From the NCBI GenBank assembly GCA_964564795.1, contig CAZMCJ010000004.1, positions 1-32,414 on the forward strand: a stretch of DNA of 32,414 nt. Direction: 5' to 3'. Position 1 is the stretch's first letter; every line of letters begins with the position of its first letter. The translations under genes and the position numbers were made by a program. Below, piece by piece: positions 1 through 32,414 of this stretch. The stretch comes from an uncultured Eubacteriales bacterium. Its GTDB lineage: Bacteria > Bacillota > Clostridia > Oscillospirales > RGIG577. The notes under the pieces were generated by a model. The model did no database searches. It was not told where the DNA came from and saw only the letters and a list, made by a program, of their open reading frames with translations.

Positions 1-397
1 TAGGGCAAGGAGTCTCTCCGTCCATATAGATAAGGCGGTCGATAACTTCGTTACCAATAACGCTTTTTTCAATAATTTCCTCGCAGTCGTCCTCTGATAC
101 CTTTAGGTATGAGCAATCTTGCGGAAAAATTTTAACAAGTGGACCTTTTTCGCAAAGACCAAAACAACCTGTTTTCTTAACTCCAATTGCATTGCTATCC
201 GTTTCTTTTTCCAAAGAAATTGCAACTTTTAGCCCTTTTTCTTCAATCAAAGCTTTAAGCTTGTCATAAATTGCAAGGGATCCGCCTGCAACGCAGCCGG
301 TTCCGGCGCAAACCATAATCTTTTTCTCTTGTGCATCAAGAGCTTTTTTGTATTCTTCCCTAACAATTTTAAGGGAAATTTCACTAGTTATTTTCAT
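1..397 (-). CDS. NuoF/HydB-like NADH-binding subunit of a hydrogenase or NADH dehydrogenase module; N-terminal part only, runs off the left edge
   Basis: My own reverse-strand translation from the ATG at 397-395 gives MKITSEISLKIVREEYKKALDAQEKKIMVCAGTGCVAGGSLAIYDKLKALIEEKGLKVAI...TGCFGLCEKGPLVKIFPQD... This is a thioredoxin-like [2Fe-2S] N-domain with cysteine pairs CAGTGC and CFGLC. The start overlaps the upstream nuoE-like ORF by 14 nt, which is typical nuoE-nuoF coupling. This ORF is not in the supplied track because it is open-ended. Confidence 0.7.
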   Translation of the reverse strand, partial: MKITSEISLKIVREEYKKALDAQEKKIMVCAGTGCVAGGSLAIYDKLKALIEEKGLKVAISLEKETDSNAIGVKKTGCFGLCEKGPLVKIFPQDCSYLKVSEDDCEEIIEKSVIGNEVIDRLIYMDGETPCP

Positions 398-875
398 TGC
401 TGTGCTCCTCTCTTAACGTATCAAGCACTTCCCTTGCTTTCGCAGGAGTCATAGCAGCATAAACCTTATTATTAACAGTCATAACAGGGGAAAGACCACA
501 TGCGCCAAGGCAAGAAACGGTTTCAACTGTGAAAAGCATATCGTCCGTTGTGTGCTTCTTATCACTAAGGCCTAGCTCTGTTCTGATTGCATTAAGAATA
601 GGAATAGACTTCCTAACGTGGCATGCAGTTCCGTCGCAAATTTTGATAACGTATTTTCCTTTTTCCTCTAGGGAGAAATTCTCATAGAATGTTGCTATAC
701 CGTAAATTTTAGCCTCGCTAACATTAAGGGATTTTGCGATATAGGATAGTGCGTCTTGTGGCAAGTAACGGTACTTTTTTTGTACCTCTTGCATAACAGC
801 AATTACAGATGAACCAACTTTTGGATAATTTGCCAAAACACTATCTATAAATGCTAAATCTTCAACTTTAAGCAT
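384..875 (-). CDS. NuoE/HydC-like thioredoxin-like [2Fe-2S] ferredoxin subunit (NADH:quinone oxidoreductase 24 kDa family)
   Basis: 163-aa ORF. The cysteine pattern CDGTAC...CLGACGLSP matches the NuoE/HndA family. It is followed directly by the NuoF-like gene. Confidence 0.85.
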   Translation of the reverse strand: MLKVEDLAFIDSVLANYPKVGSSVIAVMQEVQKKYRYLPQDALSYIAKSLNVSEAKIYGIATFYENFSLEEKGKYVIKICDGTACHVRKSIPILNAIRTELGLSDKKHTTDDMLFTVETVSCLGACGLSPVMTVNNKVYAAMTPAKAREVLDTLREEHSNENN

Positions 876-1027
876 TTTTTTCTTCCTTCCTTTTTTGTTA
901 ATTTTTTATCATATACAGTTATTATACTTTATAATTAATAAAACGTCAATTAAAGGAAATAAAAAATTAGTATAATATTGCACAAATATTTTTTTGTTTT
1001 TTGGTTAAAATAACATTTGATATTTTT

Positions 1028-1056
1028 TTGACAAAAGAGTATTATATGTTTAGAGT
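1028..1056 (+). promoter_or_regulatory. Candidate sigma-70 promoter for the alcohol dehydrogenase gene
   Basis: TTGACA (1028-1033), a 17-nt spacer, then TAGAGT (1051-1056) in an AT-rich divergent intergenic region. The -10 element is weak. Confidence 0.3.
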
Positions 1057-1100
1057 ACATTGTTAATTTTTTAATTATCAAAGAAAGAAGGAATATAATT

Positions 1101-2270
1101 ATGGCACGCTTTACATTACCAAGGGATTTATACTTTGGAGAAAACGCAATTGACGAGCTTAAAAACCTTAAAGGCTACAAAAAGGCAATCATAGTAACCG
1201 GTGGAACATCTATGAAAAAAGGTGGCTTTTTAAAGCAAACTATTGATGCGCTTGAGGCTGCCGGAATGGAAACAAAGCTTTTTGAAGGGGTTGAGCCAGA
1301 CCCAAGCGTTGAAACTGTTTACGCCGGCGCAAAAGCAATGGTAGATTTTGGCCCTGACGTTATAGTTTCCATAGGTGGCGGCTCCCCTATCGACGCCGCA
1401 AAGGCAATGTGGGTTTTCTATGAGTACCCAGAGCTTAAATTTGATGACATAAAGACTCCTTTTACTATGCCAAAGCTAAGAAAAAAAGCTATTTTTGTTG
1501 CAATCCCATCAACAAGCGGAACAGCAACTGAGGTTACTGCATTCTCTGTTATCACAGACTACTCAACCAAGATTAAATACCCTCTGGCTGATTTTGAGAT
1601 AACACCTGATATTGCAATTTTGGATACTAATATTCCACTAACCATGCCTAAGGTTCTAACAGCTCACACAGGTATGGACGCACTAACACACGCTATCGAG
1701 GCTTACGTTGCTGCGCTTAAGAATGATTTTACAGACCCTCTTGCTCTTAAAGCAATCTCTATGGTATATGAGAATATGGTTGCATCCTACAACGGCGATA
1801 AAGAAGCTCGTGGTCAAGTCCACATTGGTCAATGTTTGGCTGGTATGGCGTTCTCTAACGCACTTCTTGGAATTGTTCACTCCCTTGCACACAAAACCGG
1901 TGCGCAATACGAAATTCCACACGGTTGCTGCAATGCAATTATGTTGCCATACGTTATCCAATATAACAGCAAGGTTTGTTTGGATAGATTTGCAGATATT
2001 GCTCGCACACTTGGCTTGCCGGGCGGAACAAACAAGCAACTTTGCAACTCTTTGGTTGATGCAATCAGAGCCCTTAACGCAAAGCTTGACATCGCACCAG
2101 CATTTAAAGAGATGGGCGTTAAGGAGGACTTCTTCCTTTCAACTGTTGACTTTATTGCTGAAAATGCAGTTGGCGACCCTTGCACAGGCTCCAACCCACG
2201 TGCAACCAATTTTGAAGATATGAAAAAGGTTCTTATTTCTTGCTACTATGGCACAGACGTAACATTCTAA
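1101..2270 (+). CDS. Iron-containing (group III) alcohol dehydrogenase, NADH-dependent butanol dehydrogenase-like
   Basis: 389-aa ORF. It has the Fe-ADH hallmarks GGGSPIDAAKA and histidine-rich metal-site regions (HTGMDALTHAIEAY, HSLAHKTG). An RBS, AAGAAGGAA, lies upstream of the ATG. Confidence 0.9.
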   Translation: MARFTLPRDLYFGENAIDELKNLKGYKKAIIVTGGTSMKKGGFLKQTIDALEAAGMETKLFEGVEPDPSVETVYAGAKAMVDFGPDVIVSIGGGSPIDAAKAMWVFYEYPELKFDDIKTPFTMPKLRKKAIFVAIPSTSGTATEVTAFSVITDYSTKIKYPLADFEITPDIAILDTNIPLTMPKVLTAHTGMDALTHAIEAYVAALKNDFTDPLALKAISMVYENMVASYNGDKEARGQVHIGQCLAGMAFSNALLGIVHSLAHKTGAQYEIPHGCCNAIMLPYVIQYNSKVCLDRFADIARTLGLPGGTNKQLCNSLVDAIRALNAKLDIAPAFKEMGVKEDFFLSTVDFIAENAVGDPCTGSNPRATNFEDMKKVLISCYYGTDVTF

Positions 2271-2298
2271 TCAACACTAAAAATTTGATACATTTTTT

Positions 2299-2333
2299 AT
2301 GGCTGGTTCAATTTTTGTACCAGCCATTTTCTA
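2299..2333 (+). terminator. Rho-independent terminator after the alcohol dehydrogenase gene
   Basis: ATGGCTGGT (2299-2307) pairs with ACCAGCCAT (2319-2327) and is followed by TTTTCT. Confidence 0.7.
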
Positions 2334-2375
2334 TTCCTATAAAATAGCACTTTTTACATTTTTTTATTGTTTTGA

Positions 2376-2404
2376 TTGAAAAATAGAGGTTTTTGTGGTA
2401 TTCT
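2376..2404 (+). promoter_or_regulatory. Candidate sigma-70 promoter for gltX-glnS
   Basis: TTGAAA (2376-2381), a 17-nt spacer ending in TGg (extended -10), then TATTCT (2399-2404). This would place the transcription start downstream of the track's 2393 start codon. Confidence 0.4.
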
Positions 2405-2437
2405 AAAATATATGCCCAGAAAGGAAATGAACGTGAA

Positions 2438-4093
2438 ATGAACAATCAAAAATTAGCTGACCTACTATTTAAAGATATTACGAAAACCCCCGCTTATTAC
2501 GAGAAATTATACCCAAAAAGAGAGCTTAAGGAGGGGGCAAAGGTAACAAGAATTGCCCCAAGTCCAACCGGATTTATGCACCTAGGCAACCTTTTTGGCG
2601 CAATAGCGGACGAGCGTCTTGCCCACCAAAGCGGCGGTGTTTTTTACCTTAGAATTGAGGATACCGACAAAAAGCGTGAGGTTGAGGGTGGAGTAGAGAC
2701 AATCTTAAATGTTTTCCACCACTTTGGGCTTAACTTTGACGAAGGCGCAACCCTAACGGGGGACAATGGTGCCTATGGCCCTTACCGCCAACGCCAGCGT
2801 GAGGAAATCTACAAAACATTCGCCAAATCACTTGTTGAAAAAGGTCTTGCCTACCCTTGTTTCTGCACCGAGGAAACCCTTACTTCCATGCGCGAAAAGC
2901 AGGAGAAGAACAAAGAAAACTTTGGCTACTATGGCAAATACGCCCTTCACAGGGATATGCCAATTGAGGAAGTGGAAAAGGAGCTTGCTGCGGGAACTCC
3001 TTATGTTCTGCGCTTTAAGAGCTTTGGAAACACAGATAATAAAGAAAAACACAACGACTTAATAAAAGGATTTATGGAATTCCCAGAGAATGACCAGGAC
3101 GTTGTTATCCTTAAATCAGACGGTATTCCTACCTACCACTTTGCCCACGTTGTGGACGATTACCTAATGCGCACCACCCACGTTGTTCGTGGGGAGGAAT
3201 GGCTGGCAACCTTGCCAATCCACCTCCAACTATTTAAAGCTTTGGAAATTAAACCACCAAAATATGCCCACACCGCACAACTTATGAAAATGGACGGCGA
3301 GAGCAAGCGCAAGCTTTCTAAACGCAAGGACCCAGAGCTAGCCCTTGATTACTACCACCAAATGGGATACCCTGTTCCATCTGTTATAGAGTATTTGCTA
3401 ACTCTGCTTAACTCTAACTTTGAGATGTGGCGCATTGCAAACCCTCTTGAGCCCGTTACAAAATTCCAGTTTTCCACTAACAAGATGAGCGTTTCAGGCT
3501 CGTTGTTTGACGTTGCAAAGCTTATGGATGTTAGCAAAAACGTTATCTCAGTTTTTACCGCAAAGCAGGTTTACGATTATGTTGTTGAATGGGCTAAGAG
3601 CTTTGATATTGACTTTTACCAGCTTTTGACTCGTGATGAAAATTACGCAACAAAGATTTTTGCAATTGGCAGAGGGGGCAAAAAGCCACGTAAGGACATT
3701 GCAACTTGGAGTGAGGTTAAGGACTATATGGGATTCTTCTACGACGAATTGTTTATTCCATCCTACGAGTTCCCCTTCAACGTAACCAAAGAGGATGCAA
3801 TGGATATTTTGAAAAAATACAGTGAAATATATAAGGAAGAAGCGGACACAGGAACGTGGTTCCAAACTATCTGCGATTTATCTGCCGACCTTTCCTTTGC
3901 ACCGTCTACCAAAGAATACAAAGCGAACCCTGAAAAGTATAAGGGTCACCCCGGCGATGTTAGTATGGTAATTCGTGTTGCCATCTCAGGTCGCCAATCG
4001 TCCCCTGATATGTTCGATGTTATGACAATTATGGGGGCGGACAGAGTTAAGCAACGTCTTCAAAGTGCATACGACTACCTTAAAAATTCCTAA
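2438..4093 (+). CDS. gltX: Glutamate--tRNA ligase (long form, about 551 aa)
   Basis: Class I aaRS motifs are present: HIGH-type PSPTGFMHLGN and KMSKS-type KLSKRK. I prefer the ATG at 2438 (MNNQKLADLL), with AAGGAA upstream, over the non-ATG start at 2393 in the track. Confidence 0.9.
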   Translation: MNNQKLADLLFKDITKTPAYYEKLYPKRELKEGAKVTRIAPSPTGFMHLGNLFGAIADERLAHQSGGVFYLRIEDTDKKREVEGGVETILNVFHHFGLNFDEGATLTGDNGAYGPYRQRQREEIYKTFAKSLVEKGLAYPCFCTEETLTSMREKQEKNKENFGYYGKYALHRDMPIEEVEKELAAGTPYVLRFKSFGNTDNKEKHNDLIKGFMEFPENDQDVVILKSDGIPTYHFAHVVDDYLMRTTHVVRGEEWLATLPIHLQLFKALEIKPPKYAHTAQLMKMDGESKRKLSKRKDPELALDYYHQMGYPVPSVIEYLLTLLNSNFEMWRIANPLEPVTKFQFSTNKMSVSGSLFDVAKLMDVSKNVISVFTAKQVYDYVVEWAKSFDIDFYQLLTRDENYATKIFAIGRGGKKPRKDIATWSEVKDYMGFFYDELFIPSYEFPFNVTKEDAMDILKKYSEIYKEEADTGTWFQTICDLSADLSFAPSTKEYKANPEKYKGHPGDVSMVIRVAISGRQSSPDMFDVMTIMGADRVKQRLQSAYDYLKNS

Positions 4094-4113
4094 AAGTGAA
4101 AGGAGCAACTTTA

Positions 4114-5757
4114 ATGCAAATGATTGATTCAAATTTTATAACGGAAATTATTGATAGGGATTTGGAGAAAAACCCTAACCTTAAAATACGCACACGTTTC
4201 CCACCAGAGCCAAACGGATACCTCCATATTGGCAGTGCAAAGGCAATTTACATCAGCTATATGTCTGCAAAAAAATATGGTGGCACATTCAATCTGCGCT
4301 ATGATGATACCAACCCGTCAAGGGAGGATGTCGAGTACGTTAACTCCATCAAAGAGGACCTGTTGTGGCTGGGCGCAGTACCGGACGGCGGAATTTTTTA
4401 CGGCAGTGACTACTTTAACGAGTGCTACGAGTTTGCAGTTAAGCTAATCAAGGAGGGCAAGGCTTACGTTTGCAACCTTTGTGTGGAGGAGATACGCAAC
4501 TACCGTGGCACCCTTACAACGCCGGGCAAAAACAGCCCCTACCGTGATAGGAGCATCGAGGAAAACCTGGAGCTTTTTGAGAAGATGAAAAATGGTGACT
4601 TTGCTGAGGGAGAGTGTACCCTAAGGGCAAAGATTGATATGGCATCGCCAAATATGAATATGCGTGACCCTGCAATCTACCGAATTGCAAAGGTGCATCA
4701 CCACCGCCAAGGCAACGACTGGTGCATATACCCGCTTTATGATTATGCACACCCAATCCAAGATGCGCTAGAGGGGATTACACATTCCCTTTGCTCAATT
4801 GAGTTTGAGAACCACCGCCCACTTTACGATTGGGTTGTAGATAATATTGGTTTTGAGCATAAGCCACACCAGTACGAATTTGCTCGCCTTAACGTTACCA
4901 AAACTGTTATGAGCAAGCGCTACTTGCGTGAGCTTGTGGAGAAGGAATATGTGGACGGGTGGGACGACCCAAGAATGCCAACCCTTTGTGGGCTACGCCG
5001 CAGGGGCTACACCCCTTCCTCCCTTTTTGAGTTTGTGCGTCGTGCAGGCGTTTCCAAGGCTTACTCCGTTGTTGATGTTGCCCTTTTGGAGCATTGTATA
5101 CGTGACGAGCTTAACACAAATGCCGACCGCAAAATTGTGGTTTTGGATCCTCTTAAGGTTACCATTACCAATTACCCAGCGGATAAATGCGAGTATTTTA
5201 GTATTTCCAATAACCCAAATAATCCGAACGCTACAAGACGCGAGGTTCCATTCACCGGCGAAATTTTTGTGGAGCGTGCTGACTTCTGCGAGGCTCCTGT
5301 TGGCAAGTTCTTCCGCCTAAAGCCAGATGGCGAGGTACGCTTGATGGGTGCATATGTAATAAAATGCAACGAAATTATAAAGGACGAAAATGGTGAGGTT
5401 GTGGAGCTGCGTTGCACCGCCGACCTTGAAACCGGAGGGAAAAACCCAACCGACGGCAGAAAAATCAAGGGTACAATTCACTGGGTTAGCTCCTCGCATT
5501 GCGAAGATATCACCGTTAATATGTATGATTATCTATTTACCGTTGATGATTTTTCTAATCTTAATGAGGGGGAGAGTTATCTTGATTACCTCAACCCACA
5601 AAGTTTAGTTACCCTTAAAAATTGCAAGGCAGAAAAATCAATATCCGACACAAATAGTGGGGATAAGTTCCAGTTTGTGCGCAATGGCTACTTCTGCAAG
5701 GATACCAAAAATGAAAACACCTTTAACCTGATCGTAGGTCTGAAAGATAGTAAGTAA
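4114..5757 (+). CDS. glnS: Glutamine--tRNA ligase
   Basis: It has PEPNGYLHIGSAK (HIGH), VMSKR (KMSKS) and GlnRS-typical blocks (FNLRYDDTNP, YPLYDYAHP). The ATG at 4114 is preceded by AAAGGAG; the track's GTG at 4096 lies inside the RBS region. Confidence 0.9.
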   Translation: MQMIDSNFITEIIDRDLEKNPNLKIRTRFPPEPNGYLHIGSAKAIYISYMSAKKYGGTFNLRYDDTNPSREDVEYVNSIKEDLLWLGAVPDGGIFYGSDYFNECYEFAVKLIKEGKAYVCNLCVEEIRNYRGTLTTPGKNSPYRDRSIEENLELFEKMKNGDFAEGECTLRAKIDMASPNMNMRDPAIYRIAKVHHHRQGNDWCIYPLYDYAHPIQDALEGITHSLCSIEFENHRPLYDWVVDNIGFEHKPHQYEFARLNVTKTVMSKRYLRELVEKEYVDGWDDPRMPTLCGLRRRGYTPSSLFEFVRRAGVSKAYSVVDVALLEHCIRDELNTNADRKIVVLDPLKVTITNYPADKCEYFSISNNPNNPNATRREVPFTGEIFVERADFCEAPVGKFFRLKPDGEVRLMGAYVIKCNEIIKDENGEVVELRCTADLETGGKNPTDGRKIKGTIHWVSSSHCEDITVNMYDYLFTVDDFSNLNEGESYLDYLNPQSLVTLKNCKAEKSISDTNSGDKFQFVRNGYFCKDTKNENTFNLIVGLKDSK

Positions 5758-5816
5758 ATTTTTATTATTTGATGGAGTTTTTCAGAGATTGTTTATATTA
5801 TGTGAGGTGTGAAAGA

Positions 5817-6323
5817 ATGAAGCACAGGCTTAAACTAATTCTTAAAATGACTATAGTTCTAATTTTGGGCGTTTGGATTCTTTCTAAAATTCCTTTCAGT
5901 CAAGATATAAACAGGGAGATTTCTGCACATATCTATGAAAACGGAGTGATAGCAGGCGAAACTACTGTTATAATAGATGGAGAAAAAAGCAACTATCTGT
6001 TTACCAAAGAGGAAAACTATTTTGGCAAATTCCATATACTTTCCTATGAAAAAACAGGCAGAGAAAATATGAAAGCAAAAATTAAGTGGGTTGATGAGCC
6101 AAATACACAGCGACTGTTTTACTTTCAAAATGCCACATTCCCCGATATGGATATATTATGGACAATCCTTATAAATGAAGAAATGACACAGTTTGCTCTT
6201 ATGCTCAAAGATGGTACTGTAATTGCAACATCTGATGAATTATTTAAGCTCTATACTAAATATATTTCTTATGATAATAATTCTGGGTCTATATCTGTTA
6301 CCGGTAACATTCCTAAATTTTAA
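5817..6323 (+). CDS. Hypothetical membrane-anchored protein (single N-terminal TM helix), function unknown
   Basis: The ORF has GAGGTG 8 nt upstream of the ATG at 5817. The N-terminus MKHRLKLILKMTIVLILGVWILSKI is a signal-anchor-like helix. I recognise no family. An alternative start exists at 5772. Confidence 0.5.
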   Translation: MKHRLKLILKMTIVLILGVWILSKIPFSQDINREISAHIYENGVIAGETTVIIDGEKSNYLFTKEENYFGKFHILSYEKTGRENMKAKIKWVDEPNTQRLFYFQNATFPDMDILWTILINEEMTQFALMLKDGTVIATSDELFKLYTKYISYDNNSGSISVTGNIPKF

Positions 6324-6393
6324 ATGGAATAGCAAAACTCATACTATTTATTTCTAGGTTTTTAGATGTTTCTAAATCTAATCTTTAAATTAT

Positions 6394-6427
6394 AAAACCC
6401 TCACAGATAATAATCTGTGAGGGTTTT
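6394..6427. terminator. Bidirectional rho-independent terminator between convergent units
   Basis: AAAACCCTCACAGAT (6394-6408) pairs perfectly with ATCTGTGAGGGTTTT (6413-6427). A/T runs flank both sides. It sits between the plus-strand orphan gene and the minus-strand maf. Confidence 0.75.
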
Positions 6428-6490
6428 ATCCTTATTATTCTTAAATTAACCCTATGACACAATTCAATACCCCAGTCTATTTTTCAGTGC

Positions 6491-7069
6491 TTACACCATT
6501 AGGTCAAGGGAAAACTCTTTTTTAAGAAGTGTGTACACCTTCTCGAGTGGCATACCCACAACGTTGTTATAGCACCCATCAATTTTGGTAACAAAAAGCC
6601 CACCAACTCCTTGTATTCCGTAGCCGCCTGCCTTATCATAAGGCTCACTCAGGCTAATATATTTCTCAATCTCAGCATCAGAAAGCTCCCTAAAATGCAC
6701 CACCGTTTCGCAATAATCAAGCGCCACCTTGTCCCCCCCCTTGCAAATAGCAATCCCGCTAAAAACGCTGTGGCTCTTGCCGCTCAAAAGGGTAATCACC
6801 CGCCTTGCGTCCTCTTTATCCCGTGGTTTGCCCAAAATCTCTCCCTTGCACAACACCATAGTGTCGCACCCTATCACAATATCGTTTTCGCTTCCTTTAT
6901 AGGACTGAGCCTTCTTTTTGGCAATCTCCATCACAATCTCATTCGGGGGCAATGTTTCGTCAAAGCTCTCGTCCACATCACTCACAAACACCTCAAACTT
7001 AATGTTTAGGCGCTCCAGCATCTCAATTCTCCTGGGCGATTTGCTCGCCAAAATTATCCTATCTCCCAC
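6491..7069 (-). CDS. maf: Maf-like nucleoside triphosphate pyrophosphatase (septum formation protein Maf family)
   Basis: The N-terminal signature IILASKSPRR and the rest of the sequence are Maf-like. All candidate starts are GTG (7093, 7069). 7069 gives the usual short N-terminus (MGDRIILAS) and still overlaps the dut stop by 11 nt. Confidence 0.8.
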   Translation of the reverse strand: MGDRIILASKSPRRIEMLERLNIKFEVFVSDVDESFDETLPPNEIVMEIAKKKAQSYKGSENDIVIGCDTMVLCKGEILGKPRDKEDARRVITLLSGKSHSVFSGIAICKGGDKVALDYCETVVHFRELSDAEIEKYISLSEPYDKAGGYGIQGVGGLFVTKIDGCYNNVVGMPLEKVYTLLKKEFSLDLMV

Positions 7070-7496
7070 TTGAGCCGAACCCCCCGTCACCACGTTGTGT
7101 ATAACTTAGCTCGTCTGACGGGGTCAAACTTCCACGTAAATATGGCAGCAAAACCCCTTGAGCCACCCTGTCCATCGGCATTACGGTGTAAGGTGCTTTG
7201 GAGGAATTAAGGAGCGCCACCATAATTTCACCTCGGTAGTCGTTATCAATCACCCCAACACAGTTTGGCAGGGTAATGCCGTGCTTTATTCCTAGCCCAC
7301 TACGTGGGAACACAAAAAGTGCCACATTTTTCTCCATTATTTCAATGGTTATGCCTGTTGGGAAAATTTTTGTTTCCCCGGGCAAGATTGTTACTTCTTC
7401 CTTTATATCCGCAACCAAATCAAATCCGGCACTGCCATCGCTTGCGTAAGCGGGCATATTTTTGTGGCTGCCTACAAATTTAACTAAAACATCCAT
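7059..7496 (-). CDS. dut: dUTP diphosphatase
   Basis: 145-aa ORF with the dUTPase motifs AGFDL, PRSGLG, IDNDYRGE and a C-terminal RGDGGFGSSG. Its ATG overlaps the U32 stop (TAATG). Confidence 0.9.
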   Translation of the reverse strand: MDVLVKFVGSHKNMPAYASDGSAGFDLVADIKEEVTILPGETKIFPTGITIEIMEKNVALFVFPRSGLGIKHGITLPNCVGVIDNDYRGEIMVALLNSSKAPYTVMPMDRVAQGVLLPYLRGSLTPSDELSYTQRGDGGFGSSGR

Positions 7497-9568
7497 TATA
7501 ACACCCCTTTATAGTAAAGCCCCCTTGTAAAATCGCCACTCATCGGCTCGTAGCCACCCTTGTATTGGTGGATTATGTTTGCAATTTCAGAAGCACACTC
7601 ATCTGTGAAGGAAAGTACGATGTAGTGTGGCTTTAACTGCTTGTAATCATCGTGCTTGTCCGCCAGATAAACTGGGTGTGAGTTAAACATCTCGTTTCGG
7701 CACCCAAAGGCACTCTTAACAAGCAAATCCTCACCCATTCTGTCTGTTAGGTAGGTGTTTTCCTCACACTTTTTGCACCCTAAAAAGCTCTTTTCCACCA
7801 CACAATTTTGCGTTATCATCAGTGACATTTTGCCGTAAACATAAATTTGCATGGGCATTTCCCCACCCATTTTTTTTATTTGCGGGTAGGTTAGCTCAAT
7901 TGACGGGGTGAATTCACTTAGACCAATTTTTGCGTACTCCATTTTGCCGATAGGGCTGAAAATATTTAAGGAATAATCACCAACAGCCCTCAAACCAAGG
8001 CTTTTAGCAAGGCTTATCGCCCCAATGTTTCCACACAGCGCACTTTTTGCGCCAAAGCTTATCCACCTCTTTAGCAGAGCAACAATCTCGCCCTCCTCAC
8101 GGGTGAAATAAATGCGTGGGATAATGGGGATAATTTCACACTCAAATTCCTTGCCTTCCACTCCTTCAATTTCCTCAAGCGGCAAATAAACTCGTGCAAT
8201 CCCCTTTAAATTTTGTGGAATTTGGGTAGCGGTTAGCACTCTTAAGGCAATTTTCTCCTTCTCACTCCCCACTTTTTTCTCCGTCTGCACTTCATATGGT
8301 ACAAATTCATATTTTTTCGTTGCAATCCTTTTTTCGTCAATTTGTAAAAGCACGCTTCTTCTTAGCTCATTTATGTGGGAAAGTGGTAGGCTTAGCCCCT
8401 CTTCGATTTCGCACTTTATTTCTAGCACTTCGTATGGTGTTCCCCCAACTTTACCTAGCTGAGCCGCCACCTTTTCGCTATTTATTGGCGCATTAATTGC
8501 AACTTCAGGCACATTTCCAAATACTTTTGCGCTGTTTCCATCAACATCAACTGCGGTTATCTCTATATTTTGTCCACCTTTTATGGTGGCACTAAATTTT
8601 ATTCCTACACGTTTTACAGGGTTTTTTATTGCACTTTCCAAGGTATTTTGCTTTAAAAGCTTTCTATATTTCTCTTCGTTCTCATTGTTTATTTTAATAC
8701 CAAACATACCTTTTCCAATTTTATCCGCCAAATACCCGCTTGTAAAACCACTGCGGGAGAACATAGTTGCAAGGTTTTCCATCTCCTCCTCAGTTGGTGG
8801 CTCTCCGCTTGCCAAAAGGCTTTCGTACGTTTTTGTGATAAGCCTAACGTATTCGCTGCGCTTCATCCGCCCCTCAATTTTAAGGGAGGCAACGCCAATT
8901 TCCTTTAGCTCGCTTATATATCTTGTTGTTTCCAAATCCTTAAGGCTAAGTGGATACCCATCGTTATAGGGTAGCCTACAAGGTTGTGCACATTTGCCAC
9001 GGTTGCCACTCCTGCCCCCTAAAAACGCACTAAAATAGCACTGTCCAGAGTAACTCATACACAGTGCGCCATGGATAAATACCTCAATCTCCACATTTGA
9101 GTTTTCACAAATGTGCCTAATCTCTGTTATTGGAAGTTCCCGTGCCAAAACAACACGGCTAAATCCCAGTCTCTCGCACTCTTGCACACCCCTTAGGTTG
9201 GTAATGCTCATCTGGGTTGATGCGTGTATCTTCATACCGGGCAGAGTTTTTTTGATTATATTCATAACGCCAATGTCTTGCACAATTATTGCATCCACTC
9301 CAATTTCCCCTGCTAGTTTCAGGGTTTTGCATAGCTCCTCCACTTCTATTTCCTTAACCAGGGTATTTACCGCAAGGTAAAATTTAGCCCCATAAAGGTG
9401 GCAAAAATTAACCCCCTCTATAAGCTCCTCCTCGGTAAAATTTTTCGCCTCGCTCCTTGCGCTAAAGGCACTGTATCCTCCATAAATTTCGTCCGCACCA
9501 CTTAAAACCGCAGCCTTAAGGCTGTCGAGAGACCCCGCAGGGGCAAGTATTTTAGTAATATTTTTCAT
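7496..9568 (-). CDS. Peptidase U32 family protein, long two-module form
   Basis: 690-aa ORF. The N-terminal half carries the U32 signature EVFIHGALCMSYSGQCYFS. The C-terminal half has a second, degenerate cysteine-containing block (YVYGKMSLMITQNCVV...GCKKC). Its start directly abuts the zapA stop. Confidence 0.8.
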   Translation of the reverse strand: MKNITKILAPAGSLDSLKAAVLSGADEIYGGYSAFSARSEAKNFTEEELIEGVNFCHLYGAKFYLAVNTLVKEIEVEELCKTLKLAGEIGVDAIIVQDIGVMNIIKKTLPGMKIHASTQMSITNLRGVQECERLGFSRVVLARELPITEIRHICENSNVEIEVFIHGALCMSYSGQCYFSAFLGGRSGNRGKCAQPCRLPYNDGYPLSLKDLETTRYISELKEIGVASLKIEGRMKRSEYVRLITKTYESLLASGEPPTEEEMENLATMFSRSGFTSGYLADKIGKGMFGIKINNENEEKYRKLLKQNTLESAIKNPVKRVGIKFSATIKGGQNIEITAVDVDGNSAKVFGNVPEVAINAPINSEKVAAQLGKVGGTPYEVLEIKCEIEEGLSLPLSHINELRRSVLLQIDEKRIATKKYEFVPYEVQTEKKVGSEKEKIALRVLTATQIPQNLKGIARVYLPLEEIEGVEGKEFECEIIPIIPRIYFTREEGEIVALLKRWISFGAKSALCGNIGAISLAKSLGLRAVGDYSLNIFSPIGKMEYAKIGLSEFTPSIELTYPQIKKMGGEMPMQIYVYGKMSLMITQNCVVEKSFLGCKKCEENTYLTDRMGEDLLVKSAFGCRNEMFNSHPVYLADKHDDYKQLKPHYIVLSFTDECASEIANIIHQYKGGYEPMSGDFTRGLYYKGVL

Positions 9569-9922
9569 TTATTTCTTCCTTGCAAGTTCATTTTTTATTG
9601 TTGTCAGCTCTGTGCGCAAACGCATAATCTCCCGCTTCATCTCATCTATCACTTTATCATTGTTCAAAATTATCTTGTCTTTATCGCTAAGCTGGTCGTC
9701 AACTATTTTTATAAGCTCATCATTTTTTGTCAGCTTATAACACATATTAATTGCTGTTAAAATGCTAAGCTTCATTTTGGTAACGTTTTTTACATTAGCA
9801 CGCACCTCGTCCATTTCTTTATTCAAGTTTTTTTCAAGTGCCGCCATAAACTCCACGCTCTCTTTTGTTACAATTGGATATTCATCGCCGCCAATATTAA
9901 GAATAATTTTATTTGAAACCAT
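9569..9922 (-). CDS. zapA: Cell division protein ZapA
   Basis: 117-aa form starting MVSNKIILNIGGDEYPIVT, with GGGGTGG 5 nt upstream. It has a coiled-coil C-terminus. The track's extension to 9988 lacks an RBS. Confidence 0.75.
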   Translation of the reverse strand: MVSNKIILNIGGDEYPIVTKESVEFMAALEKNLNKEMDEVRANVKNVTKMKLSILTAINMCYKLTKNDELIKIVDDQLSDKDKIILNNDKVIDEMKREIMRLRTELTTIKNELARKK

Positions 9923-9989
9923 AGTGCCACCCCTTTTATAAAAATTAATACGCACATTTATTATACAACCTTTTTTCCTTTTGAGCAAT

Positions 9990-10030
9990 AAAAAAGGCTT
10001 CTAAAGAAGTATTTTAAGGTAGCCTTTTTT
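9990..10030 (-). terminator. Possible weak, AT-rich hairpin or terminator between PFOR and the zapA promoter
   Basis: AAAAAAGGCT...AGCCTTTTTT arms with an imperfect interior, and T runs on both strands. Confidence 0.3.
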
Positions 10031-10092
10031 GAAACTCATTTGCAGCAAGTTAATAATTAAAAATTTAAACGCAGAACTTTCCTATTTGTTAT

Positions 10093-10124
10093 AAAAAAAG
10101 AGCACCCATAATGGGTGCTCTTTT
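10093..10124 (-). terminator. Rho-independent terminator of the PFOR gene
   Basis: AGAGCACCCA (10099-10108) pairs with TGGGTGCTCT (10112-10121) around a 3-nt loop. On the minus strand a T7 run follows. Confidence 0.75.
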
Positions 10125-10137
10125 AAAAATCATCTAA

Positions 10138-13100
10138 TTATTCGAACATTTTGCCAAACTTAACAAGATACTCGTACTTATCTGCCGCATTTTTCTCAGC
10201 TTCAGCAAACAATACTTCTGCCTTTTCTGGGAATTGACGTAGAAGTGAGCTATAACGAACTTCGTTCATTATGAAATCCTTATAAGATGCAGATGGTGCT
10301 TTTGAATCCAATTGGAATGGGTTCTTGCCTTGTGCCTTTAGGCGTGGGTCAAATCTGAACATATTCCAATAACCAGCAGCAACTGCGTTCTTGATAACCT
10401 TTTGTGTATCTGTCATACCGCCTCTGATACCATGGCTGATACATGGAGCATAACCGATAACAAGAGATGGACCATGGTAGCTTTCAGCCTCTTTCAAAGC
10501 CTTAACTGTTTGAGCGTAGTCAGCACCCATAGCAATGTGTGCAACATAAACGTAGCCATAAGACATAGCCATTTGAGCTAGATCCTTCTTCTTGATTGGC
10601 TTACCACCAGCAGCAAACTGAGCAATCGCACCAGTTTGAGTTGATTTAGAAGCTTGACCACCGGTGTTGGAGTAAATCTCTGTGTCGTAAACCATAATGT
10701 TAACGTCCATACCAGATGCGATAACGTGGTCAAGTCCACCGAAGCCGATGTCATATGCCCAACCGTCGCCACCGAATATCCAGAAGGACTTCTTAGCTAG
10801 GAATTCTTTTTCCGCCAAAATCTCTTGTGCCGCTGCGCATCCGCAAGCTGTTAGTGCATCAACCAGTTCAACTGTTGGTTGTGCGTTATCATCTGCGCTG
10901 TTGAATGTTTCAAACCACTTAGCAGCAGCTGCAACAACAGCCTCAGTAGCGTTTCCGCTCTCAACAAGAGCATTAATCTTCTTAACTAGTCTATCTCTAA
11001 TTTGGTTTGCGCCTAGGTACATACCCAAACCGTACTCAGCGTTATCCTCAAATAGGGAGTTAGACCAAGCAGGACCAAAGCCCTTGTGGTTAGTTGTGTA
11101 TGGAGTTGAAGGTGCGCTGCCGCCCCAGATTGAAGAACAGCCTGTTGCATTAGCAATATACATTTTATCACCATAAAGTTGAGTGATAAGCTTAGCGTAT
11201 GGTGTTTCACCACAACCTGCACAAGCGCCGGAGAACTCAAGCAATGGTTGTTTGAATTGAGAGCCCTTTACAGTTGCAACTGCGAATGGAAGCTCCTTAA
11301 CTGCAACGTTATCAACGTCTGTTGCGTAGTTGTAGCACTCTTGTTGTGGCATTTGTGTTGCGATTGGCTCCATAACCAGTGCCTTATTCTTTGCTGGGCA
11401 AACGTTAGCACAGTTTCCGCAACCGGTACAGTCAAGAACTGTAACAGCAACACCGAATTGGTACTCTTCACAGCCTTTACCAGTCATCTTCTTAAGCTTC
11501 ATTGCCTCTGGCGCTTTAGCTGCTTCGTCAGCAGTTAGAACAACCGGACGGATAGCTGCGTGAGGACAAACATAAGAACATTGGTTACATTGGATACAGT
11601 TTTCAGGAATCCAGTTTGGAACGTCAACTGCAATACCACGTTTCTCGTATTTAGAAGAACCTTGATCCAAAGTTCCGTTTTCTCTACCTGTGAAAGTAGA
11701 AACAGGAAGCTTGTCGCCTTGTTGTGCGTTGCAAGGGATAAGGATATTCTTAACATATGCTGGGATATTAGCATCATCAACCTTTGGAGCATCAGTTGCA
11801 GTTGCCCAGTCAGCAGGAACAACAATCTCATTGATGTTCTTGTATCCTTGCTCGATTGCAGCGTGGTTCATATTAACAATCTTTTCGCCCTTAGTGCCGT
11901 AAGATTTAACAACAGCATCCCTCATATACTCAGCTGCTTTTTCGAAAGGAATAACGTCAGCAATTTTGAAGAAAGCACTTTGCAAAATCATATTAGTCTT
12001 GTTGCCAAGGCCAAGCTCTTTTGCGATAGCGATAGCATCAACAGTGTAAACTGAGATGTTGTTCTTTGCGATGAAGTTCTTCATTGTTGCAGGAAGGTTA
12101 GCACTTAGCTCGTCAACATTCCATGCACAGTTTAGAAGGAACTTGCCGTTTGGCTTCAAATCTTGAACCATCTCATATTTATCAACATAAGAAGGGTTGT
12201 GACAAGCAACAAAATCAGCCTTATTTATTAGGTAAGTTGATTTGATTGGCTTAGAGCCGAAACGAAGGTGAGAAATTGTTACACCACCGGACTTTTTAGA
12301 GTCATATGCAAAGTAAGCTTGTGCATACAAATCAGTGTGGTCACCGATGATTTTGATGGAGTTCTTGTTAGCACCAACAGTACCGTCAGAACCAAGACCC
12401 CAGAACTTACAAGCGATGTTACCCTTAGCAGATGTGTCAACACTCTCAGCTCTTGGTAGAGAAAGGTTAGTAACGTCATCTTCGATGGATAGAGTAAAGC
12501 CGTTCTTAGGGTTTTTATTATCAAGGTTAGCATATGCAGCAATAATATCAGCAGGAAGAGTGTCTTTAGAACCAAGACCGTATCTACCACCAATAATCTT
12601 AGGAGCATTTTCTTGGCCAAAGAAAGATGTGCAAACATCTAGGTAAAGTGGCTCGCCCAATGCGCCAGGCTCCTTAGTTCTATCAAGAACAGCTATGCTC
12701 TTAACAGTTGAAGGAACAGCCTTAAGGAATGCATCCTTAGGGAAAGGTCTGTAAAGGTGAATCTTAACAAGACCAACCTTTTCGCCCTTATCAAGCATAT
12801 AGTCAATAGTTTCTTCAATAGTTTCGCAAACGCTACCCATAGCAACAAGAACCTTAGTTGCATCCGGTGCGCCATAGTAGTTAACTAGCTTGTAATCAGT
12901 ACCGATTTTAGCGTTAACTTGGTTCATATAATCCTCAACAACTGCTGGGATTTCATCATAGAATTTATTGCATGCTTCTCTTGCTTGGAAGAAGATGTCA
13001 GGGTTTTGCGCACTACCTCTTAGCACTGGGCGCTCTGGGTTAAGTGCATTTTTTCTGAATGCTGCAAGAGCATCTTTATCAACCATCTCATCTAGGTCTT

Positions 13101-13665
13101 TGTAATCCCAAACTTCGATTTTGTTAATCTCGTGGGAAGTTCTAAATCCATCAAAGAAGTGAAGGAAAGGAACTCTGCCCTTTATTGCTGCCAAGTGAGC
13201 AACTGCGCCTAAATCCATAACCTCTTGTGGGCTATTGGAGCAAAGCATAGCAAAGCCTGTTTGACGACAAGCCATAACGTCACTATGGTCACCAAATATA
13301 GAAAGTGCATGGGAAGCTAGTGCTCTTGCGCTACAGTGAATAACGCCGGGAAGAAGCTCACCTGCTATTTTATACATATTTGGAATCATAAGAAGTAGAC
13401 CTTGAGAAGCTGTGTAGGTAGTAGTTAGTGCACCCGCTGCCAATGAACCGTGTACAGTTCCTGCTGCGCCTGCCTCTGATTGCATTTCAACAATCTTAAC
13501 TGTTTGATCGAAAATATTCTTTTTGCCTTGTGATGCCCAAACGTCAGACACCTCTGCCATAACTGAAGATGGTGTTATTGGGAAAATTCCTGCAACATCT
13601 GTAAGTGCATAAGACACCCACGCAGCTGCATTATTTCCATCCATGGTTTTCATTTTTCTTGCCAC
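10138..13665 (-). CDS. nifJ: Pyruvate:ferredoxin (flavodoxin) oxidoreductase, single-polypeptide form
   Basis: 1175-aa ORF. The N-terminus KMKTMDGNNAAAWVSYA is canonical. It contains two ferredoxin-type motifs (CIQCNQCSYVCP, CTGCGNCANVCP) and the TPP motif GGDGWAYDIG. The GTG start lies 8 nt after AAGGAGG. Confidence 0.95.
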   Translation of the reverse strand: MARKMKTMDGNNAAAWVSYALTDVAGIFPITPSSVMAEVSDVWASQGKKNIFDQTVKIVEMQSEAGAAGTVHGSLAAGALTTTYTASQGLLLMIPNMYKIAGELLPGVIHCSARALASHALSIFGDHSDVMACRQTGFAMLCSNSPQEVMDLGAVAHLAAIKGRVPFLHFFDGFRTSHEINKIEVWDYKDLDEMVDKDALAAFRKNALNPERPVLRGSAQNPDIFFQAREACNKFYDEIPAVVEDYMNQVNAKIGTDYKLVNYYGAPDATKVLVAMGSVCETIEETIDYMLDKGEKVGLVKIHLYRPFPKDAFLKAVPSTVKSIAVLDRTKEPGALGEPLYLDVCTSFFGQENAPKIIGGRYGLGSKDTLPADIIAAYANLDNKNPKNGFTLSIEDDVTNLSLPRAESVDTSAKGNIACKFWGLGSDGTVGANKNSIKIIGDHTDLYAQAYFAYDSKKSGGVTISHLRFGSKPIKSTYLINKADFVACHNPSYVDKYEMVQDLKPNGKFLLNCAWNVDELSANLPATMKNFIAKNNISVYTVDAIAIAKELGLGNKTNMILQSAFFKIADVIPFEKAAEYMRDAVVKSYGTKGEKIVNMNHAAIEQGYKNINEIVVPADWATATDAPKVDDANIPAYVKNILIPCNAQQGDKLPVSTFTGRENGTLDQGSSKYEKRGIAVDVPNWIPENCIQCNQCSYVCPHAAIRPVVLTADEAAKAPEAMKLKKMTGKGCEEYQFGVAVTVLDCTGCGNCANVCPAKNKALVMEPIATQMPQQECYNYATDVDNVAVKELPFAVATVKGSQFKQPLLEFSGACAGCGETPYAKLITQLYGDKMYIANATGCSSIWGGSAPSTPYTTNHKGFGPAWSNSLFEDNAEYGLGMYLGANQIRDRLVKKINALVESGNATEAVVAAAAKWFETFNSADDNAQPTVELVDALTACGCAAAQEILAEKEFLAKKSFWIFGGDGWAYDIGFGGLDHVIASGMDVNIMVYDTEIYSNTGGQASKSTQTGAIAQFAAGGKPIKKKDLAQMAMSYGYVYVAHIAMGADYAQTVKALKEAESYHGPSLVIGYAPCISHGIRGGMTDTQKVIKNAVAAGYWNMFRFDPRLKAQGKNPFQLDSKAPSASYKDFIMNEVRYSSLLRQFPEKAEVLFAEAEKNAADKYEYLVKFGKMFE

Positions 13666-13725
13666 TTTGTATTCCTCCTTGATTTTTATATATCTTTTTT
13701 TTAAAAAGCTAAATATACCTACTTA

Positions 13726-13754
13726 ATTTTATCACTTTTTCCATACTATGTAAA
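13726..13754 (-). promoter_or_regulatory. Candidate sigma-70 promoter for PFOR
   Basis: On the minus strand: TTTACA, a 17-nt spacer ending in TGa, then TAAAAT (extended -10). Confidence 0.4.
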
Positions 13755-13865
13755 GGTTATTTATTAAGTAAATATTAATATTTCGTGAAAATTTAAACAA
13801 TTTTGCATTAATACAAATTTATTCAAAAAAATCTGTCTTCTTGCACATATTAAATGCAATTCCCT

Positions 13866-15443
13866 CTACCCGTCAATCTCCAATGTTTTTATCCTTCGCC
13901 ACAAACTCGTTGTTGATATGCCTAAATATTTAGCCGTTTTTAGTTTCGATGCACCATTTGCCTTTAAAGCGGCTGTTATAATTTCCTTTTCGTACTGGTT
14001 CATAAGCTCCGCCAAATTGGTTTGGATTGCACCCTCCTCCATATTATTGCCATTCATTGCGTTGTTTTTAAGCTTAATTGGCAAGTATATTTTCTTAATT
14101 TTTGTATCTGTGCCTATTATCATAAAGATGTTCTCTATTACGCTGTGTAGCTCACCTATGTTGCCTTTCCAGTTATATGAACAAAGCATTTCAATTGCAT
14201 CTTGGTCCACTGTCTCCACAAATTTTCCATAATTTTTGTTGAGCCTTCGTATAAAATACTCCACAAAAAGAGGAATATCCTCTTTAATTTCCCTAAGTGG
14301 TGGCAAGTGCAAAATACCTTTAGAAATCTCATTATAGATTGTTTGAGCGAATGTTTTGTTTTGTTGCATTTCGTTTATGCGTTGACTATCTGCGCAAAAA
14401 ATCCTAACATCAACCTTAATTTTCTTACGGCTTCCAATTCTTGAAACCTCACCACTTTGGATAACCTTTAAAACCTTGTTTTGCATATCCATATCAAGCT
14501 TGTGAATTCCGATTATTAGCAGTGTCCCACCGTTTGCCTCCTCAAAAGCGCCTGAGCTACCTCCCCTTTTAACACCTTTGAATATTGCGTCCTCATAGCC
14601 GAAAAAGGTGCTCTCTATAAGTGTTTCATCAATTGTTCCACAATTAACCGTTATGAATGGCTTATGCCAACGCTCACTTGCATTATGCATTGCTCCTGCA
14701 AAGGTTTCCTTCCCGGTACCCGCCTCTCCAATTATCAAAACGTTGTCATCTGTTTTTGCCAGTGCAACAGCTGTTGCAATAATCTGTTGCTTCTTGGGCG
14801 ATTTTGTAATTATATCGTTAAATGTAAAGCGTGCAATTTTGTTCTTCCTTATTTCGTCAATCAGCTTCTGGCGAGATTGCACCGTGTCATCATTGTTAAA
14901 ACCGAAACCAAAATTAGGGCTAAGTGGAATTCTTATTGCTCTTGAGCCAACAATATAATTGGACTCACCAATAACAGCAACTCCGTCCTCCATTGCCTTT
15001 TTAGCCGCATCGCTCTCTTTGCCTATAAACTCATCACTAATCTCCCCTTTAGAGTTAACAGAATGTGTGCGCACCCCTTTTGCATCAAACATAACTGCAT
15101 CACCACCAGTTATTTTTGAAATGTGTGGCAACGCATCTGATATTATATTAAAAAGCTTTTTCTCATAGCTTGAGAAACATTCTTTATGTCCGCCAATAAT
15201 GTAATCACCAAATGGAATAACCCACATTACATCATCGCTTTTAAAGGGTGACTTTATCTGACCCGCAAAGCCACCTTCGATTATTTTTTTTGCGCCATTT
15301 AGCCTGTTTATTTTACCATTTTTGACCGCCTCGCCACTCGAATCCATAGCAACTATAAAGTTGCCATGCTTATCCCACAATGCGCTATATCCACCTTGCG
15401 CCTTTGCAATATTGGCTATCAGCTCAAGCATCGCATGTAACAT
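13866..15443 (-). CDS. Sigma-54 EBP-like transcriptional regulator with a degenerate AAA+ core and a C-terminal Fis-type HTH
   Basis: 525-aa ORF. Walker A GEAGTGKE (aa 239-246), LPPLREIKEDI and the C-terminal HTH TAKYLGISTTSLWRRIK place it in the NtrC/EBP family. GAFTGA, Walker B DE, the arginine fingers and the sensor II arginine are all substituted (see findings). An RBS, GGGGTGA, is present. The gene starts 31 nt after the preceding cluster gene. Confidence 0.8.
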   Translation of the reverse strand: MLHAMLELIANIAKAQGGYSALWDKHGNFIVAMDSSGEAVKNGKINRLNGAKKIIEGGFAGQIKSPFKSDDVMWVIPFGDYIIGGHKECFSSYEKKLFNIISDALPHISKITGGDAVMFDAKGVRTHSVNSKGEISDEFIGKESDAAKKAMEDGVAVIGESNYIVGSRAIRIPLSPNFGFGFNNDDTVQSRQKLIDEIRKNKIARFTFNDIITKSPKKQQIIATAVALAKTDDNVLIIGEAGTGKETFAGAMHNASERWHKPFITVNCGTIDETLIESTFFGYEDAIFKGVKRGGSSGAFEEANGGTLLIIGIHKLDMDMQNKVLKVIQSGEVSRIGSRKKIKVDVRIFCADSQRINEMQQNKTFAQTIYNEISKGILHLPPLREIKEDIPLFVEYFIRRLNKNYGKFVETVDQDAIEMLCSYNWKGNIGELHSVIENIFMIIGTDTKIKKIYLPIKLKNNAMNGNNMEEGAIQTNLAELMNQYEKEIITAALKANGASKLKTAKYLGISTTSLWRRIKTLEIDG

Positions 15444-15474
15444 TTTTATTCACCCCATTACCTATATAACACAT

Positions 15475-16302
15475 TTAGAATGAAATGTCCAGCCACTCCG
15501 GAATCTTCATTATTATCTCGTCCACGCACACAACTGCGCCCTTTATTACGCCATCATTATAAAGTTTTTCCGCAACTGTATATCCATTCAAAACTGCCTT
15601 TAGCTTGCTTTCTTTTGATAGTTTTCCCACCTTTACCGTCACAACCTGTCCCCTAATATCAGTGCCTTCGTCAATCTCCTCAGCAAAGCAGCGCACAATA
15701 TTTTCGTCGTCGCAATCAGTCATATTTGCAATATAAGTTGCGCAACCATCTGCAACCGATGCCTTATCCGCAAAGACGCTAACGAAGGTGGCAATACCCT
15801 TGGAGAAGCTTCGTCCACTCATTCCACTGGTGCAAATACCACAAATTTCGTCCTCTTTTTTTATGCAAATCACCATTTTGCCACCATCTTTAAAGGGTAT
15901 TCCAACCTTTATGGGTGTTTCTTCTGTGTTATAAATTGCAATGTCGCCACCATTGTTAATAATTACCTTTGTTGCTCCCAAGCTCCCCCCTATTTCAGCA
16001 CCGTATTCGGAAAAGGAACCTGCAACCGCGCCCAATGTGTTAAGCTCATCATAGCCCGTTTTTGCAACACCCGTAATCATTTTATTGAGTACAGTTGGTA
16101 GTTTTTCATTTGGCTCTTTAAAGGTTCGCATTTCTTTTAGCATATTAACAAAAGGTGTTAGCCGATTAAATTCGGCTAACACACAATTTGCGACAACGCA
16201 AGATATTTCGCTGTTTTTAACACCATCTACAAAGCAATCAATAGCCATTTGTATAGGCCCGTAATCCAAAAAAACACGATTATCTTCCAGTATCTTTATC
16301 AT
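15475..16302 (-). CDS. UPF0280/ApbE-like superfamily protein (tentative), coupled to the 6-hydroxynicotinate reductase gene
   Basis: 275-aa ORF starting 2 nt after the hnr stop. The motifs IINNGGDIAIY and CTSGMSGRSFSKG resemble ApbE/UPF0280 blocks. That resemblance is from memory, not from a search. The coding call is strong; the family call is tentative. Confidence 0.5.
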   Translation of the reverse strand: MIKILEDNRVFLDYGPIQMAIDCFVDGVKNSEISCVVANCVLAEFNRLTPFVNMLKEMRTFKEPNEKLPTVLNKMITGVAKTGYDELNTLGAVAGSFSEYGAEIGGSLGATKVIINNGGDIAIYNTEETPIKVGIPFKDGGKMVICIKKEDEICGICTSGMSGRSFSKGIATFVSVFADKASVADGCATYIANMTDCDDENIVRCFAEEIDEGTDIRGQVVTVKVGKLSKESKLKAVLNGYTVAEKLYNDGVIKGAVVCVDEIIMKIPEWLDISF

Positions 16303-16304
16303 AT

Positions 16305-17816
16305 TTATTTACCAAGTTGCTTCAAAAGCTCTTCTTTTGTGATGATGTTTGCCTTGTGGCCGCCTAGCTCTATATACTTCTCTTTTGTCATAGTATATTC
16401 GATTGGGGCAACCGTTGCAGGTGTTGGCACCCAAGTGATTGGGTCTTCAATCATCTTAGAAACGTCAACCATAAAGTTGATTCCGCCACCCGGCAAGATG
16501 AATACAGGAACACCTGCAATAGACATTCTAACCTCGTCGTTATGCACAGCCTCAGTTAGCTTTTTAGGGTAAGTTGTGACACCCGCCCTTGCGCTACCAC
16601 CCGTACCACCTGTGTAAATAACGGAAACAGAAGATGTCTCACAAGTTTCTGTTATAAGGTCTGCAACCGCTCTAACTTCAGGGGTCATATCAATTTCCTT
16701 AACGCTTCCATCTTCTTGGATTTCCAAAAGTCCCGCTTTTCTGCCTGTTGTCTCTGTTACAAGAATTTTCATTCCCGCTTTTGCAATGCTCATATCTACG
16801 CTAACAACCGCATCAATAGGGTTTGAAACCTCTGTTCCGCCCCAGCCGTGGCCTTGCTTACCAAAGTATCTGCCCCTTGTGCTCTTTGTTCCATATGGCA
16901 CAACTCCGCTGTACTTCATGCCAACCTCTGCGCCTGCCAAATGCTCAGACAGAAGACCGATAACGTGGTAGTCAAGCACGATAACCTCGTCAACAACCTT
17001 GCTCATTGCGCTTGCGAACATTCCAACTGTTGCGCTACCACAACCAACACGCATAACATCTTCCTCTTGGCCGTCAATAACAGGCTTGTGCCCTTGTTGC
17101 AATTCCATTTTGGAACCACCGTCCACCTTTAGGGTAACACGTCTACCATTTGCAAGGTCAACAATTGTTTTTGCAACTATAAATCCGTCATTACCATGGC
17201 TTAGAAGATTTGCGCCGCCAATTGTAAGCATTTTGGAGCCATACTCCTCAGTTGTAATCATACCAACGATTTTGCCGTCTCTTTTAACCTTTGCACCCTC
17301 TTCTCCAATGTGGAAGTTGGTGTCTATCTTAACTTTAACTCCGCTGTAACTTAGTGGTGCTTCTGTTACAACTGTTACAACGTCAACTGATTTTTGGTTT
17401 TCCTCAACAATGTATGGAGCCGGACGGCAGCAAGGATAGCTTGTTCCACTACCAACCGCTGTTGTGATTGGCTTAACCGGCAATGAATCCTTAACGGTTT
17501 CCTTAATATTGGACTCAGTAACAAGGGGTCTGTTCCTTATTATTTCGCCATTTATGTTTGTATAGCGTGTGCAAGCTCCCTTGCACCCCTCTGGGATTGT
17601 GCAGCGAACTGGGCAATGTGTGCATACTTCGGAGCCTTTAACATCTTCAACCGTTTTGGTTATTGATTTAAATGGGCAAACTCTTGCACAAATTCCGCAA
17701 GAAACGCAGTTGTCCTTAGTATATGCAAGCTTTTCTCTGACTTCAATTGCATCTAGTGGACAGTTTTTAACGCAAATAGAACAGCCTTTACAGGTGTCTA
17801 GGTTAATGTTTATCAT
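16305..17816 (-). CDS. hnr: 6-hydroxynicotinate reductase-like iron-sulfur flavoprotein
   Basis: 503-aa ORF. It has two 4Fe-4S ferredoxin motifs (C9xxC12xxC15xxxC19P and C37xxC40xxC43xxxC47P) plus a third cysteine cluster, C65xxC68xxxC72...C78xxxC82. This fits the reported cluster content of E. barkeri Hnr. The gene neighbourhood also supports the call. Confidence 0.7.
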   Translation of the reverse strand: MININLDTCKGCSICVKNCPLDAIEVREKLAYTKDNCVSCGICARVCPFKSITKTVEDVKGSEVCTHCPVRCTIPEGCKGACTRYTNINGEIIRNRPLVTESNIKETVKDSLPVKPITTAVGSGTSYPCCRPAPYIVEENQKSVDVVTVVTEAPLSYSGVKVKIDTNFHIGEEGAKVKRDGKIVGMITTEEYGSKMLTIGGANLLSHGNDGFIVAKTIVDLANGRRVTLKVDGGSKMELQQGHKPVIDGQEEDVMRVGCGSATVGMFASAMSKVVDEVIVLDYHVIGLLSEHLAGAEVGMKYSGVVPYGTKSTRGRYFGKQGHGWGGTEVSNPIDAVVSVDMSIAKAGMKILVTETTGRKAGLLEIQEDGSVKEIDMTPEVRAVADLITETCETSSVSVIYTGGTGGSARAGVTTYPKKLTEAVHNDEVRMSIAGVPVFILPGGGINFMVDVSKMIEDPITWVPTPATVAPIEYTMTKEKYIELGGHKANIITKEELLKQLGK

Positions 17817-17834
17817 AAAATGTTCTCCTTACAA

Positions 17835-18986
17835 TTACTTAGTAGCTTTTCTTGTTGCCGGTGGTGTGTTTCTGCTTGCCCCATACATCACCTTACCATC
17901 AATAATAGCCATAGAGATACCTGTGATGTCGCCAGCCTCAAGAGCCTCCAGTGCAGTTTTGCCAACAGAGCCAAGTGGTGCGTCCATTATAACAAAGTCA
18001 GCCTCTTTGCCCTCAGCAATGATACCAACGTTTAAGCCATAAACCTTTGCAGTGTTACCTGTTGCACAGCAGATTGCTTCAGCTGCGCTGATATCCGTTT
18101 GTGATGCAACATATGCAATGTTTCTTAGAATACCAAGTGGGATTATGCCAGTTCCTGATGGAGAGTCATTACCCATAATCAGTCTGTCAATTGCACCTGC
18201 TTTTTTGATTTGGTTGCAAGCATATTGCATAATCTTAAAGTTACCGCATTGAACAATCTCAAGCGCCATCTTAGTTTCATTAATTAGCCTATCAACTTCC
18301 TCCGTACCGATAGAAGTGGGTCCACCATTGACGTGGGAAACAACGTCTGGGTCTGTATCAATAACCATTTGTGCAGTTACTGTGCTAGAGCCTGGGATTG
18401 AAGTTCCGCCCGTGTGCATTTGAACTTTAAATCCATATTTTCTTGCCCACTGAATCATTTGGTTTGCTTCCTTAGGGTCCTTAACGGAGCCAAGCCCAAT
18501 TTCGCCAACAATAAAGCAGCCCTCTTTTGCCAAATCCTCAAAGTCCTTCTCAACAAGGCCTTTTTCCAAAATAAGCGCACCACCATGCAGTTTAACACCA
18601 CCCGGACGAGCATTTTGGGAAGACTTGTGGCAAACAAGTGCCAATGCCTTTGTGCCGGATGCGTCCTTTGGTCTGCCTGGTGTGTGTGGCTCTCCTGCGG
18701 AAATCATTGTTGTTACACCGCCATGAAGGGAGCTATCTATATAAGATATTATGCTTTGACGTGGTGAAAAATCCCCCAAAACAGGGTGAACGTGTGAATC
18801 AATAAATCCTGGTGTTACCGTTGTGCCGTTAGCGTCGATAGTTTGCTCAACCGCTACCCCAGATAGGATATCCTCGCCACCTATTTTAACAATTTTGCCG
18901 CCGTCAATCAAAATAGTAGTTGCATCCAAAATTGGGTTTTTAATATCACCGGATACAAGGGTGCCAATATTTTTAATAGCAATCAT
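17835..18986 (-). CDS. ena: Enamidase (amidohydrolase superfamily; hydrolyses 1,4,5,6-tetrahydro-6-oxonicotinate)
   Basis: It has the amidohydrolase metal motif GFIDSHVHP, is about 383 aa long, and sits in the right context. I prefer the ATG at 18986 (MIAIKNIG), 8 nt after GGAGG, over the GTG at 19001. Confidence 0.75.
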   Translation of the reverse strand: MIAIKNIGTLVSGDIKNPILDATTILIDGGKIVKIGGEDILSGVAVEQTIDANGTTVTPGFIDSHVHPVLGDFSPRQSIISYIDSSLHGGVTTMISAGEPHTPGRPKDASGTKALALVCHKSSQNARPGGVKLHGGALILEKGLVEKDFEDLAKEGCFIVGEIGLGSVKDPKEANQMIQWARKYGFKVQMHTGGTSIPGSSTVTAQMVIDTDPDVVSHVNGGPTSIGTEEVDRLINETKMALEIVQCGNFKIMQYACNQIKKAGAIDRLIMGNDSPSGTGIIPLGILRNIAYVASQTDISAAEAICCATGNTAKVYGLNVGIIAEGKEADFVIMDAPLGSVGKTALEALEAGDITGISMAIIDGKVMYGASRNTPPATRKATK

Positions 18987-19019
18987 CTTTGGTTCCTCCA
19001 CTTTCTTTTTAAAAATGTA

Positions 19020-19886
19020 TTATAGTGTTACAAATTCGTCCTCTAACTTGCCAAAGTCGCCAAGGCCAACAAGCTCGTTGAAGTCTGGGAATGTAATCAT
19101 TGTGTCCATACTTGTTTTTGTGGTACCGTCCTCTTTTAGCTTGTTCATCAGTGTGAACATTGCCTTTGCAGTAACGTAAGTTGATGCAGTTGGGTAGATA
19201 ACAAGGGAATATCCGATTTCCTCAAGCTCCTTGTTTGTTGGCATTGGTGTTCTGCCACCTTCAACCATATTTGCAAGAGTTGGCTTTGTGATAGCCTTGT
19301 GAACCATCTCCATCTCCTCTTTGCTCTCAACGCTTTCAACGAAGATTATGTCTGCCCCTGCAGCTTCGTATGCCTTAGCACGTCTGATAGCTTCCTCTAT
19401 GCCGTGGTTTGTGCGTGCATCTGTTCTTGCAATGATGCAAAAATCAGGGTCTTTTCTTGCGCTAACCGCAGCTTTGATTTTGCCAACCATTTCTTCCATA
19501 GAAATAACCTTGCGCCCAGCCATATGCCCACATCTCTTTGGTGCAATTTGGTCTTCCAACTGAATTGCCGCAACACCTGCCGCTTCGTATTCCTCAACGG
19601 TTCTCATAACAGTTATAGCGTTGCCAAATCCGGTATCTCCGTCCGCAATAACAGGAACATCAACAGATGTAACCATCTTTCTTGCTCTGTCTAGCATCTC
19701 GCTCATGCAAAGTAGCCCAATATCAGGTTTGCCAAGTGCGCTCGCCGCTTGTCCATAACCGGTCATATACACTGCTTTGAACCCGCATTTTTCAATAACC
19801 CTTGCCGTTAATGCATCGTGTGCACCCGGAGCCACCAAAATTTCCTTATCTGCCAATAATTGTCTTAATTGTGTTGTCTTTTTCAT
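19020..19886 (-). CDS. dml: 2,3-dimethylmalate lyase (isocitrate lyase/PEP mutase superfamily)
   Basis: The sequence is PEP mutase/ICL-like (GAHDALTARV, DGDTGFGN, EDQIAPKRCGH) and about 288 aa long. The ATG at 19886 follows GGGAGG. Confidence 0.75.
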   Translation of the reverse strand: MKKTTQLRQLLADKEILVAPGAHDALTARVIEKCGFKAVYMTGYGQAASALGKPDIGLLCMSEMLDRARKMVTSVDVPVIADGDTGFGNAITVMRTVEEYEAAGVAAIQLEDQIAPKRCGHMAGRKVISMEEMVGKIKAAVSARKDPDFCIIARTDARTNHGIEEAIRRAKAYEAAGADIIFVESVESKEEMEMVHKAITKPTLANMVEGGRTPMPTNKELEEIGYSLVIYPTASTYVTAKAMFTLMNKLKEDGTTKTSMDTMITFPDFNELVGLGDFGKLEDEFVTL

Positions 19887-19903
19887 AGAACCTCCCAAAT
19901 TTT

Positions 19904-21313
19904 TTATAGTTTAAAGTCGTCTTTTAATACATTAAATCCGTAATTTTTATCAACCTGTGCTATGACGCCGCCTGTGTATAAAATGTAATTTTTATCAATG
20001 ATGACATTGAATTTAGTGGGTAGCAATGAAATACCCTTATTTTTAAAGGCGTTTCTTATAATGCTCTCACTCTCCTCTTTATCCCTGTTTGCAAACATAC
20101 CACCAACTGCAATAACTGTTTTAACATTGCGTAAATCCCTGCCAATTGGCATACCGTCCCGCACACCTGTTACCGGGTCTGGCGTTGTTGCAATGTAGCC
20201 TGCGTGGCGCTTTATGGCAACCTCCACCGCTGTTTGGGCAAGCATCGTGTCAAAATCATATTCCTTTTTATTTTGTGGAAGATAGCGCGTGTTTTCCTCC
20301 ACCATCTCACAATAGTTTGCAAATTGCTCTGTAATTTCATCGTCCTTAATACCATTTTTAGCAAGAATCATACGTGGGCTGACTGTGCCTGTAACCCCTG
20401 TTGCGCTAACACGCATTCCAAGGTTACCCTCCACCGTCCTAAAGGACATCTGGCGGTAGTTGCCAACAACAAGCCCAATTTCCTCGTCCTCCATATCCTC
20501 GTACTCGGGAATTACCGAGTGGACATCGGTGGTTGCACCACCCAAATCAATAACAAGGATATCACCAATACCCTCGTTTTCATCAACACCCCTTGCAAGT
20601 ATTTCGCTTGCAAGGAGCACCGCACCCGGAGTTGGGATAATTTTGTCGTTTGTGATTTGGGTTGTTAAAACATCAAGCCCTTTTGCCTTTGTGATTTGCT
20701 TGATAAACTCCCTGTGGATTGCCTCCCTTGCATCGTCCACCAGTAGCTTATGGATTGTCGGCATTATGTTTGGCACACGAACATATGGCACGCTACCCTC
20801 TTTAAGGATTTTTGCAACCTTGCTTTGCGCCGCAACATTACCTGCAATTAAAACCATGCTTTTAACATTGCTTTGGACAATAAGGTGTGCATTTTCAACT
20901 ATAGAGGTTTCGTCGCCATAGTCAGTCCCCCCCGCAAGCAAAATAATATCGGGCATAATCTCTTTTAAAATCTCAATCCTATATTCAGGTGGATTTTCAC
21001 TTGAGATAATCTCCAAAATTTTTGCACCGCTGTTCATAGCAACCGCTGCCGCCGCCTTGCCTGTTACACGTGCCATATACCCCATCGCAACCATTCTAAG
21101 CCCACCCGCAGCACTAGATGAGGACAAAACGTGCTTTGCACTAATCTCGCTAATATTTAGCTGATCGCACAATAGCTTTTGCCCGTCCCTAATACCTAGG
21201 TAAACATTTTCAAGTGTTGTTGGGGTTGCGGCACTTGCCATAAGCTTGTAATCCTTAAAAACTCTTTGCTTTGTATAGGTGCTGCCTATATCAATAACCA
21301 AATAATCAAACAT
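19904..21313 (-). CDS. MutL/GlmL-like protein (putative reactivase or chaperone for the B12-dependent mutase)
   Basis: 469-aa ORF. The N-terminus LVIDIGSTYTK and a later LVIDLGGATTDV are ASKHA/actin-fold phosphate motifs, as in glutamate mutase component L. The start codon abuts the mii stop (TAAATG). Confidence 0.7.
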   Translation of the reverse strand: MFDYLVIDIGSTYTKQRVFKDYKLMASAATPTTLENVYLGIRDGQKLLCDQLNISEISAKHVLSSSSAAGGLRMVAMGYMARVTGKAAAAVAMNSGAKILEIISSENPPEYRIEILKEIMPDIILLAGGTDYGDETSIVENAHLIVQSNVKSMVLIAGNVAAQSKVAKILKEGSVPYVRVPNIMPTIHKLLVDDAREAIHREFIKQITKAKGLDVLTTQITNDKIIPTPGAVLLASEILARGVDENEGIGDILVIDLGGATTDVHSVIPEYEDMEDEEIGLVVGNYRQMSFRTVEGNLGMRVSATGVTGTVSPRMILAKNGIKDDEITEQFANYCEMVEENTRYLPQNKKEYDFDTMLAQTAVEVAIKRHAGYIATTPDPVTGVRDGMPIGRDLRNVKTVIAVGGMFANRDKEESESIIRNAFKNKGISLLPTKFNVIIDKNYILYTGGVIAQVDKNYGFNVLKDDFKL

Positions 21314-22462
21314 TTATCTCACCGTATAAACATTACCGTCCATAATTCTTCTTGCCGTTCTGTTTATTTCTGCTCTTGTTAGTTTCCAGCCATCATTTTC
21401 TTTTTCAGCGGTAACGTTTAGTGCAATTACCCCTGCTGGGTGACCGATTTTGATTTCCACATCTCCGCCCCTGTTTTTTGCAACCATTGCTTCATTTACA
21501 ATGCTGCCCTCAATCCTAGCTGCTGCGCCTGTGCAAACCGTTGCAGTTCCTGCATAAGTTTTATGCACAACTTGCATAAACAATAGTCTTGATACAAAGT
21601 CAATATCGCTTTCTTTAATAACTTTTCCCTTTGTAAAGTCCTTATATTCCCTCGCCTCGGAGATAACAGCAATCATTGGGAAAGCTGGGATTTCCTTAAC
21701 TGCGTCCTCCCAATTTTCTATAAGCCCCATCTTAACTGCGCCCTTTGCCCTAATTTCCTCCAAGGTTTTAAGTAGCTCCTTGTTTTCATCAATTTGCGCA
21801 GGTGTTTCAATCCCTGTCATATTAAGGTCCTTCGCCCTTACAAAAACAACTGGGTTTGCAGCGTCAACCAAGGACGCCTCAATCTCACCGTAGCCCTCAA
21901 CTTCAATCTTATCAATTGCATTTCCTGTTGGAAGTAGTTTTCCTGTTGCAGCGCCTGCAGCATCGGAGAAGTCAATAACAACCTCTGACCCTTTTCCCGG
22001 AACCCCTGCAATTTCGTAGTCGCCTGTTACCTTTGCCTTGCCGTTTACAACCTCAACCTTTTCAACAAGAAGCTTTCCTGTGTTTGTGTTGTTAATTATA
22101 ACGTTTGTGTATGGCTCTGTTACTGTTACAAGCCCTTCGTCAACCGCAAACGGTCCAACACCGGCGGAGATGTTTCCGCAGTTGCCCGAGTAATCGATTG
22201 TTGGCGCACTGTATGATACTTGACCGAAAGTATAGTCAATATCCGCATCTTCCCTTGTTGATTTGCCAATTATTGCAAGCTTGCTTGTTAGTGGGTCTGC
22301 TCCGCCCAAACCATCAATTTGGCGGATATCAGGGCTGCCAAAAATTTTAAGGATAAGCTCATCTCTTTCCTTTTGGTCCTTTGGCAAGTTCTCCTCTTTA
22401 ATGTAAATTCCTTTGCTAGTGCCGCCCCTCATTATAACAACGGGTGTCTTAATTTGTTCCAT
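21314..22462 (-). CDS. mii: 3-methylitaconate delta-isomerase (PrpF family)
   Basis: 382-aa ORF with a PrpF-type N-terminus PVVIMRGGTSKGIYI. It is adjacent to the mutase gene and has a strong RBS, AAAGGAGGA. Confidence 0.75.
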   Translation of the reverse strand: MEQIKTPVVIMRGGTSKGIYIKEENLPKDQKERDELILKIFGSPDIRQIDGLGGADPLTSKLAIIGKSTREDADIDYTFGQVSYSAPTIDYSGNCGNISAGVGPFAVDEGLVTVTEPYTNVIINNTNTGKLLVEKVEVVNGKAKVTGDYEIAGVPGKGSEVVIDFSDAAGAATGKLLPTGNAIDKIEVEGYGEIEASLVDAANPVVFVRAKDLNMTGIETPAQIDENKELLKTLEEIRAKGAVKMGLIENWEDAVKEIPAFPMIAVISEAREYKDFTKGKVIKESDIDFVSRLLFMQVVHKTYAGTATVCTGAAARIEGSIVNEAMVAKNRGGDVEIKIGHPAGVIALNVTAEKENDGWKLTRAEINRTARRIMDGNVYTVR

Positions 22463-22487
22463 CTTTATTGTCCTCCTTTAATGTAAC

Positions 22488-24335
22488 TTACTTTGTTAGT
22501 TGTGCTTCCATCCACTGCACTTGCTTTGCAACGTCTGTGCCCGGTCCGAAGAATGCATCAACACCAAGGAACCCTGTTCCTTCGTCCTTCATCTTCTTTT
22601 CATACATAGCGTGCTCTTCTTCTTTTTCTGCAATTCTGCCGCCCGCAAATAGTGTAACCTTATCCCGCAATCCTAGCTCCTTAAGCCTTTTATCCACACG
22701 TGGGAAAAGCTCAATTCCAAGTCCTAAAAGGTTGGAAACACCAACAAACCTTGCGTTTGTTTCAGCCACAACATCTGCAACTGTTTCAGGCAAATTCATT
22801 CCTCTTAGGAAGATAACCTCGTAGCCCGCTTGCTCGATAGCCTCCTTAGCAAGGTTTATGCCCATAACGTGCGCATCTGCTCCAACAGTTGCAAGAACAA
22901 CCTTTTCCTTCTTTGTGATAACAGCAGGTGGCGCAACATAAACGTCAGCCTCGCTTACAGGCATATATTTTTCGTCAACACCAAGTGGTGTGTAGCCTTT
23001 AACATAACGACGGATTCCGTCAACATCTCTGTGGGTTTTAACAAACCTCTTAAGGTCCCAGCCCCCTGCACGTGGTGTATCCATAACGCCAGCCTTGCCC
23101 GCCTCAACAATAAGGTCGATAAGCTCCATCTCGCCATATGAATCCCAGAACTCAGGTGTGATGTCGGCAACTTCAAGCATTTTATCCTTCTTAAGCACAG
23201 CGGTCAGAACTGCCATTGCCTCTTGTTGGATTTCAACTTTACGCTCGTCGATAAATGGGTCATTTATATTAACCTTGTAGGTGTTATCAAACACGTTTTG
23301 TGTTGCCCAAATAGCCTTAGCCATAGAGTCGCCCGTTGGTATTCCAACATTTTCCGCCGCTTTTGGACGGTAGAAGTTAACACCCGATAGCTTAGCCGTA
23401 GTTGCCATTCTTGCAAAGTGGGCTTGCTCTGCAATCAAATCTGCCGGTGGGTTTTGGAATGTTTCAGGCACGCAGATTATAAACTCACTCCAGATGCTCT
23501 CTCTAAACGCTTTAACCAGCGCCAAATCAGCCAAAATATTTATGCCAGCAACATTCATTTGGATACCGCTTAGGCTCTTTGGCAGACCCGCTTTAACAGC
23601 AAGTCCTTCAGCAAGCAGGCACATTGCAAGCGCCATACCGTCTGTTCCCATAATGTTGTTGATGTGCTTGTGGGTATCAAGCTGTGCAAAAATTCCGTTT
23701 TCTGCGCAAAGCTCAATTGCCTTAAAGCCGTTAACAACCTTAGTTTTAAAATCGTGAATTCCCCTGCCACCAAAGTGAACGTGGATAACAGGTCCGATGT
23801 CTGTTCCGTCAAAGCCTGCAATTAGTGCATTTAACACATTTAAGTGGGTTGTATCTCCGGTTGAGTTAACACGGATTGGGTGTACCTTACCGCCCCCCAT
23901 TTGAACAAACTCACGCTCACCCATTGGTGTGATTCCGCCTTTTCCCCTTGATTGCTCGATAAGCTCAATCCCATCCTTTGGATCGATGTGACGAGTAGCC
24001 TCGGAGTGAACAAATTGGAAAATTGTAATGCCTAGTTTCTCCGCCATATCATACATAGCTTGAGATTCTTTAAATGTTTCCTCTGCGGAGTTTCTGCCTA
24101 GAATTGGGTTCATAACAGGCGAGTTTTTTGCAACCGCTTCTCTGCCTAGCGCCGCAATTCTGTGTCCACCACGCTCAACACCATCAACAACCCTCGGGTA
24201 TGCCTCCGGCAAGTCGCAAATTTCCCCTTTTTCATTTATATAAGGCATTGGTGCGTTATAAGCTTTTGCAAAAGCCTCAATAGCTTCAATATCCTCTCTG
24301 ATAATTCTTTCTGTTCTTGGTCTTTGTTTAATCAT
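22488..24335 (-). CDS. mgm: 2-methyleneglutarate mutase, adenosylcobalamin-dependent
   Basis: 615-aa ORF. The C-terminal B12-binding domain carries the DxHxxG motif (VGADAHVMG) followed by GMNLP...VGVSNLLG. The size and architecture match the single-polypeptide E. barkeri Mgm. It is flanked by the isomerase and reactivase genes. Confidence 0.75.
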
Positions 24336-24344
24336 TTTATCCTC

Positions 24345-24854
24345 CTAAATTATGTTAAGCTTGCGCTTTACTTTTTCCATAAGCCCGCCCGCCTCAAGGG
24401 TTTCAAGTGTGCTCTTACCCAATGGCAAAAGTGTGTAGCTCTTGTTTTTGGTAACATTTCTAAGTGTTGCATTTTTTATGTCCGCTTCCAAAACATCCCC
24501 CTCGGAATAGTCTGCCTTAATCATATCAATATCATTACTTGTGATAACAGGAAGCCCAATGTTTATTGAGTTCTTCCTAAATATCATCGCAAAGCTTTTT
24601 GCAATAATTGCCCCCGCCTTGCACCCTTTTATTGCAACAGGTGCTTGCTCACGTGATGAGCCGCAACCAAAGTTGTCGCCGCCAATTATAATATCCCCTT
24701 CTTCACACAAATCATAGAAGTTTGGGATAGCGCTTCCCGAAAGTGCAACTGTGCATAGCTTTTGTGGAGCATAGCTCATTGCAAAACCCGGTAAAATCTG
24801 GTCTGTGTCTACATTATCTCCAAGGATAAACCCTTTTCCTTTTACTGTAAGCAT
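24345..24854 (-). CDS. dmdB: Aconitase-family dehydratase small subunit, assigned as (2R,3S)-dimethylmalate dehydratase small subunit
   Basis: 169-aa LeuD-like swivel domain (GDNFGCGSSREQAP). Its stop codon overlaps the mgm RBS. The assignment rests on context. Confidence 0.7.
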   Translation of the reverse strand: MLTVKGKGFILGDNVDTDQILPGFAMSYAPQKLCTVALSGSAIPNFYDLCEEGDIIIGGDNFGCGSSREQAPVAIKGCKAGAIIAKSFAMIFRKNSINIGLPVITSNDIDMIKADYSEGDVLEADIKNATLRNVTKNKSYTLLPLGKSTLETLEAGGLMEKVKRKLNII

Positions 24855-24867
24855 TTTTCTCCACCCC

Positions 24868-26061
24868 TTATCTTACGGTGTTAGGCTCAACAATGAAGCC
24901 CATTACCGCACTTTCTGCAACCACACGTGGTGATGCCAAATAAACAGATGCATTTTTATGCCCCATTCTTCCAGGGAAGTTCCTGTTAGTGGAGGAAATG
25001 CAAGTGTCTTCCTCTGTTAAAAGCCCTTGATGAGATCCAAAGCAAGGCCCGCAGCCTGGGTTTGTGATAATTGCACCGGCCTCCCTAAAGATTTTAGTAA
25101 GCCCATTTTCCTCCATCATCTCCGCAATTCGCTTTGATGCAGGAGCAATAACCATATTAACGTGATTTGCAATTTTTCTTCCCTTTAAAACACTGGCTGC
25201 AATTTCCATATCACTATATCTGCCGTTTGTGCATGATCCAATAACAGCTTGATTAATTTTCGTGCCCCTAATTTGTGAAAGTGGCTTAACGTTGCCTGGT
25301 GACGACGGGCAAGCAGCGCAAGGAACAATTGTTTTAGCATCAATCTTATGCGTAACGGATACATCGCCAATTGGCTCCCTTCCATCATCTATGTAGCCAA
25401 TCATTGCTCCCATTTCAATCATCATATTGGAAATCGTCATCTTCTCCTCATACGGCAAATCAAAAATAGCCTTTCCGGTAAAGATAACCGCCCTATCGGT
25501 AAATCCATTTGTTGTGAACATTCCAATTGTGTGCAGGATTATATCCTTGCCATAAACAAACTCATTAAGCTCTCCCTCAATCTCTATAACACAAACAGGT
25601 GGAACCTCCAAATCAAGCTCGCCCAGCGCCATAACTGCAGCTGTTTCGGTGGAGCCAAGGGGTATTGCCACAACGCCATGCGCACCCGCTGTGCAAGTGT
25701 GGGAATCTGCGCCAACGATTATGTCCCCTTTTTTGTAAAGCCCTTCCTCGTACACAAGCTGGTGGATAACACCCTCGCTCCTGTTATATAGTTTTGTGCC
25801 AAACTCCTCACAAAATGCATAAACAATCTTATGTTGCACCCTTGACTCAACGGAAGAACAAGGAATGTTATGATCCATTACAAAAACAACCTTGTCCTTA
25901 TCATAAACTTTATCAATACCAACTGTTCTAAACTGCTCAATAGCAATTGGTGCGGTAACGTCGTGGGCAATCGCCAAGTCAACCTTAACGCTAACTTCCT
26001 CACCGACGCTAACCTTATCAACACCTGCTTTATTCGCAATTATTTTTTCAATTATATTCAT
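24868..26061 (-). CDS. dmdA: Aconitase-family dehydratase large subunit, assigned as (2R,3S)-dimethylmalate dehydratase large subunit
   Basis: 397-aa short LeuC/HacA-like protein with Fe-S ligand regions (GADSHTCT, IGSCTNGR, NPGCGPCFG). No leuA or leuB is nearby. The assignment rests on context. Confidence 0.7.
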   Translation of the reverse strand: MNIIEKIIANKAGVDKVSVGEEVSVKVDLAIAHDVTAPIAIEQFRTVGIDKVYDKDKVVFVMDHNIPCSSVESRVQHKIVYAFCEEFGTKLYNRSEGVIHQLVYEEGLYKKGDIIVGADSHTCTAGAHGVVAIPLGSTETAAVMALGELDLEVPPVCVIEIEGELNEFVYGKDIILHTIGMFTTNGFTDRAVIFTGKAIFDLPYEEKMTISNMMIEMGAMIGYIDDGREPIGDVSVTHKIDAKTIVPCAACPSSPGNVKPLSQIRGTKINQAVIGSCTNGRYSDMEIAASVLKGRKIANHVNMVIAPASKRIAEMMEENGLTKIFREAGAIITNPGCGPCFGSHQGLLTEEDTCISSTNRNFPGRMGHKNASVYLASPRVVAESAVMGFIVEPNTVR

Positions 26062-26077
26062 ATATAAACCTCACTTC

Positions 26078-26965
26078 TTACTCTTTTACTTCGATATCCC
26101 CATACTCTTCGTAAAGTTTAATAACAGCAGAGATATCTTCCATTCCCAATCCCTTTGCGCGTGCTATTTCATAGGTTTGTTGTGCAACGTTGCCTAACAT
26201 TAGTGGCATTTTAAGGTCTTTTGCTGTGTCCACCGCAAGTTGCAAATCCTTGTACTGTAAATCAACCATAAATCCCGGCTTAAAGTTGCGCTTTGCAATA
26301 AAGTTTTCGTATTTTGCTGTTAATGCGTAAGATGAGCCTGAGCTTTCCTTGATAATATTATAAAGTATTTCCGGCTCGATTCCAGCCTTAACGCCAAGCG
26401 CCAACGCCTCACTCACTGCCACCATATTAACGCCCAAAAGCAGGTTATTAACAAGCTTAACGGTATCGCCCGCACCAACTGCGCCAACGTGGTTAACCTT
26501 TGTCCCAATACAGTTTAGAACAGGGAGCACCATTTCAAACTTTTCCTTATCGCCACCAACCATAATGGAAAGCGTGCCTTTTTCTGCCCCTATTGCGCCA
26601 CCACTAACCGGTGCGTCCAAAACTGTAACCCCTTTAGCCTCTGCCCTTTTTGCAATGTTTTGGATTGTCTTTGGTGTTATGCTGCTAAGGTCAACAATAA
26701 TTGCCCCCTCTTTAGCGCCCTCCAAAACTCCGTTTTTGCCTAGGATAACACCCTCAACAATTGCTGAGTTTGGTAGTGATGTAAAAATAACATCCTTGTC
26801 TTTTGCTAAATCGCAGCCAAGAACCTCTGATTTTGCACCCATTCCAACAAGCTCGTCAACCGCCTCTTTAACAAGGTCGGAAACTGTTACGTCAAAACCA
26901 TTTTTAACAATGTTAATTGCCATTCTTTTTCCCATAACGCCCAGTCCAATAAATCCTATTTTCAT
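26078..26965 (-). CDS. hgd: 2-(hydroxymethyl)glutarate dehydrogenase (3-hydroxyisobutyrate dehydrogenase family)
   Basis: 295-aa ORF with the Rossmann N-terminus MKIGFIGLGVMGKRMA and a beta-hydroxyacid dehydrogenase core (DAPVSGG, KLVNN). The specific assignment rests on context. Confidence 0.7.
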   Translation of the reverse strand: MKIGFIGLGVMGKRMAINIVKNGFDVTVSDLVKEAVDELVGMGAKSEVLGCDLAKDKDVIFTSLPNSAIVEGVILGKNGVLEGAKEGAIIVDLSSITPKTIQNIAKRAEAKGVTVLDAPVSGGAIGAEKGTLSIMVGGDKEKFEMVLPVLNCIGTKVNHVGAVGAGDTVKLVNNLLLGVNMVAVSEALALGVKAGIEPEILYNIIKESSGSSYALTAKYENFIAKRNFKPGFMVDLQYKDLQLAVDTAKDLKMPLMLGNVAQQTYEIARAKGLGMEDISAVIKLYEEYGDIEVKE

Positions 26966-26996
26966 AATTTTACTCCTTTATATTTGAATTTTTAGT

Positions 26997-27071
26997 CCTT
27001 ACCACATAAAAACCAACAATGTTTATTGGTTTTTATGTGGTAAGGCAAGGGAAAATTTCCCTTGCCTTACC
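26997..27071 (-). promoter_or_regulatory. Two overlapping, mutually exclusive perfect hairpins in the permease-hgd intercistronic gap
   Basis: Hairpin B has a 20-bp perfect stem, 26997-27016 with 27026-27045. Hairpin A has a 14-bp GC-rich stem, 27039-27052 with 27058-27071. Both need the 7-nt segment 27039-27045 (GGTAAGG on the plus strand). Confidence 0.6.
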
Positions 27072-27092
27072 ACTATATTGGGGGGATTGATA

Positions 27093-28136
27093 CTATAGAT
27101 CTAGTTTTTGATCTCCATCCTTAACCCAGCCAATTTTTCTGAAGAATCTGTCGAATCCCCAAGTTAGAACTGCAGGAAGAATAAAGCATATTAGCAAAAT
27201 TCCAATCCACATCATTGCTCCGCCTTCCATAGCTGCGATAACACCTAAAGGTCCAACAAGACCGGATGTACCCATTCCTGCACCGGTTGGGATGTTCTTC
27301 ATACCAAACACAACTGTTGCGATAGGGCCTGTAACTGCCGCCGCCAATGTTGGTGCAATCCAGATGCGTGGGTTTCTAACTATGTTACCAACTTGTAGCA
27401 TTGAAGTTCCTAGCCCTTGTGCAAAGAAACCGCCCCAGCCGTTTTCCTTGAAGCTTGCAACTGCAAAGCCCATCATTTGTGCACAGCAACCGGCTGTTGC
27501 AGCACCGGCAGCAAGGCCGCCAAGCTCAAGCATAATACAAAGTGCCGCAGAAGAAATTGGAAGAGTTAGCACGATACCAACAACAACGGATACAATGATA
27601 CCCATTGCTATAGGTTGCATTTCTGTTGCTAACATAACAATTTGGCCAAAGCCTCTCATAATTCCACCAACCATAGGACCAACAAGCATTGCAACTGTAA
27701 CACCGGCGATGATAGTAACAGTAGGAGTAACGATAATGTCAACCTTAGTTTCTTTAGAAACTAGTTTACCAAGCTCAACCGCAACGATTGTAGAAATAAG
27801 TGCGCTTAAAGGTCCGCCTTTACCAATTGCGTTACCAGCAAGACCAACTGCAGCAGCAGAGAACATAACAAGTGGCGGTGCCTTTAGTGCAAATGCGATT
27901 GCAACACCCATTGCAGGGCCTGTTGCCGCTTTTGCTTGGTTTGCAACCTCGATAAGGAAAGGAATGTTTAAGTTCTTACCAACCATATCCATAATTGTTC
28001 CAATAAGTAGTGATGCGAAAAGTCCAAGTGCCATTGTGCTCATTGCGTCAATAAAATAAGTTTTAACCGAGATTACTACACCTTTTCTCTTAAGAAAGCT
28101 CTCTTTCTTTTGAACATTTGCTCCGTTTTCTTGCAT
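27093..28136 (-). CDS. Polytopic membrane permease, PTS EIIC-like (PTS_EIIC_2-type, orphan); candidate nicotinate or 6-hydroxynicotinate carrier
   Basis: About 347 aa and highly hydrophobic, with blocks FIDAMSTMALGLFASLLIGTI, GPAMGVAIAFAL and GTSMLQVGNIVRNPRIW. I recall these from the short orphan EIIC family, and that recall is unverified. The ATG at 28136 lies 8 nt after AGGAGG. No EIIA, EIIB or HPr gene is in the window. Confidence 0.55.
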   Translation of the reverse strand: MQENGANVQKKESFLKRKGVVISVKTYFIDAMSTMALGLFASLLIGTIMDMVGKNLNIPFLIEVANQAKAATGPAMGVAIAFALKAPPLVMFSAAAVGLAGNAIGKGGPLSALISTIVAVELGKLVSKETKVDIIVTPTVTIIAGVTVAMLVGPMVGGIMRGFGQIVMLATEMQPIAMGIIVSVVVGIVLTLPISSAALCIMLELGGLAAGAATAGCCAQMMGFAVASFKENGWGGFFAQGLGTSMLQVGNIVRNPRIWIAPTLAAAVTGPIATVVFGMKNIPTGAGMGTSGLVGPLGVIAAMEGGAMMWIGILLICFILPAVLTWGFDRFFRKIGWVKDGDQKLDL

Positions 28137-28202
28137 AATCAAATCCTCCTAAAATATTATTATTTCATAAGCAAGGCACCCCTACCTTGCTTTTGACCAA
28201 AA

Positions 28203-30437
28203 TTATTTGTTAAGCTCGCGTAGCACATCCGTTGGTGTGATAGGAAGCTTATTAAATCTAACGCCAATTGCGTTTTCAATTGCACCCACAATAGCAGGAA
28301 TTATTGGAATAAGTGCCGGCTCTCCAACGCCCTTAGCGCCAAATGGTCCAGCCTCGCCCCCGCTTTCAACCACTATTGGGTAAATTTCAGGAATATCCAT
28401 TGATGTTGCCAGCAAATATTTAGAGAACATAGGATTTGTAATTCTGCCGTTTGTAACCTCAACTTTTTCAAAAAGCGCAAAACCTTGACCCATTACAACG
28501 CCACCCTCGATTTGACCTTCTACCATTTGCTTGTTAATTGCCTGGCCTACGTCGTGCGCAGAAACAACCTTTGTAAGGTATACTCTTCCTGTTTCTGTAT
28601 CCACCTCAACCTCTGCAACTGTTGTTGCATATGCATATGCCTCGTAAGGGATACCGCTCATATCAACAGGAGAAAGAAGTGTTGCATTTGGGTTGTATGA
28701 ACCTGCTCCAACAGCAAGCTTACCAAACTTCTTCATTTCTGCCATTAGGTCAATATAGCTCATCTTAATGCTATTGTCCTTTGCACTGAATATTTCGTTA
28801 TCTTTAAATATCAAGTCGTCCGCTTCTACTTTTAATACAGCAGACGCAACGCCCTTTAGTGTTTCCTTCGCCATTTTTGCTGCATTTCTGCTTGCATTAC
28901 CAGAGATAAATGTTTGTCTAGATGCGCTGGTTGCTCCACCCTCCGGTGTTACTGCCGTGTCTGCGGAGATAACGTTAACGTTATCATAAGAAACGCCAAG
29001 CTCCTCTGCAACAATTTGCGCCATAACAGTTGTTGACCCTTGACCGATATCCGCACAGCCAACCATAAGGTTAACCGAAGCATCATGCAAAACCTCAACA
29101 AAAGCAGCAGATGGGTTTGGAAGACCGGTGTTGCCAATTCCATACCACATTGAAGCAACGCTTCTGCCCTTAATGTTTTTATCCATAACTTCGTTTGCTT
29201 TAGCCTCTGCTTTGTCAAGTGTTTCTATAAGACCCATAGACTCAGTAAGAATTTGACCTGTTGCAATCTCACTACCAATCTTGTGGGCATTAATTCTTCT
29301 GATTTCATAGCCGTCCATATTAAGTGCCTTTGCAAGAGCATCCATTTGACCCTCGTGGCAAACTGCAATTTGTGGAACGCCGAACCCTCTAAACGCACCG
29401 CTCATTGGGTTGTTTGTGTAAACAAAGGTTGCATCAACCTTAACGTTTGGTATTTCATAAGGCCCTGTTGCATGAACCATTGCCCTTGTTATAACCGCAG
29501 GTCCGTAAGATGCGTATGCACCGGTATCACCCTCTATATAGCAATACATTGCAACCAATTTACCGTCTTTTGTTGCGCCTGTTTTTGCTGTCATCTTCAT
29601 TGGGTGACGTTTAGAGGAAACCATGTTAGATTCTTTTCTTCCCCTAACCATTTTAACCGGACGCTTTGTGTGGTAAGCAAGAAGTGCCATATGGCATTGA
29701 ACAGAAATATCAAGCTTTCCTCCAAAACCACCACCCGTTGTAAGCTGAACGCTTCTAACTTTGCTGTTTGGCATATTAAGCATTTTTGCAACTTCGCCTC
29801 TATCAAAGTGAGGATTTTGGGTGGAGCTATAAATTGTTATAATTCCATCTTCATACTTTGCAAGACCACCGTCCGGCTCAATATACATATGAGAAAGCAT
29901 TGCTGTTTCGTATGTGTTTTCCACAATAACGTCACATTTCTTAAACGCTTCATCTATTTCCATACCATGCGAAAGAACCTTCTTTTGCATTATATTGGTT
30001 GTTCCGATAATCTTTGGAGAATCCTCCTCCAACGCTCTTTCAACAGTTAAAATCGCTTCAATTTCTTCATACTCAATTGCAACCAGCTTTGCCGCTTCCT
30101 CTGCAATTTCCATTGTTTCTGCACCGATAACCGCAATAGCATCGCCATATCTTCTAACCTTGTCATCAACCAAAACCGGCTCATCTTTAAAAATAATACC
30201 AATTCTGTTGCTACCGGGAATATCCTTGCTTGTTAGCACTGCAACAACGCCCTCTAGAGCTTTTGCCTTTTCCAAATCAATACTTTTTATATAAGCAGAT
30301 GGAACTGTGCTTCTTACAACAACGCCATAAATCATATTTGGAATTTCCATATCTGCAGCGAAAACAGCCTTGCCCAAAACTTTATCCATAGCATCCTTTT
30401 TAAGGACGCTTTTGCCAATTACTGAAAAGTCTTTCAT
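28203..30437 (-). CDS. Molybdopterin-binding large subunit of a xanthine dehydrogenase-family hydroxylase, assigned as nicotinate dehydrogenase Mo subunit (fused NdhL+NdhM equivalent)
   Basis: About 744 aa counted from [10 protein letters not shown], with an RBS AAAGGAGG. It has the Mo-hydroxylase motifs TTGGGFGGK and [10 protein letters not shown], and the C-terminal catalytic Glu region AKGVGEPAL. Confidence 0.8.
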
Positions 30438-30453
30438 TACATTACCTCCTTTA

Positions 30454-30918
30454 CTATTTTTCGATAGCCATCTCAACAGCGTTGATTATTTTTGTGTAAC
30501 CTGTGCATCTGCAAAGGTTGCCCGAAAGTGCTCTTTTAATTTCGTCCCTTGATGGGTTTTTATTTTCTATAAACAATGCCTTTGCGGAAAGTATCATTCC
30601 CGGTGTGCAGTATCCGCATTGAACAGCGCCTGCGTCCAAAAACGCTTGTTGCAATCTATCTAGCTCGCCGTTTTTATAAAGCCCTTCAAGAGTAACAACT
30701 GTGCAACCGTCCACTTGACCTGCAAGCATAAGGCAAGAGGTAACAGCCTTATCATCAACTATTATTGTGCAGGCACCACATTCGCCCTCTGAGCACCCTT
30801 CTTTAACGCTTTTTATTCCAAAATCGTCACGAAGCATATCTATAAGCCTTTTGTTTGGTGCAATTTCCGCACTAACTTTTTCATAATTCAGTGTAAATTC
30901 AACTTTAATTTTTTCCAT
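30454..30918 (-). CDS. ndhS: [2Fe-2S]-binding small subunit of the Mo hydroxylase (nicotinate dehydrogenase small subunit)
   Basis: It has the plant-type motif CSEGECGAC...C, the second-cluster motif CGYCTPGM...CRCTGY, and is about 154 aa long. I prefer the ATG at 30918, 8 nt after the G-run RBS, over 30924. Confidence 0.85.
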
Positions 30919-30933
30919 GTGCATTTCCCCCCC

Positions 30934-31797
30934 TTAGTTAAAATCTTTTAGTATTTCATCAAACATTTTTCTTGCAGTACCTTTAACGCTCATCTTTTTG
31001 TAGGTAACGGAAGGTCTGTTACTTATGTTTGAGACTGCTGTTGTAAATAAATCAAGTGTGTTATAAAGGTTTTCCTTGTTAACAACCTTGCCTAGCAGTT
31101 GCTCTTCCACAAGTGGAACACGAATTGGGTGGGGTGCAACTGCACCTATAACCACTTGCGCCTTTGTGCATACTCCGCTTTCGTCCTTTTCTATAGCGCA
31201 CGCTGTTGATATAACAACGATTGCCAGCGACTCTCTCTTTGCAAGCTTAGAGAAGCTTGTTCTAACATTTTTTGTTGGTTCAGGGAAGGATATTTCCACC
31301 AAAAGCTCATCGCTTTCAATTTTTGTTCCTTGACCTTTTTCATTATTAAACTCAGTCAACTTAACTGTTCTTGTGCCTTTTTTTGATGCCAGAGTCAAGC
31401 TTGCATCAAGCGCAATAAGTGATGCAGGAGAATCTCCCGCAACAGATGCGTTGATAACGTTTCCTCCAATTGTTCCAAGGTTTCTAATTTGTGGCGAGCC
31501 TACTTGCACTGCCATTGTGTGCAAAATTTTAAGGTTGTTTTTAACATACTCGCTCTTCTCAAGCTCGGTAAATGTGGTCATTGGCCCAATTTTTACAGCG
31601 CCATCTTCCACCTTAATAAACTTAAGTTCTTCAATTTTGCTTATATCAACCATATTTCGCCCTTTTTCATGGCCCTCATTCAACTCAAGCACAACATCAG
31701 TTCCTCCTGCAACTATTGTTACACTTTCCTTTTTGTCGTTTAACACTTCAACCGCTTGTTCAATTGTCTTTGGCATAAAATATTCAAACTTTTTCAT
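30934..31797 (-). CDS. ndhF: FAD-binding subunit of the Mo hydroxylase (nicotinate dehydrogenase FAD subunit)
   Basis: 287-aa CoxM/XdhB-like protein with the FAD-binding motif IVAGGTDVVLEL...GTIGGN. It is the first gene of the cluster, with an RBS GGGAGG. Confidence 0.85.
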   Translation of the reverse strand: MKKFEYFMPKTIEQAVEVLNDKKESVTIVAGGTDVVLELNEGHEKGRNMVDISKIEELKFIKVEDGAVKIGPMTTFTELEKSEYVKNNLKILHTMAVQVGSPQIRNLGTIGGNVINASVAGDSPASLIALDASLTLASKKGTRTVKLTEFNNEKGQGTKIESDELLVEISFPEPTKNVRTSFSKLAKRESLAIVVISTACAIEKDESGVCTKAQVVIGAVAPHPIRVPLVEEQLLGKVVNKENLYNTLDLFTTAVSNISNRPSVTYKKMSVKGTARKMFDEILKDFN

Positions 31798-31831
31798 CTT
31801 TAGCCTCCCATACTAATTTTACTATAACTAT

Positions 31832-31860
31832 ATTATATCAATTTTGTACATTTTGCGAAA
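31832..31860 (-). promoter_or_regulatory. Candidate sigma-70 extended -10 promoter of the nicotinate cluster
   Basis: On the minus strand: TTCGCA, a 16-nt spacer, then TGaTATAAT (the TATAAT is the reverse complement of 31832-31837). The implied leader to the ATG is about 30 nt. Confidence 0.45.
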
Positions 31861-31907
31861 TATGCTACACAAATATTATTGCACATATTTAAGCAATCAT
31901 TTTATAC

Positions 31908-31951
31908 ATTTCCCACTAAACATTTCAAAAGTGAAATGTTTAGTGGGAAAT
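31908..31951. promoter_or_regulatory. Perfect 20-bp inverted repeat (4-nt spacer) in the divergent intergenic region; candidate operator or UAS
   Basis: ATTTCCCACTAAACATTTCA (31908-31927), then AAAG, then TGAAATGTTTAGTGGGAAAT (31932-31951). The two arms are exact reverse complements. Confidence 0.6.
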
Positions 31952-32006
31952 TATTATAAAAAATCACTTTTTTTAATATATTTTTTATAGCATTAAAAAA
32001 TTGCTC

Positions 32007-32035
32007 TTGCATTACAAAAAATAATGTGTTAAAAT
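32007..32035 (+). promoter_or_regulatory. Candidate sigma-70 promoter for the substrate-binding lipoprotein gene
   Basis: TTGCAT (32007-32012), a 17-nt spacer ending in TGt, then TAAAAT (32030-32035). Confidence 0.5.
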
Positions 32036-32087
32036 CCAGTTGTTATATTACTCAAAATATAACGAAATATTTAAATGAGGTGTATAC

Positions 32088-32414
32088 ATGAAAAAATTAA
32101 CTAGTTTTGTGCTAGCTGCAATTATGTCTTTAACATTGGTTGCTTGCTCTGCTCCAGCTCCCGCTCCAACGCCAACACCGGAACCACCAAAGGTTGAAAC
32201 TCCTTCACCCGAGGTAAAACCAGAGTTCTCTCCCATTACCCTAACCGACCACGCAGGACGAGAAGTTAAGGTCGAAAAAGAGTTTGATCGAATCGTTAGC
32301 GGATACTACATCACAACGTCCACACTTATTGCACTTGGTCTTGAAGACAAGGTTGTTGGGCTTGAGGCGAAAGCCAAATCCCGTCCCATTTACTCCCTTG
32401 CTGCTCCACAATTG
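32088..32414 (+). CDS. ABC transporter substrate-binding lipoprotein, siderophore/cobalamin (FhuD/BtuF-like) class; N-terminal part, runs off the right edge
   Basis: My own translation gives [95 protein letters not shown]... This shows a lipobox (LVAC), a Pro/Thr-rich linker, and then the block typical of periplasmic-binding-protein type 2 N-termini. GAGGTG lies 5 nt upstream. Confidence 0.75.

What the first reader, a model, noticed from the sequence alone, without database searches (positions are those of the whole stretch)
14109..14816. Cluster-linked sigma-54 EBP-like regulator has a gutted AAA+ core
I aligned the protein by eye to the NtrC/PspF consensus. Walker A is intact (GEAGTGKE, aa 239-246). 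So are the fold-marking blocks (ESxxFG, GGTL, VDVRI, LPPLRE..EDI). The catalytic and coupling residues are all replaced:
- GAFTGA becomes AIFKGV (aa 286-291), so the sigma-54-contacting Thr is Lys.
- The Walker B LFLDEI block becomes LLIIGI (Asp to Ile311, Glu to Gly312).
- The arginine-finger block FREDLYYRL becomes FAQTIYNEI (Arg to Ala366, Arg to Glu372).
- The sensor II block WPGNVRELEN becomes WKGNIGELHS (Arg to Gly430).

Such a protein should not hydrolyse ATP or remodel sigma-54 holoenzyme. Consistent with this, I found no TGGCAC-N5-TTGCW element in any intergenic gap of the cluster. The ndhF upstream region instead has a good extended -10 sigma-70 promoter. This looks like an EBP scaffold repurposed as a ligand-responsive sigma-70 regulator (conceptually like TyrR or HupR), here for a nicotinate regulon. 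The gene lies at the 3' end of the cluster, 31 nt after the previous ORF, with no terminator between them.
Basis: seen in the sequence. Interest (0 to 1): 0.7.

Follow-up and report, generated by a model that had tools for sequence, protein, structure and literature searches.

The report
Dead-ATPase regulator of nicotinate fermentation genes
A regulator at the end of a nicotinate-fermentation operon belongs to a family that normally drives sigma-54 promoters, but its lineage has lost every catalytic and sigma-54-contacting residue while keeping its sensor, DNA-binding domain and DNA site, and its operon has ordinary sigma-70-type promoter elements instead.

Summary
The 525-aa minus-strand ORF (13866-15443) has tandem PAS-like domains, an EBP-type AAA+ domain and a Fis-type HTH. 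Alignments place AIFKGV at GAFTGA, LLIIGI at Walker B, FAQTIYNEI at the arginine fingers and WKGNIGEL at sensor II. Walker A is intact.

The protein belongs to an apparently undescribed regulator family attached to anaerobic nicotinate-fermentation clusters. About 28 of 35 family sequences examined keep every motif. Three independent intact loci carry a palindrome, ATTTCA-N4-TGAAAT, upstream of near-consensus -24/-12 promoters.

The window protein and four other representatives form a clade (99/100 bootstrap). This clade lost the L1 and L2 loops, Walker B Asp-Glu, sensor I, both arginine fingers and the sensor II Arg. It kept the P-loop, the PAS sensor and the HTH.

Three degenerate-clade loci keep one such palindrome and have no GG-N10-GC promoter element downstream of it. 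Two have an extended -10 exactly 92.5 nt from the palindrome centre.

The most likely reading is an atypical EBP, like TyrR or VpsR, acting on sigma-70 RNA polymerase from the ancestral enhancer site. Activator versus repressor, ATP binding and the genome's rpoN status are untested. I class it as a new member of a known kind, of moderate interest.

The parts
13866..15443 (-). Regulator gene (525 aa): tandem PAS-like sensor, degenerate EBP-type AAA+ domain, AAA lid and Fis-type HTH
   Evidence: ORF; Pfam domains; AlphaFold model with pLDDT 82.6; AAA+ part superposes on ZraR, FlrC, FleQ and NtrC1 with TM 0.90-0.94 and rmsd 1.6-2.2 A
14844..15443 (-). N-terminal tandem PAS-like sensor (aa 1-200), with no Pfam match
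   Evidence: Model pLDDT 89. Foldseek hits to tandem-PAS or double-PDC sensors (FixL, PpsR, MmoS, DctB) at probability about 0.8-1.0 but low TM. No Pfam family. Residues invariant across the family are kept
14706..14729 (-). Walker A P-loop GEAGTGKE (aa 239-246), intact
   Evidence: G239, G242, T243, G244 and K245 are kept in all five degenerate-clade representatives
14571..14588 (-). L1 loop AIFKGV in place of GAFTGA (aa 286-291); the sigma-54-contacting Thr is Lys
   Evidence: The clade-wide derived motif is D-A-x-[FYLI]-[KR]-G-[VIL]
14505..14522 (-). Walker B position LLIIGI (aa 308-313): Asp311 to Ile, Glu312 to Gly
14379..14408 (-). Sensor I region VRIFCADSQR; the conserved Thr-Asn (AATN) is replaced
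14325..14351 (-). Arginine-finger block FAQTIYNEI (aa 365-373): Arg366 to Ala, Arg372 to Glu
14148..14171 (-). Sensor II block WKGNIGEL (aa 425-432): Arg430 to Gly
13887..13994 (-). Fis-type HTH (aa 484-519) with recognition helix LGISTTSLWRRIK, conserved with the intact family
   Evidence: HTH identity 0.59 within the degenerate clade, 0.41 among intact members
31908..31951 (.). Perfect 20-bp-arm palindrome. Its core ATTTCA-CTTT-TGAAAT (31922-31937) is the family's enhancer or operator site, and it is the only copy in the window
   Evidence: Across 2.14 Mb of fetched loci, about 0.09 perfect hits are expected by chance. Hits occur only beside EBP genes with this recognition helix
31832..31859 (-). 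Sigma-70-type promoter candidate: TTCGCA, 16 nt, then TATAAT with the extended TG (TGATATAAT at 31840-31832). The palindrome centre lies 92.5 nt upstream of the -10 hexamer
   Evidence: The same spacing to TGGTATAAT or TGATATAAT is seen in the distant degenerate-clade loci L173 and L088
31899..31928 (-). Alternative sigma-70-like match TTGAAA-18-TAAAAT overlapping the right arm of the palindrome. It would imply repression if real. It is not conserved in L173 or L171
15475..31797 (-). Co-directional nicotinate-fermentation genes upstream of the regulator: ndhF, ndhS, fused ndhLM, an EIIC_2-type transporter, hmd, dmdA, dmdB, mgm, mii, a glmL-like gene, dml, ena, hnr and an ApbE-like gene
   Evidence: Pfam and NCBIfam scans. 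The same order is found in L171. Gene names follow the Eubacterium barkeri pathway from my own knowledge

Best explanation
The ORF encodes an atypical enhancer-binding protein.

Its ancestor was a tandem-PAS, sigma-54-dependent activator dedicated to the anaerobic nicotinate-fermentation cluster. That ancestor bound ATTTCA-N4-TGAAAT palindromes upstream of -24/-12 promoters.

In the lineage leading to the window protein, the L1 loop Thr changed to Lys or Arg and the first Gly to Ala. This change is shared by the whole clade and would have broken the coupling to sigma-54. The residues needed only for ATP hydrolysis then decayed to different residues in each lineage. These are the Walker B Asp-Glu, sensor I, both arginine fingers and the sensor II Arg.

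The P-loop, the PAS sensor, the HTH and the DNA site were retained. The operon promoter was replaced by a sigma-70-type promoter, here an extended -10.

The protein therefore most likely binds the single palindrome centred about 105 bp upstream of the ndhF transcription start. From there it probably modulates sigma-70 RNA polymerase in response to a pathway metabolite sensed by the PAS domains, most probably as an activator. Nucleotide binding without hydrolysis may serve assembly only. Because its gene is the last one of the operon it controls, it would autoregulate.

Shown by sequence: the motif losses, monophyly of the clade, retention of the site, absence of -24/-12 elements and presence of sigma-70-type elements.
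Inferred: sigma-70 dependence, the direction of control, the ligand, nucleotide binding and autoregulation.
For: - The motif register is confirmed against solved EBPs and 35 family sequences.
- The AAA+ fold is predicted intact.
- Family members, intact or degenerate, lie in or beside nicotinate clusters.
- The degenerate five are monophyletic: 99/100 bootstrap on all columns and 86/100 on the AAA+ domain with all motif blocks removed.
- Conservation pattern: P-loop residues are kept in 5 of 5. L1, L2, Walker B, sensor I, the arginine fingers and sensor II are lost in at least 4 of 5. PAS2 and HTH identity is higher within the degenerate clade (0.52, 0.59) than among intact members (0.39, 0.41). 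The AAA+ core is lower (0.38 against 0.60).
- Intact loci L082, L084 and L090 carry 1-3 perfect palindromes followed by TGGCA-type -24/-12 elements with 0-1 mismatch, in the correct gap and orientation, at all 5 promoters.
- Degenerate loci (window, L171, L173/L088) each carry one palindrome and no credible GG-N10-GC promoter element downstream of it.
- An extended -10 lies exactly 92.5 nt from the palindrome centre both in the window and in L173/L088. Their regulators are less than 50% identical.
- In all three degenerate loci the palindrome lies upstream of the -35 region of the best promoter candidate, which is where activators usually bind.
- The perfect palindrome is highly specific: about 0.09 expected in 2.14 Mb, and all observed copies lie beside EBP genes with this recognition helix.
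Against: - There is no experimental data.
- Sigma-70-like matches are not enriched in this AT-rich DNA (48 found against 40.3 +/- 5.7 in shuffles), so the promoter assignment is only a consensus match.
- A second sigma-70-like match overlaps the palindrome in the window, which would fit repression.
- L171 lacks the 92.5-nt geometry. Its best candidate promoter puts the site near -65.
- The 92.5-nt coincidence rests on two independent lineages only.
- The L173/L088 site is a variant (GTGTCA-N4-TGACAC), not the family consensus.
- L001, another degenerate-clade locus, has a -24/-12-like CGGCACGCCCCGTGCT between the regulator and the next gene. Sigma-54 may therefore still be present in some of these organisms.
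- rpoN status of the source genome could not be checked.
- An activator site at about -105 on a sigma-70 promoter is unusually distal.
Confidence: 0.55

Rival explanations
1. The protein is a ligand-relieved repressor. It sits on the palindrome and blocks a sigma-70 promoter that overlaps it, or it loops or roadblocks from there, and it dissociates when a nicotinate-pathway metabolite binds the PAS domains.
For: TTGAAA-18-TAAAAT (31928-31899) overlaps the right arm of the palindrome. Atypical EBPs such as NtrX and TyrR can repress (PMC6158489, and my own knowledge for TyrR). A hydrolysis-dead AAA+ domain is enough for a DNA-binding repressor.
Against: The overlapping promoter-like match is largely produced by the half-site itself, since TGAAA resembles a -35. 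It is not conserved in L173/L088 or L171. The conserved element is the extended -10, 92.5 nt downstream. In all three loci the site lies upstream of the best promoter candidate.
Confidence: 0.2
2. The gene is a decaying relic with no regulatory role. The operon is simply transcribed from a constitutive sigma-70 promoter after the lineage lost sigma-54 dependence.
For: Catalytic residues were replaced by different residues in each lineage. AAA+ identity within the clade is low (0.38), and branches are long.
Against: The ORF is intact at full length in five lineages that are less than 50% identical. The P-loop, PAS2, the HTH and a new shared L1 motif (D-A-x-x-K/R-G) are conserved. A palindromic site is retained upstream of the first gene (ndhF or hmd) in all three degenerate loci, perfectly matching the family consensus in two of them. 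The fold is predicted intact.
Confidence: 0.08
3. The protein still feeds into sigma-54 control indirectly. It could be a catalytically dead subunit or anti-activator that forms mixed rings with an intact paralogue encoded elsewhere, or it could act at a non-canonical sigma-54 promoter.
For: A -24/-12-like element lies next to the degenerate regulator in L001. Mixed AAA+ rings with inactive subunits are known in other AAA+ families (my own knowledge).
Against: The invariant GG-N10-GC is absent from every cluster gap in the window, and also with N9 or N11 spacing. The only such elements in the L171 and L173 upstream regions are poor matches, lying upstream of the UAS (L171) or downstream of the extended -10 (L173). 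No second EBP gene lies in the window or in the related loci. The L1 and L2 loops are both lost.
Confidence: 0.07

Closest known systems
Intact PAS-PAS-AAA+-HTH EBPs beside nicotinate-fermentation clusters (P0002-P0010, L082, L084, L090). I found no published description.
   Same: Same domain architecture, including the Pfam-less tandem PAS sensor. Same pathway context, same HTH recognition helix and same palindromic DNA site.
   Different: They keep GAFTGA, Walker B Asp-Glu, the arginine fingers and sensor II. They stand as separate genes upstream of or divergent from the operons, and they face near-consensus -24/-12 promoters. The window protein has lost all of these motifs, is embedded at the 3' end of the operon, and faces a sigma-70-type promoter.
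VpsR of Vibrio cholerae (atypical EBP)
   Same: It lacks GAFTGA, has non-catalytic Walker B residues (Asn-Asp), regulates promoters without GG/GC elements, and activates sigma-70 RNA polymerase (PMC6158489).
   Different: VpsR has a receiver domain and needs c-di-GMP. It binds just upstream of the -35 as a class II activator. Here the sensor is a tandem PAS, the site is about 65-105 bp upstream, and sensor I, the arginine fingers and sensor II are lost as well.
TyrR/PhhR (Escherichia coli, Pseudomonas putida)
   Same: One-component, ligand-sensing EBP homologues without a functional GAFTGA. They regulate catabolic or biosynthetic operons at sigma-70 promoters through palindromic boxes (PMC6158489, my own knowledge).
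   Different: TyrR has an ACT-PAS N-terminus and keeps Walker B, the arginine fingers and sensor II (my own knowledge). The window protein fails the TyrR model, scoring 199 bits against a 576-bit cut-off, and lacks an ACT domain.
Rhodobacter capsulatus NtrC and HupR; Brucella NtrX; Myxococcus HsfA
   Same: EBP-family proteins that act without sigma-54, in some cases from distal upstream sites (PMC6158489, my own knowledge).
   Different: All are response regulators from Proteobacteria or Myxococcota. None is linked to nicotinate catabolism. I know of no case with intact relatives in the same narrow, pathway-specific family that use the same DNA site with sigma-54 promoters.
Eubacterium barkeri nicotinate fermentation cluster (Alhapel et al. 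2006; the paper was not readable here)
   Same: The same pathway enzymes are present: ndh, hnr, ena, hmd, dmd, mgm, mii and dml (pathway names from my own knowledge).
   Different: The window cluster lacks hgd, has a fused ndhL-ndhM, and ends with this regulator. I could not check what regulator the E. barkeri cluster carries.

Membership tests
Canonical sigma-54-dependent bEBP (NtrC/PspF type) | AAA+ domain homologous to PF00158 with the EBP fold | tested here: met
   163 bits against a 20.2-bit cut-off. The model superposes on ZraR, FlrC, FleQ and NtrC1 with TM 0.90-0.94.
Canonical sigma-54-dependent bEBP (NtrC/PspF type) | GAFTGA L1 loop with the sigma-54-contacting Thr | tested here: not met
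   AIFKGV, with Thr replaced by Lys289.
Canonical sigma-54-dependent bEBP (NtrC/PspF type) | Walker B hhhhDE | tested here: not met
   LLIIGI, with D311I and E312G.
Canonical sigma-54-dependent bEBP (NtrC/PspF type) | Arginine fingers (FRxDLYYRL) and sensor II Arg | tested here: not met
   R366A, R372E and R430G.
Canonical sigma-54-dependent bEBP (NtrC/PspF type) | Target promoter of the -24 GG / -12 GC type | tested here: not met
   No GG-N10-GC (or N9 or N11) in any gap within the cluster, from upstream of ndhF to the regulator. Intact relatives have such elements.
Canonical sigma-54-dependent bEBP (NtrC/PspF type) | C-terminal HTH binding an upstream palindromic enhancer | tested here: met
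   HTH_8 domain. Perfect family palindrome at 31922-31937. Binding itself was not tested.
Canonical sigma-54-dependent bEBP (NtrC/PspF type) | rpoN present in the genome and required for expression | not testable with these tools
   The window is a single 32.4-kb NCBI contig of an uncultured Clostridia bacterium.
Atypical EBPs acting without sigma-54 (TyrR, PhhR, HupR, NtrX, VpsR, HsfA) | EBP-homologous AAA+ domain lacking a functional GAFTGA | tested here: met
Atypical EBPs acting without sigma-54 (TyrR, PhhR, HupR, NtrX, VpsR, HsfA) | Regulated promoters lack -24/-12 elements and carry sigma-70-type elements | tested here: met
   At sequence level only.
Atypical EBPs acting without sigma-54 (TyrR, PhhR, HupR, NtrX, VpsR, HsfA) | Demonstrated rpoN-independent, sigma-70-dependent regulation | not testable with these tools
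   Needs in vitro transcription or genetics.
TyrR (NCBIfam NF008085) | Score above the equivalog cut-off, and an ACT-PAS N-terminus | tested here: not met
   199.3 bits against a 576-bit cut-off, matching only aa 206-519. No ACT domain hit.
PrdR (NCBIfam NF041552), the best-scoring named EBP model | Score above the equivalog cut-off over the full length | tested here: not met
   278 bits against a 795-bit cut-off, with only the AAA+ and HTH regions aligned.
Nicotinate-cluster tandem-PAS EBP family (defined here) | Full-length homology including the Pfam-less N-terminal tandem PAS, a nicotinate-cluster neighbourhood, and the ATTTCA-N4-TGAAAT site | tested here: met
   for homology. for context. 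for the site.

The most novel reading that the evidence does not exclude
This family may be a natural before-and-after pair for conversion of a sigma-54 system into a sigma-70 system. The same sensor, HTH and enhancer palindrome serve the same pathway in both states. In one clade the -24/-12 promoter was swapped for an extended -10 held at a fixed 92.5-nt distance. In that clade the AAA+ motor became a nucleotide-binding but hydrolysis-dead scaffold that activates sigma-70 RNA polymerase from about -105. That would make it a rare example from Firmicutes, with a one-component PAS sensor, of how enhancer-dependent activators turn into conventional ones.
Probability: 0.4. Interest if true: 0.6.

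Novelty: new member of a known kind. Interest (0 to 1): 0.45.

Why it matters
Atypical EBPs such as TyrR, VpsR, NtrX and HupR are usually studied as isolated oddities. They are sometimes described as evolutionary links between sigma-54 and sigma-70 control (PMC6158489).

Here, related regulators within one narrow family control the same pathway through the same DNA site, in both the intact sigma-54 state and the dead-ATPase state. This gives a directly testable system for three questions:
- the order of events: loss of L1 coupling first, then decay of the hydrolysis residues, while the P-loop is kept;
- what a hydrolysis-dead AAA+ ring contributes to sigma-70 activation;
- how promoters are rewired beneath a conserved enhancer.

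It also gives a first regulatory model for anaerobic nicotinate fermentation (regulator, DNA site and promoter type). I found nothing on this in the searchable literature.

Tried and rejected
1. A search with the N-terminal domain alone returned nothing, not even the query itself. This is a limit of the word prefilter. The exhaustive profile search replaced it.
2. The genome-contig scan with the family profile was swamped by generic EBPs. Only L002 matched at full length.
3. The NdhF-anchored metagenome scan mostly returned clusters with other gene orders and no family regulator. Only L090 was informative.
4. Organism identification:
   - The exact look-up of the window regulator found no contig.
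   - All window proteins are singletons at 90% identity.
   - The best named PFOR relatives are unclassified Clostridia or Eubacteriales MAGs at about 76% identity; unnamed hits reach 79-80%.
5. The Alhapel 2006 paper on the E. barkeri cluster is not held. The Clostridiales sigma-54 regulon paper has no nicotinate regulon.
6. I considered TAGCATATTTCGCA (31868-31853) as a relic of a -24/-12 element. The spacing is 2 nt too short, GG is AG, and no alignment supports it, so I left it as speculation.
7. No riboswitch or other Rfam family lies anywhere in the window. RNA-based control of ndhF by a known family is therefore unlikely.
8. The first bootstrap script timed out. It was rerun with a faster distance routine.
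Full report
**Observation.** The finding lies in the minus-strand ORF 13866-15443 (525 aa). Pfam places Sigma54_activat at aa 211-374 (E 6.7e-48), AAA_lid_14 at 384-465 and HTH_8 at 484-519.
- Walker A GEAGTGKE is intact.
- GAFTGA is AIFKGV.
- GGTLFLDEI is GGTLLIIGI.
- FRxDLYYRL is FAQTIYNEI.
- WPGNVREL is WKGNIGEL.

Sensor I (AATN to CADS) and the L2-region block LRVLQE are also altered. I checked all coordinates by translation. The gap to the preceding ORF is 31 nt and contains a GGGGTG ribosome-binding site. The only terminator-like match near it is a weak 5-bp stem inside the preceding ORF.

**Context.** Upstream on the same strand lies an Eubacterium barkeri-type nicotinate fermentation cluster (gene names from my own knowledge of the pathway). 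In order it contains:
- ndhF, ndhS and a fused ndhLM;
- an EIIC_2-type transporter;
- hmd, dmdA, dmdB and mgm;
- mii (PrpF family) and a GlmL-like gene;
- dml, ena, hnr and an ApbE-like gene.

The regulator follows, and then an unrelated PFOR gene. The window is an NCBI contig. All its proteins are singletons at 90% identity. Its PFOR is 79-80% identical to unnamed proteins and about 76% to proteins of unnamed Clostridia or Eubacteriales MAGs.

**The family.** Full-length relatives are only 33-45% identical. An exhaustive profile search of 1.84 billion representatives found about 23 full-length family representatives. A motif table of 35 sequences shows that about 28 keep every catalytic and coupling motif.

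Five sequences share a derived L1 motif, D-A-x-[FYLI]-[KR]-G-[VIL]. They are P0001 (the window), P0011, P0135, P0147 and P0150. All five lack Walker B Asp-Glu, the sensor I Thr-Asn, both arginine fingers and the sensor II Arg. The replacements differ from lineage to lineage.

These five are monophyletic in neighbour-joining trees. Bootstrap support is 99/100 on all columns and 86/100 on the AAA+ domain with every motif block removed. It is only 35/100 on the N-terminus alone.

Of 98 positions that are at least 90% conserved in intact members, the P-loop residues G239, G242, T243, G244 and K245 survive in all five degenerate sequences. Many PAS2 and HTH positions survive too. Mean pairwise identity within the degenerate clade, compared with intact members, is as follows:

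| Domain | Degenerate clade | Intact members |
|---|---|---|
| PAS2 | 0.52 | 0.39 |
| HTH | 0.59 | 0.41 |
| AAA+ core | 0.38 | 0.60 |

This is the signature of a protein that still senses and still binds DNA but no longer needs its motor. It is not the signature of a pseudogene. P0133 shows an independent, partial loss elsewhere in the tree: the L1 loop is deleted while Walker B is kept.

**Genomic association.** Intact and degenerate members alike lie in or beside nicotinate-fermentation genes.
- Intact members: L082/L083, L084, L085 and L090.
- Degenerate members: L001, L087/L171, L088/L089/L173 and L086.

In four of the five degenerate lineages (all but the short L086 contig) the regulator is embedded co-directionally near the 3' end of the operon. 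In three of them (L001, L087/L171, L088/L089) it is followed by an AA_synth gene and, where the contig reaches far enough (L001, L087), an SDH_alpha-like hgd gene. The window lacks both of those genes.

**Promoters and DNA sites.** I scanned for TGGCAC-N5-TTGCW, requiring the invariant GG and GC. In the intact loci this found near-consensus elements in the expected gap and orientation at all five promoters examined:

| Locus | Position | Sequence | Gene downstream |
|---|---|---|---|
| L084 | 3068 | TGGCAGCGAATTTGCA | ndhF |
| L084 | 8132 | TGGCATGAAAATTGCT | hmd |
| L082 | 9141 | TGGCACGATGATTGCA | hmd |
| L082 | 9818 | TGGCATGATTATTGCT | nifU-like gene |
| L090 | 9899 | TGGCAAAGAAGTTGCA | ndhF |

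The ndhF and hmd promoters are preceded by 1-3 perfect copies of ATTTCA-N4-TGAAAT.

The window has one perfect copy (31922-31937) inside a 20-bp-arm perfect palindrome. It has no GG-N10-GC at all in any cluster gap on the coding strand. Instead there is TTCGCA-16-TATAAT with an extended TG at 31859-31832.

Two further degenerate-clade loci with 5' regions behave the same way.
- **L171.** It has the same gene order as the window and one perfect palindrome (861-876). There is no GG-N10-GC between the palindrome and ndhF. A TTGACT-17-TATTTT candidate is present.
- **L173/L088.** They have a perfect variant palindrome, GTGTCA-CTTT-TGACAC, and an extended -10 (TGGTATAAT or TGATATAAT). The hexamer starts 92.5 nt from the palindrome centre, the same distance as in the window.

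Across 2.14 Mb of fetched loci, about 0.09 perfect family palindromes are expected by chance. All those observed lie beside EBP genes with this recognition helix.

**Structure.** The full model has pLDDT 82.6. Its AAA+ domain superposes on canonical EBPs with TM 0.90-0.94 and rmsd 1.6-2.2 A. Only the L1 tip (291-294) is disordered. The N-terminal 200 residues model with pLDDT 89 as two tandem PAS-like modules. The best Foldseek hits are tandem-PAS or double-PDC sensors: FixL, PpsR, MmoS and DctB. Probabilities are 0.99-1.0 for the tandem-PAS hits and 0.8-0.9 for DctB, but global TM scores are low because the inter-domain orientation differs.

**Mechanism.** The best-supported reading is an atypical EBP. 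It binds the ancestral enhancer site through its conserved HTH and senses a pathway metabolite through the PAS pair. It can neither hydrolyse ATP nor touch sigma-54, and it acts on sigma-70 RNA polymerase.

The site lies upstream of the best promoter candidate in all three degenerate loci, at about -105 in two and about -65 in one. That position favours activation over occlusion. The conserved P-loop suggests that nucleotide binding is kept for assembly, as has been argued for other atypical EBPs (my own knowledge). The gene's position in the operon implies autoregulation. All of these functional steps are inferences.

**Rivals.**
- A ligand-relieved repressor. A second sigma-70-like match overlaps the palindrome in the window, but it is not conserved.
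- A functionless relic. Domain conservation and site retention argue against it.
- Residual indirect linkage to sigma-54. L001 has a -24/-12-like element next to its degenerate regulator.

**Comparison and novelty.** Atypical EBPs acting without sigma-54 are known. TyrR, PhhR, HupR, HsfA, NtrX and VpsR are listed in PMC6158489, and VpsR likewise has non-catalytic Walker B residues. The window protein works like these but is not a member of TyrR or PrdR by NCBIfam scores.

Three things are new:
- the family itself; I found no description of a regulator for anaerobic nicotinate fermentation;
- the completeness of the loss;
- the existence of intact relatives in the same family that use the same DNA site with sigma-54 promoters.

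I rate it a new member of a known kind and of moderate interest.

**Limits.**
- rpoN status is unknown.
- Promoter calls are consensus matches in AT-rich DNA.
- Only three independent loci per class have promoter regions.
- The trees are distance-based.
- The key E. barkeri paper could not be read.

Noticed in passing
window 13666-13865 and the whole window; compare L001 6242-8267 and L087 11608-13611: The window has no homologue of hgd, the SDH_alpha-like 2-(hydroxymethyl)glutarate dehydratase. It also lacks the AA_synth gene that follows the regulator in other degenerate-clade loci. A PFOR gene follows the regulator instead, so one pathway step is missing from this cluster (tblastn).
   Followed up: partly
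window 26966-27092 (gap between the EIIC_2 transporter gene and hmd): There are two very stable adjacent hairpins with shared GUGGUAAGG/CCUUACCAC segments that allow alternative pairing. MFE is -49 kcal/mol, z = -8.2, and there is no Rfam match. This could be an internal attenuator, a processing site or a repeat element.
   Followed up: partly
window 28203-30476: The nicotinate dehydrogenase large and medium Mo-binding subunits are fused into one 757-aa ORF. They are split into about 424-437 aa and 327-330 aa ORFs in L084 and L171.
   Followed up: no
L001 6191-6206: CGGCACGCCCCGTGCT is a -24/-12-like element with 2 mismatches. It lies in the 95-nt gap between a degenerate-clade regulator and the AA_synth-hgd genes. 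If it is real, sigma-54 is still used in that organism.
   Followed up: partly
L029 10900-11100 (Oscillospiraceae MAG): An EBP with a different N-terminus but the same recognition helix (LGISTTTLWRRM) ends in a perfect ATTTCA-N4-TGAAAT. A perfect TGGCACGGTTATTGCT follows about 100 nt further on. No nicotinate genes are nearby, so this DNA site is used by a wider group of EBPs.
   Followed up: partly
P0133 / L170 904-2703: This is an independent, partial degeneration in another branch of the family. The GAFTGA loop is deleted, an arginine finger is Leu and the sensor II Arg is Thr, but Walker B Asp-Glu is kept. The gene lies next to an ApbE-like gene.
   Followed up: partly
L088, L173 (GCA_021203245.1, GCA_021205245.1): Contigs carrying a Clostridia-type nicotinate fermentation cluster with a degenerate regulator are labelled 'Planctomycetaceae bacterium' MAGs in NCBI. 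This could be mis-binning or horizontal transfer.
   Followed up: no
window 2393-4093 and 4096-5757: Two adjacent class I Glu/Gln-type aminoacyl-tRNA synthetase genes lie 2 nt apart. One is GluRS-like with an Anticodon_2 domain and the other is GlnRS-like.
   Followed up: no
window 32088-32414 (+ strand): A gene diverging from ndhF begins [21 protein letters not shown]..., which looks like a lipoprotein signal with a lipobox Cys. It shares the 290-bp control region with the palindrome and runs off the end of the window.
   Followed up: no
window 31908-31951; L084 2878-2921; L090 9563-9594: The palindromes extend well beyond the 6-bp half-sites, with 16-20-bp arms at 85-100% complementarity. 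This is longer than a simple HTH dimer site would need.
   Followed up: no

Follow-up and report, generated by a model that had tools for sequence, protein, structure and literature searches.

The window (32,414 nt, contig CAZMCJ010000004.1 of an uncultured Eubacteriales bacterium) carries 14 intact, co-directional minus-strand genes between positions 15475 and 31797 (Table 1). This arrangement, described in an earlier note on this DNA, is borne out by the ORF list, and the protein families named in that note were all matched in Pfam and NCBIfam searches. Each of the 14 ORFs is full length and has a Shine-Dalgarno site. For four of them, ATG codons with good Shine-Dalgarno sites were considered better starts: 30437 for the molybdopterin (Mo) subunit (original ORF 28203-30476), 28136 for the permease (27093-28142), 19886 for Dml (19020-19898) and 18986 for Ena (17835-19001). 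The Mo subunit ORF opens at TTG 30476, and the sequence aaaggagg precedes ATG 30437. With these revised starts, the intergenic gaps from ndhF onward are 9, 16, 66, 127, 16, 13, 9, 25, 0, 17, 33, 18 and 2 nt, of which, as noted before, only two exceed 60 nt (66 and 127 nt), and the abutting TAA and ATG at 21314/21313 (junction of the GlmL-like gene and mii) are real.

Table 1. Features of the nicotinate-type cluster and its flanks, in window coordinates.
Feature	Position	Strand	Description
Palindrome	31908..31951	.	Perfect, 20-bp arms; divergent promoter region
Sigma-A-type promoter candidate	31832..31859	-	TTCGCA, 16 nt, TG-n-TATAAT; 10/12 matches, extended -10 TG
ndhF	30934..31797	-	Nicotinate dehydrogenase FAD subunit, 287 aa; Pfam FAD_binding_5 + CO_deh_flav_C
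ndhS	30454..30924	-	Nicotinate dehydrogenase [2Fe-2S] subunit, 156 aa; Pfam Fer2_2 + Fer2
ndhLM	28203..30437	-	Molybdopterin subunit, NdhL/NdhM fusion, 744 aa from ATG 30437; Pfam Ald_Xan_dh_C + MoCoBD_1/2
Permease gene	27093..28136	-	PTS_EIIC_2 family; Pfam PF13303, 313 bits
Longest internal spacer	26966..27092	-	Two adjacent strong stem-loops sharing GTGGTAAGG/CCTTACCAC segment
hgd	26078..26965	-	2-(hydroxymethyl)glutarate dehydrogenase, 295 aa; NAD_binding_2/11 (3-hydroxyisobutyrate dehydrogenase family)
dmdA	24868..26061	-	Aconitase-family large subunit; Pfam Aconitase; NCBIfam large-subunit family, 436 bits (cut-off 385)
dmdB	24345..24854	-	Aconitase-family small subunit; Pfam Aconitase_C; NCBIfam TIGR02087 'LeuD/DmdB family', 142 bits (cut-off 109)
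mgm	22488..24335	-	Putative coenzyme-B12-dependent 2-methyleneglutarate mutase, 615 aa; B12-binding domain at residues 478-584
mii	21314..22462	-	(R)-3-methylitaconate isomerase, 382 aa; PrpF family
GlmL-like gene	19904..21313	-	GlmL/MutL-like ASKHA protein; Pfam MutL, 441 bits; NCBIfam glmL_fam, 281 bits (cut-off 204)
dml	19020..19886	-	Putative 2,3-dimethylmalate lyase, 288 aa from ATG 19886; Pfam PEP_mutase/ICL
ena	17835..18986	-	Enamidase, 383 aa from ATG 18986; Amidohydro_1/3
hnr	16305..17816	-	Putative 6-hydroxynicotinate reductase, 503 aa; Pfam Fer4 families
UPF0280 gene	15475..16302	-	UPF0280/ApbE-like protein; NCBIfam PRK04334, 192 bits (below cut-off 290); weak Pfam ApbE
Sigma-54-dependent activator gene	13866..15443	-	525 aa; Pfam Sigma54_activat + HTH_8; 31 nt downstream of cluster

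For the hydroxylase, the best PDB matches were the subunits of Eubacterium barkeri nicotinate dehydrogenase (NDH): the FAD subunit 3hrd_C for NdhF (234 bits; runner-up 102) and 3hrd_D for NdhS (201 bits; runner-up 156). Residues 15-432 of NdhLM matched E. barkeri NdhL (3hrd_A, 607 bits) and residues 436-753 matched NdhM (3hrd_B, 417 bits), while the runner-up in PDB, 4-hydroxybenzoyl-CoA reductase, scored 348 bits and xanthine dehydrogenases about 215-230. NdhLM also reached none of the cut-offs of the NCBIfam xanthine dehydrogenase models, and the hydroxylase does not cluster with purine or xanthine enzymes, NdhL and NdhM being far ahead. Among related loci, the Mo subunit is fused in about 20 and split in about 17. 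Ena is closest in PDB to E. barkeri enamidase (2vun, 516 bits; runner-up 34). Hnr was tentatively identified from its motifs, families and linkage: its N-terminus has two CxxCxxCxxxC motifs followed by Cys 65/68/72/78/82, a pattern expected to fit two [4Fe-4S] clusters and one further cluster; across 52 homologues the 254-262 motif MRVGCGSAT is conserved to at least 95% at every position but V256 (at least 70%); and hnr is linked to ena and the UPF0280 gene in related loci. The UPF0280 gene lies directly 3' of hnr in 49/54 loci, its profile aligns with E. coli Ftp/ApbE (hhalign probability 77%, E = 2e-5), and its orthologue in the related cluster L081 is annotated as Pfam 'AbpE_bact'. It may encode a factor that matures Hnr or transfers a flavin to it.

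In the lower pathway, Hgd is most similar in PDB to E. barkeri Hgd (3cky, 283 bits; tartronate semialdehyde reductase 234 bits), and Mii to E. barkeri Mii (3g7k, 468 bits; PrpF 268 bits). The B12 protein has a DxHxxG motif (D487-A-H489-V-M-G492), and it is no closer to another mutase family than to Mgm: other mutases resemble its C-terminal B12 domain only (up to 40 bits in PDB and 63 bits in NCBIfam), and its N-terminal ~470 aa matched no other mutase family in NCBIfam or PDB. Several sources name its full-length relatives (67-83% identity) 2-methyleneglutarate mutase or mgm, and by this database naming we assign it provisionally to that family. DmdAB, considering family and context only, is a likely (2R,3S)-dimethylmalate dehydratase; dmdA adjoins mgm in most related loci. 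Dml is below the cut-offs of both the NCBIfam PrpB and CPEP-mutase models and matches petal death protein (250 bits) and Aspergillus niger dimethylmalate lyase (204 bits) in PDB; its predicted lyase identity likewise derives from family and context only. Nearly every related locus has the GlmL-like gene between mii and dml, and the gene product, by analogy, may be an accessory or reactivating factor for Mgm.

Overall, seven polypeptides find their best solved-structure match in an E. barkeri enzyme, each well ahead of paralogous families, which supports the earlier reading of an E. barkeri-type nicotinate cluster. We infer that the 14 genes form an operon which, judging from sequence, very probably serves an anaerobic nicotinate fermentation of this type. 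A different substrate, namely another N-heterocyclic carboxylate that is a nicotinate analogue feeding the same lower pathway, might be proposed, considering that the substrate range of a Mo hydroxylase is hard to read from sequence and that transporters vary among relatives (EIIC-like, MFS, cytosine/purine permease). We consider this extremely unlikely, as all three or four hydroxylase polypeptides fit E. barkeri nicotinate dehydrogenase far above other structurally characterised hydroxylases, and the enzymes of the lower pathway act specifically on the nicotinate-derived C6 skeleton. For the nicotinate operon, the permease may serve nicotinate uptake, given its context; a homologue lies inside about 25/80 related clusters. 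Nine enzymes make up the pathway, and the ninth is the serine-dehydratase-like 2-(hydroxymethyl)glutarate dehydratase (Hmd). No Hmd-like gene was found in the window (tblastn E > 0.1), so the cluster alone falls short of the whole route, a point missing from the earlier note.

Mgm-centred clusters occur in 143 species genomes, and the 14 cluster genes recur together around Mgm across 80 loci (drawn from 143 matching species). Such clusters are not rare and are present in many sequenced genomes, and the cluster in the window, though genuine, is an unremarkable case of the known nicotinate (vitamin B3) fermentation cluster, with propionate, pyruvate and ammonia as the products. The order in E. 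barkeri, which we take to be hnr-orf-hgd-ndhFSLM-...-ena-hmd-mgm-mii-...-dml-...-dmdAB, would differ from that of the window. Both clusters have Ndh (FAD, FeS and Mo parts), Hnr, Ena, Hgd, Mgm, Mii, DmdAB and Dml, but the window lacks Hmd, and its NdhL and NdhM, two chains in E. barkeri (3hrd_A/B), form one fused polypeptide. The E. barkeri cluster was reportedly described in Alhapel et al. 2006, PNAS 103:12341, which is among the references of PMC9304392. The window's gene order, which the earlier note pointed out as different, is not peculiar to it: a Proteiniborus MAG (L005) shares it, as do several MAGs of uncultured Clostridia/Bacillota (L002, L009, L012), and Sedimentibacter (L004, L007) has nearly the same. 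The common order is ndhF-ndhS-ndhL(M)-EIIC-hgd-...-dmdA-dmdB-mgm-mii-glmL-dml-ena-hnr-UPF0280, with proteins 43-83% identical to those of the window across this group. These loci have hmd between hgd and dmdA, AA_synth (PF06684) after UPF0280, split NdhL/NdhM, and canonical sigma-54 promoters (TGGCAT-N5-TTGCT), which precede hgd and, in part of the group, ndhF as well; all four features are absent from the window. The closest relatives are L081 (GCA_964369735.1) and L001 and L082 (Logan ERR6050749), in which Mgm is 82-83% identical to that of the window. Like the window's, these three clusters have neither Hmd nor a sigma-54 promoter, and the Mo subunit is fused in L001 and L081 (whose contig covers it). 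Unlike the window, L001 and L081 lack dmdAB and the EIIC permease and have AA_synth upstream of ndhF. Just downstream of the L081 cluster, in keeping with nicotinate fermentation, are a purine/cytosine-type permease, an AmiS/UreI channel and a nicotinamidase-like isochorismatase, where the window instead has the sigma-54 activator and PFOR.

Hmd is encoded in 71/82 related loci, usually between hgd and dmdA. Its absence here could mean that the cluster is a decaying remnant, in which loss of Hmd (and of DmdAB in the nearest relatives) broke the pathway and left nicotinate fermentation unsupported. The shared lack of Hmd in the window, L001, L081 and L082, of DmdAB in L001 and L081, and of the sigma-54 promoters of other relatives would agree with decay. 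We regard this as very unlikely, since none of the 14 ORFs is truncated and all have good ribosome-binding sites, and since dS between the window and L081/L082 is saturated with dN/dS of 0.04-0.14, indicating that the Hmd-less layout has long been kept under purifying selection. Moreover, the related lineage L010 still has Hmd, simply relocated behind the activator gene, which shows that Hmd can move both within the cluster and out of it. Alternatively, the cluster could be self-sufficient without Hmd if the aconitase-type pair or another encoded protein also dehydrated 2-(hydroxymethyl)glutarate: dmdAB lies between hgd and mgm, exactly at the hmd site of relatives, and the independent contig L082 is arranged alike. 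However, neither Hmd nor DmdAB is present in L001 and L081, which nevertheless retain mgm, mii and dml, so this clade needs dehydratases encoded in trans in any case, and the window's DmdA (72% identity) and DmdB (58%) are unexceptional orthologues of their counterparts in clusters with Hmd. The chemistry also argues against it: in substrates of aconitase-type enzymes the hydroxyl carbon as a rule also bears a carboxylate, whereas 2-(hydroxymethyl)glutarate is a primary alcohol with serine-like chemistry. Self-sufficiency is therefore very unlikely. Considering the Hmd-less layout in three close relatives and the purifying selection, the Hmd gene probably lies elsewhere in the genome.

With protein identities assigned by homology and the chemistry of each step presumably as in the E. 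barkeri literature, nicotinate would be taken up, probably via the EIIC-like permease, and hydroxylated by NdhF, NdhS and fused NdhLM (Mo/FAD/FeS) to 6-hydroxynicotinate, which the Fe-S flavoprotein Hnr with ferredoxin would reduce to 1,4,5,6-tetrahydro-6-oxonicotinate; the covalent flavin of Hnr is probably installed by the adjacent ApbE-like UPF0280 protein. Ring opening by enamidase would give NH3 and 2-formylglutarate, which Hgd would reduce to 2-(hydroxymethyl)glutarate. A dehydratase, presumably an Hmd encoded outside the window, would yield 2-methyleneglutarate, for conversion by Mgm with the GlmL-like helper to 3-methylitaconate and by Mii to dimethylmaleate. DmdAB would hydrate this to 2,3-dimethylmalate, and Dml would cleave the latter to propionate and pyruvate.

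The probable start of transcription is the sigma-A-type promoter candidate, 35 nt upstream of the ndhF ATG, and the transcript would extend through the UPF0280 gene and perhaps include that of the sigma-54 activator. The palindrome in the divergent promoter region is a possible operator. The search for sigma-54 promoters found none at the window's cluster; before hgd, where relatives have one, the window has the stem-loop spacer, with a fold energy of -46.3 kcal/mol (z = -7.5). GTGGTAAGG occurs 3 times in the window (0.24 expected), all 3 in this spacer. The sigma-54 activator is a possible pathway regulator, and comparable activators (34-45% identity) flank about 14 related clusters. Its gene, co-directional with the cluster, lies outside the range covered by the earlier note.

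The 14-gene cluster on the minus strand of the window appears, judged by homology, to be a genuine Eubacterium barkeri-type nicotinate fermentation cluster of a known and widespread kind. All 14 co-directional ORFs proposed in the earlier note were present in the ORF listing, from 31797 down to 15475, and Pfam and NCBIfam scans matched every product family that it had assigned to them. Besides the B12 protein discussed below, they comprise three parts of a hydroxylase of the xanthine dehydrogenase family (FAD, [2Fe-2S] and molybdopterin), a PF13303 (PTS_EIIC_2) permease, an enzyme of the 3-hydroxyisobutyrate dehydrogenase family, the large and small members of an aconitase-type pair, an isomerase of the PrpF family, an ASKHA protein of the MutL/GlmL type, a lyase of the PEP-mutase/ICL family, an amidohydrolase, a protein in which two ferredoxin-type [4Fe-4S] motifs are accompanied by five more clustered cysteines, and a UPF0280 protein whose ApbE match was weak. 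For four genes, better starts were found at ATGs with good Shine-Dalgarno sequences (30437, 28136, 19886 and 18986). With these revised starts the intergenic gaps are 9, 16, 66, 127, 16, 13, 9, 25, 0, 17, 33, 18 and 2 nt, only two of which exceed 60 nt, as had been claimed, and the abutting TAA/ATG junction at 21314/21313 is real. We infer operon structure and nicotinate uptake, as well as the helper roles and the source of dehydratase activity taken up below.

Features of the window and of three related loci (L002 and L009, uncultured Clostridia/Bacillota MAGs; L081, GCA_964369735.1)
Sequence	Feature	Position (nt)	Strand	Description
Window	NuoE-like [2Fe-2S] protein gene	384-875	-	at the window's start
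Window	Iron alcohol dehydrogenase gene	1101-2270	+	at the window's start
Window	Glutamate--tRNA ligase and glutamine--tRNA ligase genes	2393-5757	+	tandem, 2 nt apart
Window	Pyruvate:ferredoxin oxidoreductase (PFOR) gene	10138-13665	-	full length; 1825 bits to TIGR02176; 200 nt downstream of activator gene
Window	Sigma-54-dependent activator gene	13866-15443	-	525 aa; 31 nt after cluster
Window	Permease-hgd spacer	26966-27092	-	two adjacent long stem-loops, ~26997-27073; z = -7.5
Window	Palindrome	31908-31951		perfect, 20-bp arms, 4-nt loop; in the 290-nt gap between ndhF and the divergent ORF
Window	Partial divergent ORF	32088-32414	+	lipoprotein-type signal peptide; 290 nt from ndhF
L002	AA_synth gene	19203-19790		example
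L081	AA_synth gene	1585-2169		example
L002	Sigma-54 promoter	5863		example
L009	Sigma-54 promoter	749		example
L081	Genes downstream of cluster	16122-18796		cytosine/purine-type permease, AmiS/UreI channel, isochorismatase-family (nicotinamidase-like) gene

When the window proteins were searched against all PDB sequences, E. barkeri nicotinate enzymes ranked first for seven polypeptides. Residues 15-432 of the Mo subunit matched NdhL of nicotinate dehydrogenase (3hrd_A, 607 bits; next, 4-hydroxybenzoyl-CoA reductase at 348 and xanthine dehydrogenases at ~215-230) and residues 436-753 matched NdhM (3hrd_B, 417 bits, with the same next-best matches as the NdhL half), the FAD subunit gave 234 bits to 3hrd_C (next 102), and the FeS subunit gave 201 bits to 3hrd_D (next 156). 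The hydroxylase also missed every NCBIfam xanthine dehydrogenase cut-off, and it has the architecture of nicotinate dehydrogenase (FAD, 2x[2Fe-2S] and Mo-pterin, within the xanthine-dehydrogenase family). Its Mo protein is one fused 744-aa chain, whereas that of E. barkeri is split (3hrd_A/B); the fusion is unremarkable, since among related loci ~20 are fused as well (~17 are split). For the three other polypeptides the best PDB match was again the E. barkeri structure: enamidase (Ena) for the amidohydrolase (2vun, 516 bits over residues 8-386; next PDB match 34), 3-methylitaconate isomerase (Mii) for the PrpF-like protein (3g7k, 468 bits; next, PrpF at 268), and 2-(hydroxymethyl)glutarate dehydrogenase (Hgd) for the dehydrogenase (3cky, 283 bits), the last with a moderate margin over tartronate semialdehyde reductase (234).

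The remaining enzymes were assigned through named homologs or protein families. The B12 protein (615 aa, C-terminal B12-binding domain, DxHxxG at 487-492) is predicted to be 2-methyleneglutarate mutase (Mgm), a coenzyme-B12-dependent mutase of about 614 aa with a C-terminal DxHxxG, as NCBI, UniRef and JGI give the name 2-methyleneglutarate mutase or mgm to its full-length relatives, which share 67-83% identity with it. Glutamate mutase S, methylmalonyl-CoA mutase and corrinoid proteins match the last ~140 residues only, at no more than 63 bits, and no other mutase family matched the N-terminal ~470 residues in NCBIfam and PDB searches. Neither of the two sequence outcomes fixed beforehand as counting against the earlier note, a xanthine- or purine-type hydroxylase and a B12 protein nearer to another mutase, was found. 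The aconitase-type pair scored above the NCBIfam cut-offs for TIGR02087 ("LeuD/DmdB family") and for the large-subunit family and is, at the family level, a likely dimethylmalate dehydratase (DmdAB), its specificity being read from context. The ICL/PEP-mutase-family lyase fell under the NCBIfam cut-offs for PrpB and CPEP-mutase, and its PDB matches, petal death protein and fungal dimethylmalate lyase, are 2-alkylmalate/dimethylmalate lyases; family and context point to dimethylmalate lyase (Dml), with specificity again taken from context. Protein identities throughout rest on homology and the chemistry is taken from the E. barkeri literature. Read in this way, the cluster would be a further intact copy of a pathway whose biochemistry has been worked out almost exclusively in E. 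barkeri; it would be expected to respond to nicotinate as inducer and to turn it into propionate, pyruvate or acetate, and NH3.

That pathway reportedly comprises nine enzymes, the ninth being a serine-dehydratase-like [4Fe-4S] 2-(hydroxymethyl)glutarate dehydratase (Hmd). The E. barkeri-type enzyme set of the earlier note stands for eight of the nine, which the window appears to encode; the ninth, Hmd, has no gene there (tblastn, best E = 0.15). Relatives have a conserved Hmd-like protein of ~470 aa, distantly similar to serine-dehydratase-alpha (TIGR00718, E = 7e-8; PF03313, E = 1e-6), the gene for which occurs in 71/82 related loci, usually between hgd and dmdA. The distance between hgd and dmdA in the window is 16 nt, and the aconitase-type pair occupies exactly Hmd's usual place. 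An assembly artefact was ruled out as the cause of the absence, as the hgd-dmdA junction is shared by an independent contig (L082, from Logan ERR6050749) whose Mgm is 83% identical to the window's. L001 and L081 (82%), the other closest relatives, are without both Hmd and DmdAB, whereas L010, from the next lineage, has Hmd placed after the activator and an AA_synth gene. Comparison of the window with L081 and L082 gave dN/dS values of 0.04-0.14, with saturation at synonymous sites; the Hmd-less cluster is therefore of long standing and maintained by purifying selection rather than in decay.

Most simply, the Hmd gene presumably lies elsewhere in the genome. Alternatively, Hmd, whose function was reportedly no more than a prediction in 2006, might be dispensable in the Hmd-less clade (the window, L082, L001 and L081), with a non-homologous enzyme carrying out the dehydration, in the window the aconitase-type pair. 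The pathway would then exist in a form with 14 genes and no Hmd, which we consider very improbable. Whether or not Hmd lies elsewhere, as we prefer, the point of comparative use is that a clade has retained the cluster without the predicted dehydratase.

For the distribution of the cluster, one genome per GTDB species was scanned with an Mgm profile, which gave 143 species with an Mgm relative; the best 80 loci of these, E. barkeri's own genome not among them, were fetched. By tblastn of the window proteins against the 80 fetched loci, the whole gene set travels together, in taxa that include Proteiniborus, Sedimentibacter, Brassicibacter, Dethiosulfatibacter, Desulfitobacterium, Desulfosporosinus, Sporomusa, Neomoorella, Oscillospiraceae gut isolates and several Desulfobacterota. 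The comparison shows that the cluster occurs widely among genomes of anaerobic Bacillota and Desulfobacterota. The window's order (ndhF-ndhS-ndhL(M)-EIIC-hgd-dmdA-dmdB-mgm-mii-glmL-dml-ena-hnr-UPF0280) is also that of a Proteiniborus MAG (L005) and three uncultured Clostridia/Bacillota MAGs (L002, L009 and L012), plus hmd and AA_synth as extra genes, and that of two Sedimentibacter loci (L004 and L007), but with ena displaced. Because the same order is found in L002, L005, L009 and L012, the gene order and accessory genes that had been put forward as distinctive are not peculiar to the window; they recur in related loci. Relatives in a metagenome scan did not exceed 79% identity, and literature searches on cluster distribution or UPF0280 found nothing relevant. 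MAGs labelled Treponemataceae or Planctomycetaceae (L001, L006 and L010) have clusters whose Mgm is 78-82% identical to that of the Bacillota-like window, likely through misbinning or recent transfer. The window is comparatively useful for the Hmd-less clade, the coupling of 6-hydroxynicotinate reductase (Hnr) with UPF0280 and the loss of sigma-54 promoters, none of which alters knowledge of the pathway.

Several accessory genes accompany the enzymes. The GlmL-like gene lies between mii and dml in almost all related loci, and its product, to judge from glutamate mutase operons, probably assists Mgm. An EIIC-like permease is found inside ~25 clusters, and other clusters have MFS or cytosine/purine-type permeases. 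A gene for an AA_synth protein (PF06684, ~195 aa) is a near-constant companion (65/82 loci) and is absent from the window. The genes downstream of the cluster in L081 suggest that nicotinamide is fed into the pathway.

In loci L002-L015 and L022, hgd is preceded at 54-103 nt by a canonical sigma-54 promoter (TGGCAT-N5-TTGCT/A), several of these loci have a further one before ndhF, and sigma-54 activator genes lie near the clusters with such promoters. In many relatives among the Clostridia/Tissierellia, sigma-54 apparently controls nicotinate fermentation. A search of the window's intergenic regions found no sigma-54 promoter, and none was found for the cluster in L001, L081 or L082. A sigma-A-type candidate promoter (TTCGCA-16-TGaTATAAT) lies 35 nt upstream of ndhF, and a promoter of this type appears to have taken over from the sigma-54 promoters. 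The N-terminal 190 aa of the window's sigma-54 activator matched no domain family, and the activators of relatives are only 34-45% identical to it.

At the hgd position where relatives have a sigma-54 promoter, the window has the two stem-loops of the permease-hgd spacer. A spacer segment, CCTTACCAC, is able to pair with GTGGTAAGG on either side, an arrangement that looks switch-like; no U-tract follows the stem-loops, and an Rfam scan of the whole window found no riboswitch or other RNA family. The palindrome upstream of ndhF may be an operator. Both the two-hairpin spacer and the palindrome were considered as repeated or mobile elements and rejected, as neither was found elsewhere in the window or in 83 loci.

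Purified E. barkeri Hnr is said to contain two [4Fe-4S] clusters, one [2Fe-2S] cluster and a covalently bound flavin. The cysteine pattern of the window's Hnr candidate fits three clusters, and conservation of its MRVGCGSAT segment across 52 homologs is 95% or more, one valine excepted; the conserved GCGSAT is a candidate flavin site. Linkage of hnr to ena and the ApbE-like gene is conserved in related loci, with the UPF0280 gene directly after hnr in 49/54. Against Pfam ApbE the UPF0280 protein reached E = 1e-3, under the cut-off. Relationship to the FAD:protein FMN transferase ApbE/Ftp was judged by homology including the metal-binding A-D-x-x-D/A-T region: hhalign, run with a profile built from 22 UPF0280 sequences, aligned it to E. 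coli Ftp/ApbE with a probability of 77% (E = 2e-5, 97 columns), and the alignment covers the metal-site ADxxxT region, with invariant D185/A188/T189 against ADAWDT. In addition, the L081 UPF0280 orthologue matched a newer Pfam family, AbpE_bact. The canonical flavinylation target motif of ApbE is Dxx(s/t)gA(T/S), from which the GCGSAT of Hnr differs. Considering the linkage to hnr, the similarity to Ftp, the Hnr motif and the reported covalent flavin, UPF0280 can reasonably be given a putative dedicated flavin-attachment role for Hnr, and the coupling suggests a testable reason for the covalent flavin of Hnr.

As pyruvate is a product of the pathway, the PFOR encoded downstream could use it and is a metabolically plausible partner. 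It was rejected as a member of the cluster, having its own promoter-like site and a 200-nt gap and being unlinked in every related locus. Other downstream genes encode ZapA, a U32 peptidase, a dUTPase and Maf. The partial ORF diverging from ndhF, a 109-aa fragment without a Pfam match, resembles by eye the substrate-binding proteins that adjoin the clusters in L012 and L030.
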